Part shown: positions 1-64,000 of the stretch, in pieces
Layout: each line of letters begins with the position of its first letter
Position numbering within the stretch: the first letter of the stretch is position 1
Assembly (NCBI GenBank): GCA_964434115.1
Contig: CAYSSX010000003.1
Location: forward strand, 12,554 to 76,553
DNA: 64,000 nucleotides
Direction: 5' to 3'
Source: an uncultured bacterium
Lineage (GTDB): Bacteria; Omnitrophota; Omnitrophia; Omnitrophales; Aquincolibacteriaceae
The notes under the pieces: generated by a model
What the model was told of the DNA's origin: nothing
Databases searched by the model: none
What the model saw: the letters and a program-made list of their open reading frames with translations, nothing else
Made by a program: the position numbers and the translations under genes

Positions 1-447
1 CACACAGGCCTGCTGGCCTTTGCCACAAGCGACGATGAGCTGGCGGGCGTTCTGGGGCATGAGATAGGGCATGCTTATGAGCGGCACCCTGCCAAGGGCA
101 TGACGCGCTCTCTGGGGGCAGAGTATATTTCCAAAATGCTTCTCAAGGGGAATAACAACCTTGCGGCCAAGGCCGCGCTTCAATTCGCAAGCGGCGGAGT
201 TTTAAATAAGTACGGCCGCGACGATGAGCGTGAAGCGGATGACATTGGTTATTACCTGATTCGCCGCACAGGGTATTCACCCGATGGCTTGCTTCGCTTT
301 ATGAAAAAGCTTCAGCTTGTCAGCAACGATACAACTCCTGTCTTTTTTCGTTCCCACCCGCCCACCGCAGAACGCGTCGCGCGCCTCGAAGCTTTGATCA
401 AGCAGCCTGCGTCTGATACCGAAATAGCGAAGCGTTACGCGTTGTAA
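1..447 (+). CDS. M48-family zinc metallopeptidase, C-terminal part (the gene begins upstream of the window)
   Basis: Frame 1 reads through from position 1 without an in-window start. The translation contains LGHEIGHAYERH, an HExxH zinc motif typical of M48/HtpX/BepA peptidases, and the ORF ends at 447. It is a paralog of the complete M48 gene at 30406..31365 (IAHEIGHISHHD). Confidence 0.7.
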   Translation, partial: HTGLLAFATSDDELAGVLGHEIGHAYERHPAKGMTRSLGAEYISKMLLKGNNNLAAKAALQFASGGVLNKYGRDDEREADDIGYYLIRRTGYSPDGLLRFMKKLQLVSNDTTPVFFRSHPPTAERVARLEALIKQPASDTEIAKRYAL

Positions 448-721
448 ACCGCTTTAACCCAGCCTTTTACCCGTTTAAAACCCCCTGTAAGTCATTTCCG
501 CACTAGCAATCCTATGCATCTACACTCTTTGTTTTCGCAATAACAATTTTGTCTCCTACAAAAATAGCTGTATTTTTAGAATCGCTTCACAGGTATGCCA
601 TATTTTACCCTTGACCTGAAATAGAGGACTTCATTGCAACCCAATTGTTTGAAGCAGTTTATGGTCAAGGTTAATGCTGGGTGGCGGGAAGTCTAAACAG
701 CGGGTATCTTTCCCCATATTT

Positions 722-737
722 TGGCACATGCGTTGCA
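722..737 (+). promoter_or_regulatory. Candidate sigma-54 (RpoN) -24/-12 promoter upstream of giant ORF 1
   Basis: The sequence TGGCAC-ATGCG-TTGCA matches the consensus TGGCAC-N5-TTGCA exactly, with GG at 723-724 and GC at 735-736 (12 nt spacing). It lies about 60-95 nt upstream of the candidate start codons at 797 and 830, at the end of an AT-rich leader of about 350 bp. Confidence 0.5.
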
Positions 738-796
738 ACGTAATAGAGACGGACGAAAAACTTTTAAAAACAATGTATTAAAAACGTCCGGAGGGT

Positions 797-3700
797 GTGC
801 TCGAAAATTTTGCGGGGAGGGCAAGGCCAATGTTTAAGACCTTTTTCGGGGGAAAAAAGACGAGAACGAAGGTCCTTGCCCTCTCCCTCATCACCACTCT
901 TTTAACTCTGGATATAAAGGAAGCTGGGGCTTTTGAGTCTTTTCTTCCGGCTCCCGGAGTTTCTTCTTTAAGCGATCAAAGTCTTCCTTCTGAAATTCTT
1001 CCGGAAATTGCTTTTCGTATTCCCGCGGCCTACGGACAAACCCTTCGCTCCTTTCAGGGAGACAAACCTTTTTTTGTCGTTCTTCTCCAGGATGCGCATG
1101 TTCATGAGGAGGCTCAGCTTCATTTGGCCGAGCTCCTTAAATTTCTTTCCGAAAATTACCGCGTCAAACTTGTCAGCGTGGAAGGTGCTGAGGGTGAGCT
1201 CGGTACGCACGCGGTGAATGCGTTTCCCGATAAAAGCGCGCTCCGTAAAGCTGCGGGGTATTTTCTGAAAAACGGGCGTCTGACAGGCGCGGAGTATGCG
1301 GCCATGATTTTGGACCCGAGCCTTCGTCTCTTCGGTGCCGAAGACCGGAAGCTCTATGAACAAAACCGGGATATTTATTTTAAAACCCAGGAATTCCGCG
1401 GGCGTGATCAATCGGTATTGAAAGAGACGAGTGACCTTCTTCAAAAACTCTCACGCTATGTGTATGCGCCGGACGTTCAGGAACTGCTCAGGAGTGAGGA
1501 GAAGGCTTTTCAGGACAGCGGACGCCTGGAAACTTATGTTTACATGCTTGCTCAGAAAGCCCGTCATCTGGAAATTTCCGAACAGGCTTACGGCTCTATT
1601 GCAAAATTCCTCCAGGCCGCTGAACTGGAAAAACGCATTCAGTTCGAAGAAGCCCGTGAGGAGCTGGCAGCATTAGAGCAGACCCTGAAAATCCGTTTCC
1701 CTGGACAGGTGTGGGATTTACCGTTGACGGAAACCAGCGATGCGGGCGGAGAATGGCGGCGCCGCGACTGGGCCAAGATCATCGCGAGAGCAGAAGAAGC
1801 GGGGCTGGGCGAACAATTTCCTCAGGCTTTGCGGATGGCGCAGTATTTTGAAGTTTCCCGCTCTTTGGGAATGAACCTGACCCAGGAAATACGCGCCTTG
1901 GCCGCGGCAGTTAAAGAAAAACTTCTGCTCACTGACACTGAGAAAAAATTCGACCAGTTTTTGCAGGCCATCCGGATTTATGAATCTTTCCTGAATCTTT
2001 CCCTGACGCAGGAAGACGCGGAATTCTTTTTTCCGCACCGGGCTCTTTTCTCTTCACAGAAAATACGCGAATTCGTGGAGCCTCTCTTGCGTGAACAGCA
2101 ATTTGAAAAAACACTTCCCGCGGACCTGGATCTGCTTGATAAGGATCTTCCCGAACTCGAAAAGTTTTATCAGGCCGCTTTGCTTCGTGACAAGGTGCTG
2201 GTGGAGCGCACGGTGAATAAAATGCAGAAAGAACGCGCTTTGTCTTCGGCGCTTGTGGCCGGAGGGTTTCATACCGCCGGCATTGAACGGCGTTTACGGG
2301 AAAAGGGAATTTCTTTTGTGACCGTGATGCCACGGATGACGAAAGTGGACGGCGAAGAAGAAAGTAAAAAACGCTATGAAGATGCGCTCAGCGAAAAGCC
2401 TTTGACCCTTGAAGATATTTTTAAAGTGACGGCAGAGAATTCAGCCCAGGCCAAAACTCAGGATACCCGGTTCCAGCTTGTGGCCTGGCTGATGAGTTCG
2501 GGGCCGGCAGTTCCGGGAGAAAAGGAATCCCGTATCCGGCCGCTTTTCTGGCTGGCGGCAGTGGAAAGTCTTCTGGGCGAGGAGCGCGTAAGCCCTGCCA
2601 TCCGTGAGCTTGAAAAACAGGCGGGAGAAGTTTCCGATGAAGGCTACCGCAGTGAGTTGAGAGACGTTCTGCGTGAGCTTGAAGGCGGAGTGCTGGAACA
2701 GCGTTCAGAAGACATGAAGGTGTATTGGCAGCGTTTGCCGGAAGGGGCTTTCCGGGCGGTGGTGAAGGCAAGCGGGAAAGACCGCCTGAAACTGGCGGCA
2801 GTTTTTGGGGTCCGCCGTTCCGTGCCTATCGTTGATCTGGGCGGGGATGAGATTCTTTCTGTTTTGAAAGTGGATGGTTATCTCGTGCCGGAAAAAGTCC
2901 GCCGGCAGTTTGATGCGAAGGATACAAGCGCCCGCCTCGCGGAAGAGCAGACGGCCGCGAGGGCTGAGCTCCGGACTCATGAACAGGACAGCTTTCGCAA
3001 AGATGTTGAAGAGAGGCAGCAGCAGTGGCTGGAAGAAACCCTTGAAAAAGTGAACCGGATTTTTGCCCAGGCCGAAGCCTATCTTGAACGCCAGGAAACG
3101 ATCGACTCTGCGAAGCTTTCACGTTTTCTCGAGCAAGGCGTGACCGCGGCCCTGCGCGAACTCGAAGACCTCAAGGATACGGAATTTCATCAGGTGGCGG
3201 ATGCCGCGCTTTCCGCCCGCTTCAAGGAGCGCTGGAATGACCTTTTGGCGCGCATTGGGGTTCGTGCTCCGGAAGCCGTCGAACAGTTGAAAAATCTCCT
3301 GCCTGCTTTACTGGATTCAGAAGCGGCCACAGCGGAGGCTGAAGATGTTTCCCTGACCGGACTTCTTTCGACGTACCGCGGTGACGGAACTTTTTTTCAG
3401 ACCCATTCACTGGAACAGATTCAGCAGGCGCTGGAAGACTTTCAAAAGCAAACGCCTTCAGCGGCCCGTGAAACCCGTGTTCCCGGGAGTGTCCGGTTTG
3501 CCGCGGGCCTCATTCTTTTTTATGTGATTCCGGGAACGGCTGCTTATTTTCTTCAAAACATGAGCCTTCCCGCGGTGATTCAGACGCTTCTTTTTATTTT
3601 CTCCATGCGCGTGGGGTATCTGGCCTTGACGCTGGCGCATGAGTGGACTCATTTGTCAGCCGCGGTACTCACCGGGGCGGGCAAGGACGCCTTGACGAGA

Positions 3701-6700
3701 ACCAATCTCACCGGGTCTCTGAAAATCCGGGAATGGGCAGCGGGAATTTTCGCGCCGCTGGTAAGGACCCCGAGGGTCATGATCCCGGCGCTTCGTTTTG
3801 GAAAGAATACTTCCCAGCATTCCCTGGTCCGTGACGCGGCCTGGATGATGAGCGGGCTGGTGGCCTTGGCCGGTATTGTTGCGCTGGTGGTCCTTACGCC
3901 GGGGCTGGAAAATATTTTATCGCGTTCTACGGTCGCGGGTGTTGCCGTCGGCTTTGCTTTGTCTTTCTTCGCGGGTTTTTGGTCCGATATTTTACGGCCT
4001 GCACCCAAAGGCGTTTATTGCTGCGGTAACTACGGGGCAGCGTATTTGGATACATCAGTTCAGCCGCCCGTTGGGGGACAGGATTTAACGTCCGTCCGCG
4101 CAAGAGTCGTGAAGACAAAACGCGGACAGCTTCCGGACGCTCTGCGCGGGGAGTATAAAGGCGAGGTGAGAAAGCGCTCTTTGCTGGAAAGACTGCGCCG
4201 TCCCTTTGGAGGCCTAGAAGCGCCCCGGACAGCCACATGGTTTGATGAACTTCTGCTTAAGATGTCGAAGGTCACGGTGATTCGCGGTGAGCAGGCCGGC
4301 GGTGAAATTGGTTACGCGGGTTCCGGTTCCGCAAGGATTGTCCGGTTACAGGGGCATTCACGTTATGGAACTTCCAGCGCGCCTGCGGTTAAAGAAACGC
4401 AGCCTCATACATGGCTTCCGGAACGCAAGACGCCGGTGTGGAGCATTGATAACGGCGTCATGCCGCGCGGTGCCCAGACAAGGCGCGTCAGTACCTTTGT
4501 CACGCACAATGGCGACTTTGATTTTTGGGAGTTATACGGCAAACAGGTTTCTTTTGATCAGGTCGCTGTTTGGCTGAAAAAAGTTTTGGGGGTTGGGCAC
4601 CCGGCCAAGGGCGATACGCCCAAACTGGCCGGCGTCATTGATTATGTTTTTGCCCAGGGGATGTGGGATGCGGCCCTGCGGTTTGCGTTTTATGAGAATG
4701 TGGCGGACACCCTCGATTTCCGCGGACTGCCACAGAGAACGTGGAAGCAGTGGGGCGCGCGTATGGACGAACTTCTTTCCCGGCTTATCCGCGAAGGCCG
4801 CGTGTCGCCTGTCCGTGAATGGTCGCACGTGCCGCAGGCGGAGCGCGATTTGATTGCGGCTGAAGCGCTCCGGATGTTCTCCGAAAGTGATGACTTCAAA
4901 AAGTCCGTTCCGGAGTCAAAGCGGGAAGGGTTTATTAAGGCGGCCGTGCAGGCCTTTCTTGAAAATGATCTCTACACAACAGCGCGTATCGTCAAAGCCC
5001 GTTCCGAAGGCTCTTTTGGCGTGATTATTACGTCCTCTCTGCAGCCGGAAAAAACGGTTTTGTTTGCGCACTCTCAGCCGCTTTTCATTGGCTATGACCC
5101 AAGCCTGAATTTAATGGCCTGGGCCTCGGAAGCCGCAGCGCTTAAAGTTGCGTTCACCGTGGATGGAACGAAACGCACGCTTCCTTACCGTTTTGACATG
5201 GACCAGGAAACAGGCGAGATTCTTGAGCTCCGGATGGATGATGGGCTTGGGAAAGAAGGGGAAACGGCCCAGTCCCTGCGTGTTTATTCGGAATTTTTGA
5301 AGCGGGAGCTGACACCGGAAGAAGTGTCCCGTTCCGGCCGTGTGATTGACACGCGTAATAATCCGCTGATTGACCCGCTTCCGGATTTTGATGAAAAGGA
5401 TCTGGTGGGTTCAGACATCAAGGAAATTCCCTACATTTTAAACAAGATCGAACAGACCTGGCAGGACCCCGAAAGCTTTAACCGGCAAAGCGCCTATGCG
5501 CTTCTTGAAATGCTGGTGGAAAAAGATATTGAGAAAAGAATCCGCGCCGGCGTGAGTTTAAAACTTTTAAACGGGCTGGCTGAGCAGATCCGCGAAACAG
5601 CCGCTCTGATCCGCGCGGATTTGATGAGCGGAAAAGTTTCAAATCAAAATCTTCCGGCTCTTGTGGAACGTGAAATCGCTGCCATTAACCAGGCCGCGCT
5701 TTTGAATCCGCCTCACGTGCCTGAATCCGGTGATTTTTTCCCGGAAGGGCAGTCCACTGTTGATGTTTTGTTGACGGGCTTTGAAGTCAGCCAGTGGTTT
5801 GGCGAACAATTTATTTCGGACCTCAGCCGTTTGTTTCCGGCCCTGACGGTGGAAGCGGTTTCATCGAATAAAGTTTTGAAGTCCTTGAAGGAGACCCGCT
5901 TCCGCGGCGGCGCCCGGGAATTCCGGATTCAGGAAAATAACCGTGTGGTGAAGGTGGATAGAAACACGGTGGTGCTTGCCGTGAGCCAGTCGGGACAGAC
6001 CTTTCCGACATTGAACGCGACCATTGCTTTGCGGGCTGTGCTGGGTGAACGGGTGTTTGCCATGACTGGCGGCCTGGATACCCTGATGGGGCGTGCCGTG
6101 GGACAGGTGTATGCCAAGGGTGCTCCCTTCAGCGGAAGAATTTTTGATAATTTGAGCGGACTCCGGCCGGCAGAACCGAGCACCGTGGCAACAGCTGCGG
6201 TCCATGCCACCTTTACCGAGATGCTGCTGTACCTCGGGACTGAAATGAAACGCATTTATGGAGAACGCAGGCCGCTTGGAATGGCGTTTGAATTAGAGGA
6301 CCTGGATATTTTGCGCAAGCTCCGGGATGAGCTGAACACGCAGGGACTGCCCGCGATTGCCGGTGCCTCTCCGCGCAGTTCCAAGGAAACAGTGGACTCT
6401 CCGGTGCGCCGCGACTTGATAAAACTTGGAAAGCGCTGGGCTCAGCATATCCTGGAACCTGCGATTGTGATTGGTTTAGCGACCTTGATTGTCGGTATTG
6501 CCAGCTATTACGGGCTTCCGTTTTTCCCGTCATCCTGGGGATGGCTGCAGGCGGTATCACCGGCAAGCCTCGTCGACTTTTTGATTTCTTTTGGAATTCC
6601 GGTACCCAGTTCTGTGGGAGCGGTGGGTAACTCCATCTTTTTTGTTCTCGCGAACGGAATTTACGCCATCATTCTTTTCCCCTGGTTTCTTTCTCTTGGT

Positions 6701-8833
6701 CTGCGTTTGATTCAGCGGCGTTTCCCTCTGCTGGCCCGCACGGGAAAAAGAACCCTTGTGATCGGGGACATTCCTTACGTGCATCAAACATTGGAAGCCT
6801 ACGTGAGTAAAATTCTTTCACTCAGTTATGGTTTTGCCTCGCTGGATGTTCATGCCGCCAACCCGCGTGATCATTATCTTCCGCGCTTTGGCCACCGTAT
6901 TGTCCGCGGACTTTTGTCTCTTTTGATGGAGCCGGATGCGCGCCTGCACAGTCATCAGGATGAAGTCGGCGCTGTGCGTATGACCAAGAGCCAGCAGGAA
7001 GGGGTCCGGAACTTTCAGGTCGGAGCCGAGGTTTTTACGCTGGGCCGGAAGATCGCGGGGAAGGATGCCCGTGAGAAGGAAGTGGCTCTTCCCGTGGCCA
7101 ATACCCCGATTCAGGTTTCAATTCCTAATTTCATCCGCAAGGTATCCACCGTGGTAACGCTGGATGACGCGGCCCGCCGGACACTTGCCAGCCAGCTGGA
7201 GAATTTCGCGGAACTGTTCCGCGGCAAGCCTTTGCATTTGGCCGCAAAGGAACTTGGAATTTCAATCGGCCTTTCGGGAAATGACCTCGTGAAATTCGAA
7301 GAAGAGTTCCTTCTTTATGGAGAGCGCCAGCACCTTCTGGAACGGATGTATGAGAAACGTCTCGGTTCGTTTGAACGGCTTGTCTCAGCGTACGTGATTT
7401 TTTGGGCGCTGGGAAGAATCGTTTCGCGCGCCTTTCGTTTCTTAAGGTTGACCTACGATATGGCGGCCAGCCAAAGCCGGACGCGTGTGGCCACAACGCG
7501 TTCCCCGGACGCGGCCGTTAATCTGAATCTTCTTTTTTCACAAATCGGAGAGCCGGAATCCGCCAGCCGTTTTAATTCGCCGGCCGTGCCCTTGCCTTTC
7601 CGGGTTGAGACCGCGGAGACGGTTCTTCAAAAAAGCCGGGAATCCGAAGTGACGGTGAGCGCTCCCGTGGCTCAAAGAAGACGTTCGAACACAGGCTTGA
7701 CCCGTGACGACCGCCGGAAGCTTTACCAGCGCGGCATTGAAATGGGGCTTGAAAAAATCGTGTTTGATCTTTTTATCGAGCTCAAAAACCTGGAAGACCA
7801 GGCCCTGGAGCCTGCGGTGGCCGCGCATCTGGACCGCAGTTACACAAGACTGCGTAAGGAAGCGGCTGAAGACCTTGAATGGTTTCAAGGCAAAATTGAC
7901 CCGACTCGTCTTGAAGAACTGAAGTATCTGATTCGCCAGGCGTTGACCAACAGCCGCGAAAGAGTGCAGAAACTTAGAAGCCTGCAGGCGCCTGCAGAAC
8001 GTGCTCCCCGTGTTCAGAACCAGCCCAGTGAAAGTTTTCTGAGACTGCGGCAGGCGCAGAGCCGTTTAAAAGATCAGGAAGAGGTCCGCCGCCAGATTGC
8101 GAAAACTTTTGTTCCTCTTAAGCAGGAACGGGCTGCTGAAAGTTCTTCCGCGCCCGGTTCTGCGCGGGCCGAGCTTCGCGAAGCGCCCCCGGAAGCCTTG
8201 AATCCAGCGGAGTTGTCGGAAGCGCTTCTTTCCAAGAGCAGTCTGGCATGGCTTTCGGAGGAACGACGTTTATTGCCCGGCCTTGCTAGGGCGGAAGCCG
8301 CGGGAATTGATCTTGAAAAGGCTTTTACTGAATTTGCCGTGACCCCGGGAGTTGTGCAGGCCTTAGGGCTTCCCGGTTCTTCCCGGGCTGGAACCCGCGG
8401 GTATTATCTTTTTGAATACCGCGCGCCTGAAGACCGTGAACTTCTTAAAAAGCTTCTGGTCCAAAAAGCGCCCGGCATTGTGGTCGCTGTTTTCGCGCCT
8501 GTTTCAGAGAGGGCTTCCCTGGTAAAGGAATTTACCGAGGCCGTGGCCCAGAACAATTTTGCTTTTCCAGAAACGGATCTTGTGACTTACCTGAACGAGA
8601 AATCTCGCGAGCTTAAAGTTCTGCGCAATGAAGTGATTCATTTCAGGCCGCTGGTCCATGTGAAGTTGAAGAAAAATTACGAGGAAGCGCTTCAGGTTGG
8701 AGCCTTGCCGCTTGCGGCCGGAGGGATTGTCATTCGTTCCGAAAGTCCTGTGCCGGGTGCCCGTGAACTCAGGGTCGCGGATGTTATTGCGGAAGTCTTG
8801 AAAGCCGCGCTCCTTGTGGAACGGTCGGCGTAA
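797..8833 (+). CDS. Giant multidomain protein 1 (2678 aa). It has an N-terminal hydrophobic anchor, the shared two-His N-module, a polytopic membrane segment containing HExxH, a GlmS-like class-II amidotransferase region, a SIS domain and a second membrane segment
   Basis: Uninterrupted ORF of 8037 nt. An alternative start is ATG 830, preceded by GGAGGG. The N-module motifs are VVLLQDAHVHEEAQ at 1088..1099 and GGFH at 2261..2272, both shared with the other two giants. LAHEWTHL (3638..3652) lies in a hydrophobic stretch. GHSRYGTSSAP..QPH and VTHNGDFDFW (4505..4513) resemble GlmS N-domain motifs. VVLAVSQSGQT (5984..6001) is the SIS signature. Confidence 0.8.
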   Translation: MLENFAGRARPMFKTFFGGKKTRTKVLALSLITTLLTLDIKEAGAFESFLPAPGVSSLSDQSLPSEILPEIAFRIPAAYGQTLRSFQGDKPFFVVLLQDAHVHEEAQLHLAELLKFLSENYRVKLVSVEGAEGELGTHAVNAFPDKSALRKAAGYFLKNGRLTGAEYAAMILDPSLRLFGAEDRKLYEQNRDIYFKTQEFRGRDQSVLKETSDLLQKLSRYVYAPDVQELLRSEEKAFQDSGRLETYVYMLAQKARHLEISEQAYGSIAKFLQAAELEKRIQFEEAREELAALEQTLKIRFPGQVWDLPLTETSDAGGEWRRRDWAKIIARAEEAGLGEQFPQALRMAQYFEVSRSLGMNLTQEIRALAAAVKEKLLLTDTEKKFDQFLQAIRIYESFLNLSLTQEDAEFFFPHRALFSSQKIREFVEPLLREQQFEKTLPADLDLLDKDLPELEKFYQAALLRDKVLVERTVNKMQKERALSSALVAGGFHTAGIERRLREKGISFVTVMPRMTKVDGEEESKKRYEDALSEKPLTLEDIFKVTAENSAQAKTQDTRFQLVAWLMSSGPAVPGEKESRIRPLFWLAAVESLLGEERVSPAIRELEKQAGEVSDEGYRSELRDVLRELEGGVLEQRSEDMKVYWQRLPEGAFRAVVKASGKDRLKLAAVFGVRRSVPIVDLGGDEILSVLKVDGYLVPEKVRRQFDAKDTSARLAEEQTAARAELRTHEQDSFRKDVEERQQQWLEETLEKVNRIFAQAEAYLERQETIDSAKLSRFLEQGVTAALRELEDLKDTEFHQVADAALSARFKERWNDLLARIGVRAPEAVEQLKNLLPALLDSEAATAEAEDVSLTGLLSTYRGDGTFFQTHSLEQIQQALEDFQKQTPSAARETRVPGSVRFAAGLILFYVIPGTAAYFLQNMSLPAVIQTLLFIFSMRVGYLALTLAHEWTHLSAAVLTGAGKDALTRTNLTGSLKIREWAAGIFAPLVRTPRVMIPALRFGKNTSQHSLVRDAAWMMSGLVALAGIVALVVLTPGLENILSRSTVAGVAVGFALSFFAGFWSDILRPAPKGVYCCGNYGAAYLDTSVQPPVGGQDLTSVRARVVKTKRGQLPDALRGEYKGEVRKRSLLERLRRPFGGLEAPRTATWFDELLLKMSKVTVIRGEQAGGEIGYAGSGSARIVRLQGHSRYGTSSAPAVKETQPHTWLPERKTPVWSIDNGVMPRGAQTRRVSTFVTHNGDFDFWELYGKQVSFDQVAVWLKKVLGVGHPAKGDTPKLAGVIDYVFAQGMWDAALRFAFYENVADTLDFRGLPQRTWKQWGARMDELLSRLIREGRVSPVREWSHVPQAERDLIAAEALRMFSESDDFKKSVPESKREGFIKAAVQAFLENDLYTTARIVKARSEGSFGVIITSSLQPEKTVLFAHSQPLFIGYDPSLNLMAWASEAAALKVAFTVDGTKRTLPYRFDMDQETGEILELRMDDGLGKEGETAQSLRVYSEFLKRELTPEEVSRSGRVIDTRNNPLIDPLPDFDEKDLVGSDIKEIPYILNKIEQTWQDPESFNRQSAYALLEMLVEKDIEKRIRAGVSLKLLNGLAEQIRETAALIRADLMSGKVSNQNLPALVEREIAAINQAALLNPPHVPESGDFFPEGQSTVDVLLTGFEVSQWFGEQFISDLSRLFPALTVEAVSSNKVLKSLKETRFRGGAREFRIQENNRVVKVDRNTVVLAVSQSGQTFPTLNATIALRAVLGERVFAMTGGLDTLMGRAVGQVYAKGAPFSGRIFDNLSGLRPAEPSTVATAAVHATFTEMLLYLGTEMKRIYGERRPLGMAFELEDLDILRKLRDELNTQGLPAIAGASPRSSKETVDSPVRRDLIKLGKRWAQHILEPAIVIGLATLIVGIASYYGLPFFPSSWGWLQAVSPASLVDFLISFGIPVPSSVGAVGNSIFFVLANGIYAIILFPWFLSLGLRLIQRRFPLLARTGKRTLVIGDIPYVHQTLEAYVSKILSLSYGFASLDVHAANPRDHYLPRFGHRIVRGLLSLLMEPDARLHSHQDEVGAVRMTKSQQEGVRNFQVGAEVFTLGRKIAGKDAREKEVALPVANTPIQVSIPNFIRKVSTVVTLDDAARRTLASQLENFAELFRGKPLHLAAKELGISIGLSGNDLVKFEEEFLLYGERQHLLERMYEKRLGSFERLVSAYVIFWALGRIVSRAFRFLRLTYDMAASQSRTRVATTRSPDAAVNLNLLFSQIGEPESASRFNSPAVPLPFRVETAETVLQKSRESEVTVSAPVAQRRRSNTGLTRDDRRKLYQRGIEMGLEKIVFDLFIELKNLEDQALEPAVAAHLDRSYTRLRKEAAEDLEWFQGKIDPTRLEELKYLIRQALTNSRERVQKLRSLQAPAERAPRVQNQPSESFLRLRQAQSRLKDQEEVRRQIAKTFVPLKQERAAESSSAPGSARAELREAPPEALNPAELSEALLSKSSLAWLSEERRLLPGLARAEAAGIDLEKAFTEFAVTPGVVQALGLPGSSRAGTRGYYLFEYRAPEDRELLKKLLVQKAPGIVVAVFAPVSERASLVKEFTEAVAQNNFAFPETDLVTYLNEKSRELKVLRNEVIHFRPLVHVKLKKNYEEALQVGALPLAAGGIVIRSESPVPGARELRVADVIAEVLKAALLVERSA
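1088..2272 (+). other. Shared N-terminal module of giant 1 (region between the two invariant His motifs)
   Basis: QDAHVHEEAQ ... VSVEGAEGEL ... GGFHTAGI align with QDAHANLEAQ / VALEGSAGELHPEY / GGFHSEG in giant 2 and QDAHANPEAQ / VAVEGARGDLHPEY / GGFHAQG in giant 3. Confidence 0.6.
3490..4000 (+). other. Polytopic membrane segment of giant 1 with an HExxH motif inside a predicted helix
   Basis: Several 18-25 residue hydrophobic runs occur here (GLILFYVIPGTAAYFL, TLLFIFSMRVGYLALTLAHEWTHLSAAVL, MSGLVALAGIVALVVL, VGFALSFFAGFW). HEWTH is at 3638..3652. Confidence 0.45.
4250..5000 (+). other. GlmS-like class-II glutamine amidotransferase-like region in giant 1, lacking the N-terminal catalytic Cys
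   Basis: VIRGEQAGGEIGYAGSG / GHSRYGTSSAPAVKETQPH / FVTHNGDFDFWELYG parallel GlmS RGYDSAGLA / GHTRWATHGEPSEVNAHPH / VVHNGIIENY. No Cys is present at the equivalent of the Ntn nucleophile position. Confidence 0.45.
5860..6290 (+). other. SIS (sugar isomerase) domain in giant 1
   Basis: NTVVLAVSQSGQTFPTLNATIALRAVLGERVFAMTGGLDTLMG matches the GlmS SIS1 signature SQSGET..T..AL. Confidence 0.55.
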
Positions 8834-8835
8834 GC

Positions 8836-9192
8836 CTAAAAGATGGACGCAGAGCTTTCGGAGGAGTTAAGGACGCCTTGAACAAAATTTCTCAGCCGGT
8901 TGCGGGAACTTTTTTGATCAAAGTGACAGATGTCATAAGTCAGACGTTTCCAATAGCGGTCATTTTCGACTTTTCCGAAGGCCACAAACCGCATCCATCC
9001 TGAAACAACAATCGCGGCAAGACAAACGCCGACAATCGATAGGACCAAATTCAGAGTCATCCAAAAGGCCGAGGAAAGACCGGCTGCCATTTCCCTTCCC
9101 TCGCCCACGCGGTTTTTGCTGCGGGATTTGTTCCGTTTCCGCTGTTCATTACGGTAATCGCGAAAGTCGGAAGATCGATATTCTCTGCTCAT
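8836..9192 (-). CDS. Small membrane protein, hypothetical (118 aa from ATG 9192)
   Basis: ATG at 9192 is preceded by GGAGAT. The product has a strongly basic N-terminal region followed by one hydrophobic helix (LNLVLSIVGVCLAAIVVSGW). It is convergent with the giant 1 stop and divergent from the HDAC gene. The longer ORF starting at 9297 would overlap the HDAC start. Confidence 0.35.
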   Translation of the reverse strand: MSREYRSSDFRDYRNEQRKRNKSRSKNRVGEGREMAAGLSSAFWMTLNLVLSIVGVCLAAIVVSGWMRFVAFGKVENDRYWKRLTYDICHFDQKSSRNRLRNFVQGVLNSSESSASIF

Positions 9193-9289
9193 AATCTCCG
9201 TTCTTGAAAAACCTGACTTGATTGATGACTTAAACATCGTCATCATAGTGAATACGGTTAAATCCTTTTTAATCTCCGGAAGAGTCCCC

Positions 9290-10261
9290 ATGAGCACAGC
9301 GCTTCTTTATGATGAAATTTACCTTTCCCATGACGCGGGGGCGCATCACCCTGAACGTCCGGAACGGCTTTCCGGGACGTACTCGCATCTTCAAAAGCAG
9401 AAATGGTTTAGGTCGCTTAAACTCCTGAAGCCCTCATCCGCACAAGAGCCCTGGATCCAGACGATCCATAGCGCGGAATACATAGCCCGGGTCTCCGAAG
9501 CCTGCCGGAGGGGCTATTCGAGCATCGATACTCCGGACGTAGGAATTTGTAAGCGGTCTTTTGAAATCGCGAAGCTCGCGGCGGGGGGTGCCTTGACTCT
9601 GGCAGACGCCCTGATGAAAGGGGAAATTGAAAACGGTTTCGCTCTTTTGCGTCCGCCGGGCCACCACGCGGAGCAGGATTTTGCCATGGGGTTTTGTCTT
9701 TTTAATAATGTTGCGATCCTTGCAAGGTACTTGCAGAAAAAGCACGGCCTTGAAAAAATCCTTATTCTTGATTGGGATGTGCACCACGGCAACGGTACCC
9801 AGCACGCGTTTGAAGAAGACCCGTCTGTTTTTTATGTCAGTCTTCATCAGTACCCCTTTTATCCGGGAACGGGCGGCGAGTATGAAAGCGGGCGCGGCCG
9901 TGGAGAAGGCGCAACGCTCAACTGTCCGATGGGGCAGGGGGCGCGGGATTCGGATTATGAACACGCCTTTTGTCAGAAAATTCTTCCGGCCATAGAATTT
10001 TTTAAACCGGACGCGGTGCTTGTTTCAGCGGGGTTTGATGCGCATGAGGCGGATCCCTTGGCCTCCATCAATCTCAGCACCGAATTTTTTGGGTGGATGA
10101 CGGAACGCGTGATGGAGATTGCCGCGAAGCACAGCGGCGGCCGCCTGATTTCACTGCTGGAAGGCGGCTATCACCTTGATTATCTTCCTCTTTGTACGGC
10201 GGAACACCTCCGCGTATTGATGGGCGGGAGCGCCGTAAAAATGTCCAAGCGCAGGCCTTGA
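9290..10261 (+). CDS. Histone deacetylase-family protein (acetoin utilisation AcuC / acetylpolyamine amidohydrolase-like)
   Basis: DWDVHHGNGTQ, GFCLFNNVAI and YVSLHQYPFYPGTGG are classic arginase/deacetylase-fold HDAC motifs. The start was chosen at MSTALLYDEIYLSH (ATG 9290). Confidence 0.85.
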   Translation: MSTALLYDEIYLSHDAGAHHPERPERLSGTYSHLQKQKWFRSLKLLKPSSAQEPWIQTIHSAEYIARVSEACRRGYSSIDTPDVGICKRSFEIAKLAAGGALTLADALMKGEIENGFALLRPPGHHAEQDFAMGFCLFNNVAILARYLQKKHGLEKILILDWDVHHGNGTQHAFEEDPSVFYVSLHQYPFYPGTGGEYESGRGRGEGATLNCPMGQGARDSDYEHAFCQKILPAIEFFKPDAVLVSAGFDAHEADPLASINLSTEFFGWMTERVMEIAAKHSGGRLISLLEGGYHLDYLPLCTAEHLRVLMGGSAVKMSKRRP

Positions 10262-10303
10262 AGCCATTCCTTGAATGCATTACAATGCGCGGACGGAGAA
10301 AAA

Positions 10304-10843
10304 ATGAAATTCACACCGCTTGAAATTCCAGGACTTATCTTGATTGAGCCGCGTCTTTTTCCGGACGCGCGCGGGTTTTTTTATGAATCCTACCGCACGG
10401 ACTTATTCGCCCAGAACGGAATCAAGGATACCTTTATTCAGGATAACCACAGCCGTTCTTCCAAAGGTGCTTTGCGCGGGCTTCACTTTCAGGTGGACCC
10501 GATGGCTCAGGGAAAACTGGTGCGTGTGATCCGGGGTTCGGTGTTTGATGTTGCCGTCGATCTCCGGCCGGGTTCAAAAACCTACGGCAAGCATGCCTCG
10601 CTCGTGCTGAGCGCGGAAAATAAAAAGATGCTTTATGTGCCTGCGGGATTTGCTCACGGGTTTTGCGTGCTGGAAGATGACACGGAATTTCTTTACAAGG
10701 TCACGAACTTTTATTCGGCGGCGCATGAACGGGGGATTCTCTGGAGTGATCCGGATCTCGGTATCGCGTGGCCTAATCTTGGAACCCTTATTCTCTCCGA
10801 CAAAGACAAGAAGTATCCCCGCCTGAAAGATTTTAAGAATTAA
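10304..10843 (+). CDS. rmlC: dTDP-4-dehydrorhamnose 3,5-epimerase
   Basis: MKFTPLEIPGLILIEPRLFPDARGFFYESY..HFQ..KLVRVIRGSVFDVAVDLR is the typical RmlC cupin. The start at ATG 10304 has GGAG 5 nt upstream. Confidence 0.85.
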   Translation: MKFTPLEIPGLILIEPRLFPDARGFFYESYRTDLFAQNGIKDTFIQDNHSRSSKGALRGLHFQVDPMAQGKLVRVIRGSVFDVAVDLRPGSKTYGKHASLVLSAENKKMLYVPAGFAHGFCVLEDDTEFLYKVTNFYSAAHERGILWSDPDLGIAWPNLGTLILSDKDKKYPRLKDFKN

Positions 10844-11859
10844 TCGTCGATTCCCGGACGGCTGAGGTTGAGAATGCGCTGGATGAGCTGGGGAAATTCA
10901 AGCCCTGCCTTTGCCGCGGACTGCGCGAAATCCTCTTCCGCGGCAAGCATCGGGTTCGGGTTGGCTTCGATGAAGACGAGATCTCCGGAAGAGGTCAAAC
11001 GCATATCAAGCCGCGCGTACCCTTTAATGGAAAGAAGCTGATAGATTTTTTTCGAGACCTTTTCGATTTTGGCGAGCGCGCCATTGACCAGGGTCCCCGC
11101 GAACTGGTTTTTAATGCCCCATTTCTTCCGGTAATTCTCATCCCATTTGGCTTTGTAAGTCGCGACCTTTGGCTCATCTTCGGGAACTTCGTTGAAACGG
11201 ATTTCCCTGACCGGAAAAATCTCAAGACGTTTGTTCCCGAGCAGGCTCACATAAAGTTCCCGGCCGTCGATGTATTCTTCCGCGATCACGTCCTGGTCCA
11301 TTGTTTCGTGTATGAACTGGACGCGTTCCTTGAGCTGTTCATCATTTTCCACGAAAGACGCCTGCGCGATGCCTAGGGAGGCCTCTTCTTTCAGAGGCTT
11401 TACAAAAATGGGGAAGTTGAGGTTCCTCGGGCGTTTGACGGCTTTTTTGCGGAGGAAGATCGCGAAGTCAGGAACCCGGATTCGGTGAAAACTCAGGATC
11501 TCTTTCGAGAGGCCCTTGTTTTTACACAGCGTCATGCCCGTGGGGCCGCAGCCGGTAAAAGGAATGCCGATGAGTTTTAACAAAGACGCGATATCGCGGT
11601 CATGCGCCGAGTCATGCTTGAAACGTTCGACGAGATTGAAGATAACGGTCGGCTGGAACTGCTTGATTTTCTCGAAGAGGATTTCCGTGTCGTCGAAAAG
11701 ACCGAGCGGGGCGGCGGTGTGGCCCAGCTGACCGAGAGCCTTCAGGATGTCGGCCTCGGTCTCCCAGTCTTTTTTTTTCAGGTCTTCAGTATAGTCCTGA
11801 TCAAGGGTGGTGGGACCTTCCGCGTTGAACAGGACAAGAACTTTTTCCGCTTTGCTCAT
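10840..11859 (-). CDS. ATP-grasp family ligase (D-Ala-D-Ala-ligase-like)
   Basis: The C-terminal half (EYIDGRELYVSLLGN..ARLDMRLTSSGDLVFIEANPNP) is a typical ATP-grasp fold. Its start overlaps the stop of the upstream HExxH gene in an ATGA arrangement. Confidence 0.7.
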   Translation of the reverse strand: MSKAEKVLVLFNAEGPTTLDQDYTEDLKKKDWETEADILKALGQLGHTAAPLGLFDDTEILFEKIKQFQPTVIFNLVERFKHDSAHDRDIASLLKLIGIPFTGCGPTGMTLCKNKGLSKEILSFHRIRVPDFAIFLRKKAVKRPRNLNFPIFVKPLKEEASLGIAQASFVENDEQLKERVQFIHETMDQDVIAEEYIDGRELYVSLLGNKRLEIFPVREIRFNEVPEDEPKVATYKAKWDENYRKKWGIKNQFAGTLVNGALAKIEKVSKKIYQLLSIKGYARLDMRLTSSGDLVFIEANPNPMLAAEEDFAQSAAKAGLEFPQLIQRILNLSRPGIDD

Positions 11860-12881
11860 TTGGAGCGCTTAAATTTCCCCGTAAAAAGGTGATTGCTGAT
11901 CAGCGTTGTGATGTAAGCCGCGATTTCAAAGTCTGTTTGATGATCGTCCTTCCGGGCATAAAGATTGAGCGCGTCGCAGCGATTAATGAGATTGCGGATG
12001 AGTTTGTCGACGGTGAATTTCTTTTCCCGGGTCCACCGCGCGACCGGCGCGAGGATGCGCTCATGATTATCGCGGAGATAGCGGGAGGCTTTGCGGCTGC
12101 CGCGTTCTTCGGGAACGGCGGTAAAAACGGTCTTTAAGTTGTTGTCGTGAAAATCAGGATAGTCCTCTTCGAAGAGTTTCTTTTTACGTTTGAAATAGGT
12201 CTTGAGACGGATCGACAGTCCCGCGAATTGTTTGAGATCCGCGGCGGGTGTCACGGCGGGAGGTTTTCCCGCGAGCGATTTCATCAGCGTGTCCACGTAC
12301 TCGAGTTTTTCCAGGGCTTTCCATCCGCGGAATTTTTTCCGCCAGTCAAGGCCCGGCGTGAGCCATACGGCAAAAGTTTCGGCGAAGTCTTCATCGGGAT
12401 GACTCTGGGCGTACCAGTTGTCGAGATGCGTCACGAAGGCGCGGCTGTACGGACGGGGGCGATAGGTGTCGCGGTACTCTTCGGCCGCGGAACCAAAAAG
12501 TTCGCGCCACTGTTTTTTCTTAAACAGGTTATACGCGTAGGAGTAAGCATGGCCGGTTTCATGGCGCATGAGTTTCATAAAATCTTTTTTTGTGCCGCCT
12601 TCCACTTCGAGGATGATTTTCTTTTCGAGGCGGCGCAGGCGCGGATGAGAGAGATAAAAAGGAACGCCGATCGCAGGGACGCCCACGGGACAAAACCATT
12701 CATCGGCCAGAAAACAGGGCGGCTCAAAAGCTAGGCCTTTCGCGCGCAATTCTTCATAGAGCATCTGGATCAAGGGTTCCAAAGCCGAACCGGAGATCGC
12801 GAGTTTCAGGTCCTGAATGCGTTTTTCGAAGAGGGCGTTTTCGGCAAGACGGCGCCAGTCGGGGTTTTCCATGGGCGGCAT
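11856..12881 (-). CDS. Putative zinc-dependent metallopeptidase (HExxH), hypothetical
   Basis: The translation contains MRHETGHAYSYAY (HExxH), and a conserved Glu further downstream (DEDFAETFAVW) could be a third zinc ligand. It is translationally coupled to the ATP-grasp gene. Confidence 0.55.
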   Translation of the reverse strand: MPPMENPDWRRLAENALFEKRIQDLKLAISGSALEPLIQMLYEELRAKGLAFEPPCFLADEWFCPVGVPAIGVPFYLSHPRLRRLEKKIILEVEGGTKKDFMKLMRHETGHAYSYAYNLFKKKQWRELFGSAAEEYRDTYRPRPYSRAFVTHLDNWYAQSHPDEDFAETFAVWLTPGLDWRKKFRGWKALEKLEYVDTLMKSLAGKPPAVTPAADLKQFAGLSIRLKTYFKRKKKLFEEDYPDFHDNNLKTVFTAVPEERGSRKASRYLRDNHERILAPVARWTREKKFTVDKLIRNLINRCDALNLYARKDDHQTDFEIAAYITTLISNHLFTGKFKRSK

Positions 12882-12895
12882 TATAACACGGGCTT

Positions 12896-13651
12896 CTAGC
12901 TTGACGGGGCGGCGAGCTTTTCGGAAAGAGCGGAAAAGAATGGGCCCAGTTCCGTATGGATGACGCGGTCGGCCAGGCTGTCGATCGGGGTGGGTTCCCG
13001 GTTAATGATAAAGACTTTGGCCCGGGCGCGCTTGGCATACCGGGGCAGGGAGGCTGCGGGCTCTACGACCAGGGAAGAACCGATGCAAAGAAGAAGGCCG
13101 GTTTGCTGGACCCAATCCACGGCCTGATGCAGGGTCCCTGGATCAAGCGCCTGCCCAAAGGAAATGGTGTTGGGTTTTAAAAGGCCCTCGCAGGCGGGAC
13201 AGAGGGGACACTCCCCGGTTTGTGTAAAATGTTCAAGAGCTGGTTCGATGGGGGCGGTCTTGCCGCATTCCAGACAAATCGTTTCCAGTGTGGTGCCGTG
13301 GATTTCAACGATGCTGCGGCTTCCGGCACGCGCGTGAAGGCCGTCGATGTTCTGGGTGATGATGCCTTTCAAGAGGCCGAGGTCTTCAAGCTGTTTTAAG
13401 GTAGTGTGAACAGGTCCGGGCCGGGCATCACGAACCGCGGGGTAAACTTCTTTTTTTCTCCGCCAGTATTCGATGCGGGAATCTTTACAAGTTAGGAATT
13501 CCTGAAAGGTGATGGGGTGATAGCGGTCCCACAAGCCGCCTTGTGAGCGGTAATCCGGAATTCCGGAATCCGTGGACACACCGGCTCCGGTGAGGGCCAC
13601 GGCCCCGGTTTTGAGCAATTCCTCAAGAAGGGCATTGATTTCATCGGTCAT
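12896..13651 (-). CDS. cobB: NAD-dependent protein deacylase, Sir2 family
   Basis: GAGVSTDSGIPDYR, GIITQNIDGLH and the C..C...C..C zinc ribbon (CLECG...CPLCPAC) are present. Confidence 0.85.
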   Translation of the reverse strand: MTDEINALLEELLKTGAVALTGAGVSTDSGIPDYRSQGGLWDRYHPITFQEFLTCKDSRIEYWRRKKEVYPAVRDARPGPVHTTLKQLEDLGLLKGIITQNIDGLHARAGSRSIVEIHGTTLETICLECGKTAPIEPALEHFTQTGECPLCPACEGLLKPNTISFGQALDPGTLHQAVDWVQQTGLLLCIGSSLVVEPAASLPRYAKRARAKVFIINREPTPIDSLADRVIHTELGPFFSALSEKLAAPSS

Positions 13652-13699
13652 TCGTGAGACATAATAGCAAAATTAAACACACATAACCCGGAAAGTCTT

Positions 13700-14971
13700 A
13701 TGACAGAACCCCTGCCTTACCTGACGTCCGATATTGCCCCTATCGCCTTTACGATCCGTGCTGTGCCTCAGGATTTCCGGGTGGAGGAGATTCCCGCGTA
13801 CACGCCGAGCGGCGAGGGTGATCATGTCTACATCACCATTGAGAAACAGGGGCTTTCCACCATGGAAGCCGTCCGGAGAATCGGAAAAAGCGTGGGGCTT
13901 ACGCCCAGTCAATTCGGATACGCGGGCCTGAAAGACGCGCGCGCGGTGACGGTTCAGACCCTGAGTGTTGAACATTTTGACCCGGAAAGACTGCAGGGTC
14001 TGGATTTGGAAAACATCCGGATTCTTTCGGTGGCAAGGCACCGTAATAAACTTAAAACCGGGCATTTGCATGGCAACCGGTTTGTTCTGAAACTGCGCGG
14101 GCTTGATCCTGCGCGGCTCAAAGATTTTTCGGAGATTCTGAATCGGCTTGTCACGAAAGGCACGCCGAATTATTTTGGAAGTCAGCGTTTCGGCATGCGC
14201 GGCGATACCTGGCAGACCGGACAGGCGCTGTTGAAACAGGATTATGAACTGGCCGCGCGTTTAATGGCCGGGACCCCGGGACCGAAGGATCAGGGGCGTA
14301 TTCTTGAAGCCAGGGAAGCCTTTATGAAAGGGGAATACAGCCGTTCTGCCGGACTTTGGCCGGGCGCGATGTTCTACTGTGCCGTGCTTTGCCGCCTGCT
14401 GGCCGCGCATCCCCAAAATTTCCGCAGGGCCGTGCGCTCGATTGATAAAAAAATACTGAAATTCCATGTCTCCGCGTTTCAATCAAAGCTTTTCAATGAT
14501 ATGCTTGCTTCCCGGATTTCCTCATTGGAGCAGGTGTTCAAAGGCGACTGGGCGGTGAAGCACGCGAGCGGCGGCATGTTTCTTGTGGAAAGCGAAGAGA
14601 CAGAAAATCCAAGAGCCGGAAACTTTGAAATATCCGCAGCCCTGCCGCTTTTTGGAAAAAAAATCCGGCCCACATCCGGCGAGCCCGAAAAAAGAGAAGA
14701 AGAAATTTTAAAGCTCTACGGAGTGAACCGCGCCGATTTCGAACAGGAGGGCTTGCTGAACTGTGAAGGCGACAGAAGGCCCGTCCGTTTCAAGCCCGAA
14801 GAACTTTCCTGGGAGCAAGGCCGGGATGACGCCGGTGATTACGTGGAATTGAAGGTGACCCTTCCGGCAGGATGCTACGCGACTGTTTTTCTCCGCGAAA
14901 TTGCTAAAGGCGAAATGCACGAAATCCTGTCCTCCGCGGCGGCGGAGAATTTCGCTGCCGATCAGGGGTAA
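13700..14971 (+). CDS. truD: tRNA pseudouridine(13) synthase
   Basis: The TruD-like N-terminus (IRAVPQDFRVEEIP) and YAGLKDARAVTVQ (catalytic Asp motif GxKD) are present. Confidence 0.75.
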   Translation: MTEPLPYLTSDIAPIAFTIRAVPQDFRVEEIPAYTPSGEGDHVYITIEKQGLSTMEAVRRIGKSVGLTPSQFGYAGLKDARAVTVQTLSVEHFDPERLQGLDLENIRILSVARHRNKLKTGHLHGNRFVLKLRGLDPARLKDFSEILNRLVTKGTPNYFGSQRFGMRGDTWQTGQALLKQDYELAARLMAGTPGPKDQGRILEAREAFMKGEYSRSAGLWPGAMFYCAVLCRLLAAHPQNFRRAVRSIDKKILKFHVSAFQSKLFNDMLASRISSLEQVFKGDWAVKHASGGMFLVESEETENPRAGNFEISAALPLFGKKIRPTSGEPEKREEEILKLYGVNRADFEQEGLLNCEGDRRPVRFKPEELSWEQGRDDAGDYVELKVTLPAGCYATVFLREIAKGEMHEILSSAAAENFAADQG

Positions 14972-15603
14972 AGCCGTTCCCTTTTCCAGCCCGAGCTCTT
15001 CCTTCTATAAAGCAGCCGGTCATGCAGACGGCTGGAACGTCCCTGCCAGAATTCGAAAATTTCAGGTTTTAAGACATAGCCGCCCCAGGATGCCGGGCGC
15101 GGAATCACCTGTCCCCGGAACCGACGCTCAATTTCCCGGCATTGATTTTCCAAAGTTTCCCGGTTTTTCAAAGTGCGGCTTTGGTGAGAGGCCAAAGCGC
15201 CAATCTGTGACTCTCTCGGACGGGAATGAAAATAGGCCGTAGATTCCGCTGCCGGGATCTTTTTAACCAAGCCCCGGATTCTGACCTGACGCTCCATGGC
15301 GGGCCAATAAAACAGCAGGCATGCGCGGGGATTCTTCGCCAGCTGATGCCCTTTGGGGCTGTCGTAATGGGTGAAGAAGACAAAGCCTTTTTTATCAAAG
15401 TCCTTAAGCAGGACAATCCGGGCATCGGGTCCGCTTTTGTCCGCCGTTGTCAGGGTCAGGGCGTTGGGGATTTTATCGCCTGATTTCAGGGCCGCATTGA
15501 ACCAGAGGCCGAATTGGCGGAAAGGATCCCTGGACGCGGTTTTTTCAACCAACGGGACATTGGAATAATCATAACGGATCTGGCTAAGTGAGGTTTTCTT
15601 CAT
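14962..15603 (-). CDS. pdxH: Pyridoxamine 5'-phosphate oxidase
   Basis: RIVLLKDFDKKGFVFFTHYDSPKG and the C-terminal EFWQGRSSRLHDRLLY are PdxH signatures. ATG 15603 has AGGAG at optimal spacing. The longer ORF from 15732 is probably a 5' over-extension. Confidence 0.8.
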   Translation of the reverse strand: MKKTSLSQIRYDYSNVPLVEKTASRDPFRQFGLWFNAALKSGDKIPNALTLTTADKSGPDARIVLLKDFDKKGFVFFTHYDSPKGHQLAKNPRACLLFYWPAMERQVRIRGLVKKIPAAESTAYFHSRPRESQIGALASHQSRTLKNRETLENQCREIERRFRGQVIPRPASWGGYVLKPEIFEFWQGRSSRLHDRLLYRRKSSGWKRERLYP

Positions 15604-15768
15604 GCGAACTCCTTCCGGGAATGAGGGGAAGAGCGACATGATAGCATAAGCAGGCACCCCCGCCAATTGTCCGGCGCGTTCTTTTTTGTGTTCAATCCCA
15701 GGGGTTTTCGCTAGAATCGGGCCTAATTTCACCCTCTCTCAAACCATCCAATTTATTGGAGGAGACAC

Positions 15769-17202
15769 ATGCCGGGGATACTCATGATTGGGATCGCCGT
15801 CACAGTTCTTTCGGCCGGAATGGTTTTCTTTGCCCTGCGCCGCGGCGTTAAGGCAAAAGCGCCTGCTTTTGAAAAATCCCCTTTTGCCGGGGATTTTGCT
15901 CCCAATGTCCAGAACGAGCTCGCCAAACTCGCCCTTCCTAAAGATAAGATCTCCAAAACGATTCATGTCATGAGCGCTTTGGTAGACAAGGAAGTAGAGA
16001 AACGCTCAGGAGACTTCAAGCGCGAAGTGACACGCACCTATGAGCAGATGATTCAAAATAAAGACAGCGCGATCCGCAAGGCTGAGGAAAAGTTTGTCGC
16101 GATGGCTGAAGATCTTAAAACCGCGGGAAGGGCCCGCCGGCGGACCGATCATGTGGTGCGTTCTTTGGCCGAGGGCCGCGTGGTGGTGAGCCGCGAAGGC
16201 AAAGCGCTTCTGGTCAATCCCGCGGCAGAGAAAATTATTGGCCGCAGAAAAGAGGAGATCCTCGGGCACCCTGTGGCGGACCTTAAAGGGAAGCAGCAAG
16301 TTATATCCTTTGTCCGTGATTTGATGCAGTCCGAAGACGATGCTGTTTCCCTTCTTGCCGAAGATGAGGAAACCTCCCGCAAGGTCCGGAGCACTACTGC
16401 GGTTATTGAAACTGAATCCGGGGAAACCCGGGGCATGATCTCTGTTCTTCCCGAGGCGGTTCGGGAACAGGAAACAGAAGATGTTAAAACCGAATTTATT
16501 TCCAGTATTACCCATGAACTCAGGACCCCGCTGGTGTGCATCCAGAAATCCCTGTCCGCGGTGCTTGAAGGGGAGCTGGGTGAAGTCAGCACGGAGCAGA
16601 AAAAGTATCTTGAAATCGCGGATCGTAACTCCAAAAAACTTTCGGAATTTATTAATCAAATTCTTGATTTTTCACGGCTTGAATCCGGGCAAGTCAGCCT
16701 TCGCAAAACCCTTTTTCCGGCCTCAGAGCTTTTGGACGAAGTCGTCTCGAGTCTGACGCCCTGGGCCAAGGAAAAAAAGATCCAGCTTTCATGGGAGATG
16801 ATGGACCCTTCACTGGCGATGGAAGCAGACCTTGGGCGTGTCAGCCAGGTCTTGACGAACCTGACTGCCAATGCGCTTAAGTTTACTCCGGAAGGCGGCA
16901 CCGTGGTTCTTTCCGCGAATGTCGCGGGCCCCAGTGATTTTTTTATTCCGGAAATGGGTCTTAACTATGTTCAGTTTCAGGTCAAAGATAACGGGATTGG
17001 GATTCCCGCCCGCGAGATCGGTAAAATTTTCGACAAGTTTTCTCAAGGTTCCAGCGCCGCGACGGCCGGTGAAAAGGGTACGGGGCTGGGCCTTTCGATT
17101 GTGCAGGAAATTGTGCGTCTCCACCGCGGCCGCGTGTGGGTTCAAAGCGAACCGGGCAAAGGCAGCGTTTTCAGCTTCGTGCTTCCGCAGTATCAGCTTT
17201 AA
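15769..17202 (+). CDS. Sensor histidine kinase (N-terminal TM helix, PAS-like region, HisKA and HATPase)
   Basis: H-box ITHELRTPL is present, together with N/G-boxes (LTNLTANALKFT, DNGIGIP, GTGLGLSIV). Confidence 0.85.
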   Translation: MPGILMIGIAVTVLSAGMVFFALRRGVKAKAPAFEKSPFAGDFAPNVQNELAKLALPKDKISKTIHVMSALVDKEVEKRSGDFKREVTRTYEQMIQNKDSAIRKAEEKFVAMAEDLKTAGRARRRTDHVVRSLAEGRVVVSREGKALLVNPAAEKIIGRRKEEILGHPVADLKGKQQVISFVRDLMQSEDDAVSLLAEDEETSRKVRSTTAVIETESGETRGMISVLPEAVREQETEDVKTEFISSITHELRTPLVCIQKSLSAVLEGELGEVSTEQKKYLEIADRNSKKLSEFINQILDFSRLESGQVSLRKTLFPASELLDEVVSSLTPWAKEKKIQLSWEMMDPSLAMEADLGRVSQVLTNLTANALKFTPEGGTVVLSANVAGPSDFFIPEMGLNYVQFQVKDNGIGIPAREIGKIFDKFSQGSSAATAGEKGTGLGLSIVQEIVRLHRGRVWVQSEPGKGSVFSFVLPQYQL

Positions 17203-17213
17203 AGGCGCCGTGA

Positions 17214-17435
17214 GTGAAGATCTTTGTAACAGCCAAACCCAATGCGAAGAAAGAAGCCGTTGAGCGTCTTGATGACACGCATTTTCGCGTTGCGGTCAAA
17301 GCCCCGCCGGATGAAGGGAAAGCCAATGAGGCGGTTTTAAAAGCGCTGAAGAGTTACTTCGGGCTTCCCTTATCCTGTTTTTCAATCGCCTCCGGGCATA
17401 AATCAAAAAACAAGGTTATCCACGTTCAAACATGA
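17214..17435 (+). CDS. DUF167/YggU-family small protein
   Basis: This 73 aa product (KIFVTAKPNAKKEAVE...FRVAVKAPPDEGKANEAV) has the UPF0235-like pattern. It sits between the kinase and the ZIP gene, and the ZIP start overlaps its stop. Confidence 0.55.
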   Translation: MKIFVTAKPNAKKEAVERLDDTHFRVAVKAPPDEGKANEAVLKALKSYFGLPLSCFSIASGHKSKNKVIHVQT

Positions 17436-18187
17436 ATGAAGTCTGGGTCTATACCATTGTCAGTGTTCTGATTGTCAGCGCCGCTTCGCTTGTGGGTATT
17501 TTTACGCTTTCGCTCAGGCCCGACCGGCTGAAGAAAATTATTTTGTATCTCGTGAGCTTTGCTGTGGGCGCGCTTTTTGGAGACACGTTTATTCATTTGC
17601 TGCCGGAAGCCTATGAACGTCTAGGCTCGGGCATGTCAACGTCTCTCAATGTGCTCTTTGGAATTTTACTTTTTTTCCTGCTCGAAAAATTTATCCGCTG
17701 GCGGCATTGCCACATCGTGACCGATGAAGAGGAAGATCATCTTCATCCCGTAGTGACCATGAATCTTGTCGGGGACGCGGTTCATAACCTGATCGACGGC
17801 ATGATCATCGGGGTCAGTTATTCGGTGAGTATTCCGATCGGCATCACGACCACGCTGGCTGTTTTCCTCCATGAAATCCCGCAGGAGATAGGGGATTTCG
17901 GGGTTCTCTTGCACGGCGGTCTTTCCGCCCGGAAGGCCCTCTTCTATAACTTTTTGTCCGCGCTCTTCGCGCTGCTGGGGGCTGTGATTGCGCTGACCTT
18001 TGGGACCCAAGTTGAGAACCTGTCCGTGGCGCTTCTTCCGATTGCGGCAGGGGGGTTTATTTACGTTGCCGGTTCTGACCTTATTCCGGAATTGCACCAT
18101 GAGGTCAGGGCCAAAACATCGGCAGTGCAGTTCGTCATGATTGTTTTGGGCGTTGCCGTCATGGCAGCCCTCAAAATGCTGGGTTAA
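17432..18187 (+). CDS. ZIP-family divalent metal transporter (ZupT-like)
   Basis: HNLIDGMIIGVSY and FLHEIPQEIGDFGVLL are ZIP signature helices. Confidence 0.85.
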   Translation: MNEVWVYTIVSVLIVSAASLVGIFTLSLRPDRLKKIILYLVSFAVGALFGDTFIHLLPEAYERLGSGMSTSLNVLFGILLFFLLEKFIRWRHCHIVTDEEEDHLHPVVTMNLVGDAVHNLIDGMIIGVSYSVSIPIGITTTLAVFLHEIPQEIGDFGVLLHGGLSARKALFYNFLSALFALLGAVIALTFGTQVENLSVALLPIAAGGFIYVAGSDLIPELHHEVRAKTSAVQFVMIVLGVAVMAALKMLG

Positions 18188-18265
18188 GTAGAGATTTCGT
18201 TCAAAAACATTGCTTGCGGCGCATTTTAAACCGGGTAAAATACTGCCTTCCTCGCGGGGCCTTTT

Positions 18266-18616
18266 ATGAAAGCCATACTTTTAGTTTCCCACGGCAGCCG
18301 TTCCCCCCGATCCCGTCAGGAAAACATCGATTTGCTGGGACGTCTTCAAGAGAAATCAGGTATTGCCTTAGGCGAGGCGGCTTTCCTTGAAACGGATACA
18401 CCGTCGATCCCCGAGGGAATCGACCGCTGCGCGTCCCAAGGCGCCCGGGAAATCCTTGTGATGCTGAATTTTTTAAACTCAGGACGGCATGTTCTGGAAG
18501 ATATTCCGGCGCTTGTCGAAGCGGCAAAAAAGAAATACCCGGAAATCGTTTTTCGTGTGACACCCCCGGTCGGAACGCATCCGGCAATCACCGATTTGTT
18601 TTTGAGCTGGATCTAG
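18266..18616 (+). CDS. CbiX-like (small sirohydrochlorin cobaltochelatase-fold) protein
   Basis: MKAILLVSHGSRSP..ILVMLNFLNSGRHVLEDIP matches the CbiX/SirB pattern. Confidence 0.6.
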   Translation: MKAILLVSHGSRSPRSRQENIDLLGRLQEKSGIALGEAAFLETDTPSIPEGIDRCASQGAREILVMLNFLNSGRHVLEDIPALVEAAKKKYPEIVFRVTPPVGTHPAITDLFLSWI

Positions 18617-18647
18617 AAACCGAGTCAACAAGGGCATAGCCCAAAGG

Positions 18648-19772
18648 ATGGGTATGAAAACCGGCAGCAGCGAAGAGAAAGCGGCAGGCAGAATTTTTAA
18701 TTTCAGCGCAGGACCCGCGGTGCTTCCCGTGGAAGTGCTTGAACAGGCGCGCGACGAAATGCTCAATTACAAAGGCAGCGGAATGTCTGTGATGGAAATG
18801 AGCCACCGCTCCGAGGAGTTTGAAGCCATTGCCGGACGCGCTGAGGCCGGTGTCCGCAAACACCTGGGAGTGCCCGCGAATTATGACGTTCTTTTTCTTC
18901 AGGGCGGCGCGAGCCTTCAGTTTGCCATGATTCCCATGAATCTGGCCTTGCCGAACAAACCTGTGGATTTAATTAATACGGGTGTTTGGACGCAAAAGGC
19001 CTTGGACGAAGCGCAGAAATTAACAACAGTGAATATCGCGGCCTCCACGGAAAGTGAAAAATTCCGCCGTCTTCCGCGGCTTGATGAAATCAAATTGAAC
19101 CCTGATGCGTCGTATGTCCACCTTTGCTCCAACAACACGATTGCGGGCACGGAATGGACCACCTTTCCCGAAACGGGGGCGGTCCCGCTTGTGGCAGACA
19201 TGTCCTCGAATATTCTGTCGCGCCCGGTGGATGTTTCAAAATTTGGGGTGATTTTTGCGGGCGCTCAGAAAAATATCGGACCTTCCGGCGTTACGCTTGT
19301 GGTCATCCGTAAGGACCTTGTGGAGCGCGGCAGCAAGAACCTGCCTGTGATTTTGCAGTACCGGACACATGCCAAAGAGAAATCCTTGTACAACACGCCG
19401 CCAACGTATGGGATTTACATGGTGGCGCTGGTCATGGAGTGGATGGACCGTCAGGGAGGACTGGCCGCGGTTGAAAAGAGAAATATCGAAAAAGCGAATA
19501 TGTTGTACAACGCCATTGAGCAAAACGAGTTTTACTATTCACCGGTTGAAAAGAAGGACCGTTCCCGCATGAATGTGGTTTTCCGGATCAAGGGTGACCG
19601 TGAGGATCTGGAAAAAAAGTTTGTGACGGAAGCAGCGGCGGAAGGCCTGAGCGCGCTTAAGGGACACCGTCTTGTCGGGGGACTGAGAGCCTCAATTTAT
19701 AACGCCCAGCCCCTCGAAGGCGTCAAGGCGCTCACCGAGTTCATGAAAGAATTCAGCCGCAAGAACGGATAA
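18648..19772 (+). CDS. serC: Phosphoserine aminotransferase
   Basis: IFNFSAGPAVLP, MEMSHRSEEF and the PLP-lysine region (FAGAQKNIGPSGVTLV) are present. Confidence 0.9.
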   Translation: MGMKTGSSEEKAAGRIFNFSAGPAVLPVEVLEQARDEMLNYKGSGMSVMEMSHRSEEFEAIAGRAEAGVRKHLGVPANYDVLFLQGGASLQFAMIPMNLALPNKPVDLINTGVWTQKALDEAQKLTTVNIAASTESEKFRRLPRLDEIKLNPDASYVHLCSNNTIAGTEWTTFPETGAVPLVADMSSNILSRPVDVSKFGVIFAGAQKNIGPSGVTLVVIRKDLVERGSKNLPVILQYRTHAKEKSLYNTPPTYGIYMVALVMEWMDRQGGLAAVEKRNIEKANMLYNAIEQNEFYYSPVEKKDRSRMNVVFRIKGDREDLEKKFVTEAAAEGLSALKGHRLVGGLRASIYNAQPLEGVKALTEFMKEFSRKNG

Positions 19773-19793
19773 GTTTTTAGAGCAGGCATAAAA

Positions 19794-19830
19794 AGCCCGT
19801 ACGGGATGACTCTCGTACGGGCTTTTTTAT
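19794..19830. terminator. Bidirectional rho-independent terminator between serC and ccp
   Basis: The stem GCCCGTACG...CGTACGGGC is followed by a T-run on the + strand and preceded by an A-run (a T-run on the - strand). Confidence 0.6.
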
Positions 19831-19839
19831 TTCAGAAAT

Positions 19840-20889
19840 TTATTCAGGCAGAACCGGTTCTTCGACAGGCTTCCAGTCACCCTCAAGCGATTTGAGAAAT
19901 TCCAAGAGGTCCGTATGTTCTTGATCGCTCAGATTAAGCGGCTGCATTTTGGGATCCAGCCACGGATTGGCCTCGCCGCCCTTGTCGTAAAGATCAATGA
20001 CTTCTTCCAGGGTTTTGACGCTTCCGTCATGCATGTAAGGCGCGGTTCTTAAAAGATCCCGGAGCATAGGCGTTTTAAAAGCGCCTTTGTCGGCGTCATT
20101 TTTTGTAACGTCATAGCGCCCCCAATCGGGCTTTGCCGCGTTCATGCCCACGCCCAGGTTATGGAAGATTTCGTCGGTGAGGTTGAAGCCGACATGACAC
20201 TGCGTGCAGCGGGCCTTGCCTTCAAAAAGTTTCAGCCCGCGCTGGGCGGATTCGCTCAAGGCGGTTTTATCCTGGTTTTGAGTGAAGCGGTCCCACGCCG
20301 AGTTGCCGGATAAGACCGTTCTTTCAAAAGCGGCGATAGCCTTGACGATCCGGTCGATGTTGACCCCAGGATCCCCAAAGGCGGCTTCGAAGTAAGGGCC
20401 GTAGCCCTTCACTTCCGAGATCCTTTGGGTTGCGCCGGCGAGTGTGTGGGCCATTTCCACAGGGTTTTCCATCGGCCCCTTGGCTTGTTCTTCAAGGCTC
20501 GGGGCGCGTCCGTCCCAAAATTGAAAAAGACGGTAACCGCTGTTAAGGACCGACGGAGAATTGCGGGTCCCGTTTTTCTTTTGCACACCTTCTGAAAATT
20601 GCCGCTGATCCGTAAAGCCTTTTTGCGGGTCGTGACAGGTGGCGCAGCTGACGGTTTTATCCGAGGAGATGCGCTTGTCGAAATAGAGCATTTTCCCAAG
20701 CGTGACTTTTTCCTGAGTCATGGGGTTGTCATCGGGAATTATGTAAACATCAGGATCCAGGCCTAAAGGGAACTCAAGTTCGTAGGGCGCGGCCTTTTCG
20801 CCTTCCGCATGAAGGGTCCAAGAAGCGCCTTGGGCGATGAGAAGCACTGAGGAAAAGAAGAGAATAGTTTTAAGAATGTGATTTTTCAT
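19840..20889 (-). CDS. ccp: Di-haem cytochrome c peroxidase
   Basis: Two CxxCH motifs are present (CATCHDPQKGF and CTQCHVGFNL), together with a signal peptide and PYMHDGS. Confidence 0.9.
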   Translation of the reverse strand: MKNHILKTILFFSSVLLIAQGASWTLHAEGEKAAPYELEFPLGLDPDVYIIPDDNPMTQEKVTLGKMLYFDKRISSDKTVSCATCHDPQKGFTDQRQFSEGVQKKNGTRNSPSVLNSGYRLFQFWDGRAPSLEEQAKGPMENPVEMAHTLAGATQRISEVKGYGPYFEAAFGDPGVNIDRIVKAIAAFERTVLSGNSAWDRFTQNQDKTALSESAQRGLKLFEGKARCTQCHVGFNLTDEIFHNLGVGMNAAKPDWGRYDVTKNDADKGAFKTPMLRDLLRTAPYMHDGSVKTLEEVIDLYDKGGEANPWLDPKMQPLNLSDQEHTDLLEFLKSLEGDWKPVEEPVLPE

Positions 20890-20967
20890 ATGGCGGATTT
20901 CCCATGGCGGAGTTATTTTAAGGGAGCTAAGGAATAAAAATCATCTCTTAATCCGGGAGTATAGTCC

Positions 20968-21699
20968 ATGAGCAGGCTGCTTCACCATGACTTTTGTCAC
21001 ACTCTTTTCCTTCGCAATCTTCCAGCGGTTCAAAATGTTTTATGGCTGGGCGAGACGCCTTCGGGTGACCGCAGTTTTGAGATTTTCACGGAGACCGGTG
21101 TGAAGCGGGTGCATCTTGCGGAATTGATTTTGGCTGAGGAACGGGCGCTCTGGGACTCTGTGAAAGAAATCTTTGATTTCGCTATCAGGGAGGCGGAAGC
21201 GCAATTGTATGGGACCTTTTCTCTGGAACTTATTTCCGCGGGTGAGCGCGACAAACTCCGCAATTTTGACGGACGGAATCTTGGAAGCCTGCTCTTGAAT
21301 CATGGGCGCGCGCTGAATCCCGGGGAAGAGCGTATCTTTCCCTATTCTTCGCTTTGGCTGGCCTTCAAAAAGCTTGTTCCTGCGGATTGGGGCAAGATCC
21401 GGTTTCAGCACGGTATGACGGTCTATAGTCAGGAGCGCGCTAAGTTCGACTTGTTTATAAAGAAGCGTCTTCAGGAAGCCGCGGCAGAAGAAATCCCTAC
21501 CTGGGTGGTTATCCGGGACTTCAGCCAGAACGCCCTTTTCCGTTTCGGAGAAGAAGACCAGACAAGCCGTCTGCGGAAAGTGCTTGAGAAAAACCGTGAG
21601 TTTTTTCCGGAGAAGATCCCAGGCGTTTTGATGGTCGAGGAATCACGTGTCGTGGATCTTGTTGAACAGTTTGAAGCCGGGGAAAAACCGAAGGTTTAA
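20968..21699 (+). CDS. Hypothetical protein
   Basis: A 243 aa ORF with no motif I can recognise. It is convergent with the CBS gene. Confidence 0.45.
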   Translation: MSRLLHHDFCHTLFLRNLPAVQNVLWLGETPSGDRSFEIFTETGVKRVHLAELILAEERALWDSVKEIFDFAIREAEAQLYGTFSLELISAGERDKLRNFDGRNLGSLLLNHGRALNPGEERIFPYSSLWLAFKKLVPADWGKIRFQHGMTVYSQERAKFDLFIKKRLQEAAAEEIPTWVVIRDFSQNALFRFGEEDQTSRLRKVLEKNREFFPEKIPGVLMVEESRVVDLVEQFEAGEKPKV

Positions 21700-22253
21700 G
21701 AGGCGTCTGCCGGTCCGGGCATTTTTGACAGAGAAACACCTTCCATCAAATAGACCAGGACATCTTTGATCGAAATAATGCTGATCGGGGTTCCGTCAAC
21801 GGCCAGCACCGGGAAGTGCCGGAAGCCTCCGATGGACATGCGGTTGACCGCGTAGCTGATAGGGTCCTGCAGGGTGGCATAACCCGGGTTGCGGGTCATG
21901 ATATCGCCGGCCGTGACGCGGGAAAGATCCGTGAATTTGCAGGCCGCTTCTGTGAGAAGTGTCCGAAGACTTAAAATGCCCACCAGTTTTTTCTTCTCGT
22001 AAATGAGAACGCAGGTCTTTTTCTTCTTCTTGAGAATACCGACGATTTTTTGAAGGGAATCCGCAGCGCTGGCCACGAGAAGGTCTTCGCCTGTGATCAG
22101 AGCTGATACAGGGGCGTTCAGAAGCAGGCGTTTGAGAGGATCGTCTTTCGGCGGACCCGGAATATAACGGTCCATGAGGGTGTGCAGACACTTTGAACAG
22201 CGGGTGTCGCCATCAAGATTTTCATGCCCGCAGGCTGGACAACGAATGCTCAT
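21696..22253 (-). CDS. CBS-domain pair protein with an N-terminal zinc ribbon
   Basis: CPACGHEN..CSKC is a zinc ribbon, followed by two CBS repeats. It is the first gene of the kor operon. Confidence 0.65.
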   Translation of the reverse strand: MSIRCPACGHENLDGDTRCSKCLHTLMDRYIPGPPKDDPLKRLLLNAPVSALITGEDLLVASAADSLQKIVGILKKKKKTCVLIYEKKKLVGILSLRTLLTEAACKFTDLSRVTAGDIMTRNPGYATLQDPISYAVNRMSIGGFRHFPVLAVDGTPISIISIKDVLVYLMEGVSLSKMPGPADAS

Positions 22254-22265
22254 AACCGCCCTCGC

Positions 22266-23309
22266 TTAGGAGACGGTCCAGGTCTCCGCTCCGTAAATCA
22301 AATCCTTAATATTGCCCTTACCTTTTTTCTTGAGAGAATCCTCAATCTGAAGATCCAGCAGCTCGTCATAAACCGGACGTTGAACAGCCCTGAAAACACC
22401 GAGAGGAACCGGCAGTTCCGGATATCTGAAATGACTTAAGAGGTAAGCGTAATTGGGGTCTTCTTCTTTTTCATTGTGAAGAAGGAGATCCGCCGGGGCG
22501 GGCGCCCCCTTTGCAATTTCCACAACCTCAGGCTTGAAGCCTTTGAGGCGTATGCCGCGGTCTTTGGCTTTGCCGAAGATCAGGGGCTTTTCATGCTCCA
22601 GGTACACGGCCCGGTCATCGCGGTTTTCGCGGCCGGTCACAGGGGCGAAGGCCTTGTCGTTGAAGATAATGCAGTTTTGATAAATTTCAACGAACGAAGT
22701 GCCTTTGTGCTGCATCGCGCGTTCCAGCACATACCCCATGTGTTTAGGGTCACCGTCGACCGTGCGTGCGACAAAGGTGGCTTCCGAAGCCAAGGCTACC
22801 GAAAGGGGATTGATCGGCTGATCAATGGAACCCAGGGGGCTGGACTTTGTGACTTTCCCCATTTCCGAAGTCGGGGAATACTGGCCCTTGGTCAAACCGT
22901 AAATCTGATTGTTCACGAGAACGATGTTGATGTTCATGTTGCGGCGCATGGCGTGAAGCAGATGATTTCCGCCAATGCTGAGTCCGTCCCCGTCGCCCGT
23001 AATGACCCAGATGACCAGATTAGGGTTCACGCAGCGAAGACCGGAAGCAATTGTTGGAGCCCGGCCGTGAATGGTATGAAAGCCGTAGTTGTTCATGTAG
23101 TAAGGAAAGCGGCTGGAGCAGCCAATTCCGGAAATGAAAACATAGTTTTCACGAGGAATAGAAAACTTCGCGAGCGTGCGCTGCATCACGGCAAGAATGG
23201 CGTAATCACCGCAGCCAGGACACCAGCGGACTTCCTGTCCGGATTCAAAATCTTCTTTAACGAAAGGGAGTTTGCCTTCAACCTTAGGGGTGATGTTGTC
23301 TGTGCTCAT
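22266..23309 (-). CDS. korB: 2-oxoglutarate/2-oxoacid:ferredoxin oxidoreductase, beta (TPP-binding) subunit
   Basis: WCPGCGDYAIL, GIGCSSRFPYY and the GDGDGLSIGGNH TPP motif are present. Confidence 0.85.
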   Translation of the reverse strand: MSTDNITPKVEGKLPFVKEDFESGQEVRWCPGCGDYAILAVMQRTLAKFSIPRENYVFISGIGCSSRFPYYMNNYGFHTIHGRAPTIASGLRCVNPNLVIWVITGDGDGLSIGGNHLLHAMRRNMNINIVLVNNQIYGLTKGQYSPTSEMGKVTKSSPLGSIDQPINPLSVALASEATFVARTVDGDPKHMGYVLERAMQHKGTSFVEIYQNCIIFNDKAFAPVTGRENRDDRAVYLEHEKPLIFGKAKDRGIRLKGFKPEVVEIAKGAPAPADLLLHNEKEEDPNYAYLLSHFRYPELPVPLGVFRAVQRPVYDELLDLQIEDSLKKKGKGNIKDLIYGAETWTVS

Positions 23310-25153
23310 AGATGCCTTTTAATTTCTTCCATAAGTTCTGCTGATTTGAAAGGTTGCCCATGGACTTTATGATAACCGACATAATTCCGGCCCGGAAAGT
23401 GATGCCGCATCAACACAAGAAGCTGTCCCATGTTGAGTTCCGGAAGAAGGATCTTATCGAATTTGCTTACAACAGTTCCAAGGTTCTTCGGGAAAGGATT
23501 CATGTAGGAAAGGTGCGCGTGAGAAACAACTTTTCCCTCATCCGCGAGATTTGAAACCGCCTGGTAGATCGGGCCGTAACTTCCGCCCCAGCCAAGCACC
23601 AAAAGTTTTCCTGATGCGGGGCCTTCTACCACAATATCGGGAATGTCGTCGGCAATGCGGCGGATTTTTTCCGCGCGCAGATTAATCATCTTCTGATTGT
23701 TTTCAGGGTCATAGCTGACGTTGCCCGTAAGATCGGCCTTGGAAAGTCCGCCGATACGGTGCTCAAGGCCCGGTGTTCCGGGAACCGCCCAAGGGCGGGC
23801 CAGTGTTTTAGAATCGCGCGCGTAGGGAAGGAAAGGTCCGTCGCCTGCCACCGGATGCTTAACCGTGATCTTGGGAAGTTCTTCAAGTTTGGGAAGCTTC
23901 CAAGGCTCGGCACCGTTCGCAAGATTTCCTTCGGACAGAAGCACGACAGGCGTCATGTATTTAAGCGCTAGACGAACAGCCTCAATGGCCATGTTGAAAC
24001 AGTCGGCCGGAGTTTTGGGAGCGACCACGCAAACCGGGGATTCCCCGTTTCTACCATAAAGCACTTGGAGGAGATCGGTCTGCTCGGTTTTGGTCGGCAT
24101 GCCGGTGCTGGGGCCGCCGCGTTGAACATCAATGACCACAAGCGGAAGTTCCGCCATGACGGCAAGGTTCATCATTTCCGCTTTCAAGCAGATGCCGGGG
24201 CCGCTGGTGCCGGTGATTCCGATCTGTCCGCCGAAAGAAGCGCCGAGAGCAGAGCCGCAGGCCGCAATTTCATCTTCAGCCTGAAAAGTCTTCACGCCAA
24301 AATGTTTGTAGGTTGAAAGGTAATGCAGGATGTCGCTGGCCGGCGTAATGGGATAGGACCCGTAAAACAAGGTCTTGCCCGCAAGGTTGGCGGCCGTCAC
24401 AAGTCCGATGGCCATGGCCTGGTTGCCGGTAATTTTCCGGTAAACACCGGTTTCCAGCTGGGCTTTTTTGATTTCATACTGAACAGGCAGGGTCTCGGTA
24501 ATGTCCGCGAAGTTGTAGCCCGCTTTCAAGGCCGTTACGTTGCCGTTGACGATATCGGGACGTTTGGCGAATTTCTTTTGGATCCAGGAAATGGTGTGGT
24601 CCATGGACCGGCTGTAAAGCCAGAAGAGCATGCCGAGCGCGAAAAAGTTTTTGCAGCGTTCCACTTCTGTCAGTTTGAGCGGCTGGTCTTTGAGAGAGTT
24701 TTTTGTCAGTTCGGAAAGAGGAACTTTAAGAAGCTGAAAATCTTTCAGAGTCGTATCTTCAAGGGGATTGGATTTCCAGGTCGCTTTTTTAAGAGCCATT
24801 TCCGTGAAAGCGCTCTCGTTGGCGATAATTAGACCGCCCTTTTTAATGTTCGGAATATTGACTTTCAACGCCGCGGGATTCATGGCGATGAGAACATCGG
24901 CCTGATCCCCGGGAGTGAAAATAATGGATTCGGAAAACTGGATCTGAAAACTGCTGACGCCGGGAAGTGTTCCGGCCGGGGCGCGGATTTCCGCAGGAAA
25001 GTCCGGAAGCGTTGCAAAGTCATTGCCCATCGCGGCCGCGGTGTCCGTGAATTGATCGCCCGCCAGCTGCATGCCGTCACCGGAGTCTCCGGCAAAACGG
25101 ACTGTAATCGCATTCGTGGTCTGGATATTTTTCTTCGTGGATAACATATTCAA
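23306..25153 (-). CDS. korA: 2-oxoglutarate/2-oxoacid:ferredoxin oxidoreductase, alpha subunit
   Basis: This is a 615 aa OFOR alpha-type protein (GNQAMAIGLVTAANLAG..YPITPASD). It overlaps korB and the upstream CBS gene by 4 nt each. Confidence 0.85.
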   Translation of the reverse strand: MNMLSTKKNIQTTNAITVRFAGDSGDGMQLAGDQFTDTAAAMGNDFATLPDFPAEIRAPAGTLPGVSSFQIQFSESIIFTPGDQADVLIAMNPAALKVNIPNIKKGGLIIANESAFTEMALKKATWKSNPLEDTTLKDFQLLKVPLSELTKNSLKDQPLKLTEVERCKNFFALGMLFWLYSRSMDHTISWIQKKFAKRPDIVNGNVTALKAGYNFADITETLPVQYEIKKAQLETGVYRKITGNQAMAIGLVTAANLAGKTLFYGSYPITPASDILHYLSTYKHFGVKTFQAEDEIAACGSALGASFGGQIGITGTSGPGICLKAEMMNLAVMAELPLVVIDVQRGGPSTGMPTKTEQTDLLQVLYGRNGESPVCVVAPKTPADCFNMAIEAVRLALKYMTPVVLLSEGNLANGAEPWKLPKLEELPKITVKHPVAGDGPFLPYARDSKTLARPWAVPGTPGLEHRIGGLSKADLTGNVSYDPENNQKMINLRAEKIRRIADDIPDIVVEGPASGKLLVLGWGGSYGPIYQAVSNLADEGKVVSHAHLSYMNPFPKNLGTVVSKFDKILLPELNMGQLLVLMRHHFPGRNYVGYHKVHGQPFKSAELMEEIKRHL

Positions 25154-25626
25154 CCGCCCTCAGGTGTCGTCATAATCTGGTGAATATTAGGAGGTAAATT
25201 ATAAATTTCGGCCGGATAAAAGGCGGCCAGAAAACGGATGATCATCCGCACGGAAAGCACCCCGGCAAGTTTCCCCTCCGGATCCGCAAGCGGTACGTGA
25301 TACAAACTTTCTTTGACCATGAGCGAAATCGCTTCATGGACTGTGTCCTCAGGCGATAAAACCGCTGGGCAAGGACTCATATATTCAAGAGCCGGGGCCT
25401 CCCAATTAACAGGTTCCCCCATGATCTTGTAAATCACATCCCGTTCTGTAAAAAGCCCCAGGACTTTATTCTTTTCAGTGATCGCAACATAGCCGGCTTT
25501 ATTGGCCCGCATAAGCTCCACAGCGCTTTTAACGGAAATGGAAGGGGAGGCCTGCACCAGTTTCGACTCGGCAATCTGCCGAATCTTCTTCTCCCGGAGA
25601 ACTTCCTCAATCTGCTTCGCCGTCAT
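25150..25626 (-). CDS. CBS-domain pair protein
   Basis: Two CBS repeats are present, and its stop overlaps the korA start in an ATGA arrangement. Confidence 0.7.
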   Translation of the reverse strand: MTAKQIEEVLREKKIRQIAESKLVQASPSISVKSAVELMRANKAGYVAITEKNKVLGLFTERDVIYKIMGEPVNWEAPALEYMSPCPAVLSPEDTVHEAISLMVKESLYHVPLADPEGKLAGVLSVRMIIRFLAAFYPAEIYNLPPNIHQIMTTPEGG

Positions 25627-25792
25627 AGGGTCACTTCTTTCGCGCGTGCGATTCCCGCAAACCTTGATTCAAGGGAATGTTACCTTGAGGAGGGGCGGAG
25701 GGGTATGATACCAAAATACGTCAAAAAAATGCTAAGTTTTTAGGCTTTTCTTTAGAAGTAACTCTATCCTAGAGAACCTGTTAGCAGGTAAA

Positions 25793-26365
25793 ATGCGCTT
25801 TTACGAGGAGAAACAGGATTGTATGCGCAAGTTGACCCATGAAGAGCTTTTGGCCCGGCAGTTGTCCAAAGATGCTGAGAAGCTTCCTTTTCACGTGCTA
25901 TTGAATGACATCCGCAGCCTCCACAATGTAGGCTCTATTTTCCGCACCTGTGATGGGGCGGGGGTGGCCAAGCTCTGGATTTGCGGAATTACGGGTTTCC
26001 CCCCGGACTCTAAAATCTCAAAAACGGCCCTTGGCGCCGAAACCGTTGTTCCTTGGGAATACCGGCGGGATCCTGAAGCTTTGGCAAAAGAACTAAAGGC
26101 GCAGGGTTTTCAGCTCGTCCTGCTTGAGCAGATGGAAAACAGTACGGCCTATGATGTCTTTGATCCGCAGGCTCCGGTTTGCCTGGTTTTGGGGAATGAA
26201 ACCGGCGGCGTGAGCGATGGCCTTGCGGCGCTTTGTGATGCCGCGGTCGAAATTGAGATGTCGGGTGCGAAAAATTCACTTAATGTCACTGTGGCTTTTG
26301 GAATCGCGGCCTACCGTTTCCGGCAGGCGCTGATTCAGAAAAAATCAGCAGGAGGAGTGAGATGA
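25793..26365 (+). CDS. TrmH/SpoU-family RNA 2'-O-methyltransferase
   Basis: LLNDIRSLHNVGSIFRTCDGAG, LVLGNETGGVS and NVTVAFGIAAY form the SPOUT fold. Confidence 0.75.
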   Translation: MRFYEEKQDCMRKLTHEELLARQLSKDAEKLPFHVLLNDIRSLHNVGSIFRTCDGAGVAKLWICGITGFPPDSKISKTALGAETVVPWEYRRDPEALAKELKAQGFQLVLLEQMENSTAYDVFDPQAPVCLVLGNETGGVSDGLAALCDAAVEIEMSGAKNSLNVTVAFGIAAYRFRQALIQKKSAGGVR

Positions 26366-27096
26366 AATCAAAGCCGGAAGTTCTTATTGTGAAAAATGTC
26401 ACGCACGAAGGTCCGGGGCTCCTTCAGGAATTTATCCGTGAAGCGGGGCTGGGCTTTGATGAAATTGACCTTGATGGAGGGGATGCGTGGCCGGCTCTGG
26501 ATGATTATGAAATCATGATCGTGCTTGGCGGGCCTGATAGTGCAAACGATGGGACTTCGAAAATCCAGCAAGAGCTGCAGCAGATTCACACGTGGGTTTC
26601 CGCGGGACGTCCTTACCTTGGGATTTGTCTGGGCCTGCAGCTTCTTGTGAAAGCTATGGGCGGACGCGTGGAGAAAAACCCCGTGAAGGAAGTCGGCTTT
26701 TTTGATCCCCAAGGAAAACTTTACGAAGTTGAAGTGACGCCTGAAGGGGCGCGGGATCCTTTGTTTTCCGGGCTTCCAGCAGCGCTTCCTGTTTTTCAGC
26801 TGCATGGTGAAACCGTGGTGTTGACTCCGGACATGACGCTGTTGGGTTCCGGCAGGCATTGCCGCAATCAGGTTGTGCGTGTGGGGCAAACGGCGTATGG
26901 CCTGCAATGTCATTTTGAACTTACGCCCCGCCTTCTTGAAGAGTGGGCCTCGGAGGATCCGGACCTTAAGCCGCTGAGTAAAGCGGAACTTCTCGATCAC
27001 TTTAAAAAGACCGAAAGCGGGTACCGCAGTACGGCATGCGGTCTTTTCACCCGCTTCCTTAAACAGGCAGGAACAGCGAAAGGGCTTAGGAGATGA
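26362..27096 (+). CDS. Class-I glutamine amidotransferase-like protein
   Basis: The PYLGICLGLQLL nucleophile elbow and a downstream His region are present, making it GMP-synthase-GATase-like. Confidence 0.7.
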   Translation: MKSKPEVLIVKNVTHEGPGLLQEFIREAGLGFDEIDLDGGDAWPALDDYEIMIVLGGPDSANDGTSKIQQELQQIHTWVSAGRPYLGICLGLQLLVKAMGGRVEKNPVKEVGFFDPQGKLYEVEVTPEGARDPLFSGLPAALPVFQLHGETVVLTPDMTLLGSGRHCRNQVVRVGQTAYGLQCHFELTPRLLEEWASEDPDLKPLSKAELLDHFKKTESGYRSTACGLFTRFLKQAGTAKGLRR

Positions 27097-27254
27097 CGCA
27101 AGCAGACCGTATTCTTTTAATCGTGGTGATTCTTCTGGCGGACATGCTGATTTTTATGCTGCCGCTCACGGCTTTTTTTGCGGCCTATGTTCTTTGGGCC
27201 CGTCCCGTTTGGTTCAGGGATTGGATTTTGAGACTTTATGAAAGTGTCGATTAA
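27093..27254 (+). CDS. Small hydrophobic ORF (53 aa), hypothetical membrane peptide
   Basis: ATG 27093 overlaps the GATase stop in an ATGA arrangement. The product MTQADRILLIVVILLADMLIFMLPLTAFFAAYVLWARPVWFRDWILRLYESVD is almost entirely a TM helix. It is shorter than the 60 aa ORF-track cutoff. Confidence 0.3.
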   Translation: MTQADRILLIVVILLADMLIFMLPLTAFFAAYVLWARPVWFRDWILRLYESVD

Positions 27255-27312
27255 TACTTTGCCAGTCACGAGCTGTGAAATGCAGCAGAAATCCTAACCA
27301 GGAAATTTTTTC

Positions 27313-29430
27313 ATGAAGATTTTTCTTTCTCTCGTGAGTCTTTGCCTGACCGCGTTTTTTTCTTCACCTGTTCAGGCCGCGGCTTCTCACACAGAAGCCG
27401 AACTGATCGCGGAAGTCCGCTCCATTCAGCCGGGCACACCGTTCTGGACCGCCGTGCGTCTCAAAATGGATGACCGCTGGCATACGTATTGGAGAAACCC
27501 GGGAGACTCGGGTATTCCCACCGAAGTCCGCTGGAAACTTCCGGAAGGTTTTACGGCAGGACCGCTGGTTTGGCCCTACCCCCAAAAAGTCGACCTGCCG
27601 CCGCTTTCTGTTTATGCCTACGAAGGGGAGGTCCTTCTTCTGACCCGGATCACACCTTCTCAGGCCCTTGTGCCTGGGCAAAATCAAACCCTTCAAGCGC
27701 AAGTGTATTGGCTGGAATGCGAGGTCAACTGTATTCCGGGGGATGCCTTGCTGACGCTTGAGCTCCCTGTGAGAGTTGAGACACCGGAAACGGATGCCTC
27801 CCGGGTTGAAAGTTTTGCCCGTGCCCGCGCCCATGTACCTCTGGCTTCTTCAGAGTGGCAAGTGACGGCAGAGGGCAGCGAAAAGCAGATTCTTTTCCAC
27901 CTTAAACCACCCGGCGGCAATGCGTATAAAATCAGCGAAGTTTCATTTTTCCCGTACGATGAAAAATTGATCCAGCATTCCGTGCCGCAGCGTTTCCGTG
28001 AATCCTCAGGCGGGTACGAGATCCTGATTGAGCGTTCATCGCTTCAGCAGGGGATTCCCGAAAGGCTTCAGGGGATTCTTGTTTCAAAGGAAGGGTGGCG
28101 GGGCCAGGCTTCAGAGAAAGCCCTTGAGGTTGACCTGCCCCTTGAAAAAGCAGAAGGAGAAGACTGGGGAAATTTTCCCCAAGCGGGAACAACTTTTAGG
28201 ATAGCGCTTCTTTTTGCCTTCGCGGGCGGGCTTATTTTGAACCTCATGCCCTGTGTGTTTCCCGTGCTTTCGCTGAAGATCCTGCATTTTGTGGAGCAGG
28301 CCCGCGCCCATCGCACACACATTTTTCTGCAAGGCGTGATTTTTACGGCCGGGGTGCTTGTTTCATTTTGGATGCTTGCGGGTACGCTTATTTTTCTCCG
28401 CTCGGCAGGCCTTGAAATCGGCTGGGGCTTTCAGCTGCAATCACCCCCCTTTGTAATCTCGCTCGCGCTTCTTTTTTTTATTTTTGCGCTTAATCTTTTT
28501 GGAGTATTTGAGGCGGGGCTTTCCGTTTCCGGCGCCGCGGGAAAATCAAGCAGGCAGAGCGGAAAAATGGCTGTTTTTCTGAACGGAGTTTTGGCCACGG
28601 CCGTTGCGACGCCTTGTACCGCGCCGTTCATGGGGGCGGCGCTGGGCTTTGCCATAACGCGTCCCGCGTGGGAAGCCCTTTGTGTTTTTACATCTCTTGG
28701 ATTAGGAATGGCATCTCCGTATCTTTTTCTTTCCGCATTCCCACAATTCTTGAAAGCACTGCCAAAGCCAGGTCCCTGGATGGTCAAGCTTAAAAAATGG
28801 ATGGGCATCTTTCTGCTCATGACGGCGGCGTGGCTGGCATGGGTCTTAAGCGTTCAGTCGGGGCCGCCAGCTCTGCTGGGGCTGTCCGCCGGTTTTCTTT
28901 TTCTGGGTGCCGCGTGCTGGATTTACGGCGCTAAAATTCAACGCCCCGGGGCAAAACCGTTTTGGCGTTGGGCGGCAATCCTGACCCTTTCGTTAGGGGT
29001 GGGGATGTCTTATGCCGGGCTTTTGGGAAAGCGGCAAGCGGTCCAGGCTGAGGAAACTTTTTCTTCCGGATTGAAGTGGGAAAGATTTTCTGAAGCCCGG
29101 CTTTCCAGCCTTCTTGAGGAGGGGCATCCGGTGCTGATTGATTTTACGGCGGCGTGGTGTTTGACCTGCCAAGTGAATGAACGTACGGCCCTTGGCGCCG
29201 GGAAAGTGAAAGATCGGCTCATGTCAGAAAAAATTATTTTAATGAAGGCTGACTGGACTTCACGCGACGCCGCGATTACGAGGGCCTTGGCGGGGTATGG
29301 GCGGAGCAGCGTGCCGCTCTATGTGCTTTATGGCCGGGGTTCGACAGATCCGGTTTTCCTCCCGGAAATTCTGACGCCTTCGGGTGTCCTCGGTGTTTTG
29401 GATAAGGTTTTTCCCAAGAAAAGTGAATGA
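27313..29430 (+). CDS. dsbD: Thiol:disulfide interchange protein DsbD (N-terminal DsbD-alpha domain, TM core and C-terminal thioredoxin)
   Basis: A signal peptide is present. The TM-core cysteines (MPCVFPVLSLK and ATPCTAPFMGAALG) and the C-terminal thioredoxin CxxC (AAWCLTCQ) are all present. Confidence 0.85.
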   Translation: MKIFLSLVSLCLTAFFSSPVQAAASHTEAELIAEVRSIQPGTPFWTAVRLKMDDRWHTYWRNPGDSGIPTEVRWKLPEGFTAGPLVWPYPQKVDLPPLSVYAYEGEVLLLTRITPSQALVPGQNQTLQAQVYWLECEVNCIPGDALLTLELPVRVETPETDASRVESFARARAHVPLASSEWQVTAEGSEKQILFHLKPPGGNAYKISEVSFFPYDEKLIQHSVPQRFRESSGGYEILIERSSLQQGIPERLQGILVSKEGWRGQASEKALEVDLPLEKAEGEDWGNFPQAGTTFRIALLFAFAGGLILNLMPCVFPVLSLKILHFVEQARAHRTHIFLQGVIFTAGVLVSFWMLAGTLIFLRSAGLEIGWGFQLQSPPFVISLALLFFIFALNLFGVFEAGLSVSGAAGKSSRQSGKMAVFLNGVLATAVATPCTAPFMGAALGFAITRPAWEALCVFTSLGLGMASPYLFLSAFPQFLKALPKPGPWMVKLKKWMGIFLLMTAAWLAWVLSVQSGPPALLGLSAGFLFLGAACWIYGAKIQRPGAKPFWRWAAILTLSLGVGMSYAGLLGKRQAVQAEETFSSGLKWERFSEARLSSLLEEGHPVLIDFTAAWCLTCQVNERTALGAGKVKDRLMSEKIILMKADWTSRDAAITRALAGYGRSSVPLYVLYGRGSTDPVFLPEILTPSGVLGVLDKVFPKKSE

Positions 29431-29500
29431 AAGTAAAATACCCCCGTCTTACAAAGAATCTGAAAATGGAATTTTAAAAAATCCAAGAAGGAGAATTTTT

Positions 29501-30106
29501 ATGAAAAACATTTTGAAATTACTTACGTTTGCCGCACTGCTGCTTTTTTCCCATGCGGCGTATGCGCAGCTTGCTACCGGTGATGCGGCACCTGATTTTA
29601 CCCTGACCGATTCTCGGGGGGGAACGCATTCCCTTTCCGGAGAAAAGGGAAAGTACATTGTCCTTGAATGGACCAACCCCGATTGTCCTTTTGTAAAAAA
29701 ACATTATGGAAGCGGGAACATGCAGAGCCTGCAGGCAGAGTACACCGCCAAAGGGGTTGTTTGGTACTCCGTGGCTTCTTCCTCGGAAGGGAAGCAGGGG
29801 TTTTATTCAGGAGAGGAATGGAATGCGATTATTGAAAATCAAAAATCCTCCGCGTCCGCGGTGCTTTTGGATCCGGATGGAAAAGTGGGCAAGCTTTACG
29901 GCGCTCAAACAACGCCGCATATGTTTGTGATTAATCCGGAAGGAAAACTTATTTATCAGGGAGCCATTGACAGCGTGGCCTCGCCTAATCCGGCAGATAT
30001 CGGAGCCTCGGAAAATTACGTAAAAAAAGCTTTAGATGAATCCCTGTCGGGACAGAGCGTGACCACGCCTTCGTCCAAATCTTACGGCTGTTCTGTGAAA
30101 TATTAG
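29501..30106 (+). CDS. Secreted thioredoxin-fold (redoxin-family) protein
   Basis: ATG 29501 has AAGGAGA upstream. The product has a signal peptide (MKNILKLLTFAALLLFSHAAYA) and a thioredoxin-like fold with a single Cys in the WTNPDCPFV context. The ORF-track start at 29384 is probably over-extended. Confidence 0.55.
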   Translation: MKNILKLLTFAALLLFSHAAYAQLATGDAAPDFTLTDSRGGTHSLSGEKGKYIVLEWTNPDCPFVKKHYGSGNMQSLQAEYTAKGVVWYSVASSSEGKQGFYSGEEWNAIIENQKSSASAVLLDPDGKVGKLYGAQTTPHMFVINPEGKLIYQGAIDSVASPNPADIGASENYVKKALDESLSGQSVTTPSSKSYGCSVKY

Positions 30107-30128
30107 GCGCATTTTTTTTCTGCTGAAA

Positions 30129-30162
30129 GAGCCCGGCTTCTGATGAGGCCGGGCTTTTTTTT
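30129..30162 (+). terminator. Rho-independent terminator after the redoxin gene
   Basis: GCCCGGC-ttctgatgag-GCCGGGC is followed by TTTTTTTT. Confidence 0.65.
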
Positions 30163-30405
30163 ATCTCTTTTTTATCCCGTTCCAAACAGCGCTTGAACCC
30201 AGACCTCATTCCTAACATCCCTTTCTTTCATGACGTTCAAGCTTTCGGATTCCAGGCGGAATTATTTTCTGCAACCGCTCCATTTGAAAGGGGTTATGAA
30301 TTTTAAAAAAAAACCTTTTCGGGGGATGACGTTATTGCAAATGCGGGTGCTCAAAGGTATCTTCTAAGTAGAGAGTTTCGCAGGATTTCTCATATGGGGT
30401 GAGGG

Positions 30406-31365
30406 ATGAAAAACACGGCGGCGTTGGCCATTTTGGCCTTGTGCCTCGTTGCGGCGGGTTGCGCCCGGGTTGACCGGAAAGGCGTGATCAGCCAGGAGCT
30501 TCCCCTAACTGTGGACGATCTCGCTGAAATTCGCGCCGGTGAACTGAACCACGAAAAAGTCCTCGAAGATTTTGACCGCTACCAGAATCCAAAACTGGAA
30601 TCCTACCTGAACGAAGTGGCTAAAAATATTGCCGCAGTTTCAACGCGCCCCTCGCTTCCTTATAAAGTGATTATCCTGGAAGACGACGAGGTTAATATCT
30701 TTGGCGGGCCGGGCGGTTTCATTTACGTGACACGCGGGCTTTTGAACTTTGTGGGCTCGGAGGCCGAAATGGCCGGCCTCATCGCGCATGAGATCGGGCA
30801 CATTTCTCACCATGATTACTCCACGATTCCGCACCTTTCAAAGATGCAGCAAGTACACGGGGCCCTTCTGAAGGGGACTGAGCTGGCCCGCAACAGCGTG
30901 GGGACCTATGGCACCGCAGCCTATTACACGGTCAAATACTCTGGCAAGGTAGCGCCGTATCTGGGGCATCGTTTTGATGTGGACAGTGAAATTGTGGCGG
31001 ATGAACATGCCGTGAAATACCTGATGGACGCGGGGTATGATCCCCGCGGGCTTCAGACCTTTATGGACCGTCTGGCAAGGGTTCCGATGGACGATGTCGG
31101 GCGTTTTGTGACCTTTATGAATGTGCATCCGCCATTTCAGGACAGAAGAGAGCTGCTGGAAGAACGTTTGAAGGGTTTTAAGTTTGATGATGCCAAACTG
31201 GAATTCAAGCCCGACCGGCTGAGCGAGGTCAAACAGACGAGTTCGGACTCCGTGTCGTCCATTATTTTCACGCCTCAAAAGGGTGTTCATCATATTGCGC
31301 CCCTTGCCCTTGAAGACTTTGGCGCGGATTCGATGAAATCATTTCCGGATCATTCCGGCGCCTAA
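30406..31365 (+). CDS. M48-family zinc metallopeptidase, lipoprotein
   Basis: The lipobox is LVAAGCARV and the zinc motif is IAHEIGHISHHD. It is a paralog of the partial gene at 1..447. Confidence 0.8.
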   Translation: MKNTAALAILALCLVAAGCARVDRKGVISQELPLTVDDLAEIRAGELNHEKVLEDFDRYQNPKLESYLNEVAKNIAAVSTRPSLPYKVIILEDDEVNIFGGPGGFIYVTRGLLNFVGSEAEMAGLIAHEIGHISHHDYSTIPHLSKMQQVHGALLKGTELARNSVGTYGTAAYYTVKYSGKVAPYLGHRFDVDSEIVADEHAVKYLMDAGYDPRGLQTFMDRLARVPMDDVGRFVTFMNVHPPFQDRRELLEERLKGFKFDDAKLEFKPDRLSEVKQTSSDSVSSIIFTPQKGVHHIAPLALEDFGADSMKSFPDHSGA

Positions 31366-31412
31366 GCAAGTTCCGCTTTTCATCCCGTGAGATCTCGGTT
31401 ATATTCCCGGTC

Positions 31413-32300
31413 ATGAAAATTTCCGAATTTTATAAAAAGGGAGCGCGCACTTTTTCCTTTGAGTTTTTCCCGCCCAAGACAGAAGAGGGCGAGGCAAAAC
31501 TTTTTGATACGATCCGTGAACTGAAAAGGCTGGAGCCTTCATTTGTGTCTGTAACCTATGGCGCGATGGGAACCACCCGCCAAAACACCCTTCGCATTGT
31601 TTCCAAAGTGCGGTCAGAGCTTGGAATCGAGTCGGCCGCGCATTTAACCTGTGTGGGCCATACCCGGGATGAGATTGCCGCGATCCTCCGCGATCTCAAG
31701 GCTCGCGGGGTCAGCAATCTTGTGGCTTTGCGGGGTGATCCTCCGAAGGGAGAAACGGAATTCCGTCCCGTTCCGGGAGGTTTTCATTATGCCGCAGAGA
31801 TGGTTCGCTTTATCCGGGGAGAAGCGGAGTTTCGCGACGCCTTTTCTTTGGCCGTTGCGGGGTATCCGGAAACGCACGTGGAGTGCCGTGACCGCGTGAA
31901 AGATCTTGAGCACTTAAAACAAAAAGTGGATGCCGGCGCGGATCTCATCGTGACGCAGCTTTTTTTTGATAACCGTGATTTTTTTGATTTTGTCGACCGC
32001 GCCAGGCGGGCCGGAATCGTCATCCCGATCGTGGCAGGCATTATGCCCGTGACCCATGGCCCCCAGATTGAAAGGTTTGCTCAGATGTGCGGCGCAAAGG
32101 TTCCTCAGGAGATGAGGGACGCCATTTCGCGTTTGGGAGACGACCAGGCGGCCGTTGAAGCTTACGGTATTGATTTTGCAACGCGGCAGTGCGCCGGGCT
32201 CTTAAAAGAGGGCGTTGCCGGCATCCATTTTTACACCCTCAACAAGTCCCGCGCGACACTTGAAATTTATCAAAATTTAGGACTTGCCAAATTGCGCTAA
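31413..32300 (+). CDS. metF: 5,10-methylenetetrahydrofolate reductase
   Basis: SFEFFPPKT, VSVTYGAMGTTR and LTCVGHTR are MetF motifs. Confidence 0.9.
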   Translation: MKISEFYKKGARTFSFEFFPPKTEEGEAKLFDTIRELKRLEPSFVSVTYGAMGTTRQNTLRIVSKVRSELGIESAAHLTCVGHTRDEIAAILRDLKARGVSNLVALRGDPPKGETEFRPVPGGFHYAAEMVRFIRGEAEFRDAFSLAVAGYPETHVECRDRVKDLEHLKQKVDAGADLIVTQLFFDNRDFFDFVDRARRAGIVIPIVAGIMPVTHGPQIERFAQMCGAKVPQEMRDAISRLGDDQAAVEAYGIDFATRQCAGLLKEGVAGIHFYTLNKSRATLEIYQNLGLAKLR

Positions 32301-32557
32301 TTTAAGCAAAATTATGTCACTAGCAAGCGTCAGCGCGCAATTTTTTCTTTATCAAGTCTAAGGGTGACCATGCAGACCCTGATCCGAAAAAACAGAGCGC
32401 TTCAGAATTTAGTTTTTTTCCCGCCGTATTGTTTTCTCTTTTCGAGCAGCTTAAATCCTGAAACCACCCAAACCACAGGAGGTTTTTTTTAAGCGCCTTT
32501 TTTTCTGCGAGGCCGGATTTTCGGCTAAGCATAACCCCCCAAAGAAAGGACACCGCT

Positions 32558-32974
32558 TTGGAATCGAGCCATCAGCTTAAGATGTTTACGCTTCAGGAAG
32601 CGAATGAACTGATCCCCCGGCTCAATGAGTTAATCGAAAAGTTAAAAAGCAAAAGAGATGAGATCTCCTTTCTTGAAATGGAGATCGATGTTTTAGAACT
32701 CTTAAACCAGTCAGCCTCTGACAGGGCTTCTGAGAACCCGGTCGAAGGGAAACTCCAAGAATACGAAAAATCAGTGAACGAATTTTATTCGCTCATTGAG
32801 GAAGTCCATGGCACGGGCTGCTTTTTGAAGAATATTGAAAGCGGCCTTGTGGATTTTTACACTGTTTACAAGGGCCGTGTTGTTTATCTCTGCTGGTGTT
32901 TCGGAGAACCCGAAATCACAAGCTGGCATGATATCGGACGCGGTTACGGGGCCCGGCAGCCGCTGGACCTTTAA
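32558..32974 (+). CDS. Hypothetical protein (DUF2203-like)
   Basis: A 138 aa product beginning MFTLQEANELIPRLNELIEKL. Its size and pattern resemble DUF2203. Confidence 0.45.
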   Translation: MESSHQLKMFTLQEANELIPRLNELIEKLKSKRDEISFLEMEIDVLELLNQSASDRASENPVEGKLQEYEKSVNEFYSLIEEVHGTGCFLKNIESGLVDFYTVYKGRVVYLCWCFGEPEITSWHDIGRGYGARQPLDL

Positions 32975-33057
32975 AAATCAAACTTTCTGTTCAGCCGTTT
33001 GCTGAGGGCGCACTTCCCCTAAAGGCTCAGTAATCGCATGAATCTCAAGGAGGAAGT

Positions 33058-33522
33058 ATGCCGCTTAAAGAAGGTGAGAAAGCCCCTGCCTTTAACCTGC
33101 CCGCAGGAGATGGTGCATCGGTCAAACTAGCCGATTATAAAGGGAAAAAGGTCGTTCTTTACTTCTATCCCAAAGACAACACCCCTGGCTGTACTCAGGA
33201 AGCGTGTGATTTTCAGGCCTCCCTTAAAGCCTTTCAATCAAAAGGCGCTGTGGTTTTGGGGGTTAGCGCCGATCCCTTGAAAGCCCACTCTAAATTCGCT
33301 GAAAAGTACAAGCTTTCTTTCCCGCTTCTTAGTGACGAATCGACCGAAACCCTTCAAAAATATGGGGTTTGGAAAGAAAAGTCCATGTACGGCAAGAAGT
33401 TTATGGGGGTCGAACGGACCACCGTCATTATTGATAAAGCAGGGCAGGTTCGGAAGATTTTCCCGAAAGTTAAAGTCGCGGGCCATACCCAAGAGGTTTT
33501 GGCATCATTAGATGAGATCTGA
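33058..33522 (+). CDS. bcp: Peroxiredoxin Bcp (thiol peroxidase)
   Basis: VVLYFYPKDNTPGCTQEACDF is the Bcp peroxidatic Cys motif. Confidence 0.9.
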   Translation: MPLKEGEKAPAFNLPAGDGASVKLADYKGKKVVLYFYPKDNTPGCTQEACDFQASLKAFQSKGAVVLGVSADPLKAHSKFAEKYKLSFPLLSDESTETLQKYGVWKEKSMYGKKFMGVERTTVIIDKAGQVRKIFPKVKVAGHTQEVLASLDEI

Positions 33523-33553
33523 GGCCTGAGCGGTTAGCCGGCCTAAAAAGTGC

Positions 33554-33581
33554 TTGCCCGGTAAACGGATTTTGCTATAAT
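33554..33581 (+). promoter_or_regulatory. Candidate sigma-70 promoter for the rpsB-tsf-pyrH-frr operon
   Basis: TTGCCC at 33554..33559, a 16 nt spacer and TATAAT at 33576..33581. It lies about 140 nt upstream of the rpsB start, leaving a structured leader. Confidence 0.45.
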
Positions 33582-33720
33582 GACGCCCCAATAAAAGATG
33601 CCCTTCGTGTATGCCTTCGGTGTCTCTCTACGGGATTGCTGTCAGGTCTTTTAATCGATTGCGGCAAGCGGCCTGACATGCCGTATCAATTTTTCAAAAA
33701 ATTTAAGGGAGTCGTGAATC

Positions 33721-34650
33721 TTGGCGGACATAACCATTAAACAATTACTGGAAGCAGGAGTACATTTCGGTCATCAAACGCAGCGGTGGAATCCGAAGAT
33801 GAAGAAGTATATCTTCGGAGAGCGTAACGGGATTTATATTATCAATCTCGAAATTACGCTGGAATTCCTTAAAAAGGGTGTGGAGTACGTCCGCAACCTG
33901 ACGCGCGAAGGTAAGGAAATCCTTTTTGTAGGCACTAAACGCCAGGCCCAAGATTGCATCCGGGAAGCCTCGGAAGCCTGTGAAATGCCTTACGTGAACC
34001 AGCGCTGGCTGGGCGGCATGCTCACGAACTTCGAGACGATCCGCAAATCCCTTGTGCGTCTTGAAAACATCGACCGCATGGAACAAGACGGCAGCTTTCA
34101 GTACATCACGAAAAAAGAAGTGGGATCGATTAAAAAAGAGCGTGAAAAGCTCGAGAAGAATCTTTGCGGTATCCGCTTGATGAAGCGCATTCCCTCGGCG
34201 ATTTTTGTCATTGATGCGAAGAAGGAAGAAATCGCGATTTACGAAGCCCGTAAATTAGGGATTCCCGTTGTCGCCGTGCTAGATACCAATTGCGATCCCG
34301 ATCTTGTGGATTATGGATTTCCCGGCAACGACGATGCGATCCGCTCCATTAAGCTTTTCTGCGGGGCTATTGCGCAGGCGGCCAGAGAAGGCCGTGATGA
34401 ATTTAAGAAGAAAATCGCTGATCAGGAAGCCCGCCGTGCTAAAGAGCAGGATGATGTTGATGCTGCAAAGGCTGCCGCAGCAGCCGCTGAAGCAGTGACT
34501 GGTTCAGATCAGGCCGAGGAAGCTTTGGTTCCCGCATTTCCGCAGGAAATTGTGGTTGAGGAAGTTGAGCAGAAGTTCGCCAAGACAGCTTTGACGGACG
34601 AAGAAAAGCTCGCGAAACTCGCCAAGCCTAAAAAGCCCGTCCGCAAATAA
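33721..34650 (+). CDS. rpsB: 30S ribosomal protein S2
   Basis: [26 protein letters not shown]. The apparent start is TTG at 33721. Confidence 0.9.
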
Positions 34651-34690
34651 TTCGAGCGGAAATTAATTCAAGAAAGAGGAAAGCACCGCA

Positions 34691-35299
34691 ATGCCTATGA
34701 GCGCTGAGACTGATGCAAAGAACAATCTTGTAAAGCTTCGTGAACTTACCGGAGCCGGAATGATGGAGTGCAAAAAAGCCCTTGATGAAGCGAAGGGAGA
34801 TTTGCAGGAAGCCCAGAAAATCATCCGCAAAAAGGGTCTTGATATTGCCAAGAAAAAATCCACCCGTGAAGTGAAGGAAGGCCAGATCATTTCCTATATC
34901 CATTCGGGCGGCAAACTGGGCGTTCTCCTCGAGATTAACTGCGAAACAGACTTCGTTGCCAAAAATGACACATTCCAGGCGTTTGCCAAGGATGTTGCCA
35001 TGCAGATCGCTGCAGGATTTCCTCTTTATGTAGACGAGCAGGGAATTCCTGCTGCGGAGCTTGAAAAAGAGAAGGAAGTTTTCCGCAGTCAGGTCGCGGG
35101 AAAACCGCAGGATGTTCAGGAGAAGATTATTCAGGGAAAGCTTACGAAGCGCTTTGAAGAAATTTGTCTTCTGCATCAGAAATTCATTAAAGACGATTCA
35201 AAGACTATTCAGGATTATCTGAATGAAATGATTGCCAAGATCGGCGAGAACATTGTGATTCGCCGGTTTGTCCGTTACGAAGTCGGCAGTTCCATTTAA
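34691..35299 (+). CDS. tsf: Elongation factor Ts
   Basis: [16 protein letters not shown] and [10 protein letters not shown] are EF-Ts signatures. Confidence 0.9.
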
Positions 35300-35376
35300 A
35301 CGTTTTTCGGATCCGGAGAAGCGGCCTCGTTTCTCCGGGAGTCCTTCCTCAGCAGTATCACAACCCAAGTCACGTC

Positions 35377-36111
35377 ATGGCAGCACGCGCAGCAAATAAA
35401 CGCATCGCATACAAGAGAGTCCTTCTGAAGCTTTCAGGTGAAGCGCTTCAGGGGCGTCTCGGCTATGGCGTGGACCCCAAAGTTGCCTCCAGTATTGCCC
35501 AACAGATCAAGGAAGTTTATCAACTCGGAACCGATCTGGCGATTGTGATTGGCGGAGGGAACATTTTCCGCGGGCTTCAGGGGGCCGAAGCGGGAATGGA
35601 CCGTTCGACAGCGGATTACATCGGGATGCTTGCCACCCTTATTAATTCCATGGTTCTTCAGGAAGCTCTTGAGAAAATCGGGGTTCCGACACGTGTTCAA
35701 TCCGCCATTGATGTCCACAAGCTGGCTGAGCCGTATATCCGCCGCCGGGCGATGCGCCACATGGAAAAAAAACGTGTGGTCATTTTTGCCGCGGGCACGG
35801 GCAATCCTTATTTTACGACTGACACGGCGGCTGTCCTTCGCGCGGTTGAAATTGATGCGGATGTCATTTTGAAAGCGACTAAAGTGGACGGCGTTTATAC
35901 GAGCGACCCCGTGAAAGACAAGAAGGCTAAGAAGTATGAGCATCTTCCTTTTATGGAAGCCCTCCGGAAGCGTCTGCGGGTTATGGATGCCACGGCTATT
36001 TCGCTTTGCATGGAAAACGATCTTCCGATTATTGTTTTTGATATGAATCAAGCAGGCAATATCCGCCGGGTTATTCAGGGCGAAAAAATAGGGACTCTTG
36101 TTCACTCTTAA
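35377..36111 (+). CDS. pyrH: UMP kinase
   Basis: [23 protein letters not shown] and [12 protein letters not shown] are PyrH signatures. Confidence 0.9.
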
Positions 36112-36156
36112 TTTGGATGCGAACCCTAAAAGGTCTTTCACCTGGAGGGAAAAAGT

Positions 36157-36729
36157 ATGACCACGACGACCGACTCAAGAAAAATTGTTGATGATATGCA
36201 GAAAAACATGGCGAGGGCTGTGGATGCCACCCGGAAAGAATTTAAAAACATCCGGACCGGCCGGGCGTCTATCGCTCTGGTGGAAGGTGTGATCGTGAAC
36301 TATTACGACACGCCCACTCCGCTCAAGGGGCTTGCGAATATTTCAACGCCAGATCCGAAGACAATCATGATCACTCCTTGGGATGTTTCGGGAATTGCCG
36401 AAATTGAAAAGGCGATTATGAAATCCGATCTTGGTTTGAATCCGATGAATGACGGCAAGGTGGTGCGCATTCAAATTCCCTCGTTGACCGAAGAGCGCCG
36501 TGAAGAGCTGACGAAGGTGATCCGGCGCGTTGCGGAAGAGGGCCGTGTTTCAGTGCGCAACTCAAGACATGAGGCCATCGAGCAGATTAAGAAGCTTGAA
36601 AAATCCAAGGTTCTTGCGGAAGATCTGTCGCATGCGGCTCAGAAGGAAATCCAAAAATTCACGGATAAATTTGTCTCAGAAGTGGATGATGCTCTGAAAC
36701 ATAAAGAGCAGGAAATACACGTTATTTAG
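36157..36729 (+). CDS. frr: Ribosome recycling factor
   Basis: A typical 190 aa RRF (NIRTGRASIALVEGV..VRIQIPSLTEERR). Confidence 0.9.
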   Translation: MTTTTDSRKIVDDMQKNMARAVDATRKEFKNIRTGRASIALVEGVIVNYYDTPTPLKGLANISTPDPKTIMITPWDVSGIAEIEKAIMKSDLGLNPMNDGKVVRIQIPSLTEERREELTKVIRRVAEEGRVSVRNSRHEAIEQIKKLEKSKVLAEDLSHAAQKEIQKFTDKFVSEVDDALKHKEQEIHVI

Positions 36730-36734
36730 TTTTA

Positions 36735-36807
36735 GAGCCCGTAGCTCAGGTGGTAGAGCACATCCCTTTTAAGGATGGTGTCGATGGTTCGAATCCATCC
36801 GGGCTCA
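36735..36807 (+). tRNA. tRNA-Lys (anticodon UUU)
   Basis: A manual cloverleaf fits: acceptor GAGCCCG/CGGGCTC, D-arm GCTC-AGGTGGTA-GAGC, anticodon stem CATCC/GGATG with loop CTTTTAA (anticodon TTT), T-arm GATGG-TTCGAAT-CCATC and discriminator A. Confidence 0.85.
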
Positions 36808-36938
36808 CAAAAGTAAAACCCAACCCAGTGAGGGTTGGGTTTTTTTTTGCCTGAAAAGTGGTGGATTCGAACAGGAGTAGCGGCGCCCAAGAAAAAGGAG
36901 CACCGCCGGTGCGACTTCCATGCGACGGTACGGGGGGC
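36789..36938 (+). repeat. Direct repeat copy 1 (about 150 bp) comprising the last 19 nt of tRNA-Lys, the terminator and about 90 bp downstream
   Basis: It is nearly identical to 36995..37144, with 2-3 mismatches at an offset of 206 bp. Confidence 0.85.
36817..36849 (+). terminator. Rho-independent terminator after tRNA-Lys
   Basis: AACCCAACCC-agtga-GGGTTGGGTT is followed by TTTTTTTTT. The element is duplicated at 37023..37055 inside repeat copy 2. Confidence 0.7.
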
Positions 36939-36994
36939 CGACCGGAGGACGAAAGTTCGAGCGAAGCCGAGAACTGTTTTGAGTCCAAAGGCGC

Positions 36995-37144
36995 TCGAAT
37001 CCATCCGGGCTCACAAAAGTAAAACCCAACCCAGTGAGGGTTGGGTTTTTTTTTGCCTGAAAAGTGGTGGATTCGAACAGGAGTAGCGGCGCCCAAGAAA
37101 AAGGAGCACCGCCGGTGCGACTTCCATGCGGCGGTAAGGGGGGA
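36995..37144 (+). repeat. Direct repeat copy 2 (duplicated tRNA-Lys 3' end and terminator, att-like)
   Basis: tcgaatccatccgggctcacaaaagtaaaacccaacccagtgagggttgggttttttttt...cttccatgcggcggtaagggggg repeats copy 1. Confidence 0.85.
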
Positions 37145-37358
37145 ACCAGGAGGAAGGTTTCAGTGCCCTCGGCCTAGACGCTTCCGGGAATCGTCTTCCT
37201 CTGGAATCCCAGGAATCAATGATAAAGATAAGCGTTAATTCTTAAAGCTAATAAAAGATATAAACAGCTATATATTGATAGTTAAAAAATCGGTTCCCCC
37301 GTTGTTTTCCTGCCTGGAACTCTGTATCCTTTGATCAAAGAGAAGTTTCTTTCCGGGT

Positions 37359-37387
37359 TTGACAAAGCGATTTTAATAAATTATCTT
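37359..37387 (+). promoter_or_regulatory. Candidate sigma-70 promoter in the AT-rich leader upstream of giant ORF 2
   Basis: TTGACA at 37359..37364, a 17 nt spacer and TATCTT at 37382..37387. The region 37200..37440 is markedly AT-rich compared with its flanks. Confidence 0.3.
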
Positions 37388-37460
37388 TACCATATTTAAA
37401 AGTTTTAATATCACTTTAACTAATCGCGTTCCGAGACAAGGGAGGCGACATTCTACTGGA

Positions 37461-40400
37461 ATGTCGCAAACTGACTGTATGGCTATTCTAGGCGCACGAA
37501 AGTGCGCGGCGGTAACATTGTTCTTTTTCGGCTTTCAGACAGTCGCTAGCTCTGCGCCTGCTGAGACGCTTTTACCTGCCGCCTCTCAAATTCAAATCCA
37601 AGAAAAAATCCCCAACTTTACTCCTCAGGAGATTGCCGGATACCTCCGGGAAATCCCTTCCGAACTTGGCAGTTTGCGTGAAAGCTTCATTCCTGGAAAT
37701 GCTGACGCTGAAAACGGGACGGCTGAGAAACTTCCGATGCCGGTTGTTTTTCATGTTCAGGACGCACATGCAAATCTTGAGGCGCAGGCGAGAATAAAAG
37801 AAATCCTGGAATGGGTTCGGAAAATGTCGAAAGACCATGGCGTTCAAGGGCCTGTTGTCGTGGCGCTGGAGGGAAGCGCCGGGGAACTTCATCCAGAGTA
37901 CCTTGATTTATTTCCGGAATATCCGGAGGCGAATGAAGCTTTTGTCCGGGATCTCAAAGACAAAGGCGAGATCACGGGAAGCGGTCTTTTCTTGTGGGAG
38001 CAGTATAAAGAAAAAAAATCGCACCCGGAAAACGACTCGGAAAATACCGGAAACATTGTGTTTTGGGGCGCTGAAAATCCGGAGCTTTACCGGCGTAATT
38101 TGAATCAGTTTCGAAGCCTTTTGATGAAACGCAAGGAGATTGATGCGTTTCTCCAGCCTTATCAAGCCCAGCTTGCCATAGCTCAATCGCGTATTCTTAA
38201 CCCGCAGCTTCGGGATTTTTTGAAAGACAGTGATAACCCCGAGACTCTTGCCCTGGCAGTTCTGAAGCACGCCAAGCCAACACTGGGTATTGATCTTTCC
38301 GAGCGGATCGAGCAGATCCGTTTCCCTAATCTTGCGCGTTTTGCCTACCTCCGTGAGCTTGAGCCGCTCCTCGACTCAGAACTGTCCCGCATGGATTGGC
38401 AGTCGCTGAAAAAGGGGTTTGAAAAGGATGGGATTCCCGAGGAGATGATCGCGAGGTTTGAACAGCTTTTTTCTCCTTCGGATGAAACGGGTGTCTCCTT
38501 CCGGAAAACAGTTGAAGAGATTTTACAGCGTTCCAATTTTTCCGCATCCCGCTTCCGTGATTACCCTCATTTGGCACAATGGGTTTCCTACAAATTACTC
38601 AGCCAGGAAATAGAGTCTTCGGATTTTGTCGCCGAGCTGGAACGGCTCAAGCAGGCGGTGATGACGAAATTGGCCGTGCGCAAGCAGGAAAAAGATTTTC
38701 TGAGTGTGCACAGTGACTTTTCGCTTTTTCAAAAGGTGCTTCATCTCGAAGTGACGCGCAGTGAGTATGCGGAAGCGTTGAAAACTGGAGGCCGTCTTCA
38801 GGCCGGTGAATTCAGCAAGCGCTTGGGCGAACTTCTTGAGCGGGATCGTGAGTTTGAGGAGCTCGGCAAAAATGCACGCAATAACGAGGCGGCTCTTCAA
38901 GAGGTCTTTAAGAAGGCTCTTGGATTCTACGAAGGTGCAGGAAGCCGCGATCTTGAAATTTTGGAGAATGCGCTTAGCTTTTATGACAAGCAAGCCAGGG
39001 CTCAGGTCAGTTTGCAGGAAGGCGCGCTGTCAAAGCCCGGAGTTCTGGTGCTTGTGACAGGAGGTTTTCATTCCGAGGGTGTGACACGTTACCTTAAGGA
39101 TCAAGGGATTGCTCACCTCGTGGTCGTTCCGAGGATTTCAAAAATCGAAACAGAAAATCTTTATTTCAAAGTCATGCGCCGTGAGAATTCCGACATGTCC
39201 GCTTATTTTGACAAAAACCCCCTGAACAAACAGGAGTCTCTTTTCCTTCGCGGACTCGTTGAAAAAGCGGCCCCGGAACTCACTCAAAAATACGGCGTTT
39301 CGAGCGCGGAAATCCCGCAGTTATTGGAGCAAGTCATTCACCGGCATCCGGTGCTTTCTGAAAAACTGGAAACCGCTGTGTTTCCCGGTGAAGGCAAACC
39401 CTTTGTCCGGATTAGTGTCACAGATCCCGCGAAGAAAGCCGTTCGAACCTCGGCTCAAAGTGTTGGGGAAGTGGACCTTCTTACTTCGGCAGGAAAGGGC
39501 CAGGCCTCTTATGCTTATTTGGCAGAGCAGGAATTCGACCCGAGCCTTGTTACAACGGTGACAGTGACGCCGAGCTTAAGCGGTCATTCCGCCGTTGAAA
39601 AAGCGCCGCTCAAAGGCGGTCTGTTGATGCAAAACCTGGGAAGCCTTGAAGTGACCGCGGGGCCGATTGATGCGGCTAATTTAAAAATTCTTAGATCCGC
39701 CGCCGATCAAATGCGTAATTTCAGCGGGATCATGAGCGCGACCCAGGCGGGGCCGAATTCTCTTATTCTGCCCCAGGCTGGAGTGCGGTCGGAGCTTCGA
39801 ACGATTCCGCAGGGATCCGAGAAGAAAGCGGTGGCAGAAATATCGCTCGATAAGATGACGGCAAATCAGGAGGAAATTAACCGGATCGTTGAAAACCATG
39901 ACCTGATTTATGTGAAGGCGGACATCCAGGATACTTTGACCTATGCGGAGTATATGAAAAAGTTTGAACCGTATATCACGGCGATTGGGAGTGCGCTAAA
40001 AACCCTTCGGCAAAAGGAAAAGCTGGGCGGGCGTGACAATTCGCATAAAGTCTTTATCATGAAAACCTGGTCGGAAGTGGGAAGCACTCAAAAGTTTTTT
40101 GATGACATCAAATGGTTCCGGGAACCGACACCGGAAGAAGGCGACAACGATTACTTTTTTGACGTTGTTTTTCAACCCGATTTTTCCTACCGGAGCGAGA
40201 GCGGAAAGGATGTCGAGGACCAAATCCTTTTTGGGGTTCGGAACCTTGGCGTTCCGAGCGGGGATCTCGAAACAGCCCGGCAGGAGAGGACGCTTAATCT
40301 TTTGCGGAAAAATTTTGATAACCCGGATTTTATGGGTGCTGCCAGCGCGGAACAAACGAAGAATGATTTGTTTCTTTACCTGGCGGCGAAGCTCGCGCAC

Positions 40401-43400
40401 TTTAATGACTTAGCCAAGGTGTCAGAGCGTTATGGTGCGGACCTTAGCGTGGTGGCTTATGGCGCGGGGCTTGATAAACGAATCCGCAAACTTTTCACCA
40501 ACCCTTCTTTAGGTTTCGGCGGACGTCTCGCCCAGTTTTTGGAGTGGGTCAGGGAAGAGAGGCTGGAAGAAGTTCTGGCAGCTCTTGAAGCCCGTCCGGA
40601 TTTCTTTACGGAGCGTGAAAAACAGGATACCAAGCAGAAGAAACTGGAAATTATTGAAAGACGCCTTTCGGACAGTGTGTCGATGCTCCGTGAAATTGCT
40701 GAGAACCCGGACAGCGACATCACGGTGAAAGATATTCTGGATAAATTGCCGCCTATCCTGCATTTCCTTTTCGAGCTGGAAACGGTTCTCGATATCAACA
40801 AACGGAATCTGCAGGATTTTTCTGACAAGATTTCAGCGTATGTCGGTGACCTCAAGGGAAAGAAAGCGGCGCTTATTGGCGTGGGGTACCGGGAAGGGGA
40901 CACCCGGGTTACAAAATCTCCGGCCAAGCGGATTATCCGGCAGCTTGTGGCCGCGGGAGTGACCGAGTTTTACGTCTCGGATCCGCTCGCGCGGCAATCG
41001 CTTAAAGAATGGATCGAGGCCATCAGAAAAAACCCGCATGATTCGATGGGGAAAATTCTCAAAGACCGCCGTGTTCGCTTTTATGGCGTGGATGATGGAA
41101 CCCCCGATCTTGATCTTTACACAGCCTCTGCGAATTCCGACTTCGTGGTGATTCCCACAGATGCCAACTCCGATTTGAAGAATTTGGACCTCCCAAGACT
41201 TAAACAGAGTCTGGGGGATAAATTCCTTTTTGACGGAATTAACTTTTTTGGTCTCCGGGCGAACGGAGAAACAATTTATTCTTTAGAGGCCCTTCGGGGC
41301 GCGGGTATCCGCTATGTCAGCGTGGGCCGTCCGCCCTTGAATTTTTCCAGCGATTACGCACTTGTAGACAGCCGCGTTATTGGTGACGATTATGAACGCG
41401 GCGATGCTCAGCTCGCAGCAAAAGCCGTTGAAGAGTATCAGGCCTATCTCTTATCTCTGGAAACAGACGATGAGCGGAGAAAGAAACTGGAAGAGATTTT
41501 CAGAACACCGCAATTAGACCAGCGTGAAGCGAACGCTATTCCTGTCACTCAAAAGAAGGTTGCCGTGATTGGCGGCGGTTACGTGGGATTGACTACGGGG
41601 GCCAACCTGGCCGATCTCGGAAATGATGTGACCGTTCTCGATATTCCGCAGAGGAAGCGCGCGATGGACGCGTTGACCAGTGAAGCCACGGAAGTTCCTA
41701 TTCATGAGCCCGGTCTGCGCGACCTCATTATTAAAGGTAAGGAAGCCGGCAGGATACGGTTTCAAACCCTTCCCGCGGAGTATGAAAAAGGTGTGCGTGA
41801 AGCGAGCATTGTTTACCTTGCCGTGGGAACCCCTCAGCAGGACAACGGCGCTCAGGACCCCGCTTATATCAATGGTGCTATGCGTGATATCGCGGCCATT
41901 ATCAAACGCCAAGCCTCGGAAACGAGCAGAGAGGCAGCCTTTAAAACCATTGTGATCAAATCGACCGTGACTCCCCGGGTATTCGAAGACGCGGTAAAAA
42001 TTTTGGCGCAGGAGTTCGGCCTCAAGCCAGGGATTGATTACGGCTTTGTCAGTAATCCGGAGTTTTTGAGAGAAGGGCAAGCGATCAAGGACATTACCAC
42101 GGACCTTGACCGGACCGTTCTGGGGTTTTACTCGGGAATGCCGCAGGAAGCCCGCAGGCGAGTCGAAAAAGATCTTTTGGAACTCTGGTATCCGCTCATG
42201 CTGCGCACCCCTCACTCTGTTCTGCTGACCGATACGGCAACCTCTACTTTAATCAAATACGCGGCCAATGCGTTTCTCGCGGTGTCCATCACCACGGCGA
42301 ATGTGATGGCCCAGGATGCCGCGCTTGAAATTGAAGGTTCCAACTTCAAGGAAATCGCTCCGAGACTGCGCAGAGACCAGCGGGTTGGAGCGAATGCCTT
42401 CCTGAGCGAGGGATGCGGGTACGGCGGATCCTGTTTTCCTAAGGATGTCCGTGCGGTGAACTATCTTTCCGATGAACAAGCCGGCCGTTCGCTTTTGATG
42501 ATTGTTCTTGCCGATCAATTGAACCAATATTTCAAAACCGCTGAGGTTAAGCGGCTGATTGAACAGCTTCGCGGGACCAAGGCGATTGGGACGAAGGCGA
42601 TTCTTCAGGGCAAAGTCATCGCTCTTCTTGGAATGGCTTTCAAAGCTGAAACCGACGATATGAGAGAAGCGCCAAGCGCGCACGTTCTTTATGAGCTTTT
42701 GAAATTGGATGCCCAGCAAGTCAGGATCGATGACCCGATTTTCAGAACACCGGATGCCCCCCGGAAAGAAGTGATTATCAATAATTATCTGGGAGAGCTT
42801 TACAAGCATTTCAAACACGATGTGGATTTTGAGAGAGCCTTTGACGTCTATCTTAGATCCGGGGCTTTGGAAGATCAGACGGTTCAGCGTCAACTGTTCG
42901 CCAGGCTCCGCTTCAACCCGGATGTCCAAAAGCAATTGAGAGAAAGAATCAGTGTTGATTACGATGTGGATCTTGATGAAGCCGCTTTCCGGAAAAACTA
43001 TGGCATCTATTTTGATCCAAGTAATCCCAAAGATCCATGGGATGATCAAGCCGCCCATCTTGATGTCCGCCCGTTGATTTATGGATTTCAAGGTTTGTTG
43101 AAGACCAACCGCATCGACAGCTCCTCCCTTAAGGAGTTTTACTTCCGTGAGGTTTTCTTTAACCTCAAATACCAGGTCACGAACAGGGTGGTTTTTGTGA
43201 ATCAGGCCGAGGAAGCTCTTTCTTTTGAAGCTTCTGCCGGCAGCGGAAAACGTCCCGCGGATGCCGCACTTTTGATTACGGATTGGAGCGAGTACCGGAA
43301 TTTGGACTATTCAAGTTTTTCAGGACAGCTTTTGATTGATACCCGCAATACCCTTTATGCACGAGCCCCGCAGCTGACATCAAGCCTGGGAATCAACTTA

Positions 43401-44372
43401 ATCGGTCCCGGCCGCCGCACGCCGGCGCTGGGATCCATCCGTTCTGAACTGCGCTTGGCGGAAACAGCCTCGGTTTTTGAAACCCTCGCTGCCTCGGATG
43501 CTGCTAATCCGGTGAGCACGGTCCAGTTCCGGGAAAGGGTTTCGGAATTGCCTCGCCCCGGATCTTCGAGCGTGGCGGAGTTTCTTGAAATTCACCCGGA
43601 CTTCAAACCCAGGGATCAGGTGGTGGATGCTGTAGCCGCATCGTTTTTGCCGGAAGATGTACTGCATACCGATGACCCGAGTTCTATCGAGTATGTTCAT
43701 CTGCGTCTCTCGGAACCGTCCAAGGTTTCCGAGGAAGAACCGCTTGTTCTAAAAGAAGCCCGTGCCGCTTTGGGAAAATACGGCTGGCTTTTGGATCAGG
43801 CAAAAACCCCGGGACAGATTATTCTTCCGCTGGAGCAGGATCAGTCCGGTGATGAGGATCAGTTGAATGACAAGCTGTTCCGGGTTGCGGTCGTTTTGGC
43901 TGCCGCGGACCCGGGAAATCATTTTGCTTTTCTTGTCGATGGAACTCCTCAGCAGGCCCGGGCACAGGCATCCCGTATTGCAGGCCGGCAAAGCGAACTT
44001 AAAATTCCGGCAGCCCGAATTCTCGAACAGTTCAAATTTGTGCCTACGGATGGAAGTTCAGCGGGGTACATCCGGGCGGTTAAACAGCTTTATTCGAAGA
44101 ATAAAGAGGTGGATTCGGCGGTCGTCGGGAAGCGGCTGGATTGGCTGAGCGATCTCGAGTATATCCCGCGTATGCATAGAATTTTCAACGAACGTCTTGA
44201 TGACAAGACCGCTATTCTTGTCACGGCGGCCCTTTTGCGGCAATTGAGCGATCAATACGATGTGGTCAGGATGGACGATCTTCTCAAAAAATTTGATATT
44301 AATCTTGATGAACTGGTTGAGAACGTGGCGCGTATGATCCAGGTCATCAACCATCTTGCGACCCAAGCTTAA
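37461..44372 (+). CDS. Giant multidomain protein 2 (2303 aa). It has an N-terminal hydrophobic anchor, the shared two-His N-module, an extra UDP-binding (UDPGDH-C-like) domain and a complete UDP-glucose/GDP-mannose dehydrogenase
   Basis: Uninterrupted 6912-nt ORF. N-module motifs are QDAH at 37758..37769 and GGFH at 39060..39071. The dehydrogenase motifs are VAVIGGGYVGLTTG, NPEFLREGQA, GCGYGGSCFPKD (Cys codon 42432..42434), IALLGMAFKAETDDMREAP and ITDWSEYRN. Confidence 0.8.
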   Translation: MSQTDCMAILGARKCAAVTLFFFGFQTVASSAPAETLLPAASQIQIQEKIPNFTPQEIAGYLREIPSELGSLRESFIPGNADAENGTAEKLPMPVVFHVQDAHANLEAQARIKEILEWVRKMSKDHGVQGPVVVALEGSAGELHPEYLDLFPEYPEANEAFVRDLKDKGEITGSGLFLWEQYKEKKSHPENDSENTGNIVFWGAENPELYRRNLNQFRSLLMKRKEIDAFLQPYQAQLAIAQSRILNPQLRDFLKDSDNPETLALAVLKHAKPTLGIDLSERIEQIRFPNLARFAYLRELEPLLDSELSRMDWQSLKKGFEKDGIPEEMIARFEQLFSPSDETGVSFRKTVEEILQRSNFSASRFRDYPHLAQWVSYKLLSQEIESSDFVAELERLKQAVMTKLAVRKQEKDFLSVHSDFSLFQKVLHLEVTRSEYAEALKTGGRLQAGEFSKRLGELLERDREFEELGKNARNNEAALQEVFKKALGFYEGAGSRDLEILENALSFYDKQARAQVSLQEGALSKPGVLVLVTGGFHSEGVTRYLKDQGIAHLVVVPRISKIETENLYFKVMRRENSDMSAYFDKNPLNKQESLFLRGLVEKAAPELTQKYGVSSAEIPQLLEQVIHRHPVLSEKLETAVFPGEGKPFVRISVTDPAKKAVRTSAQSVGEVDLLTSAGKGQASYAYLAEQEFDPSLVTTVTVTPSLSGHSAVEKAPLKGGLLMQNLGSLEVTAGPIDAANLKILRSAADQMRNFSGIMSATQAGPNSLILPQAGVRSELRTIPQGSEKKAVAEISLDKMTANQEEINRIVENHDLIYVKADIQDTLTYAEYMKKFEPYITAIGSALKTLRQKEKLGGRDNSHKVFIMKTWSEVGSTQKFFDDIKWFREPTPEEGDNDYFFDVVFQPDFSYRSESGKDVEDQILFGVRNLGVPSGDLETARQERTLNLLRKNFDNPDFMGAASAEQTKNDLFLYLAAKLAHFNDLAKVSERYGADLSVVAYGAGLDKRIRKLFTNPSLGFGGRLAQFLEWVREERLEEVLAALEARPDFFTEREKQDTKQKKLEIIERRLSDSVSMLREIAENPDSDITVKDILDKLPPILHFLFELETVLDINKRNLQDFSDKISAYVGDLKGKKAALIGVGYREGDTRVTKSPAKRIIRQLVAAGVTEFYVSDPLARQSLKEWIEAIRKNPHDSMGKILKDRRVRFYGVDDGTPDLDLYTASANSDFVVIPTDANSDLKNLDLPRLKQSLGDKFLFDGINFFGLRANGETIYSLEALRGAGIRYVSVGRPPLNFSSDYALVDSRVIGDDYERGDAQLAAKAVEEYQAYLLSLETDDERRKKLEEIFRTPQLDQREANAIPVTQKKVAVIGGGYVGLTTGANLADLGNDVTVLDIPQRKRAMDALTSEATEVPIHEPGLRDLIIKGKEAGRIRFQTLPAEYEKGVREASIVYLAVGTPQQDNGAQDPAYINGAMRDIAAIIKRQASETSREAAFKTIVIKSTVTPRVFEDAVKILAQEFGLKPGIDYGFVSNPEFLREGQAIKDITTDLDRTVLGFYSGMPQEARRRVEKDLLELWYPLMLRTPHSVLLTDTATSTLIKYAANAFLAVSITTANVMAQDAALEIEGSNFKEIAPRLRRDQRVGANAFLSEGCGYGGSCFPKDVRAVNYLSDEQAGRSLLMIVLADQLNQYFKTAEVKRLIEQLRGTKAIGTKAILQGKVIALLGMAFKAETDDMREAPSAHVLYELLKLDAQQVRIDDPIFRTPDAPRKEVIINNYLGELYKHFKHDVDFERAFDVYLRSGALEDQTVQRQLFARLRFNPDVQKQLRERISVDYDVDLDEAAFRKNYGIYFDPSNPKDPWDDQAAHLDVRPLIYGFQGLLKTNRIDSSSLKEFYFREVFFNLKYQVTNRVVFVNQAEEALSFEASAGSGKRPADAALLITDWSEYRNLDYSSFSGQLLIDTRNTLYARAPQLTSSLGINLIGPGRRTPALGSIRSELRLAETASVFETLAASDAANPVSTVQFRERVSELPRPGSSSVAEFLEIHPDFKPRDQVVDAVAASFLPEDVLHTDDPSSIEYVHLRLSEPSKVSEEEPLVLKEARAALGKYGWLLDQAKTPGQIILPLEQDQSGDEDQLNDKLFRVAVVLAAADPGNHFAFLVDGTPQQARAQASRIAGRQSELKIPAARILEQFKFVPTDGSSAGYIRAVKQLYSKNKEVDSAVVGKRLDWLSDLEYIPRMHRIFNERLDDKTAILVTAALLRQLSDQYDVVRMDDLLKKFDINLDELVENVARMIQVINHLATQA
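37758..39071 (+). other. Shared N-terminal module of giant 2 (between the QDAH and GGFH motifs)
   Basis: VVFHVQDAHANLEAQ ... VVVALEGSAGELHPEYLDLFPEYPEA ... VLVLVTGGFHSEGVTRYL. GGFH falls at residue 534-537, the same position as in giant 3. Confidence 0.6.
40855..41180 (+). other. Additional UDP-glucose dehydrogenase C-terminal-like (UDP-binding) domain in giant 2
   Basis: KGKKAALIGVGYREGDTRVTKSPAKRIIRQLVAAGVTEFYVSDP...DFVVIPTD follows the pattern VAVLGLAFKxxTDDxRESPA..II..L...GA.V..YDP...AD.VVI.T. Confidence 0.45.
41551..43370 (+). other. UDP-glucose/GDP-mannose 6-dehydrogenase domain of giant 2 (the UDP-binding subdomain has a long insertion)
   Basis: The NAD-binding GGGYVG, the central NPEFLREG, the catalytic GGSCFPKD, the C-terminal FKAETDDMREAP and the final ADAALLITDWSEYRNLDYSSFSGQLLIDTRN are all present. 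Confidence 0.75.
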
Positions 44373-44527
44373 GCGAGCCCTTTTGGGGTTTGTAAAATTT
44401 TTTCCAAGTCCTTTTGCAGTAAGCCTATAAAGTTACCCCCCTGGTTTGACCCAAGGCATTTCATCAGGTATCTTTCTATCAGACTTTTTAAAAGTTCCCA
44501 ACACGCGTAAAACCTTCGCGGAGAGCT

Positions 44528-47500
44528 ATGGATTTACCTAAAATAAAAACCGGGTGGGCCCGGCTTAGTGCTTGGCCTTTGCTCATCGTCTTTCTCTGTT
44601 CCGAGACGATTGGTCCGGGGTCTGTCCATTTAGCGTATGCCGGCGAACCCGCGGGTTTTTCTAGTGTCATCTCCGGTAAAGACGGGGATGTTTTAAAGGC
44701 TCTCTTGAAGCTGATGCCGGAGAATAAGGCTGTTGTTCAGAGCCTCGAAAATGGAAAGGGAAGTCCGGAAGACCCCCGGGTGATTCATCTTCAAGATGCC
44801 CATGCTAACCCCGAAGCTCAGCGCCATATTCAAGAAGTCCTGAGTTTTCTGGCGGAGCACCAAGCACGCAAAGGGCTTGATCTTTTTGTCGCCGTGGAAG
44901 GCGCCCGAGGAGATTTACACCCGGAGTATTTTGACTTCTTTCCGGATGTCCCGGAGGCCGGAGATGCGGTCGTTCGAGACCTTCTTGAAAAAGGTGAAAT
45001 TTCCGGCGTGGAACTTTTTGCCTGGTCCCAGTATCAGACCCTCAAAAAGAAACCCGCATCCGGCCAGCTGAACCCTGTGAAGATCCGAGGAGTCGAAACA
45101 ACACCGCTTTACCGCGAAAACCTGGAAACTTACCGGGCTTTGCTCAGCCGCCGGCCTTGGATTTCTGAAACCCTTGAAAAAGGTAAGGCGGCGCTGCAGA
45201 GCGAGATGACGCAGACGCTGAATCCGGAACTGACCCGTTTTTACAAAGAGCGTGAGAAACGCCGGCATGGGCAATTTGGAATCCGGAGAAAAGACGCGGG
45301 CAACGGTGATCTGAGCGTTTATGCGGATACGCTTAAGGTGCAGAGCGCGCAAACGCTTCAGGTTAATCTTGAGGATCCGGTTGAGCAGCTGCGCTTTCCG
45401 AATTTTGCGAGGCTTCTTGAACTGAAGAAAACGAAACTCAGTTTTCATGACGAAGCGACTGTTCAAGGCTGGAAGCAAGTCCTAGAGCTCCTTTCCAAAT
45501 CGCCTCAAAATGCAAGCAATCTGACGGCTCTTGCGGAGCTGGCAAAGAACCATGCTATTTTGACGGCCGAGGACCTGGCGGCGTTTCCTTCTGCCGAAGC
45601 CGTGGAAGAAATTTCTCCGCGCCGGATTTTTGAAGACCTCGCACAGCAGGGCATTCTAGCGGCCGCAGGCGAAGAGGGGGCCCTGCCCTTTAAGTCGGCA
45701 CTGAAAGCAATCGTTCTCCAGTCAGAACTTGATGTCCAGGGCTTGTTCGAAGAAATGGACCGTCTTGAAAATGGCATTCTAAATAGTCTGGCTGTGAGTC
45801 CGGCTGAAAAGGAATGGCTTGGCCGGATACAGAGTTATGAGAATCTCCAAAAGCTGATGTATCTGGAAATGACAAGGTCTGAATTTGAAAAGATCGATTC
45901 CCGGCGTCTTGACCTTGAAACCCTGCTGGGAAGCGTTCTTGCTCCGGACGCCCTGAAGGAATTAAAGAAACTCTCGGAGCAGGCATTTTTCTTTTACCAG
46001 CAAGCCCGTGAACGCGATGAAGCGCTTGTGTCCAATGCCCTTGAATTTGTGCATAAAGAAATGGAGGGGCCCGGACGGGAAGTCCTTTCCATGAAGAGGG
46101 AAGACGACTCCAGGCCCATTCTTGTTATTGTCAGCGGCGGATTTCATGCTCAAGGAATACAGGATGTCCTGCGGAAGAAAAAATTGTCCTTTGCGTCCGT
46201 GCTGCCGACTATCGGTGAACTTGACCGGGGAGAACGTTACGCCCGTGTTATGGGAGGCGAAAACGCCGACCTTCAAATTTACTTTAAGAATGCCAACCCT
46301 TTTCTGACGAAGCAGGAAGCTCTCTTTTTTAAAGAGGCCGTTGAGGTGGCCCTCCCTGTTTGGATCAAAGAAAAAGGAACTTCTCCCGATTCTCTCAACG
46401 AGGTGAAAGGTTCTTTTAAGAGCCATCCGGTGCTGTCGCAGATCTTAGAGGTCGAACTCGCGGAGTCTGCTGTTTCGCCGGCCCTTGTTTTTTCCGCGCG
46501 GCCTAATCTTGGGGCTTTGCTGCCAAGAAATTCTTCCATCAGCGCTGTCTTGTCTTCTTCGGATATTGCTTTCAGCCGCGAAGTGGAGGGGAAACTTCCC
46601 AGGAAGGAAACGTCTTCCGAATTCCGGTGGAAACCTTCAGGGGTTTCATCCGCGCCCCGGCCGCAGGAAATCCCGGCTGGACCGCGTGCCGAACTGCGTT
46701 CAACGGGAACATCGTTAAGCCCGGAAGAACAAAGGTTTGCCGAGCAGAATATTCAGGCCATGTACAACGCGGTTCAGAAGTCGGAAGGTCCCGACATTGT
46801 GATCATTGTTTCTGCGCAAGAAAGCGAACGGCGTTTTTGGAAAACAAGGCTTGAAGGCCTGCGCGGGCAGGTCATCGGAAAAGATACAACGGTGTTTTCA
46901 GTTCTGGAAAGTTACGGAGCCGGTTCTCCTCCGGGAAATGGGCTGGGCAGTCTGCTGGCCTATCAAAGCGCCCGGGAAGAAAGCAAAGAACAAGCCGGTG
47001 TCAGCTGGAAAACATTGATGGAAAAAATCAAACGCGAAAAGGGCAGGGAAGCGACGATTGCGATTTATCACACGGCAGGTTTTGGAAGCCGTGTTTGGCC
47101 GATCACCGGTTCCGAATACGGTTCTAAAAGCCGCATCACGATGCCTCGCTATTTGGATAAAGCAGGAAGCAAGGTGCCGATGACGCTTCTTGAGTCCACC
47201 ATTTTTCAAAGTTCGATTTTTGCCAAGAACCGCCCAGGACGAATCCTGGTGTTTTGGGGAGACCAGGTGTTTGTGCCGACGGTGCCGCTCGAGGAGCTTC
47301 AAAGTCCGAGTGATTCTCCTGTCGAGATTTTGGCGTTAGTGGGACAGTTTCCCTACGAAGACATTATCAATAAATATGGGTTGATCGCACTTGAATCGCA
47401 GGGGCCGGACGGATGGACGGCTGCGCGGCTCATGCAAAAACCAAAAACGGTGCAGGAAGCCCAGGAATTTATAGCTGCGCACAGCCAGGTTTCGGGAATG

Positions 47501-50500
47501 GGAAAAAGCCTGGGATCTTTCACTGTGGATCGCCGCTTCTGGGACAGCATGATGCGTTCTTACCGCCAGGAATTGAATGAGGAAAATCCCCTTGAGCAGT
47601 CAAAGAACCGGGCGGATACGGACGGTGATTGGTGGATCCCTCTCACGAGCCTGGAGTTTGTTCTGAAGAATGCCTCGACGGATGTTTCGCAGTTTAAGAA
47701 TGCAAAGGCTCTGAAAGAATATCTTGTGAAAGAGGGGCTTGACCAGCCCGAGTTTACGGACCGGGTCATCCGCCTTTATCTGAGCTCACGGAAAAACTCT
47801 TCTCAGCCTTTTATGAAGGTCATCAATGCCGGAGCCAAATCTCTTTGGTGGGATTTTGGAAATGTCGGAGTCGAGGAAGGAACCACAGAAGGAATCTTCA
47901 GGCGAAACATCCTTGTTCTTCTTCAGGATACAGCGGAAGGCCGTTTGGCGCGGCAGTTCTGGGGAGTGCCAGAACTTTTCACGGGAACATTGCCCGGAAC
48001 GCAGGTTCAGGTTCAGAATTCCATCATCACAGCTTCTGAAATTTTGCCCGGATCGACCGGCGCTATTCAAAATTCCGTCATTTCAGGGGTCCGGGGAGCT
48101 TTCAACTTTGAAGTCTCCGACAGTTTCCTTTACGGGATTACGAATGAAAGCGCTTCCCCGCAATCACCACTTAGCGTCAAGTCCGAACATGGGATTGGCT
48201 ATCAGTTAAAGCTTTCCGCGCCGCTTGCTATTTCCTCGGGACACATTCTGGCAGGCGTTCCAGTTCTTGGAGTAGACGTTGTTTTGAGAACAACTGAAGC
48301 GTCAGATGCAAAACAACTGTGGCTCCGGGCTATGTATGAAAATCTATTAGCTTTTGGATCCGCGGCTTATCTTATCCGTCTGGCTGAAGCTAACCGCAGC
48401 GCCCAAATCGCAGGCGTCTCTGTTTCGAACCTTGAATATCGCGGCTTCTTTGAGCATCAGGGGATGCAGCATGCCGTGATCGAAGGGCGTGACGCTTCAG
48501 ATCAACCGGTTATCGCAGTCCTGCACGTATCTTCTGTTGATCAGATAACAGACGCAGAACTTCATGAGGCCATTCTTTCGCCGGGCATCGAAGGCGCAAT
48601 CTTTTCCGGGAAACTCTATGACAGTTCCAGAGAAATTCTTCTCCTTACTTACGCGGCACGATCCGAATTGCGCGGTCTTGAGATGGATTCTTTGGCGCCT
48701 GAAATCCAGACCTTATTAGCGGCTACCGCCGATGAAGCGGCCTTGAAACAGGAGTTTCTGAGGCTTGTGTATGAAAAGCTTTCGCCGGAAAAAAGCGCGC
48801 AGGCTGCCGCTGTTTTTAAGGCCGTCCGCGCAGACAAACTCCCCTATGAGTACCCGCAGTTTTTTGAGGGGGTGATAAGTGCCCGGACCCAGGCATCCGG
48901 CCAAACATCTTTCAGAGCCTATTTGGAAACGAATCTTTCTGCTAACCCTGCCGAAATCAGCGCTTTTGCGGCGGATATTCTCCGGGCCTTTTCAAAAACC
49001 GCAGATTTTGAAAGGGCTACGACGGCTTTTTTCCGGTTTGATCAGACTTCGACCATTAGGTTTGTGGACCAGCTCATTGAAGAGAAAACGCTTACAGGCG
49101 ACAAATCCGTTACGGTAAAAAGCTTGGGAACTTCCAGCGGAGAAGAGCCTTATACGCTGGCCATGATTGTTTATTATGGATTGAAAAAATATTACGAGGC
49201 TCACCAGCGGGAAATATCGTCAAAAGAAGGGATTGGGACCTTCCAGGCTTGGGCAGAGAGCTGGAATGTTTCAATTGAAGCCTATGATTATGACCTGGCG
49301 AATTTAGTCCTCGTTCAAAACGGTTTGTTTGATTTTCTTTACGATGACCCTATGGGCGGATTTGGTTACAACGATGAAGACAATTATCTCAATGAAGCGT
49401 GGCTGTATTCAAAGGACAGAAATACCGGGGCTCTTGGGCCTGCCGAAACATGGCGGTATTCTCCAGAAACGGAAGCTGGAGCCTCTTTCCCGTTTCGCTC
49501 AACGCTTAGCAAACGGTTGAAATCGGGAGAAAAGATCGGCTTTAAATTTTCTGCCGTCGATTTGCTGAAAAAATGGATGAAGCCTGTTTATGTTGATTTG
49601 CGGGGACCCGCTGACGCTGAAGTTCTGAGTCTTACCCAAGCGAATATTATTGTTGTGAGTTTTCTGCGGGGCGCGGCATATCTCGATTCGAAAGATGATT
49701 ATCTTGTTCAGGCTATAGAAAAAAGCCGGGATGCAAAACACAGCAGTCTTGCCCTTGCCGGATCTGCGATCGTGAAGCCCGCTCAGCGTTCGGAGCTCAG
49801 AATAAGCACAGAGACGGAGAGCCTTGACAGTACACTTTTGAACGCCGTTGGAAAATTGGATATCGAAACATCCGAAGGAGTTAAAACGCTAAAACTGCTT
49901 GTCAGCCGGATCTTGAAATCGGCATTCACCCGGACACTGTCGGCTGAGCAGCGGACAAAAATAGCAGATCTGTCAGGTTTAACCGAGGACAGCGAACAGT
50001 TGGAAGTCCTTCAGGACATTCTTGACGATCCCGAAGTTCTGCAGGTTTTCAGAGATGATCTTGCTGCTGATGATTCGGGCGATGTTCGTTTTGACGCGGC
50101 CGCCCAAACCTTGAGCTATACACCCGGATATGCATTGGCCGTACAGGCTGATATTGACGAAGCGCTGCGCACCTTTGAAACGGGCAGTTATGTCGATGTT
50201 CAGGGGGCTATGATAAAACTTCTCCGGCAGGTGAGCCTGGGATTTGCGGAGGAGGTCCGGAAGAGTCTGAAACAGAGTTTGGTTCGTGAGTTTGAACAGT
50301 GGCGGATTTTGATCAAAGTCTTGGAAACCGAGATTGGTGCCAGATCTGAACTTCGTTCATCAGAAAAAACCTATTCGGAAGCTCTCCAATTTACATCCCG
50401 TCCTGTGGTGACGGTTTCCGGTGATTCCGCAAAAGTTGAAATTACTTTCCGGACAGATGCCGCCACGCTTGAAAAATCAGAAATGTTTTTTCATTGGGGA

Positions 50501-53500
50501 GACTATACGCAAGGCCCGCTGGATTGGACGGATCACGAAATTCTAAATTGGGACATCGAAGATCTCGGCGGCGGTATTTATAAAGCATCAAAGGTGATTC
50601 AGCCCGGCCGTATCGGTGAGTTCGGAGTCACAGCCTACGCGCAGAACCGCGTGACGGGAGAGCGGGTTTGGCAGGGAAAAAACCGAGGTGATGATGCTGT
50701 GATGGGGATTGACCTTCTTCCGAAAACCGTCCTTGAAGACCTCCGGCGTAATCTTAAAAAACAGGAAGCCATTCAGGAGATCCGGCAGAGCCTTATTGAC
50801 ACGAATCCGTATGACAGCTTCATCACTGTGATCCACCGTCTCGTGGTTGATGAAGAAATGCGGGGCATGGGAAAAATTGTTTACGACGCAGTCAAAGATG
50901 TCCCGCGCTTCCGAACGGTTCTTTCTCAGATTCACAGCCGTCTGAAAGAGGACAGTAAAGTCTGGAATCCGTTTTTCAAGGAAAGGGCGCTTCCTGCTTT
51001 GCATGCATTAGAAACGCTCGGCATTGGAGAGATTGTTTTTGTAGCTCCTGAAGGTCCTCATGCGATTGCCGGCGGTTTGGCCAAGGTCATTGAGGGCCTT
51101 GCCAAGGCTTTGTCAGAAAGCGGTGTCTCAGTCACGGTCATCACGCCTCTCTATGAAGACAATCAAGGTAAGAAGCATGAATCCGCAGAAGCTTTGATCG
51201 AAAAAGGTTTCATGACAGAAAGCGGGGAAAGAGTTCCCATTAAGGCCGACCCCGTCGCTGAGATCGGAATGACCTTTGGCCCCATTTATGATTCGGGAAC
51301 GCACATGACCGGTTTGAGCGATGACAAAATCCGGACCTTTCAAAGAACAGTTCAAAGCCGGGTCTATGAAGCCAAAGCAGAAGGCGTCCGGTACCTTTTC
51401 CTCAGACACCCGCGCCTTGCTGACAAGCTTTACGCAAAAGTCCCGTCTTCCGAAGAGTTAAGGCGCGCTGTCTTTCTGTCCCGGGCCGCGCTTGAAGTGG
51501 TTCAGAACAGGGCGCTTGGCGTTGACCCGCAGCTCATCATTTCCAATGACTGGGTCACCGGGTTAATCCCGACGTTCCTTCAACGTGATCCGCGTTACTC
51601 CCAAGACCCCCTTCTCAAGGATGTCGGCACGGTTCATATGATTCACAATTACGGGCGCGACTATCAGGGGCGTGTTTTTACGAATCAATATGGGTTGGAT
51701 CTCTGGCCGCTTCTTGGACTCAAGCACGACTTCTACAAAGATGTTGCAGACCCCAATGATGACCGGTTCCTCAACATCACTTCAAGCGCCATGGAGCACG
51801 TCAACCGTTCCATTCTGACGGTGAGCCGTCCGTATGCCGAGCAGATGCTCACCCCTGAAGCAGGGGAAGGTCTCGACACTATTCTCAATCCGCTGAAAGA
51901 AATTCTGTTTGGAATCAGTAATGGAATTGATGAAGCGGCGGCCCGGAAAACATTCTGGAAAAAGGGTGAAGAGGCCCGTCAGGCCCTCGAACTTCCAGGG
52001 CTTATGGAAGACTATTCCGATGAAGGCTTTTTGAAAAATCTTTGGGACTATAAGAATTCGGCGCTTGTTAAAACTCAGAAAGACTTCGGTTTTACCGAAG
52101 ACCCAGATGCGATCTTTTTGTCGATGATCGGACGCGTTGCCGAGCAGAAAGGCATTCAGCTTTTGACGGATACGGAAAATGGAGTGACGGTTCTGGAAAG
52201 CCTTCTCCAGATGAATCCGAAAGTTCAGATTTTTCTGGGCGGGCCTGTTGCAGAAGGGGATGGGACGGCGGAGCGGCTGCGGGATTTGACCCGTGAACTT
52301 GAGCAGAAATATCCGGGCAGAATCCGGGGGGAATACACCTTCATTCCGGGAGCCACAACCCTTCAGGTCATGCTGGCAAGCCGATTCTTTTTAATGCCTT
52401 CCCGCTATGAGCCAGGGGGCATTACGCAGCTGGAGTCGTTGGCGTCGGGAACGCCTGTGGTGGCAAGAAATGTGGGGGGGATTGCCGCAACCTTGATTAA
52501 TTATTTTGATCATCCCGATAATGGCAACGGCTTTTTGTTTACAGATTTTACCGGCGCAGCCCTTCGAGGAACGCTCGCAGCGGCTTTTGATGCAGCGGCT
52601 GGCGACCCCGGCCTTCTTAAGACCTTGTCCAACCGTGCTGCCAATGCTCAAAACGACTGGCATGACCGGATTCCTCAATATCTTTCTCTGCTTCAACTCG
52701 GGGCCGGCGTGATCCGTCCTTCGGAAACGGCATTTCAGACAGATTATGCTTATCTCTCTGACCGGACAGGCATTCTTAACGACCTTCGCCCCCGCAACCG
52801 CGCAGAATTGAGATCGGATAAAGGGAACCCCTATATACTGGAAGAGAATGTCACCCGTGGATTTGCATTTCTTGATGAAATGCATGGGGGCCGCGTGAGC
52901 ACGGCGATTTCAAACGCGGTAAAACGCGCAGCGCCAGGAACTAAACCCAGAGTGCTCCTCTTAGAGGTCGGACGCGGAGTTGTGCCTGCCGAATTGATAA
53001 ACCAGAGAGACGAAAAGGGTGAAAAAAAATGGCCCGATGTTGAGTTCTTTTCGTCCGGTGCGGAAGACCTGCTTTTTTCTGCAGAAGAACTGGAGAAATT
53101 CATGGGCAATATCAGCCCTGAGGAGGCTGCGGTCATCGCGGATACTATCAGAGGCCGTTTCGCCGCTGCGGATCTTGACTATGATCTTGGCGCTTTTGAG
53201 AATTCCACATTTGATGTCATTGTCATGACGCAGGCTGTGATGGAGTACATGAGAAATATCCCCGGAGTGATTGACCGTCTTTCCAGAAAATTAAATATCG
53301 GAGGAGAGTTCATAACCGATCTGGACATCATGAGTATTAAGGATCCCGAGACGCAGGAAAGAGTGGATACGAAAGCTTTCTTTGAGTCGTTGAATCCAGG
53401 TTATGAGATCTATGGAATTACCCTGAAAGGCACACCGCTGCCGTACGACTTTTTTGCAGGACTTCGTTTCACGCGCCTGTCAGAAGACATTCCCAAAATT

Positions 53501-56500
53501 CCGCTGGATGCGACACAGAGTTCAAAAACCTATACAGTGCAGCGCTCTGAGCTGCGCGCGGAACAAGCCAGCGCTCCCCAAAACGTGCGTTTGAACGGCG
53601 TTTCACCTGAAATGCTGAAAGTAGAAGCCGGCGAGCTGGTTTTTTGGCGTCCGTCCCAGCGTCAAATGAACACGTCTCTGAAGAGGCCTTATGATGATGA
53701 AAAGGTCGTGGTCCAGAAAATACACAATGAGCTTGAAACTTTGGATACCCTTTGGATGCAGATTATGGGCGAGCTTCAAGAGCGGAGCTATTCCCCTGAT
53801 GCGCTGGATATTGTGGAGCTAATGGTTCGACGTGCGATGGAGGTGATACGGACCCAGGAGATCAAAGCGGAAGTGGCGCTCCGAACGGTGAAAGAGGAAA
53901 TGCTGGCGGCCGCTAAAGAAGAATCCGGTGATGATCTGGATTTAACGACGGCAGCAGGAATCGTAGATAAGAGGCTTCTCCCCGCTTTGGAAAACCGTGA
54001 AGAGCTTGTGTATGTTGAAAGCGGTCTCGATGAAGAGGCGAGGAAAAAACTCTTCATTGATCGAGAGAGAGACCAAGTACTCGCGAAAGTTTTTGAAATC
54101 ATTCTTCGACTGCCGTATGGGCTGCACATTTCCCCCGAGGATTACGGAGAAGATGAAAAAGACAGGGTCAAAAAGCTGATCCATACGGAACGCCAAATAG
54201 CGGACGGACGGCGCGCCATGCTCACCAATGACCTACTGCCGGAGATCCTGAAAGTTGTTGAACAGGGGAAGAGGGCCCAGTTTGCAATTAATCAGGTCAT
54301 CAAAAAGAAGGTCGAGCCGGGCTTGGAGCGCTTAAAAAAGATGGTGGACGACAGCCGTAAAACAGGCGGAGATACCCTTGTCGGTTCAAGACTCATCAAA
54401 GTTTTTGAAGAACAGAGATCTCTCCTGGAAGGGATTCGCGACGAATTTGACACGTATGATTTTATTTATGATTCGTCAGACCTGCCTGCGGAAAAGGAAA
54501 AGAAGCGGCGCGGCGAGCTTGAACGGTTTGAAGCCGTTTACAGGGACACCCTGGTTTTTTTCCCAAATCCCTCTGAGGATCTAAAAGCGTTTCTGGAAGA
54601 ACTCAGAACCCTGGTTACGTATGAAATCCGGGAGCGCGGCCGCACGCTGGACTATGGTATCGCGAAATTTTTCAGTCAAAAGGGATCGGAGCGGTATAAA
54701 GATATTCCCACTGAGCAGCTTGATTTCCTGATGCGGTTTTACAACGTCAGCCAGTATGGCATCGTGAAGCGGAAAGGCGACAAGAACCTTGTGGTTTTCG
54801 CGGAGAAGATCCGGCATGAAGCCGATTTTGCCGAGCTGATGATGAGGAACAAGGGGCGCGGAAGAGTGGTCTCAATTGCGACGCTCAAACGGTTCGCTCC
54901 GGATGACGCGCCCGGCCGGGTACCGCACTGGTTTATTTTTTCAAAAGACCAGGGCATTGTTCCGATTGAAGCACTCGACTTTGAAGATCGTAAAATGGAT
55001 TTCAAGGACCTCAAAGACGGAGACTTCGTTCTGGTGGACGGCAAAAAAGGAATCGCTGTCGTGAACCCGAACTCGGAAACTCAGCGCGATATGATCGAAC
55101 GCGGCAAGGTTTACAAATACCTGGATGAGTATTTCCTTCCGCGCGTGTCTCTGCCGGCTCTTGTCAATGGACGACCGTTCTACTTTTGGGCGGATGAATC
55201 ACGTTTGGATTACCTGAAGCGCGACGGCGATCAGCCGAGATTCCAGAAATTCGGAGCCCGGGGGATCGGACTGCTCCGGCTTGAGCAGTTGATGGGAGAA
55301 ATGGACCGTGCGGGCATTGAGTTCGACGAAATGCGCCTCAGCCTTGCAATCGAAGAAATGCTTCTGCCGTTTTCCGATCCTGAAGCGCCGTTGACGATCC
55401 GACTTTATGATGTTCAAGGAGATAAACGCCCGAAGTTTTTTGTGGAAGGAAAAAGCGAGGAACAAATCGAGGGTATTCTCAAGACGCATTCCAACATTCG
55501 CTTTTACCTGGACGAACGGGAGGAATTCCGCAATCAGCGTGAATTCGGAAAAATGCAGATCAAGGCGATTTACCGGGCTTATCTCCGCGCGCAGAAGAAC
55601 AACTTACAGATTCTGCTCCCAAATCTGCTGAAAGTGGAAGAGGTAGAAGCGTTGAAGAAGCTTTTTGATGAAGCGCGCCAGGAGCTTATCCGTGAACTTG
55701 AAGAAGAAGCTCTGATTCAGGTAGAAGCGGCCGTGGTGCGCCGGCACGGGTGGATCACAGATATTAATGCTTTGGAAACCGAAGCCCTTGAGAAGGGGCT
55801 CGACTGGTTCAGGAATCAGCTTCTAAGTAAGCCCGAAATGAAGCCGCACGAGGAGCAGTTCGGGCAAGAGTCCGACGCTGATTTTGCCAAGGTGGCTGGC
55901 CCTGATTTTGGAAAGAAAGTCACTCTGAGTTTGAGCAAAATCCGGTTTGGATACATGTTCGAAGAGGTTTCGGCTGTTGAGCAGCGCAGCGACATTATGA
56001 AGGCTGTCCTTGCGCAGCATCAGGTTGCGGAGGCCAAGCCTTTTTTTGGAATCGGTACGAATGACCTTCAGAAGTCAGTACTTGAGTCCCGCGAAGAAAC
56101 CAATGATGAGATGAACAAGCTGCACCCCGGACTTGTGAAGGCTATAGCGGATCTTGAGGGGACTGCGCGTGAGCTAGGACTTCATCTGACCGTTGAAGGC
56201 CAGTGGGGCGGATCCGCCCGCATGCTGTTTGCCGCCATGGCGCTTGAAATCTATCACGGGCGTAAGATGCAGCTCGTTGCGCCCACCAATAAAATCCCTG
56301 AACTTCTTGAAATGATCCGGATGACTGAAGCCGCGGATCTGGAACACGTTTTTGACTTGGGATCCAGCTATAAGCCGGCATCCATGAAAACATTGATTGA
56401 CCGGATGGAAGCCGGGGATCTTCCTGAGCTGGATGAGATGAACCTTGTCGCGACCATGCTGCAAGACCGTATTGAGGCGAAGATTGTGGCCAGTTCTGAT

Positions 56501-57499
56501 TTTCAGACATTCCGGAATTTGAAGGAAAGGCAGGAACTCATGGCGCGTAATGAACTTCGCCTGGCAGAGGCCCCGGATGTTTCCTCGACGCAGGGATGGA
56601 AACAAACATTGGCTGAAACCATAAGCCCGGTGTTTTCTCTCCGTTTGCCCGGCCTTTTTGGTTCTGACGTTCAGGCTTCTGTGATTGATGCCTCCCGTAA
56701 TTTGGGAGGGGTTTATTCCGTGGCGGAAGTTGAAAAACGTCTTCCGGATCAAGTGGCCGTGGAAGGCGATCTTTCCGGAACAGGACAGCTTTCCCGTGAG
56801 CAGGCGGCTCAGAAGTGGGTTGCCCGGCAAGTGATGCAGGAGAATGGGCTCTTTGAGCGTTCGGGGGTTGAGGATGAAGCCCTTCAGAAAATGCTGTCAG
56901 AAATTCCGGAACTCCCCATGCGCGCAGCCGAGGATCAGGGAGCCGCGGGATTGTCCGCGGAAGTGCACATTCAAATGCCTGCAGTCCCTCAAGATCTGAC
57001 AGGCTTTTTGCCCGTGCTGGCCGTAGTGGCTTCCGTGAACGGGGCCTTGCATTTGAATATGAGTTCCCTGGATGAAGCGGGCGCGAAAAAATTCGAAAGA
57101 CAGATTTTGGATCTGGCAGCCGAAAAACGGATTCAGTTAAAACGCGGACAATTTCAGGTGAGGGCCGGGGCAGGTGCCGCCCTTTTCGCTTCTGTTCCCC
57201 AATCCCGGTTGAATGCCTCCGACCATCACGCCTTGCTTGGGGAAGAAGATGTTTTTAACAGCTTTCCGAAACGGCGGGGGTTGAATCTTTTCAGCCTCGA
57301 TCCGGCTGCGGTTTCTGATCCGGGTCTTTTTGCATCCACCGTGATCACGGTTCTTCAGGCCATGGCGCTTGGAAAACAGCCGGAGGATTATTTCCACGTC
57401 CTGAATCCCAAGAGCCTTTTCCCGCAGAATTTCCAGGCCGTGGTGCAGGCGGTTTCGACCTATCTCGCGGCCCAGGCACGCATCGCTGCCGCGGCTTAA
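44528..57499 (+). CDS. Giant multidomain protein 3 (4323 aa). It has an N-terminal hydrophobic anchor, the shared two-His N-module, an FPGT/fucokinase-like nucleotidyltransferase, a CheR-like methyltransferase, a CBM-like module, a GT5 glycogen/starch-synthase-like glycosyltransferase, a class-I methyltransferase and a PEP-utilising enzyme (phosphohistidine plus PEP-binding barrel)
   Basis: Uninterrupted 12972-nt ORF starting 155 bp after giant 2. N-module motifs are QDAH at 44792..44803 and GGFH at 46136..46147. The domain motifs are listed in the sub-features below. Confidence 0.8.
   Translation: [4323 protein letters not shown]
44792..46147 (+). other. Shared N-terminal module of giant 3
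   Basis: [15 protein letters not shown] ... [25 protein letters not shown] ... [18 protein letters not shown]. Confidence 0.6.
46793..48300 (+). other. Fucose-1-phosphate guanylyltransferase (FPGT)/fucokinase-family-like nucleotidyltransferase region with a hexapeptide-like tail
   Basis: [22 protein letters not shown]...[24 protein letters not shown] and [30 protein letters not shown] parallel the FPGT pattern W-D-VVITA..E.Q...Y..QL...DP.G..GSGGSTL.AL and IIHSGGYSQRLP. It is followed by a [29 protein letters not shown] beta-helix-like stretch. Confidence 0.45.
48900..49620 (+). other. CheR-like SAM-dependent methyltransferase domain
   Basis: [24 protein letters not shown] matches the CheR motif VWSAACSTGEEPYSIAM, and [16 protein letters not shown] matches the downstream CheR motif. 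Confidence 0.55.
50400..50700 (+). other. Putative carbohydrate-binding (CBM20/25/53-like) module preceding the GT5 domain
   Basis: [40 protein letters not shown] has the beta-sandwich pattern of a short V-x-F strand followed by a W/H-G-x-x-x-W aromatic cluster. The position mirrors the CBMs of starch synthase III. Confidence 0.3.
51040..52700 (+). other. GT5-type (glycogen/starch synthase-like) GT-B glycosyltransferase domain
   Basis: The N-terminal [41 protein letters not shown] matches the GlgA motif KTGGLADV. The C-terminal [37 protein letters not shown] matches the GlgA motif [33 protein letters not shown]. Confidence 0.7.
52940..53330 (+). other. Class-I SAM-dependent methyltransferase-like domain
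   Basis: [18 protein letters not shown] is motif I-like, [13 protein letters not shown] is motif II-like and [14 protein letters not shown] is motif III-like. Confidence 0.4.
54880..56260 (+). other. PEP-utilising enzyme module (mobile phosphohistidine domain plus TIM-barrel PEP-binding domain)
   Basis: [21 protein letters not shown] parallels [54 protein letters not shown] and [14 protein letters not shown] (the classic IGTNDLTQ motif) are all present. Confidence 0.65.
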
Positions 57500-57519
57500 A
57501 CAAGACCCAAAAATGGCCT

Positions 57520-57547
57520 TTGCTTCCCGGGACGAAATCAGTATAAT
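57520..57547 (+). promoter_or_regulatory. Candidate sigma-70 promoter for tRNA-Glu
   Basis: TTGCTT at 57520..57525, a 16 nt spacer and TATAAT at 57542..57547, about 36 nt upstream of the tRNA. Confidence 0.4.
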
Positions 57548-57583
57548 ACCCCCTCTTATTCGGGCCCATTAGACCTCCTTTAT

Positions 57584-57658
57584 GTCCCCATCGTCTAGCT
57601 CGGCCTAGGACACTAGATTTTCATTCTAGCGACAGGGGTTCAAATCCCCTTGGGGACG
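57584..57658 (+). tRNA. tRNA-Glu (anticodon UUC)
   Basis: A manual cloverleaf fits: acceptor GTCCCCA/TGGGGAC, D-stem GTCT/GGAC, anticodon stem CTAGA/TCTAG with loop TTTTCAT (anticodon TTC), T-arm AGGGG-TTCAAAT-CCCCT and discriminator G. Confidence 0.85.
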
Positions 57659-57702
57659 TAATTTTTAATCAACAGCCTGTCGTAAACCGGCTGAGCAAGT
57701 TT

Positions 57703-57733
57703 AAAAAAGGCTGGCTTTTGCCAGCCTTTTTTA
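57703..57733 (+). terminator. Rho-independent terminator after tRNA-Glu
   Basis: GGCTGGC-tttt-GCCAGCC is followed by TTTTTT. Confidence 0.65.
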
Positions 57734-57756
57734 TTTCCAGACTGTCCTGACCCTTT

Positions 57757-58728
57757 ATGACTCTGCGAAAAGCAAATCCTGAAAATATCCGGGAAGCCGC
57801 TGCGATTCTTCAACAGGGCGGACTTGTTGCTTTCCCGACTGAAACGGTCTATGGCCTGGGGGCGAATGCGCTGAACCCCGCCGCCGTTGCTCAAATCTTC
57901 GAAGTCAAAAACCGTCCTTTCTTTGATCCGTTGATTGTTCATGTCGCGGACCGCTCCGAAGTTGAAAAATTTGCGTTTGTTTCTGAACAGGCAAAACAGC
58001 TTCTGGAGGTTTTTTGCCCGGGTCCACTGACCCTTGTGTTGAAGCGTAAAAATAATATTCCCGACCTCGTGACGTCAGGGCTGCCGACTGTGGCGATCCG
58101 GGTACCTGCTCATCCCGTGGCGCTCGCCCTGATCCGGGAGAGCGGATTTCCTATTGCCGCCCCGAGTGCCAATCCCTTTGGTTTTCTAAGTCCCACCACG
58201 GCCCAGCATGTCGAAGCTTCTTTGGGAGATAAGGTGGCTATGGTTCTTGACGGGGGCGTTTGTGAAACGGGGGTCGAATCCACGATTGTGGATGTGTCCG
58301 GAGAGAAGCCCGCGCTTTTACGGCCCGGAGGAATTCCCGTGGAAGAAATTGAACGCGTCATCGGCTTTCTCGAAGTTCCAGAAGCCGGCACAAAACCCAC
58401 GGCTCCCGGACAGCTTGAGCAGCATTATGCCCCGAGGACTCCCTTGAGGATTCTTTCCCTGGATCAAATAGTGAAGCACCCCAAACTTTCCAGCGCGGGA
58501 ATTCTTCTTCTGAAGAACGCCCGGGAAAAAATTTCCGCAAAGGCTTGCGAAGTCCTTTCTCCGAAGGGCTCTCTTAATGAAGCCGCGCAGAATTTATTTG
58601 CGGCGCTCCACCGCCTGGATGAAAGCGGCGCTGACGTCATTTTTGCGGAGCCTGTTCCCGAAACCGGCCTCGGGCGTGCGATCATGGACCGCCTCCGCAG
58701 AGCCGCGGCCTCCCGCGGCGGCCATTGA
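57757..58728 (+). CDS. tsaC: L-threonylcarbamoyladenylate synthase (Sua5/YwlC type, YrdC domain plus Sua5 C-domain)
   Basis: GGLVAFPTETVYGLGANA, FEVKNRPFFDPLIVHV and IAAPSANPFG form the YrdC fold. The total length of 323 aa includes the Sua5 C-terminal extension. Confidence 0.8.
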   Translation: MTLRKANPENIREAAAILQQGGLVAFPTETVYGLGANALNPAAVAQIFEVKNRPFFDPLIVHVADRSEVEKFAFVSEQAKQLLEVFCPGPLTLVLKRKNNIPDLVTSGLPTVAIRVPAHPVALALIRESGFPIAAPSANPFGFLSPTTAQHVEASLGDKVAMVLDGGVCETGVESTIVDVSGEKPALLRPGGIPVEEIERVIGFLEVPEAGTKPTAPGQLEQHYAPRTPLRILSLDQIVKHPKLSSAGILLLKNAREKISAKACEVLSPKGSLNEAAQNLFAALHRLDESGADVIFAEPVPETGLGRAIMDRLRRAAASRGGH

Positions 58729-58776
58729 TGCCGGAAGGCTTCCCTTTCCGCGCTTTTTCATGTAATTTGTCTCTTC

Positions 58777-60009
58777 ATGGATAAGAAAAAGCACCTCCTC
58801 CACGGAATCCCTCAAAACATTTTTATTTTTGGCGTCGTGAGTTTTTTGACCGACGTCTCCAGCGATATGATTTTTCCCCTGCTGCCGATTTTTCTCACCC
58901 AGGTGCTTGGAGCAGGGCAGGGTTTTCTGGGGTTGGTGGAAGGCGTTGCGGAATCAACGGCGGCTTTTTTCATGCTCCTTTCCGGTCTTTGGGCGGACCG
59001 TATCAAGGACCGCAGCAAACTGGTTTTGGCCGGATATGGTTTTTCCGCGTTTTCAAAACCGCTGATGGCTTTTGCCTGGAATCCCTGGGTCGTTCTATTT
59101 GTCCGCTTTGCGGACAGGATCGGTAAAGGGGTGCGCACTTCTCCCCGGGACGCGCTTATCGCGGATTCCGTAAGCGCGCAGCACCGAGGAAAGGCTTACG
59201 GCCTTCAAAGGTCCCTTGATCATGCGGGAGCGGTGACAGGGCCGATTTTAGCATCGCTGCTTCTTGCTTTCTGGGTCAAGGATCTCAGACAGCTTTTTTT
59301 AATTGCGGCCGTTCCAGGCATCCTCGGCGTTTTTCTAATTGCCTGGAAAGTCCGGGAAGTTTCCCCGGAACGGCAGCGCAGTGCCAAACAGCCTGTCTCT
59401 TTAAAGCCGCCTTCAGGAAAACTCAGAATTTACCTCGCGATTCTTTTCCTCTTTGTTCTCGGCAGTTCCTCGGATGCCTTTTTGCTTTTGCGGGCCGCCG
59501 AGCTGGGTGTTCCGCATTCCTTAATGCCGATGCTCTGGCTTGTTTTAAATTTAGTGAAGGCCCTGACAACGCTTCCTTTCGGCGCCTTGTCAGACCGCTT
59601 AGGAAGAAGGCGCGTGATTCTTATGGGCTGGATGGTTTATACGCTGGTCTATGCCGGCTTTGCTTTTGCGAAAAGTCCGCTGCATGCCTGGATTCTCTTT
59701 ACCGCGTATGGACTTTTCTACGGGTTTACCGAAGGCGGTGAGCGTGCGATTTTAGCAGATTATGCCGGTCACTCAGGAAAAGGGCAGGCCTTTGGCTGGT
59801 ATTACTTCATTGTCGGAACAGCGGCCCTTCCGGCGAGTCTGATTTTTGGTTTTGTGTGGCAGGTTTATGGATCTCAGGCCTCTTTTTTGATGGGCGCCAC
59901 CATGGCCGCGACCGCCAGTGTGCTGCTCATGCTTTTTCTAAGGCTGGTTCCTTCCTCAACGCACCATGAGGAGGTTCCGAACCCGCCCTTAAACTCACCG
60001 TCCAGCTGA
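58777..60009 (+). CDS. MFS transporter
   Basis: Twelve predicted TM helices, with the MFS motif ADRIGKGVRTSPRDALIAD (GxxxDRxGRR-like) in loop 2-3. Confidence 0.75.
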   Translation: MDKKKHLLHGIPQNIFIFGVVSFLTDVSSDMIFPLLPIFLTQVLGAGQGFLGLVEGVAESTAAFFMLLSGLWADRIKDRSKLVLAGYGFSAFSKPLMAFAWNPWVVLFVRFADRIGKGVRTSPRDALIADSVSAQHRGKAYGLQRSLDHAGAVTGPILASLLLAFWVKDLRQLFLIAAVPGILGVFLIAWKVREVSPERQRSAKQPVSLKPPSGKLRIYLAILFLFVLGSSSDAFLLLRAAELGVPHSLMPMLWLVLNLVKALTTLPFGALSDRLGRRRVILMGWMVYTLVYAGFAFAKSPLHAWILFTAYGLFYGFTEGGERAILADYAGHSGKGQAFGWYYFIVGTAALPASLIFGFVWQVYGSQASFLMGATMAATASVLLMLFLRLVPSSTHHEEVPNPPLNSPSS

Positions 60010-60042
60010 ACCCACGGGGATCCCGGAAAAAACGGCGGGCTT

Positions 60043-61431
60043 ATGCTTTTCCACACTTTTCCATTTCTTCTTTTTTTTCTGACCGTTTATTTTTTGTACC
60101 TCTTTTTACCGCTGCGCGGGCAGAACCTCCTTCTCCTGGCGGCAAGCTATGTTTTTTATTCCGCCTGGGACTGGCGGTTTGCCGTACTTCTTTTGATTTC
60201 AACCGCCGTGGACTATCTTTCCGCTATCCAGATGGAAGATTCCCGGGGCTTGCGGCGGTTTTTTCTGGGCTTGAGCCTCTTTACGAATTTAGGGATCCTG
60301 GGGTTCTTCAAATACTTCAATTTCTTTTCGGCAAGTCTGGCGGATTTACTGGCTTGTTTTCATTTTCAGTCGCACCCGGTATTTCTGAAAGTCATTCTTC
60401 CCGCAGGTGTTTCGTTTTACACCTTCCAATCGATAAGTTACAGCGTGGATGTGTACCGCGGGAAGTGGCGAGCCGTACGCCGCTTTCCTGATTTTGCCCT
60501 TTATGTTTCCTTTTTCCCGCAGCTCTTGGCCGGGCCGATCAGCCGTGCTTCCCAGCTTTTACCGCAGATCACCCGTCCTCGAAAAATTTCCTTTGAAGGC
60601 TTTCAAAGCGGATGCCTTCTTTTTTTTCTGGGACTGTTTCAAAAAATTTATGTCGCCGATCACTTGTCGGGTATCGTCCATTCCATTTTCGACCGGGCAG
60701 GCCCCTGGACCGCGGCGGAAGCCGCACTCGGTGCCGCCGCTTTTTCGTTTCAAATTTACGGGGATTTTGCAGGTTACTCGAACATGGCTCGGGGACTAGC
60801 ACGCATGATGGCGTTTGACCTTCCGGTGAATTTCAAACAGCCTTTTTTCTCGGCAGGGCCGAAGGAGTTCTGGCAGCGCTGGCATATCAGCCTCTCCGAA
60901 TGGATTCGTGACTACCTTTATATCCCGCTGGGTGGAAATCAGGGGAGCCGTGTCCGGCAGGCAGGGGTTCTTATCATCACTTTGACCCTGGCAGGGCTTT
61001 GGCATGGAGCTGCCTGGACTTTTGTTCTTTGGGGGCTTTATCACGGACTCTTGCTGGTGCTGTACCGCGGAGTCGGGGTTCTGTTTCCGTCCAGGCCGGT
61101 GCCCGAAGGACTGCTGGCCCGAGCTTTGTTTTTTGCCCTTACCGCTTACGGATTCCTTATTTTCCGCGCGCATTCCCTTTCGCAGGTTCTGGAGATGACC
61201 CGGAGTCTTTTTTCTTTAACGGCAGGGAGCGGGTTTGCTCTGATCAAACCCCTGTTCTTCATTCTTCTCCCGCTGTTCGTCTTGGAAATTTTTGAGAAGG
61301 CGAAAGGTGTGCCGGAAGCCCTTACCCGGCTTCCGCTGGCTTTCCGCTGGACAATCTATATTGCCCTTTTCCATCTCATGCTCTATAGCGGCAATGCGAA
61401 CCCGAAGCAGTTCATTTACTTTCAGTTTTAG
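60043..61431 (+). CDS. MBOAT-family membrane-bound O-acyltransferase (AlgI/DltB-like)
   Basis: A polytopic protein with WHISLSEWIRDYLYIPLGGN (the MBOAT catalytic His region) and FWQRWH. Confidence 0.85.
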   Translation: MLFHTFPFLLFFLTVYFLYLFLPLRGQNLLLLAASYVFYSAWDWRFAVLLLISTAVDYLSAIQMEDSRGLRRFFLGLSLFTNLGILGFFKYFNFFSASLADLLACFHFQSHPVFLKVILPAGVSFYTFQSISYSVDVYRGKWRAVRRFPDFALYVSFFPQLLAGPISRASQLLPQITRPRKISFEGFQSGCLLFFLGLFQKIYVADHLSGIVHSIFDRAGPWTAAEAALGAAAFSFQIYGDFAGYSNMARGLARMMAFDLPVNFKQPFFSAGPKEFWQRWHISLSEWIRDYLYIPLGGNQGSRVRQAGVLIITLTLAGLWHGAAWTFVLWGLYHGLLLVLYRGVGVLFPSRPVPEGLLARALFFALTAYGFLIFRAHSLSQVLEMTRSLFSLTAGSGFALIKPLFFILLPLFVLEIFEKAKGVPEALTRLPLAFRWTIYIALFHLMLYSGNANPKQFIYFQF

Positions 61432-61440
61432 AGGAATTTT

Positions 61441-62490
61441 GTGCGAGACATGCAGGCCATGATTCAAAAAAGAAAAGGCTGGGCCATCGGCATGCTTTTG
61501 CTTTTTGCCGCCGCATGGGGGGAGCATCTTGCTTTGCTGGAAGGCATGAAGTTCTTCGGCGAACCGTCCTTTCAGGTTTGGAAGGATGTGACCGGCCCTG
61601 CTATCAACGCGGACATTCTGGTCTTAGGATCTTCCCGGGCGCTGGCGCATTTCGACTGCCGGATTCTTGAAAGAGCCTGGCCTGGAAAATCGTGCTACAA
61701 CCTGGGGCTGAACGGCGGCAGCGTCTTTTCCCAGCATTTTCTTTTAAAAACGTATCTTTCCCGGAATCGAGCCCCTCTTTTGGTGATTCTGGAATCTGAC
61801 GTCCGGGCTTTCATCCCGCGGCCGGACAGCCCCGGGAAAATTTACAATCCGATTCAGTATCTTCCGTATCTTGGAGAAAAGACAGTCTACCAAGGCTATT
61901 GCGCCATGGATAAAAACTGCTGGAAGCACCGGTTTATTCCTCTCTACAGCGGATACCTTTATGGCCGGCAGTTTCTGGAGTTTGCCGTGGGAGGATACCT
62001 GGGAAAAAAGAGAGCAGAACGTGTTCAAGGATTTAGCCCGAGTAAAAGTCTGTCGCCGCAAGGGTTTGAAGATTCTCTCAAAGCCGTTTCCGGCTACCGT
62101 ATTGAGGGGCCGATTTCTGAGCAGGGAAAAGCGGAGTTCAGAGATCTCCTGGCAGAGATCAGAAATCTTTCCGCAAGATTGATCGTTGTTTATGCGCCCG
62201 AACATCAGGGGATTCATGACTATGTTTCAAATGCGGCGGAGATTAAGGGAACCCTGCGAGGCGAGGCTCACCGGGCTCAAGGCGTGTATTGGGACTTTTC
62301 GTCTTTGGGGCTCACCCGGTATTCCCGCTACTTTGTCAATGTCAGGCATTTGAATGCGGAGGGGGCGGACTTTTTTTCAAAAATTTTCACAGCACGGCTC
62401 CGGCGGTACTTGGAAACAGAGGGCGTTGTGCCCGTTACTCCAGCGCCGAGGCAACAGCTTGAACCACTTGCCGGATCTGCCCGGGTGTGA
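61441..62490 (+). CDS. Hypothetical SGNH/AlgJ-DltD-like partner of the MBOAT acyltransferase
   Basis: It has an N-terminal anchor, and [16 protein letters not shown] resembles SGNH block I (GDSxx). It lies immediately downstream of the MBOAT gene, as AlgJ/DltD do. Confidence 0.4.
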
Positions 62491-63538
62491 TTTCTGGAAA
62501 CATCGGAAGCGAGAGAATGGACTGCGCGGCTTTTTCAGCGTGAGGGAAATCACCCCGGCGGTAACCCAGGTCTTTGTGGCATTTCAGGAGATGAACCGGT
62601 ACCGGGTAATGAACTCCGGCGCCAATTCCTTTTTTGAGAAGATGGTTTAAAACCTTGTCGCGCTGAGGAACCCGGATCACATAAAGGTGATGAACAGAGG
62701 TCATCCCGCTCATGATTTTCGGGGTGGCCACGGCGGGGATTTTCTGAAAGGCCTCGTTGTAAATTTCCGCAGCTCTTCTTCTTGCCTCGTTCCACCGGTC
62801 CAGGTATTTCAGCTTCACCCGGAGCACTGCGCCTTGGACCGAATCAAGCCGTGAGTTCACACCCTTAAGGTCATGACGGTATTTCACTTGTGAGCCGTAA
62901 TTTCCGAGGGTTTTAATAACGCGCGCCAGCTTTCCCGAGTCTGTGACCACGCAGCCCGCGTCCCCGTAAGCCCCAAGATTTTTGCTGGGGTAAAAACTGA
63001 AACAGCCCAAGTCTCCAAAACTTCCCGCCTTTTTTCCAAGGTATTCCGCGCCGTGGGCCTGGGAAGCATCCTCAATCACACGAAGATTGTGTTTTTTCGC
63101 GGTTTTAAGGATCGCGGGCATATCCGCCATTTGGCCATACAAGTGAACGGGGATAATGGCCTTGGTGCGCCGCGTCATTTTCTTTTCCAGGCCCGCGGTT
63201 TGAATATTAAAAGTCATGGGGTCGCAGTCCGTGAGGACAGGGCGCGCGCCCGTGCGAAGGATGGCTAAGGTTGTCGCGGCAAAAGTGTTGGCAGGCGCGA
63301 TGACTTCGTCTCCAGGGCCAATGCCGCAGGCGCTCAGAGCCAGGTAAAGAGCATCAAGCCCGCAGGCCGTACCGGCGGCATGACGCGTTCCGGTGTAGCG
63401 GGCAAAGTCCTTTTCAAACGCAGTAACCGCGGGGCCAAGGACATAACGCGGATCTGAGAGAACCGAAAGAACCGTCCTCTCGATTTCTTTTTTAATCTGT
63501 TTGTGCTGAGCCTTTAAATCAACAAGAGGAATCCGCAT
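62435..63538 (-). CDS. DegT/DnrJ/EryC1/StrS-family PLP-dependent sugar aminotransferase
   Basis: [10 protein letters not shown], the active-site Lys region [16 protein letters not shown] and the C-terminal [11 protein letters not shown] are present. Confidence 0.85.
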
Positions 63539-63542
63539 CGTG

Positions 63543-64000
63543 TTACTTTCTAAGGCCTAGCCCCAGGAGAAAGATGGGCCGGAGAATGGACCACCAATCA
63601 CACCAGGGATTCATTTTGGAATAAGGCATGTTATCGCCTACAGGATAGATTTTGCTTACCGGAACTTCTTGATACCGGAAACCCGAGGTGAGGGCTTTGA
63701 ATAAAAGGTAAGGCTCCAGTTCATAGTGATCAAGCCACGGCTGATCGATTTGAATGCGCGGATCCTTCAGCACCGCGAGGCGAAGGGCGCGAAAACCGTT
63801 GGTGCTGTCTGTGACTTTCCGGCCGCAAAAGAAAGACATAAGCACAGGGTGAAGCCATTTTGTCGCGATGAGCCTGTGAAAGGGAAGACCGTCGTAGCGG
63901 CCGCCTTTGAGAAAACGCGATCCCTGAACAAAATCCGCATCGCCCTTCAGAAGAGGCTCCAGCAGAAGCGGTATTTCCGCGGGATCATCTTTGGTGTTGC
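63543..64000 (-). CDS. GT2-family glycosyltransferase, C-terminal part (the gene continues beyond the window end)
   Basis: The C-terminus TNGFRALRL...[22 protein letters not shown] is typical of polyprenyl-phosphate GT2 enzymes. The reading frame continues upstream of the listed Met to the window edge. Confidence 0.45.

Follow-up and report, generated by a model that had tools for sequence, protein, structure and literature searches.

Results

The window, as we call the whole 64-kb stretch of DNA analyzed here, opens inside a gene for an M48 zinc-metallopeptidase, of which it holds the 3′ part (positions 1..447; stop codon TAA at 445-447). All genes, promoters, and boxes given below by window coordinates lie on the forward (+) strand. 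The encoded C-terminal 148 residues include the motifs HEIGH (nt 58-72) and EREAD (nt 226-240) and match the Pfam family Peptidase_M48 (PF01435) with E = 1.2e-22 and 81 bits against a cut-off of 20.3 bits, which bears out the partial peptidase with HEIGH described in an earlier note on this DNA. The fragment is 82-87% identical to full-length orthologs of 252-254 residues with an FQGC lipobox. Its best NCBIfam matches, BepA (117 versus 570 bits) and LoiP (83 versus 365 bits), do not reach the equivalog cut-offs. In three related loci (L001, L002, and L007), the M48 gene closes an upstream unit that includes a sensor kinase and a receiver, and the gene at 1-447 probably encodes a BepA/LoiP-like periplasmic lipoprotein protease at the end of such a unit. 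The second, complete M48 lipoprotein gene that had been read at 30406..31365 (319 residues) is likewise confirmed (Peptidase_M48 E = 2.5e-24; lipobox LVAAGC, HEIGH); the two M48 proteins are distantly related paralogs, with 28% identity by BLASTP.

An intergenic regulatory region (448..829) separates the M48 fragment from giant 1 (830..8833; 2,667 residues), the first of three giant genes in the window. Translation of giant 1 probably starts at ATG 830, which is conserved in orthologs and yields the 2,667-residue NCBI protein P0001. The M48 stop codon therefore lies 382 bp upstream of the start; the placement of M48 upstream of giant 1 stands, and the 350 bp first given for the gap had been measured to a mechanical GTG start at 797. 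The protein begins with a signal or anchor segment followed by an N-domain of about 480 residues. This N-domain (aa 60-545) is the sole region common to all 74 homologs, in a family whose members span 1,500-4,600 residues; orthologs P0002-P0004 and 70 N-domain homologs were identified. Farther along come HEWTH (aa 937-941) amid membrane helices, the sequence C1065-GNYGAA, a GlmS-like module, further membrane helices, and a C-terminal region. RAELR/RSELR sites occur at aa 607, 711, and 2446, the last two conserved in orthologs. The motif R[SA]ELR is present in 11 copies in giants 1-3, versus ≈0.07 expected, and nowhere outside them in a six-frame translation of the window. Elsewhere in the family, P0054 and P0030 are motif-rich, and P0040 and P0059 carry an embedded partial M48-like segment, P0059 together with nine motif copies.

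Giant 1 may be processed by parts of its own, a tentative reading that we rate at somewhat under an even chance. The candidates are the N-domain, which would be Tiki/ChaN/erythromycin-esterase-like, the invariant, membrane-embedded HEWTH, and an Ntn-type self-cleavage that would free Cys1065 of a GlmS-like amidotransferase module. The N-domain is shared family-wide with invariant D, H, E, R, and GGFH residues, and its D-x-H, E, R-D, and GGFH motifs resemble those of the Tiki/TraB/ChaN/erythromycin-esterase superfamily. Five of 17 members give weak Pfam matches to PF04187 (Tiki superfamily, ChaN), the best with E = 0.0035 and below the cut-off, and a Foldseek search with an N-domain model (pLDDT 86) placed EreC, HopBA1, and ChaN in its highest-probability rows, all with E > 0.07. 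HEW(T/V)H is kept down to 25% identity. Class-II amidotransferases require their catalytic Cys as residue 1, and a stand-alone 1,174-residue homolog of giant 1 aa 1140-2290 starts with MCGNFG; in giant 1, CGNYGAA is internal and invariant. The motifs RGEQAGG, HSRYGTS..QPH, HNGDFD, and SQSGQT are collinear with GlmS, and the NCBIfam glmS model matches the GlmS-like region (aa 1065-1860) with E = 2e-4, far below its cut-off. Against this reading, the Pfam search of giant 1 gave no match, no domain scored above a curated threshold, Foldseek with the N-domain model returned nothing at E ≤ 0.001, and comparison with a GlmS sequence by hhalign found only a local match of 43 columns with a probability of 2.9%. 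A second AlphaFold model (pLDDT 45) was unusable, the amidotransferase module may be inactive, and none of these parts is tied to the RSELR sites.

Within the intergenic region lies the sequence TGGCACATGCGTTGCA (722-737), a TGGCAC-N5-TTGCA element whose GG (-24) occupies 723-724 and whose GC (-12) occupies 735-736, just as the earlier note had read it: an exact -24/-12 consensus for the sigma-54 (RpoN) RNA polymerase. It is intergenic, on the same strand as giant 1, and ends 93 nt ahead of ATG 830. TGGCAC-N5-TTGCW has this single exact match on both strands of the 64-kb window, versus 0.05 expected from shuffles (5 of 100 shuffles contain one), and allowing one mismatch adds no further site in the window, versus 1.9 expected. 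In a scan with a sigma-54 position weight matrix (PWM), the element has the highest score in the window, 16.2, which is barely above the peak of 16.1 in 30 shuffles. We wrote the matrix ourselves to follow a published compilation; Barrios et al. reportedly compiled the sigma-54 promoter consensus in 1999.

We compared the orthologous loci of giant 1 (20-28 kb each) from relatives that are likewise Omnitrophota, with giant 1 protein identities of 87% (L007), 62% (L001), 61% (L002), 52% (L005), and 25% (L009). On both strands of all five loci, the best PWM match is the element at this position. In L007, L001, L002, and L005, the Shine-Dalgarno sequence and the ATG are conserved and the spacing from element to start, that is, the predicted leader, stays within 77-86 nt. 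The 25% ortholog, whose start codon is uncertain, has a weaker version in which the -12 part reads TTGT rather than TTGC. Across a five-lineage intergenic alignment whose members are down to 42-70% identical to the window, nine of nine consensus-specified bases are invariant, versus 24.5% of shared intergenic columns (binomial P = 3e-6), and substitutions within the promoter are confined to non-consensus positions. Because it is kept in every relative examined, the promoter is almost certainly real, and these sequence comparisons indicate that 722-737 is probably a working sigma-54 promoter dedicated to the 2,667-residue gene at 830-8833.

The intergenic region around the promoter consists of conserved islands between diverged stretches in the five-lineage alignment, and a search of 448..829 against Rfam found no family. 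The leader is AT-rich, as had been noted, with a G+C content of 36-47% versus ≈52% for the window. The most distal island, Box A (ACAATTTTGTCTCCTACAAAAA; 543..564), contains an inverted repeat, the dyad TTTTGT (547-552)-N5-ACAAAA (558-563), centered ≈193 bp upstream of the predicted transcription start. Its arms are invariant and its spacer variable across five lineages. TTTGT-N5-ACAAA occurs once in the window, versus 0.10 expected, and recurs at the corresponding position in L001, L002/L003, and L007. This pattern makes the dyad a candidate enhancer (upstream activating sequence) for an activator. We know of no activator site that it resembles; TTTTGT-N5-ACAAAA differs from both the NtrC site (TGCACC-N5-GGTGCA) and the NifA site (TGT-N10-ACA).

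Closer to the promoter are Box B (TTTACCCTTGA; 604..614, about -144 to -134), another island of the alignment, and Box C (AGGTTAATGCTGGGTGGCG; 668..686, about -80 to -62), which is conserved in four of five lineages. By eye, Box C does not match the integration host factor (IHF) consensus, and we saw no IHF-like site. Two lineages have a 12-nt indel between Box C and the promoter. By standard sigma-54 geometry, transcription would start 12 nt past C736, giving a predicted 5′ leader of ≈82 nt (748..829) that contains the conserved, A/T palindrome-like Box D (AAAAACTTTTAAAAA; 756-770) and the conserved Shine-Dalgarno sequence GGGGAGGG (814-821, with GGAGG at 816-820). A possible hairpin within the leader, pairing 750-755 with 785-790, is kept in three of five lineages with weak covariation.

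Genes for RpoN or an activator, sought as Sigma54_activat, GAFTGA, and the RpoN box, are absent from the 64-kb window and from all loci examined. The proposal of sigma-54 control over an 8-kb gene gains support beyond the motif alone, and the conserved dyad upstream would suit an enhancer-binding protein. In KEGG, K03092 denotes rpoN, and K02481 and K07713 denote NtrC-family activators. The rest of the family differs in its promoters. Upstream of giants 2 and 3, no sigma-54-like site scores with the PWM, in agreement with the earlier note, and both genes have sigma-70-type promoters instead: TTGACA-17-TATCTT at 37359-37387 for giant 2 and TTGACC-17-TATCTT at 44446-44474, preceded by a terminator at 44373-44393, for giant 3. 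Paralogous giants in L014-L016 have TTGAC-17-TAT(C/A)(T/C)T promoters and lack a sigma-54 site. From these sequences, the other giants of the family appear to use housekeeping-type promoters. At the level of the phylum only, K03092, K02481, and K07713 are present in both of the two readable Omnitrophota KO lists (Seymour et al. 2023, PMC10066038).

Could the element at 722-737 be something other than a used promoter? It might be the site of another protein or a silent sigma-54 site, with giant 1 transcribed by read-through from the M48 unit or from an unrecognized promoter. In the window and L007, transcription may indeed run on from upstream, since M48 is followed by no recognizable terminator, and Boxes B, C, and D, also conserved, show the region to be acted on by more than one factor. 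The conservation nevertheless fits the sigma-54 consensus base for base while spacer and flanks vary, and the fixed 77-86 nt to the start codon suits a promoter. L001 and L002 keep the element despite strong hairpin terminators after M48 (-24.6 kcal/mol, z = -8.4, and -29.5 kcal/mol, z = -6.0, respectively). The gene upstream of the giant in L005 runs in the opposite, divergent direction, which makes read-through impossible at that locus. A promoter scan found no sigma-70 promoter in 448-830 or in L002 9500-10010, and 448..829 contains neither a sigma-70-like promoter nor a detectable terminator. We therefore regard a non-promoter role of the element as improbable.

The M48 neighbor also raises the idea, put forward in the earlier note, that a co-localized M48 lipoprotein (1-447 and/or 30406-31365) cleaves the giants at their R(S/A)ELR sites and that the gene order reflects this partnership. 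The excess of R[SA]ELR is striking and two of its sites are conserved, two family members, P0040 and P0059, contain a partial M48-like segment, and five of six lineages have some M48 gene ≤2 kb from the giant. M48 is directly upstream of giant 1 only in the window, L007, L001, and L002, the four closest lineages; in L005, the nearby gene is HtpX-like and 2 kb downstream of the giant. These four adjacent lineages share their whole gene order, however, so the adjacency amounts to ordinary synteny, and the L005 gene is from another M48 subfamily. Adjacency is lost in L005/L008 and L009, the 52% and 25% orthologs, where the promoter persists along with the RSELR sites and the internal HExxH. L009 has no M48 gene within 8-10 kb of its giant. 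The terminators of L001 and L002, together with the conserved promoter that giant 1 has of its own, argue against co-transcription. Four paralogous giants have no M48 gene within 10 kb, although these four also lack the R(S/A)ELR motif. M48 specificity is not known to favor Arg-rich sites, and because dozens of unrelated enzymes are embedded in the giants, a fusion to M48 counts for little. Giant 1 also has protease-like features of its own that are candidates for its processing. With adjacency lost in two orthologs and strong terminators in two lineages, M48 looks like a neighbor by lineage-specific synteny rather than a demonstrated partner of the giants, and its role as their processing protease is very unlikely.

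Discussion

The promoter of giant 1 is of a standard type in a new place. Its TGGCAC-N5-TTGCW core, in which ten bases set the spacing of GG and GC, is that of the classical sigma-54 promoters glnAp2 (NtrC), nifH (NifA), and pspA (PspF), and like them, it is intergenic on the strand of its gene, with a dyad 100-200 bp upstream and no sigma-70 hexamers. Unlike those systems, its host is an uncultivated member of the Omnitrophota, its target is an 8-kb gene, and no IHF-like site is seen. By analogy, sigma-54 RNA polymerase would bind the -24 GG (723-724) and the -12 GC (735-736) and be held there as a closed complex. TTTTGT-N5-ACAAAA, ≈190 bp upstream, would probably be bound by an AAA+ enhancer-binding protein whose gene lies elsewhere in the genome, and this protein would loop to the promoter and drive its opening by ATP hydrolysis. 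The transcript would then start near 748, and its leader, ≈82 nt long, would bear a strong ribosome-binding site. Such a mechanism implies signal-dependent expression of the giant 1 orthologous group of large envelope proteins; the conserved promoter and the candidate enhancer likewise suggest that giant 1 is made on demand, not constitutively.

Two other systems invite comparison. In Chlamydia, which belongs to the PVC group as do the Omnitrophota, sigma-54 and CtcC control a small set of targets, membrane and envelope proteins among them, and CtcC is not known to have a DNA-binding domain. Here, by contrast, the conserved dyad far upstream hints at an activator that binds DNA, and one promoter defines no regulon. 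In enterobacteria, the GlrK/GlrR-sigma-54-glmY pathway controls GlmS indirectly, through small RNAs. The common ground is the synthesis of an amino-sugar enzyme under sigma-54 and an activator, as would hold here for giant 1 with its GlmS-like motifs; the GlmS likeness of giant 1 is at the level of motifs only, and the parallel is therefore a lead, not a finding.

The M48 protein, for its part, shares with E. coli BepA, LoiP (YggG), and YcaL an HExxH motif followed farther along by E-x-E-A-D, the lipoprotein signal that its orthologs carry, and a size of ≈250 residues. It differs from them in having no TPR repeats and in scoring far below the equivalog cut-offs. The E. coli proteins serve outer-membrane protein quality control, not polyprotein maturation.

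The giant proteins published from Omnitrophota are 20,000 to >100,000 residues long, with C39 or S8 peptidase domains proposed (Seymour et al. 2023, PMC10066038; West-Roberts et al. 2023, bioRxiv 10.1101/2023.11.21.568195; bioRxiv 10.64898/2026.06.07.730766). The proteins described here share with them a signal peptide, many membrane helices, embedded carbohydrate enzymes, and the question of cleavage, and differ in their length of 2,300-4,300 residues, in the N-domain that they have in common, and in carrying RSE[LVM]R. Those three reports mention neither promoters nor sigma-54 nor M48, and we found nothing published on how very large Omnitrophota genes are transcribed; the present analysis names rpoN, an NtrC-type activator, and a start near 748 as leads. 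Speculatively, and on balance improbably when taken as a whole, a sigma-54 activator acting through the distal dyad may switch on an entire orthologous group of envelope-embedded "small giants", whose polyprotein would be cut at RSE[LVM]R and before Cys1065 by its own Tiki-like or HExxH parts or by the neighboring M48 lipoprotein. If true, this would be the first lead into the regulation of giant genes in the host-dependent phylum Omnitrophota.

A sigma-54 promoter motif upstream of giant 1

An earlier note on this DNA had placed an exact sigma-54 consensus ahead of giant 1, the gene for a 2,667-aa protein at 830-8833, and the motif (TGGCACATGCGTTGCA, an exact match to TGGCAC-N5-TTGCW) is present at precisely those coordinates, 722-737. 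Across both strands of the window, this is the one exact match to the consensus, against 0.05 expected; 5 of 100 shuffled sequences carry such a match, and tolerating one mismatch yields no extra site in the window. The PWM scan that the note had suggested, performed with a sigma-54 matrix modeled on a published compilation, ranks 722-737 first in the window at 16.2 bits, compared with a mean maximum of 14.3 and a highest value of 16.1 among 30 shuffles. Neither in the window nor in L002, the locus of an ortholog, did a promoter scan find a sigma-70-type promoter 5′ of the giant gene. Taken from the window only, the evidence for the motif over chance is suggestive, not decisive.

We regard the comparative evidence, drawn from the sequences of related genomes, as decisive. 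Giant 1 has full-length orthologs (P0002-P0004) with 62, 61, and 52% identity, encoded at loci L001-L006. A search of species-representative genomes yielded three more loci: L007, from an uncultured bacterium (giant 87% identical); L008, from Candidatus Omnitrophota bacterium ZLKRG04, whose upstream region is that of L005 save for one base; and L009, from Candidatus Taenariivivens baikalensis (Omnitrophota), whose giant is 25% identical over its full length. Remoter homologs of giant 1 carry the names Omnitrophica/Omnitrophota, Elusimicrobia, or Chlamydiota, so the window very probably belongs to a genome of the Omnitrophota. The sigma-54 site reads TGGCACATACGTTGCA in L007, TGGCACATGGGTTGCA in both L001 and L002 (as also in L003 and L004), TGGCATGTGGTTTGCT in L005 (as also in L006 and L008), and TGGCATGTTAATTGTA in L009, and in every one of these loci no other position on either strand of the 20-28 kb scores as high in the PWM. 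For the four closer loci (L007, L001, L002, and L005), a leader of 77-86 nt is predicted.

In an alignment of five lineages, comprising the window and these four loci, intergenic identity to the window is 70, 57, 55, and 42%, and 24.5% of the shared columns are invariant. The consensus bases TGGCA and TTGC are invariant at nine of nine positions (binomial P = 3e-6), and the substitutions within the promoter are confined to those that the consensus tolerates, namely C to T after TGGCA, changes in the spacer, and A to T after TTGC. This pattern is the footprint that would be expected of a sigma-54 promoter in use. We consider it probable that 722-737 is the working sigma-54 promoter of giant 1, accompanied by an enhancer and an activator that we infer.

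Conserved elements and the start of giant 1

Besides the promoter, the five-lineage alignment reveals four conserved islands, boxes A-D. Box A (543-564) holds the dyad TTTTGT-N5-ACAAAA, whose arms are conserved and whose spacer varies. TTTGT-N5-ACAAA has a single copy in the window (0.10 expected) and recurs at the matching position in L001, L002/L003, and L007; L005 has it with one mismatch. The box is centered near −193 relative to a transcription start inferred at 748, or near −181 in lineages that lack a 12-nt segment. Enhancers of sigma-54 activators usually lie in that upstream range, and we propose the dyad as a candidate enhancer for a sigma-54 activator. The 12-nt segment, TTTCCCCATATT (706-717, after box C and ahead of the promoter), is found in the window and L007 only, being absent from L001, L002, and L005; since 12 nt corresponds to roughly one turn of the helix, its presence or absence would leave the relative orientation of the upstream boxes largely unchanged.

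Boxes B (604-614) and C (668-686) are likewise conserved islands, in which inspection by eye gave no acceptable match to an IHF site. At the very beginning of the predicted transcript, box D (756-770) resembles an A/T palindrome (AAAAACTTTTAAAAAAGTTTT). The palindrome is perfect in L002 (about 9921-9944) and L005 (about 9930-9955) and degenerate in the window, and it could bind a protein or form a weak A-U hairpin. A leader stem flanking box D (750-755 with 785-790) is weak and kept in three of the five lineages; its covariation is also weak, with a positive (unfavorable) RNAalifold covariation term. Searching 1-1200 against Rfam at E ≤ 1 returned no family. We considered and rejected a short conserved ORF in the leader, as it meets a stop after 11 codons in the window and the lengths of its indels cannot be divided by three. 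A feature peculiar to L001 is a tandem duplication of ~60 bp (9600-9720), located 3′ of the M48 terminator and 5′ of the regulatory region, with copies of the form ...CAGGCCAAAAGGCCTAATGCTTTTGGC(A/G)C(G/A)CTCGCGAAACCTTGAC....

The mechanical ORF of giant 1 begins at a GTG at 797. The true start is almost certainly the ATG at 830, because GGAGG lies nine bases upstream, because this SD and the sequence ATGTT(C/T)AAG are kept in all orthologs, and because an identical 2,667-aa protein (P0001) is known from a 349,684-bp NCBI contig. The M48 peptidase gene does lie directly upstream, as the earlier note had it, with a spacer of 382 bp to ATG 830 rather than 350; at 36-47% G+C, this spacer fits the AT-rich leader described there. 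The public gene call for P0002 begins ~140 nt too far 5′ (L001 10001-10140), so that it takes in box C and the promoter; the gene's own SD and ATG, which are the conserved ones, lie at about L001 10125-10142, with the ATG at about 10140.

The M48 genes and processing of the giants

The upstream M48 gene is a 3′ fragment on the + strand (1-447, frame 1, open from the window edge) that encodes 148 residues, including HEIGH (58-72), and ends in TAA at 445-447. It scores 81 bits against Pfam Peptidase_M48, for which the cut-off is 20.3. Its full-length orthologs are lipoproteins of 252-254 aa with an FQGC lipobox and 82-87% identity to the fragment, and their top NCBIfam matches, BepA and LoiP, are far under the equivalog cut-offs. 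A second M48 lipoprotein gene at 30406-31365, also reported previously, is borne out by Pfam, HEIGH, and a lipobox; it shares only 28% identity with the upstream gene. In L001, L002, and L007, M48 is the last gene of a unit with sensor kinases and single-domain receivers, which in L001 and L002 also includes lipid-type enzymes. Hairpins with U-runs follow M48 in L002 (−29.5 kcal/mol, z = −6.0) and L001 (−24.6 kcal/mol, z = −8.4). Since no such terminator hairpin follows M48 in the window or L007, transcriptional read-through from M48 into giant 1 is possible in those two.

The earlier note had suggested that the co-localized M48 protease cuts the giants at R(S/A)ELR sites. The motif is real: R[SA]ELR occurs 11 times in giants 1-3 (giants 2 and 3 at 37461-44372 and 44528-57499), where about 0.07 would be expected, and the six-frame translation of the window has no other copy. 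The broader R[SA]E[LVMI]R occurs 94 times in 24 of the 74 members of the large-protein family (P0001-P0074), against 3.3 expected, with the first copy usually just after a shared N-terminal region (the N-domain) and a median spacing of about 370 aa; P0059 has nine RSE[LVM]R copies. Literature searches for the peptide motifs turned up no relevant work, and none of the papers covered mentions R[SA]ELR in giants.

That M48 should be the cutter is suggested by its place directly upstream of the giant in four close lineages (the window, L007, L001, and L002), which have their entire gene order in common. The synteny holds over this short range and is lost beyond it: in L005/L008 the giant's upstream neighbor is a divergent ABC transporter, with an HtpX-type M48 and LemA 2 kb downstream, and in L009 no M48 lies within about 8-10 kb of the giant, yet this giant keeps RSEVR/RSELR at orthologous positions. 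The proposed link between M48 and the giants is not supported, and we think it very unlikely that the co-localized M48 processes them. M48 is present in none of four paralog contexts, an uninformative sample because these paralogs are without the R[SA]ELR-type motif. Inside two giants, P0040 (aa 984-1031) and P0059 (aa 1958-2038), there is a partial M48-like segment around HExxH, together with an ABC1 kinase-like domain.

Giant 1 itself contains better candidates for processing. No Pfam domain was found in it. The N-domain (~480 residues; aa 60-545, window 1007-2464) is the sole region common to all 74 homologs, which span Omnitrophota, Elusimicrobia, and Chlamydiota, and has invariant D, H, E, R, and GGFH residues. 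PF04187 (Tiki superfamily, ChaN) matches 5 of 17 N-domain members weakly. A confident AlphaFold model of the N-domain (pLDDT 86, pTM 0.73) has an alpha/beta core and a long helical insertion; Foldseek gave no significant match to it, the highest-probability rows being the erythromycin esterase EreC, HopBA1, and ChaN. An invariant HEWTH (aa 937-941, window 3638-3652) lies among predicted membrane helices, with HEWVH at the corresponding place in the L009 giant; for this region, Pfam at E ≤ 10 returned only DUF3267 ("putative zincin"), in one ortholog at E = 0.13.

About 125 residues after HEWTH is an invariant CGNYGAA (window 4022-4042). Homologous to aa 1140-2290 is a stand-alone protein of 1,174 aa (L012 4246-7770; 35% identity, E = 9e-161), which begins MCGNFG, similar in kind to the internal Cys-Gly-Asn-Tyr-Gly of giant 1, and a Met-Cys start is typical of class-II amidotransferases. 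GlmS-like motifs are collinear in giant 1, and a weak glmS SIS match agrees. Profile tests of this module were below significance, hhalign against E. coli GlmS matching 43 columns only. An AlphaFold model of aa 1135-1860, built from four aligned sequences, reached a pLDDT of 45. A profile of the four orthologs found no match among PDB sequences. If the predicted GlmS-like module is active, giant 1 must be cut just before Cys1065, and such processing would have no need for the M48 gene. Giants of the family often adjoin other very large genes of 1,643 to >9,457 aa (L014, L015, and L017), and they embed varied enzymes, among them PGM, PGI, NDK, GGDEF, a PEP-utilizing domain, and CofD.

Sigma-54 machinery and the promoters of other giants

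Returning to the probable sigma-54 promoter of giant 1, the ORFs of the window include a PAS histidine kinase and neither RpoN nor an activator, and a six-frame search of the window and all loci found no GAFTGA, RpoN box, or activator Walker A. We take the KEGG entries K03092, K02481, K07713, and K07714 to be rpoN and NtrC-family activators. Of the two Omnitrophota KO lists consulted from Seymour et al. 2023 (PMC10066038), both have K03092, K02481, and K07713, and one has K07714. Because these lists include rpoN and activator entries, the sigma-54 machinery is present in the phylum, a statement made at phylum level and from two genomes. A literature search on Omnitrophota with sigma-54 or RpoN found nothing relevant.

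The PWM scan of the window detected no sigma-54-like site 5′ of giants 2 and 3, in agreement with the earlier note. Sigma-70-type promoters stand there instead, TTGACA-17-TATCTT at 37359-37387 for giant 2 and TTGACC-17-TATCTT at 44446-44474, after a terminator that follows giant 2, for giant 3. Upstream of the paralogous giants at L014-L017, a sigma-54 site occurs in none of the four, and three (L014-L016) have a near-consensus TTGAC-17-TATACT. Just 5′ of giant 2 lies a duplication that covers the 3′ end of a tRNA-Lys(TTT) gene (36735-36808) together with its terminator and the sequence beyond it, in two 149-nt copies (36789-36937 and 36995-37143; 99% identical, 206 nt apart).

The promoter type is already known; its setting here is an uncultivated phylum for which we found no published description of how large genes are regulated. 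Because the orthologs of giant 1 have the site and giants 2 and 3 and the paralogs are without it, sigma-54 control is, as far as these sequences indicate, a specific and ancient trait of the giant-1 orthologous group, not of the whole family.

What the first reader, a model, noticed from the sequence alone, without database searches (positions are those of the whole stretch)
2650..53558. Recurrent R(S/A)ELR pentapeptide at predicted domain boundaries in all three giants, which may be a processing or linker signal
I count at least ten occurrences by eye. In giant 1, RSELR is at 2650..2661, RAELR at 2965..2976 and RAELR at 8170..8181, with a near-match ARELRV near the C-terminus. In giant 2, RSELR is at 39790..39801 and 43441..43452. 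In giant 3, RAELR is at 46687..46698 and RSELR at 48662..48673, 49789..49800, 50345..50356 and 53547..53558. A specific pentapeptide should occur about 0.02 times by chance in some 9300 residues. The copies use different codons (tcg gag ctt cga, tct gaa ctg cgc, tcc gaa ttg cgc and others), so selection is acting on the peptide and not on a DNA repeat. The sites fall almost exactly between the domains I could delineate: after the N-module in each giant, after the UDPGDH domain in giant 2, and in giant 3 on both sides of the FPGT-like region, after the CheR-like domain, before the CBM/GT5 region and before the PEP-utilising module. Each is followed by a Ser/Thr/Glu-rich stretch. This is what cleavage sites in a polyprotein, or docking or hinge motifs in a megasynthase, would look like.
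Basis: seen in the sequence. Interest (0 to 1): 0.85.

Follow-up and report, generated by a model that had tools for sequence, protein, structure and literature searches.

The report
Junction motif in Omnitrophota modular giants
A five-residue signature, Arg-Ser/Ala-Glu-x-Arg, sits at nearly every boundary between the enzyme-sized modules of a very large, apparently undescribed family of exported giant proteins in Omnitrophota bacteria; it most likely tells a protease where to cut them apart, but cleavage has not been shown.

Summary
R[SA]ELR occurs 11 times in the three giant ORFs, against 0.07 expected, and nowhere else in the window. Codon choice at the sites is as varied as codon usage predicts, so selection acts on the peptide.

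The giants belong to an Omnitrophota family with about 8,800 clusters at 50% identity. Its layout is: signal peptide, a conserved ~600-aa N-module, variable cassettes, and a ~300-aa C-module ending in Ala. In 154 members, RSELR and RSEVR are the two commonest pentamers. The general motif R-[S>A]-E-[LVMAIST]-R occurs 630 times against 12 expected.

Sites lie in disorder-prone linkers. The first follows the N-module and the last precedes the C-module. Orthologues keep the motif while its flanks drift. Cassettes recur in different proteins at different positions, bounded exactly by motifs. Some genomes use another motif, [AG][ASQ]SLG, in the same positions.

Best reading: a proteolytic processing code for secreted polyproteins (confidence 0.55). 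The N-module has a TIKI/ChaN/EreA-like predicted fold and invariant His/Glu/His, so it is the leading protease candidate. Neither cleavage nor the protease is shown. The M48 link and the megasynthase reading are not supported.

The parts
797..8833 (+). Giant 1 (2678 aa): signal-peptide-like N-terminus, N-module, 104-aa cassette, 1735-aa cassette with 6 TM-like segments, C-module
37461..44372 (+). Giant 2 (2303 aa): N-module, one 1218-aa cassette containing UDP-glucose dehydrogenase, C-module
44528..57499 (+). Giant 3 (4323 aa): N-module, six cassettes (unknown; CheR-like; 185 aa unknown; GlgA-type glycogen synthase; methyltransferase-like; PEP-utiliser), C-module
929..2476 (+). G1 N-module (aa ~45-560), divergent subfamily shared with loci L067/L070/L071
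37578..39560 (+). G2 N-module (aa ~40-700)
44675..46507 (+). [not shown]
2648..2662 (+). Junction motif RSELR (G1 aa 618), first site after the N-module
2960..2974 (+). Junction motif RAELR (G1 aa 722). The homologue P0119 has a motif at the same projected position.
8165..8179 (+). Junction motif RAELR (G1 aa 2457), start of the C-module
39786..39800 (+). Junction motif RSELR (G2 aa 776), conserved in orthologue P0005 (aa 768)
43440..43454 (+). Junction motif RSELR (G2 aa 1994), start of the C-module. The G2-specific insertion relative to P0005 ends here.
46685..46699 (+). Junction motif RAELR (G3 aa 720). It is RSELR in two orthologues and lies in the pLDDT<40 tail of the N-module model.
48659..48673 (+). 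Junction motif RSELR (G3 aa 1378), invariant in orthologues
49787..49801 (+). Junction motif RSELR (G3 aa 1754), invariant while its flanks diverge
50342..50356 (+). Junction motif RSELR (G3 aa 1939), start of the GlgA cassette that recurs in P0051 and P0059
52799..52813 (+). Homology to the L001 orthologue ends right after it.
53543..53557 (+). Junction motif RSELR (G3 aa 3006), equivalent to P0007 RSELR 671. The 2300-aa G3-specific insertion ends here.
56546..56560 (+). Degenerate junction motif RNELR (G3 aa 4007), equivalent to P0007 RSELR 1672; start of the C-module
8180..8830 (+). G1 C-module, ends ...ERSA
43455..44369 (+). G2 C-module, ends ...HLATQA (52% identity to P0005)
56561..57496 (+). 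G3 C-module, ends ...IAAAA
41553..42767 (+). UDP-glucose/nucleotide-sugar dehydrogenase domain inside the G2 cassette. It keeps the active-site GGSCFPKD, which holds one of the two Cys in G2 outside the signal peptide.
51029..52693 (+). GlgA-type glycogen/starch synthase domain (GT5+GT1) inside the G3 cassette 1939-2758. The domain match ends 36 aa before the next motif.
54998..55708 (+). PEP-utilising (EI/PPDK-like) domain inside the G3 cassette 3006-4007

Best explanation
R-[S/A]-E-x-R, which is R[SA]ELR in this genome, is the inter-module junction signal of a large Omnitrophota family of Sec-exported, cysteine-poor modular giant proteins. The family layout is: signal peptide, conserved N-module, a variable number of unrelated cassettes (enzymes and membrane segments), and a conserved ~300-aa C-module ending in Ala. 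One motif lies in the flexible linker at every junction. The most likely function is a site-specific proteolytic processing signal. On this reading a sequence-specific endopeptidase shared by all paralogues of a genome cuts at each junction and releases the N-module, the individual cargo proteins and the C-module. The leading candidate for that endopeptidase is the family's own N-module, which has a TIKI/ChaN/EreA-type predicted fold and invariant His/Glu/His, acting in cis or in trans on sister giants.

Shown here: the motif, its specificity to this family, its junction position, its conservation, the cassette shuffling bounded by it, and its genome-specific variants.

Inferred: export, cleavage itself, the scissile bond, and the identity of the protease. 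I put cleavage at about 0.55. Given that cleavage occurs, I put the N-module as the protease at about 0.45.
For: Enrichment and sharpness:
- The window has 11 sites against 0.07 expected.
- In 154 family members, RSELR (142) and RSEVR (123) are the two most frequent pentamers. They outnumber the invariant N-module pentamers, which occur once per protein.
- The general pattern occurs 630 times against 12.4 expected. R1, E3 and R5 are each about 127-fold enriched given the rest of the motif.

Family specificity:
- In 80 genomic loci the motif occurs essentially only in N-module ORFs. The apparent exceptions are N-module variants or giant-ORF fragments split by masked N runs. Ordinary ORFs carry it at chance level.

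Junction position:
- The first site is at median aa 688 (IQR 640-736), just after the N-module.
- The last site is at a median of 295 aa from the C-terminus (IQR 246-321).
- Only 10 of 630 sites lie before aa 550.

Linker context:
- With the motif residues masked, TOP-IDP disorder propensity peaks on the motif: 0.169 against 0.092 at random positions, p=1e-60.
- Residues 660-771 of the G3 N-module model, which include the site at 720, have pLDDT of 22-36.

Evolutionary units:
- G2 equals P0005 plus an insertion that ends at RSELR 1994. G3 equals P0007 plus a 2300-aa insertion that ends at RSELR 3006.
- A 67%-identical orthologue keeps all five sites as RSELR while the flanks change and acquire indels. 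Homology stops right after the fifth site.
- The GlgA and methyltransferase cassettes recur in P0051 and P0059 at other positions, with motifs exactly at both projected ends.
- In an all-vs-all BLAST, internal HSP starts peak at motif offset 0 and ends at offset +4. About 21-25% of endpoints fall near a motif, against 5.5-6% for randomly placed sites.

A co-evolving reader:
- Two sites in the same protein share the position-4 residue with probability 0.451, against a null of 0.202.
- Some genomes replace RSExR entirely by [AG][ASQ]SLG, with the same first-site and last-site logic.
- This choice of variant is shared by paralogues from different old N-module subfamilies within one genome.

Protease candidate:
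- H92, E124 and H540 are invariant and D90 is nearly so (N in about 16 of 119 members). This mirrors the 2His/2Glu site of TIKI-family endopeptidases such as RRSP (PMC6254334).

Export:
- The N-termini look like Sec signal peptides.
- Cys is depleted 10-12-fold, while the catalytic Cys of the UDPGDH cassette is retained.
Against: - No cleavage product has been observed. Everything here is sequence inference.
- No N-module column cleanly separates RSExR users from xxSLG users; the only candidate is N198D.
- Members with few or no motifs still keep the catalytic-looking residues. N-module specificity therefore does not visibly track the motif.
- The motif variant is a property of the genome. That fits an unlinked trans-acting protease at least as well as it fits the N-module.
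- Some members show no recurrent junction motif at all.
- The TIKI superfamily also contains esterases and haem binders, so the fold does not imply a peptidase.
Confidence: 0.55

Rival explanations
1. The motif is an uncut recognition or hinge element. It is bound but not cleaved, for example by the N-module, by a chaperone or by export machinery handling the giant segment by segment. Alternatively it acts as a structural linker cap. On this reading the giants work as intact multi-enzyme proteins.
For: The motif lies in linkers and at every junction, which a docking or hinge signal would also do. No protease is identified. The 2026 preprint describes Omnitrophota 'multi-enzyme metabolic cluster' giants as single membrane-associated polypeptides. 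AF2 does not dock the cis motif onto the N-module.
Against: A hinge does not need three near-invariant charged residues. It also would not be expected to be swapped wholesale for an unrelated small-residue motif (xxSLG) in all paralogues of a genome. The cassettes are unrelated enzymes that are freely reordered, which argues against a fixed assembly line. The motif also separates the conserved N- and C-modules from the cargo, as processing sites do in MARTX-type and viral polyproteins.
Confidence: 0.25
2. The motif is a post-translational modification site in the linkers. Candidates are Ser phosphorylation or glycosylation, or Arg modification, written by a genome-encoded enzyme to regulate or protect the linkers.
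For: The motif is short, sharply defined and exposed, with a preferred Ser at position 2 (77%). The variant is genome-specific, which implies a dedicated reader or writer.
Against: Ala replaces Ser in 23% of sites, including 4 of the 11 here, so Ser cannot be an obligatory acceptor. There is strictly one site per junction, and the sites bracket the N- and C-modules; a modification model does not explain this. The alternative motif has no Arg or Glu.
Confidence: 0.08
3. The motif is a co-translational signal. The nascent-chain sequence would pause the ribosome or translocon between modules so that each cassette folds or is exported before the next emerges.
For: The motif lies at every module boundary of very long ORFs. 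Selection is on the peptide and not on the codons.
Against: No known bacterial arrest peptide resembles it. A pause signal would act through the universally conserved ribosome or Sec machinery, so it should not switch to a different motif between genomes. It would also not need to be absent from all other long proteins.
Confidence: 0.05
4. The motif is chance, a compositional artefact, a DNA-level recombination scar, or a piece of a repeated folded domain such as the RSELR conserved region of PL7 alginate lyases.
For: Cassettes are shuffled between proteins, which could suggest a recombination site. In the literature RSELR and RSEVR appear only as a PL7 conserved region.
Against: The window has 11 sites against 0.07 expected, and the family has 630 against 12. 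Codons at the sites are as diverse as codon usage allows and the flanking DNA carries no information. The flanking peptide sequence is not conserved. There is no Pfam alginate-lyase hit and no YFKAG motif, and only a single Q[IV]H (G3 aa 2134), which is not associated with a motif site.
Confidence: 0.01

Closest known systems
MARTX (multifunctional autoprocessing RTX) toxins of Vibrio and related bacteria
   Same: Both are giant secreted proteins with conserved N- and C-terminal regions that flank a variable, reshuffled array of unrelated enzyme cassettes. In MARTX toxins the cassettes are released by cuts at short linker sites between effectors (general knowledge; PMC6254334 abstract). One MARTX effector, RRSP, is itself a TIKI-fold endopeptidase.
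   Different: There is no homology. No RTX or glycine-rich repeats were found, and no C80 cysteine protease domain; the giants are almost Cys-free. The candidate protease here is an N-terminal TIKI/ChaN-like module. The cargo consists of metabolic-type enzymes (UDPGDH, GlgA, EI-like, methyltransferases), not known toxins. The junction signal is a strict pentapeptide with genome-specific variants, not a loose Leu-small site.
Viral polyproteins with protease/cleavage-site co-evolution (e.g. potyvirus NIa, flavivirus NS3, coronavirus Mpro sites)
   Same: One ORF encodes many functional units separated by a short, sharply conserved motif in linkers. The motif varies between lineages but is uniform within a genome. 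A protease-like domain is embedded in the same polypeptide.
   Different: These are chromosomal genes of cellular organisms next to rpsB-tsf-pyrH-frr. There are several paralogous polyproteins per genome. They carry a signal peptide and appear to be exported. Cleavage has not been demonstrated.
TIKI / TraB / ChaN / erythromycin-esterase superfamily
   Same: The N-module model's best structural neighbours are ChaN, EreA-like proteins, HopBA1, TraB, EreC and RRSP. The invariant D-x-H after strand 1, E after strand 2 and GGFH after a later strand mirror the superfamily's 2His/2Glu site (PMC6254334).
   Different: No sequence-profile match was found to any Pfam or NCBIfam model or to any PDB chain, and Foldseek gives nothing significant. 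The core is split by a ~330-residue helical insertion. Activity is unknown.
Omnitrophota giant proteins described by West-Roberts et al. 2023 and the 2026 complete-genome preprint
   Same: Same phylum. The content is similar: starch synthase, GT1, methyltransferases, signal peptides and TM segments, matching the 'multi-enzyme metabolic cluster' class.
   Different: Those papers report no junction motif, and one states that cleavage points are unknown. They propose C39 or S8 peptidase domains as processing enzymes, and neither domain was found in the giants here. Whether the proteins above 30 kaa carry this N-module or motif was not tested.

Membership tests
TIKI/ChaN/EreA/TraB superfamily (N-module) | alpha/beta core with a parallel beta-sheet flanked by helices, structurally similar to ChaN, EreA or RRSP | tested here: met
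   [not shown]
TIKI/ChaN/EreA/TraB superfamily (N-module) | 2His/2Glu (His-Glu pair) catalytic constellation at the strand ends | tested here: inconclusive
   D90-x-H92, E124 and H540 lie at the ends of predicted strands. H92, E124 and H540 are invariant in 119 members of at least 1500 aa, and D90 is N in about 16. Spatial clustering could not be checked because no model coordinates were available.
TIKI/ChaN/EreA/TraB superfamily (N-module) | Sequence-profile membership (Pfam TraB_PrgY_gumN, Cofac_haem_bdg, Erythro_esteras) | tested here: not met
   No Pfam or NCBIfam hit for whole proteins or for the mini-core profile, and no PDB sequence hit.
TIKI/ChaN/EreA/TraB superfamily (N-module) | Hydrolase or endopeptidase activity | not testable with these tools
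   Needs biochemistry.
Processed polyprotein (viral-type or MARTX-type) | Several independent functional units in one ORF, separated by a conserved short linker motif | tested here: met
Processed polyprotein (viral-type or MARTX-type) | Demonstrated cleavage at the motif | not testable with these tools
   No proteomic data available.
MARTX toxins | RTX/glycine-rich repeat regions and an InsP6-activated C80 cysteine protease domain | tested here: not met
   No such Pfam hits. The giants contain 0-4 Cys each.
NRPS/PKS-type megasynthase with docking or linker motifs | Carrier protein, condensation/KS/AT domains in assembly-line order | tested here: not met
   None found. The cassettes are UDPGDH, GlgA, methyltransferase-like and EI-like, and they are reordered between homologues.
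PL7 alginate lyase conserved region R(S/T/N)E(L/V)R | Jelly-roll domain with accompanying QIH and YFKAGxYxQ regions | tested here: not met
   No alginate-lyase Pfam hit and no YFKAG. There is a single Q[IV]H, not associated with a motif site.
Substrates of the neighbouring M48 peptidase | Conserved genomic or functional association of an M48 gene with the giants | tested here: not met
   The M48 gene at 30406..31365 is absent from syntenic L001. No conserved neighbour was found in 80 loci.

The most novel reading that the evidence does not exclude
Omnitrophota encode a phylum-wide system of secreted polyproteins. An N-terminal TIKI-fold endopeptidase module reads a genome-specific cleavage code (RSELR, RSEVR, RSESR ... 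or xxSLG) and releases up to about 27 cargo enzymes per precursor. The cysteine-purged but catalytically intact cytoplasmic-type enzymes (UDP-glucose dehydrogenase, glycogen synthase, EI-like) would then work outside the producer's cytoplasm, for example in a host or prey cell. The universal [S/T/A]-x-Ala C-terminus, and the Ser-x-aliphatic ends that would be created by cutting after motif position 4, may serve as ligands for a tail-recognising step.
Probability: 0.25. Interest if true: 0.9.

Novelty: new variant of a known kind. Interest (0 to 1): 0.8.

Why it matters
Omnitrophota hold the record for giant bacterial genes. [quoted passage not shown]

For at least the N-module family (about 8,800 clusters at 50% identity), the junction motif gives a residue-level map of the modules. 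That map makes several things possible at once:
- domain-wise structure prediction;
- targeted searches for junction termini in metaproteomes;
- simple cleavage assays using the N-module and RSELR peptides.

If cleavage is confirmed, this would be a cellular, chromosomal polyprotein system with a protease/site code that differs between genomes. It would also show a new way for ultra-small, probably host-dependent bacteria to export whole sets of enzymes. The motif alone is also a practical annotation tool for otherwise 'dark' giant ORFs.

Tried and rejected
- Pfam and NCBIfam scans of the whole giants, of single cassettes and of a spliced N-module mini-core found no model for the N- or C-module.
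- A profile search of PDB sequences gave only chance hits.
- Foldseek against PDB gave nothing significant. The afdb50 library was unavailable.
- The AF2 model of the C-module had pLDDT 48, which is too poor for a fold search. An alignment of 122 C-modules shows no conserved polar residues, so I rejected the C-module as an enzyme.
- A search for a conserved neighbouring gene (a dedicated protease) in 80 loci found none; the best cluster is present in 11 of 80.
- I rejected the M48 peptidase as a partner because it is not syntenic. The Peptidase_Mx gene at 11856..12881 was noted but nothing links it to the giants.
- A search for N-module residues that co-vary with the RSExR/xxSLG choice found only N198D.
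- I tested whether motif-poor members have lost the putative catalytic residues. They have not.
- I rejected a DNA-level repeat or recombination scar on codon diversity, and the PL7 alginate-lyase motif on the absence of its companion regions.
- Looking up the window's own contig through G3's exact sequence found nothing on record.
- The first literature search for 'RSELR' was swamped by the software name varSelRF.

Full report
**1. The observation**

The window carries three giant + strand ORFs: G1 797..8833 (2678 aa), G2 37461..44372 (2303 aa) and G3 44528..57499 (4323 aa). Translation gives 11 exact R[SA]ELR sites: three in G1, two in G2 and six in G3. One site (52799, RAELR) was missed, as was a degenerate RNELR at 56546.

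Composition predicts 0.07 sites, and 5000 shuffles never exceed 2. The motif is sharp: every SELR and every RSEL in the giants is RSELR. No [RK][SAT]E[LIVM][RK] exists in any frame of the remaining ~44 kb except one RSEMK.

Codons at the sites are as varied as codon usage allows. The chance that two sites share a codon is 0.13-0.18 for Arg and Leu, against 0.22-0.24 expected. The flanking DNA carries no information. Selection is therefore on the peptide.

**2. What the giants are**

The three proteins share only an N-terminal module of ~550-600 aa; G2 and G3 are 32% identical there and G1 is ~24% identical to them. Pfam and NCBIfam recognise only cargo domains:
- UDP-glucose dehydrogenase in G2;
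- CheR-like, GlgA (GT5+GT1), methyltransferase-like and PEP-utiliser domains in G3;
- nothing in G1.

The surrounding genes are ordinary chromosomal genes, including rpsB-tsf-pyrH-frr directly upstream of G2.

A profile of the N-module matches 8,825 clusters (50% identity) at E<=1e-3 and 4,961 at E<=1e-30. Many of the best 150 are 2,000-7,800 aa long. In species-representative genomes nearly all of the best 80 loci, out of 195 confirmed, come from Candidatus Omnitrophota MAGs, often with several paralogues per genome.

The N-termini look like Sec signal peptides: a basic n-region, a hydrophobic core and an AxA-like end. This is a heuristic reading, not a predictor call.

The family is strikingly poor in cysteine. 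It has 0.095% Cys over 451,000 residues. The window giants have 0.075%, against 0.94% in their 24 neighbours. Even so, the UDPGDH cassette keeps its active-site GGSCFPKD. I read this as export of catalytically competent enzymes. That is an inference.

**3. The motif is a family-wide junction signal**

*Frequency.* In the 154 retrieved members the two most frequent pentamers of all are RSELR (142) and RSEVR (123). RAEVR, RSEMR and RSEAR follow (70-71 each). These outnumber the invariant N-module pentamers, which occur once per protein.

*Consensus.* The consensus is R-[S 77%/A 23%]-E-[V,L,M,A,I,S,T]-R. It occurs 630 times in 123 proteins, against 12.4 expected. R1, E3 and R5 are each ~127-fold enriched given the rest of the motif.

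*Flanks.* The flanks are not conserved beyond a preference for P/S/A/G at -3..-1 and S/T/A/E at +1.

*Position.* The first site lies at median residue 688 (IQR 640-736), just after the N-module. The last lies at a median of 295 residues from the C-terminus (IQR 246-321), at the start of a conserved C-module. Only 10 of 630 sites lie before residue 550.

*Specificity.* In the 80 genomic loci the motif is confined to N-module ORFs. The apparent exceptions are N-module variants (IEDAH, IRDAH) or pieces of giant ORFs interrupted by masked N runs. Ordinary ORFs carry it at chance level.

**4. Sites are module boundaries**

Five lines of evidence agree.

(a) *Disorder.* With the motif residues masked, disorder propensity (TOP-IDP) peaks on the motif: 0.169 against 0.092 at random positions, p=1e-60. 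It returns to baseline by about -30 and +20.

(b) *Structure model.* The AF2 model of G3 1-771 is folded from residue 50 to 660. Its pLDDT is 22-36 from 660 to 771, which contains the site at 720.

(c) *Insertions between homologues.*
- G2 aligns with P0005 over residues 7-969 and again over 1991-2303. The G2-specific UDPGDH region therefore ends exactly at RSELR 1994.
- G3 aligns with P0007 over 1-678 and 3003-4323. A 2,300-residue insertion of five cassettes therefore ends exactly at RSELR 3006.
- P0007's second RSELR corresponds to G3's RNELR 4007.

(d) *Orthologues.* A syntenic locus (L001: DsbD ... MTHFR ... rpsB-tsf-pyrH-frr, then a G2 orthologue and a 5,925-aa G3 orthologue) keeps all five aligned sites as RSELR at 67% overall identity. 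The linkers around them substitute and gain indels. Homology stops immediately after the fifth site, where a different cassette follows.

(e) *Cassette shuffling.*
- The GlgA cassette of G3 recurs in P0051 (aa 3300-4141) and P0059 (aa 1341-2187).
- The methyltransferase-like cassette recurs in P0051 (aa 5370-5606).
- Motifs lie exactly at both projected ends.
- In an all-vs-all BLAST of the family, internal HSP starts pile up at motif offset 0 (115 cases) and ends at offset +4 (140 cases).
- 25.5% of starts and 20.7% of ends fall next to a motif, against 5.5% and 6.0% for randomly placed sites (maxima 8.8% and 9.9%).

The known domain matches in G2 and G3 never include a site. The GlgA match ends 36 residues before RAELR 2758.

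**5. Something reads the motif, and it co-evolves**

Position 4 is homogeneous within proteins. Two sites in one protein share it with probability 0.451, against a null of 0.202 (maximum 0.238). Examples are 12/12 RSELR in P0048, 9/9 RSESR in P0123, and mostly RAEVR in P0104.

Members without any RSExR often use a different recurrent pentapeptide, [AG][ASQ]SLG. It appears up to 9 times per protein, roughly 39-fold over expectation in the richest protein (P0129). It follows the same logic: the first copy lies just after the N-module (aa 597-702) and the last lies 244-302 residues before the C-terminus.

The two variants are mutually exclusive at loci and uniform within genomes. All five paralogue loci of MAG OFTM55 use xxSLG and none uses RSExR. 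Yet these paralogues belong to at least two old N-module subfamilies that are as close to RSExR-using N-modules as to each other. In the window, G1, G2 and G3 all use Leu at position 4 although G1's N-module is only ~24% identical to the others. This is the pattern expected when all substrates in a cell must match one reader, as with viral polyprotein cleavage sites.

**6. Mechanism**

The best-supported reading is a site-specific proteolytic processing signal that releases the N-module, each cassette and the C-module.

The leading protease candidate is the N-module itself:
- It is the only other feature that always accompanies the motif.
- It carries D90-x-H92 after strand 1, E124 after strand 2 and GGFH540 after a later strand. 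H92, E124 and H540 are invariant in 119 members of at least 1500 aa, and D90 is nearly so.
- This mirrors the 2His/2Glu site of TIKI-family endopeptidases such as RRSP (PMC6254334).

The caveats are real:
- Foldseek against PDB is not significant.
- There is no sequence-profile link to the superfamily.
- Spatial clustering of the residues could not be checked.
- No N-module column tracks the motif variant except N198D.
- Motif-poor members keep the catalytic-looking residues.
- The genome-level variant fits an unlinked trans-acting protease equally well.
- No conserved neighbouring protease exists, and the M48 gene is not syntenic.

My estimates are 0.55 for cleavage and about 0.45 for the N-module as the protease, given cleavage.

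Rival readings are an uncut docking or hinge element (0.25), a modification site (0.08), a co-translational pause (0.05), and chance, a DNA scar or a PL7-like folded motif (0.01, refuted).

**7. Comparison with known systems**

Functionally the closest analogues are MARTX toxins and viral polyproteins. MARTX toxins have conserved ends, a reshuffled effector array and autoprocessing at linker sites. Viral polyproteins have lineage-specific cleavage motifs that are uniform within a genome.

The family is a member of neither. It has no RTX repeats and no C80 domain, it is almost free of Cys, and it is chromosomal with several paralogues per genome.

Published descriptions of Omnitrophota giants mention no junction motif. 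One states that cleavage points are unknown. Whole-word literature searches for the pentapeptides return only PL7 alginate lyases. Within the searched library, the motif, the N-module/C-module architecture and the motif variants therefore appear to be unreported. I class the finding as a new variant of a known kind (processed modular polyproteins), with high interest.

Noticed in passing
window 797..8833, 37461..44372, 44528..57499; family proteins P0001-P0154: Extreme cysteine depletion. The three giants have 0.075% Cys, against 0.94% in the other 24 ORFs of the window. The whole family has 0.095%. The only Cys in G2 outside its signal peptide lie in the UDPGDH active-site stretch EGCGYGGSCFPKD, and G3's only Cys is in the signal peptide.
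   Followed up: partly
C-termini: window 8819..8830, 44358..44369, 57485..57496; family-wide: 124 of 143 family proteins end in Ala, with consensus [IL]-x-x-[A/T/V]-[A/S/Q]-A-COOH (here ERSA, ATQA, AAAA). This resembles a ligand for a PDZ domain or tail-specific protease, or an ssrA-like tail. The ~300-aa C-module has no conserved polar residues. Its function is unknown.
   Followed up: partly
loci L031, L032, L035, L037, L044, L052, L061, L064, L077; proteins P0107, P0111, P0118, P0128, P0129, P0141, P0146: A second junction motif, [AG][ASQ]SLG, replaces RSExR in some Omnitrophota genomes (OFTM55, JACQQR, JAKQXH, Ca. Omnitrophus fodinae). It has the same placement after the N-module and before the C-module. 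The two motifs never co-occur at a locus.
   Followed up: yes
P0074, P0016, P0070; loci L082, L059, L054: Some long family members show no recurrent junction pentapeptide of either kind, although they keep the conserved N-module residues. They may use an unrecognised variant or may not be processed.
   Followed up: partly
window 3497..6691 (G1 aa ~901-1965): The 1735-aa cassette of G1 contains six TM-like hydrophobic segments and no Pfam domain. About half of the family members have TM-like segments inside cassettes.
   Followed up: no
window 53543..56545 (G3 aa 3006-4006): The PEP-utiliser (EI/PPDK-like) cassette contains no cysteine at all, although these enzymes normally use a catalytic Cys. 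It may be inactive or mechanistically divergent.
   Followed up: no
window 27313..44372 vs locus L001 1..13825: The gene order DsbD - (redoxin) - MTHFR - ... - rpsB - tsf - pyrH - frr - G2 - G3 is conserved in a related metagenomic genome. In that genome the M48 peptidase gene and the UDPGDH cassette of G2 are absent, and the G3 orthologue is longer (5925 aa, with an ELFV-dehydrogenase hit).
   Followed up: partly
window 10840..12881 (-) and 9218..10261 (+): An ATP-grasp (D-Ala-D-Ala-ligase-like) gene is paired with a Peptidase_Mx zinc-peptidase gene, and a histone-deacetylase-family gene lies immediately downstream of G1. No link to the giants was found.
   Followed up: no
G3 aa 190-520 (window ~45095..46087): The TIKI/ChaN-like core of the N-module is interrupted by a ~330-residue all-helical insertion with its own conserved residues (e.g. 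R496, D/E497). This insertion has no structural match.
   Followed up: no

Follow-up and report, generated by a model that had tools for sequence, protein, structure and literature searches.

The window analysed here, a 64,000-nucleotide stretch of DNA, carries on its forward strand a long open reading frame (nt 797-8833) encoding a protein of 2678 residues when translated from its GTG codon, hereafter giant 1. A full-length orthologue (P0052), 60% identical to giant 1, aligns with it in BLASTP searches starting at residue 12, which makes Met12 (nt 830) the more probable start. From its N-terminus, giant 1 encompasses a head domain (nt 824-2476, approximately residues 10-560), an RSELR motif (nt 2648-2662, residues 618-622), an RAELR motif (nt 2960-2974, residues 722-726), a membrane domain with about four hydrophobic segments delineated by hydropathy (nt 3482-3994, residues 896-1066), a GlmS-like module running from Cys1076 to residue 2240 (nt 4022 to ~7516) and, 3' of this module, a second RAELR motif (nt 8165-8179, residues 2457-2461), all on the forward strand. 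The giant form is a GlmS-like module with an N-terminal head and a C-terminal extension, with R(S/A)ELR motifs between them. Cys1075 and Cys1076 are the sole two Cys among the 2678 residues of the protein.

The head domain, delimited by BLASTP against relatives and against giants 2 and 3 of the window, is common to these two proteins and to other giant relatives (P0020, 34, 35, 38, 46 and others), with IQDAHxxEEAQ, LEGASGE and VTGGFHTxGI as consensus motifs. Its only outside match was a weak Pfam hit to Cofac_haem_bdg of the Tiki superfamily (E=0.015, 15.8 bits against a cut-off of 27.7), and a profile search of the PDB with this domain returned no match. In a comparison with Tiki/ChaN/TraB proteins following the paired GxxH and Glu criterion, the head presents QDAH, EGASGE and GGFH, with the profile match below threshold. 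The window also encodes sugar-nucleotide enzymes, namely a UDP-glucose dehydrogenase domain in giant 2, RfbC and a DegT aminotransferase.

An earlier note on this DNA had proposed that the middle of giant 1 adopts a class II amidotransferase fold of GlmS type, with a SIS domain after it. The motifs on which this proposal was based are all present where it placed them: GEQAGGEIGYAGSG at residue 1164 (nt 4286), GHSRYGTSS at residue 1186, QPH at residue 1202, VTHNGDFDF at residue 1235 (nt 4499) and an intact SIS signature, SQSGQT, at residue 1730 (nt 5984), 495 residues past VTHNGDFDF. AF2 models of both halves of the region were generated with family-only alignments and no templates. The model of residues 1076-1545 (pLDDT 78, pTM 0.80) retrieved E. 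coli GlmS and human GFAT1 as its 28 best Foldseek matches (E 8e-6, prob 1.00), with a TM of 0.52 against the isolated glutaminase domain (1xff). The next matches were ASNS, PurF and EgtC, and all those up to E 0.07 were class II amidotransferases (GlmS, GFAT1, ASNS, PurF, EgtC and TsnB9). The model of residues 1530-2240 (pLDDT 74.6) aligned over approximately 510-530 columns with double-SIS phosphosugar isomerases and with the isomerase domain of GlmS, at E-values of 4e-7 to 2e-6. Profile alignment with hhalign of 133 family sequences against three GlmS sequences paired the same motifs with a probability of 96.1% (E 1.8e-9); an earlier alignment of 13 sequences against a single GlmS sequence had reached only 46%.

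Structure-based alignments to GlmS show an identity of about 10-13%. Pfam searches with the whole of giant 1 gave no usable match, with no hit to GATase_2, GATase_6 or GATase_7 at E<=1 in giant 1 or in its relatives, and the NCBIfam GlmS models TIGR01135 and NF001484 scored 16.6 and 19.6 bits on giant 1, against cut-offs of 418 and 381. Searches of the PDB with phmmer and hmmsearch, using the single sequence and the family profile, returned nothing significant, with GlmS topping the results at E=0.3, and at library scale the family profile matched canonical GlmS with E=35-8000. Judged from the models and the profile alignment, the likeness of this region to GlmS is nonetheless far beyond chance, and residues 1076-2240 appear to constitute a complete, very divergent GlmS-type amidotransferase module. 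The proposed fold is therefore upheld, with two amendments: the SIS domain described in the note is present, but as one of two SIS halves followed by a GlmS-like tail that make up the whole GlmS architecture, and the interval that it delimited (nt 4250-6290) lies inside the module but covers only part of it.

The class II (Ntn) glutaminase-like domain spans residues 1076-1535 (nt 4022-5401), as supported by AF2, Foldseek, hhalign and conservation. Cys1 is the only glutaminase catalytic residue of GlmS (PMC9272926), and the earlier note had maintained that giant 1 lacks it, suggesting an alignment to GlmS as a check. In both global and local hhalign alignments, however, Cys1076 (C-G-N-Y-G) pairs with Cys1-Gly2-Ile3 of GlmS, so that a conserved Cys falls at Cys1, the very outcome that the note had set against its own claim, and Cys1076 opens the first beta strand in the model of residues 1076-1545. 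Of 17 first-round relatives, 16 carry the Cys and the remaining one is truncated at its N-terminus; all 77 relatives with an N-terminal extension carry it as well. Since one relative (L005) reads Phe-Cys at this site, the second Cys of the pair is the conserved one. Reading of the DNA places the codon of this predicted N-terminal nucleophile at nt 4022-4024, with the predicted scissile bond lying between Cys1075 and Cys1076. An internal translation start at Cys1076 was ruled out, because the preceding codon is TGC.

The remaining determinants of the glutaminase site can also be traced in the hhalign alignment: R1163 corresponds to R26 of GlmS, H1187, R1189 and T1192 to H71, R73 and T76, N1238-G1239 to N98-G99, and D1273 to D123. 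The equivalents of N1238, G1239 and D1273 are present in 133 of 133 sequences, and those of R1189 and the Thr in 132 of 133. For the C-G and R-G-x-Q motifs, counts in this set are partly circular, since the sequences had been picked with these same motifs. Given that the equivalents of Arg26, Arg73, Thr76, Asn98-Gly99 and Asp123 are near-invariant, the glutaminase site of the giant 1 family is, as far as its sequences tell, intact.

The oversight of Cys1076 in the earlier note can be attributed to a lineage-specific swap of two adjacent segments (nt 4052-4351), apparent when the sequences are set side by side, which moves the Cys 88 residues upstream of GEQAGG in the window lineage, as compared to approximately 35-40 residues in relatives. 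In the swapped order, the VRARVVKTKRGQLP hairpin-helix segment precedes the segment with the alpha1-RGEQAGG-beta arrangement, whereas every other relative has the reverse. The swap is also found in L004, L005 and P0052, at 60-93% identity. The swapped region is modelled poorly: model residues 61-102, RGEQAGG included, have pLDDT values below 50, and the giant 1 copy could be structurally compromised by this rearrangement beside its nucleophile, although the three other sequences retain it. The domain also carries a helical insertion of about 110 residues (nt 4664-5002, residues 1290-1402) with no GlmS counterpart. It follows the helix of the Asp123 equivalent and precedes the second half of the Ntn sandwich, is modelled as helices H215-H327 with pLDDT above 90 and appears as a gap in the hhalign alignment.

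The first SIS half (nt 5750-6361, residues 1652-1855) was located with AF2, Foldseek and local hhalign, and the weak NCBIfam GlmS match covers residues 1706-1767 within it. S1665 corresponds to S303 of GlmS and the SQSGQT loop (residues 1730-1735, nt 5984-6001) to S347-T352, and both are kept in at least 93% of 55 relatives. The second SIS half (nt 6743-7051, residues 1983-2085), assigned from the beta-alpha-beta pattern of the model and from the double-SIS Foldseek matches, reads GKRTLVIGD..YVSKILSLSYG..ANPRDH..FGHR, with K2005, D2025, H2026 and H2033 invariant in relatives. Between both halves lies a hydrophobic hairpin (nt 6437-6715, residues 1881-1973), evident in hydropathy, model helices and family consensus. 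It is found even in relatives that begin with Met-Cys, and these sequence and model features identify it as a predicted membrane anchor. The tail motif SQSRTRVATT (nt 7469-7498, residues 2225-2234), defined by the family tail consensus in a part of the model with low confidence, resembles the C-terminal LAK603SVTVE of GlmS and presents R2230 at the Lys603-like position.

The isomerase triad of GlmS consists of Glu488, His504 and Lys603 (PMC9272926). For the second SIS half and the tail, equivalent residues were assigned by inspection, because no profile alignment of this part to GlmS could be obtained with hhalign, and statements on Glu488 and Lys603 are tentative for this reason. H2026 is probably the equivalent of His504. 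The helix corresponding to that of Glu488 shows no conserved acidic residue (YVSKILSLSY against ALKLKEISY in GlmS, with the register set by inspection), and the Lys603-like position is occupied by Arg in 44 of 54 relatives and by Lys in 10. With no visible equivalent of Glu488 and Lys603 mostly replaced by Arg, the acceptor chemistry of the module probably differs from that of GlmS.

Compared to GlmS/GFAT (E. coli 2j6h, 1jxa, 1xff and 1moq; human GFAT1 6svp), the module thus presents the same order of glutaminase domain, two SIS halves and C-terminal tail, with equivalents of Cys1, Arg26, Arg73, Thr76, Asn98-Gly99 and Asp123 in the glutaminase domain and of Ser303, Ser347/Ser349/Thr352 and, by inspection, His504 in the SIS halves. 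It departs from GlmS in the internal location of the Cys in most members, the helical insertion, a long helical linker, the membrane hairpin between the SIS halves, the apparent changes at Glu488 and Lys603 and, in the window lineage, the swap of two N-terminal segments. Double-SIS isomerases and deglycases (3g68, 3knz, 2aml, FrlB 8glr and AgaS 3c3j), which provided the best Foldseek matches for residues 1530-2240 (TM of about 0.55, relative to the target), have the Ser/Thr loop for phosphate binding in common with the module but lack both a glutaminase domain and a membrane hairpin.

Giant 1 shares this module with a large family of unannotated proteins. This family, searched for exhaustively with a profile of its glutaminase part, comprises at least 1366 clusters (50% identity) and accounts for 106 loci in 185,579 species genomes. 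The family extends to many Cyanobacteria, the purple sulfur bacteria of the Chromatiaceae and eukaryotic transcriptomes, with giant-protein members in the Omnitrophota, the Elusimicrobia and the Planctomycetes/PVC group. A second, word-indexed homologue search with an alignment added only four new proteins, all of them eukaryotic, and a scan of viral contigs for GlmS gave only two useful sequences. The six members that were looked up are nameless or labelled as hypothetical protein, and the members tested all score below the thresholds of the curated Pfam and NCBIfam models. No canonical GlmS was detected by TBLASTN in the window or in any of the fetched flanks, and a literature search found no description of a membrane GlmS-like protein or of a fusion between a site-2 protease and an amidotransferase. 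Among approximately 120 members with a visible N-terminus, about 100 have an internal Cys, and 18 relatives begin with Met-Cys-Gly-Asn, with the Cys as residue 2. The two Met-Cys starts that were checked on DNA are preceded by a Shine-Dalgarno sequence and an in-frame stop 18-30 nt upstream, and no split membrane-domain gene was found upstream of Met-Cys relatives.

Pfam searches with the membrane domain and with four giant relatives gave no significant match. The domain carries HEWTH at residues 948-952 (nt 3638-3652) and Asp1064 (nt 3986-3988), both in hydrophobic segments. A His-x3-His...Asp triad is its most conserved feature in relatives, with H948 kept in 68, H952 in 72 and D1064 in 71 of 77 sequences. 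The first part of this triad takes the form HExxH in 47 of these relatives and HGxGH, with no Glu, in 21, while nine have no HxxxH; the Cys is kept in all. In relatives this Cys trails the membrane-domain Asp by about 12-20 residues, and by 12 in giant 1. Pfam Peptidase_M50 matched weakly on one relative only (P0041, E=0.019), and a PDB profile match to the Aquifex site-2 protease aq_1964 was also weak (E=0.23). The placement of HExxH in one hydrophobic segment and of Asp in a later one is reminiscent of site-2 proteases of the M50 family (RseP, Aquifex aq_1964 9j82), from which the domain differs in the lack of significant matches, of the Glu in many members and of a PDZ domain. On these sequence traits, the membrane domain weakly resembles the site-2 protease/M50 group.

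Ntn amidotransferases are classically soluble enzymes whose nucleophile is exposed by removal of the initial Met or by loss of a short propeptide. The PurF and the glutamate synthase of B. subtilis are made with propeptides, the removal of which exposes Cys1, and the known propeptides of class II amidotransferases are soluble and 11 to about 40 residues long. The Ntn Cys of PurF and of the glutamate synthase large subunit (MEROPS C44) is likewise not at position 2. In the giant 1 family, by contrast, the segment in the place of the propeptide is a polytopic membrane domain of 120-250 residues, or more than 1000 residues in the giants, and the acceptor domains of PurF and glutamate synthase are unrelated to SIS. 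With such propeptide cases at hand, and class II amidotransferases belonging to the self-processing Ntn hydrolases (PMC9140057), the argument of the earlier note that an internal Ntn Cys is impossible was too strong. Its observation that cutting at the R(S/A)ELR sites would not free the nucleophile holds, and the cut would have to fall between Cys1075 and Cys1076. Of the two readings that it offered for this region, the sequences favour a domain that becomes active after proteolytic release.

We consider it moderately likely that giant 1 contains a membrane-anchored zymogen of GlmS type, with an intact glutaminase site, activation by a cut between Cys1075 and Cys1076 and an altered acceptor reaction. 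Given that the alpha-amino group of an Ntn nucleophile must be free and that Cys1076 lies within the chain, giant 1 would be made as a zymogen, with its glutaminase active only once this bond has been cut; we infer the cleavage from enzymology and from the Met-Cys relatives. Self-processing by N-to-S acyl shift is typical of Ntn hydrolases. It would also be the most likely route here, because many relatives without the upstream Glu or the whole HxxxH keep the Cys. With lower confidence, the released ammonia may be passed to a phosphorylated, sugar-like acceptor, which could be held by the SIS phosphate loop (S1665, S1730, S1732 and T1735) and by His2026. The acceptor reaction, also with lower confidence, would not be the ketose-aldose isomerisation of GlmS, as Glu488 is without a visible counterpart and Arg takes the place of Lys603 in giant 1 and the majority of its relatives.

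The internal location of the Cys in most members, together with the apparent loss of the isomerase residues Glu488 and Lys603, would also be expected if the extended members were never cleaved and acted instead as ligand sensors or pseudoenzymes, binding glutamine, a sugar phosphate or both in a manner coupled to signalling. The genomic context in Cyanobacteria lends itself to this view: the gene lies directly 3' of phosphorelay genes (0-61 nt, same strand) in at least nine loci, genes for Ser/Thr kinases, in fused form, or for periplasmic binding proteins lie within 41-119 nt upstream in four, and a divergent GGDEF gene lies upstream in nine. An uncleaved Ntn domain would nevertheless have no reason to conserve its Cys, its Asn-Gly oxyanion hole and its Arg/Asp clamp without exception, 18 members begin with Met-Cys, and sensing and catalysis can coexist, all of which makes a purely sensory role unlikely.

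Cleavage at Cys1075-Cys1076, the step central to the zymogen reading, might alternatively be performed in cis by the membrane domain, operating as a zinc metalloprotease akin to site-2 proteases rather than through Ntn self-processing. The catalytic N-terminus would then arise by a form of regulated intramembrane proteolysis. Giant 1 retains the full HExxH and Asp1064 in hydrophobic segments, no part of the domain is better conserved than the His/His/Asp triad, the Cys invariably comes about 12-20 residues after the Asp and two independent, if weak, searches point to M50/site-2 proteases. Yet the Cys persists in the 21 of 77 relatives with HGxGH and in the nine with no HxxxH, the Met-Cys relatives have no such domain or gene nearby and the M50 assignment falls under every significance threshold, so that we regard cutting by the membrane domain as rather improbable. 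To our knowledge, no M50 protease is fused directly upstream of an Ntn nucleophile.

A broader proposal, which we deem decidedly improbable, would make these proteins a new kind of zymogen, in which the N-terminus of the amidotransferase is produced by membrane-embedded proteolysis, with the fused site-2-protease-like domain cutting in cis wherever HExxH is intact, as an irreversible switch at the membrane wired to phosphorelays and Ser/Thr kinases in Cyanobacteria and carried as polyprotein cargo in the giants. If true, glutamine hydrolysis would be coupled to a phosphosugar-like ligand and switched on irreversibly at the membrane, and giants of the Omnitrophota type would be polyproteins cut at R(S/A)ELR, possibly by the shared Tiki-like head.

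The whole GlmS domain order and tail, the retained SQSGQT phosphate loop, the standing of GlmS as best match among all amidotransferases and the sugar-nucleotide enzymes of the window could all be taken as signs of a bona fide glucosamine-6-phosphate synthase (EC 2.6.1.16), tethered to the membrane and fused into a giant protein. Against this stand the apparent lack of an acidic residue at the Glu488 position and the Arg at the Lys603-like position, here and in 44 of 54 relatives, the identity of only 10-13% and the library-scale E-values against GlmS. Moreover, assuming that the window stems from the Omnitrophota, a second, divergent enzyme for this reaction is not needed, since canonical glmS is present in 174 of 176 complete Omnitrophota genomes (10.64898/2026.06.07.730766), and we hold this identity to be very unlikely. 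Scarcely credible is a GlmS-like fold that has lost its nucleophile, leaving an ammonia-dependent enzyme or a pure sugar-phosphate-binding module, as the earlier note had suggested: although the stretch of about 25 residues upstream of RG(E)QAGG, where GlmS has its Cys, contains none, and curated models miss the GATase domain, Cys1076 aligns with Cys1 and is invariant in the family, the long spacing stems from the lineage-specific swap, relatives having the normal one, and the suggestion is unnecessary because all glutamine-site residues are conserved.

Under the favoured zymogen reading, the family would join an intact glutaminase site, a membrane anchor and an altered acceptor site, usually with a polytopic metal-site domain placed on the nucleophile. 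If confirmed, the processing would represent a new mode of amidotransferase control and would offer a testable biochemical handle for genes of unknown function in well-studied cyanobacterial genera. At least one giant appears to be a string of recognisable enzyme modules that probably need separation to work, so that both the R(S/A)ELR motif and the idea of polyproteins become directly testable by proteomics. In relatives, R(S/A)ELR motifs also occur at equivalent inter-domain positions.

The open reading frame of giant 1 (797..8833, forward strand) spans 2678 codons when counted from a GTG, and Met12 is probably its real start, since the alignment to its full-length orthologue P0052 (60% identical) begins at residue 12. 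The earlier note had proposed that the middle of this protein holds a GlmS-like fold without the catalytic N-terminal Cys, followed by a SIS domain, and a motif scan located all the motifs quoted in support where they had been placed, on the forward strand: GEQAGGEIGYAGSG at residue 1164, GHSRYGTSS at 1186, QPH at 1202, VTHNGDFDF at 1235 and SQSGQT at 1730. A Pfam search of giant 1 returned no match, and a phmmer search of the PDB with its sequence nothing relevant. NCBIfam GlmS models scored 16.6-19.6 bits against cut-offs of ~400, in the SQSGQT region only, and a 13-sequence profile searched against the PDB ranked GlmS first, yet with E=0.3.

The question of a GlmS-like fold is settled at the level of predicted structure. 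A template-free AF2 model of residues 1076-1545, built from a family-only alignment (pLDDT 78, pTM 0.80), had E. coli GlmS and human GFAT1 as its best 28 Foldseek matches in the PDB (best E 8e-6, probability 1.00), with a TM of 0.52 to the isolated glutaminase domain 1xff; the next matches (asparagine synthetase, PurF, EgtC and TsnB9) are all class II Ntn amidotransferases. The model of residues 1530-2240 (pLDDT 74.6) matched double-SIS phosphosugar isomerases and the GlmS isomerase domain (E 4e-7 to 2e-6, ~510-530 aligned columns, TM to target ~0.5-0.57), which indicates that both SIS halves are present in the predicted structure, with inserted helices between them. Alignment by hhalign of 133 family sequences with three GlmS sequences (probability 96.1%, E 1.8e-9) paired RGEQAGG, GHSRYGTSS and THNGDF of the giant 1 family with RGYDSAG, AHTRWATHG and VHNGII of GlmS, exactly reproducing the pairing proposed in the earlier note. 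Together, AF2, Foldseek and hhalign confirm a GlmS-like fold in the middle of giant 1 far beyond chance.

The accompanying claim that no cysteine occupies the equivalent spot did not hold. Giant 1 contains two cysteines only, side by side at residues 1075-1076 within GVY-C-C-G-N-Y-G-A-A-Y-L-D, and a conserved one, Cys1076, aligns with GlmS Cys1: Cys1076-Gly1077 was paired with GlmS Cys1-Gly2 in both global and local hhalign, and the first beta strand of the AF2 model comprises model residues 2-10, the same as in GlmS. The orthologue at locus L005 (a Candidatus Omnitrophota MAG; 62% identical across the compared module, with a similarly long ORF) presents Phe-Cys in place of Cys-Cys, so Cys1076 is the conserved residue of the pair. 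The motif C-G-N-[FYW]-G was found in all but one of the first 16 relatives, the exception being N-terminally truncated; Cys-Gly is retained in the larger relative set even when the third residue differs, and the Cys is conserved in 77/77 relatives carrying an N-terminal extension. A Met-Cys-Gly-Asn start occurs in 18 of 163 relatives. Two of these, analyzed at the DNA level, start with ATG or GTG preceded by a Shine-Dalgarno sequence and, 18-30 nt upstream, by an in-frame stop; no membrane-domain ORF was detected upstream of either. Given these relatives with starts of their own, the basic state of the family is the classical arrangement, in which removal of Met leaves Cys as the first residue.

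Cys1076 had been overlooked because its spacing to GEQAGG, which lies 88 residues downstream of the Cys pair, is unusual. Comparison with relatives and GlmS revealed a swap of two adjacent glutaminase-domain segments (window 4052-4351): in the window lineage (the window, L004, L005 and P0052) the 'VRARVVKTKRGQLP...helix' segment comes before 'helix-RGEQAGG-strand', and in P0070 and every other relative, as also in GlmS, it comes after. Being shared by L005, P0052 and L004 (an 'uncultured bacterium' MAG 93% identical to the window), the swap is not an assembly artefact. AF2 confidence is low across the swapped stretch and, because this segment beside the nucleophile is poorly modelled, the window lineage could differ functionally from the remaining family.

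In the glutaminase domain of GlmS, the sole catalytic residue is Cys1 (PMC9272926). Other residues of its glutaminase site have equivalents in giant 1 (Arg26, R1163; His71/Arg73/Thr76, H1187/R1189/T1192; Asn98-Gly99, N1238-G1239; Asp123, D1273) that are kept in 132-133 of 133 sequences; the C-G and R-G-x-Q counts are circular in part, as these motifs served to choose the sequences, and the remaining counts are not. At least 93% of 55 sequences keep the equivalents of the phosphate site, S1665 (S303) and S1730/S1732/T1735 (S347/S349/T352), and the same holds for K2005, D2025-H2026 and H2033. Profile alignment of the second SIS half and tail to GlmS yielded no usable alignment, so the equivalences there, made by inspection, are tentative. 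By secondary-structure register, H2026 would take the place of His504, at the N-terminus of the helix following strand 2 of the second SIS half. The GlmS helix bearing Lys485/Glu488 (ALKLKEISY) would correspond to YVSKILSLSY in giant 1, which lacks any conserved acidic residue, and the family tail, [RK][ST][QH]Sxx[RK][IV]ATTA[SA]PVS, resembles the GlmS tail LAK603SVTVE, its basic residue being Arg in 44 of 54 sequences (R2230 in the window) and Lys in only 10. The family hence probably lacks two of the three residues named as catalytic for the GlmS isomerase (PMC9272926). If the tentative equivalences hold, their loss would suggest an acceptor reaction other than GlcN-6-P synthesis, with phosphate binding retained.

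Hydropathy analysis identified about four hydrophobic segments at residues 901-1066 of giant 1 and a further hydrophobic hairpin at 1881-1973, between the SIS halves; as the hairpin also occurs in relatives starting Met-Cys, the module is intrinsically membrane-anchored. The domain upstream of the module contains HEWTH at residues 948-952 and Asp1064, 12 residues N-terminal of Cys1076. Its best-conserved positions among 77 relatives are two His (68/77 and 72/77) and the Asp (71/77), with HExxH in 47, HGxGH in 21 (mostly cyanobacterial) and HxxxH absent in 9. Two independent sub-threshold matches, to Pfam Peptidase_M50 (on the relative P0041, E=0.019) and of the family profile to Aquifex S2P aq_1964 (E=0.23), make a peptidase M50 (site-2 protease) type a lead for this domain, not a result.

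Giant 1 combines a complete GlmS architecture and an intact glutaminase site with a membrane anchor and a nucleophile located inside the translated chain. Catalysis by Ntn enzymes relies on the nucleophile's free alpha-amino group, and propeptide precedents exist in B. subtilis PurF and glutamate synthase. With Cys1076 internal, the Cys1075-Cys1076 bond would need to be cut for the module to become active. Self-processing is favoured for this step because the Cys is universal, while the upstream domain often lacks its catalytic Glu or its HxxxH altogether; self-processing Ntn hydrolases include class II amidotransferases (PMC9140057). Where HExxH is intact, as it is in the window protein, the M50-like domain might instead cleave in cis. 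As the earlier note rightly held, no R(S/A)ELR site, the motif proposed for processing, would expose the nucleophile: the nearest are at residues 722 (window 2960-2974) and 2457 (8165-8179), the third being at 618 (2648-2662), all on the forward strand. An internal translation start at Cys1076 is excluded, the preceding codon being TGC.

The module, from Cys1076 to about residue 2240, agrees with GlmS/GFAT in fold, nucleophile, oxyanion hole and phosphate loop, and it descends from, and probably works like, an amidotransferase of this type. However, it fails every curated sequence threshold, probably lacks the two isomerase residues, is membrane-embedded and, in most members, has its nucleophile masked by a polytopic domain. 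It is therefore classed not as GlmS but as a novel class II amidotransferase variant. No description of such a family was found in the searchable literature, and each of the six members whose names were checked is either unnamed or labelled 'hypothetical protein'.

An exhaustive HMMER search with a profile of the glutaminase part recovered at least 1366 clusters (at 50% identity) with E<=1e-3, of which 435 reach E<=1e-30; with the same profile and library size canonical GlmS attains only E=35-8000, so the recovered clusters are not GlmS. A relative is encoded at 106 loci (one genome per species), most of them cyanobacterial (Nostoc, Leptolyngbya, Pleurocapsa, Chroococcidiopsis, Synechococcus/Cyanobium and others), the remaining hosts being Chromatiaceae (Thiocapsa, Thiocystis), Omnitrophota, Elusimicrobia and Planctomycetales. 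The family extends to eukaryotic transcriptome proteins; at least P0013 and P0014 come from such assemblies (EukProt). Y-C-C-G-N-W-G together with an HExxH membrane domain, in proteins of 1500-1900 aa, recurs in many other relatives, the group including P0013-P0016, P0024, P0032 and P0036. In Omnitrophota, Elusimicrobia and Planctomycetes, the module lies at about residues 900-1350 of proteins of 2250 to >5000 aa, and these proteins also bear the ~550-aa head domain found at the N-terminus of giant 1. The identity of the window to L004 and L005 makes Omnitrophota its probable source. The Omnitrophota contig nzgw299 (L068, 1-15762) is a single open frame of at least 5254 aa running off both ends, in which tblastn detected a module relative at 2905-5763 (query residues 118-1026, 29% identity) and the regex used did not find the Cys-Gly start motif.

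In at least 9 loci the gene for the cyanobacterial form (~1200 aa) immediately follows phosphorelay genes, whose products are a hybrid kinase bearing a Tll0287 sensor, a protein of RR-HisKA-ParA type and a PAS protein with three receivers; the family gene closes a same-strand cluster of these three large genes. At other cyanobacterial loci the upstream gene encodes either a Ser/Thr kinase with a fused periplasmic binding domain or a periplasmic binding protein that stands alone; at 4 of these loci the distance is 41-119 nt. Phosphorelay-cluster and kinase/binding-protein loci comprise L008, L010, L011, L014, L018, L026 and L028 (about 2000-9900), and L051, L055, L058 and L065. A divergent GGDEF gene lies upstream in 9 cyanobacterial loci. 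These associations are the main support for reading the module as an uncleaved, ligand-binding signalling sensor or pseudoenzyme, which we regard as unlikely relative to a catalytic role. In the window, giant 1 neighbours an M48 peptidase fragment and, downstream (9218-13651), genes for an HDAC-family deacetylase, RfbC (dTDP-4-dehydrorhamnose epimerase), a Ddl-like ATP-grasp ligase, Peptidase_Mx and a SIR2 deacetylase, with no clear operon logic and no evident link to giant 1.

Sequence comparison revealed the head domain in all three window giants (797-2746, 37461-39410 and 44528-46477) and on giant relatives elsewhere, with 32% identity over 586 aa between giants 2 and 3 (E 4e-67) and E 2e-17 between giants 1 and 2. 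Its conserved motifs are IQDAHxxEEAQ, LEGASGE and VTGGFHTxGI, and its sole outside match, a weak one, is Pfam Cofac_haem_bdg (Tiki superfamily, ChaN; E=0.015). R[SA]ELR sites also occur at residues 776 and 1994 of giant 2 and at 720, 1378, 1754, 1939, 2758 and 3006 of giant 3, amounting to 11 across the three giants against well <0.1 expected (a rough estimate from typical residue frequencies). In P0020, P0034, P0035, P0038, P0046 and P0052, from other genomes, RSELR or RSEMR occupies the corresponding boundaries between domains: behind the head, ahead of the membrane domain and behind the GlmS-like module. The motif looks like a processing site of polyprotein-like giants. Cysteine is nearly absent from the giants (window 797-8833, 37461-44372 and 44528-57499): giant 1 has 2 among its 2678 residues, both at the Ntn site, giant 2 has 4 among 2303 and giant 3 has 1 among 4323. 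Giant 2 provides a second example of a sugar-metabolism enzyme embedded mid-giant, a complete UDP-glucose/GDP-mannose dehydrogenase with all three Pfam domains (residues 1365-1768, window 41553-42764).
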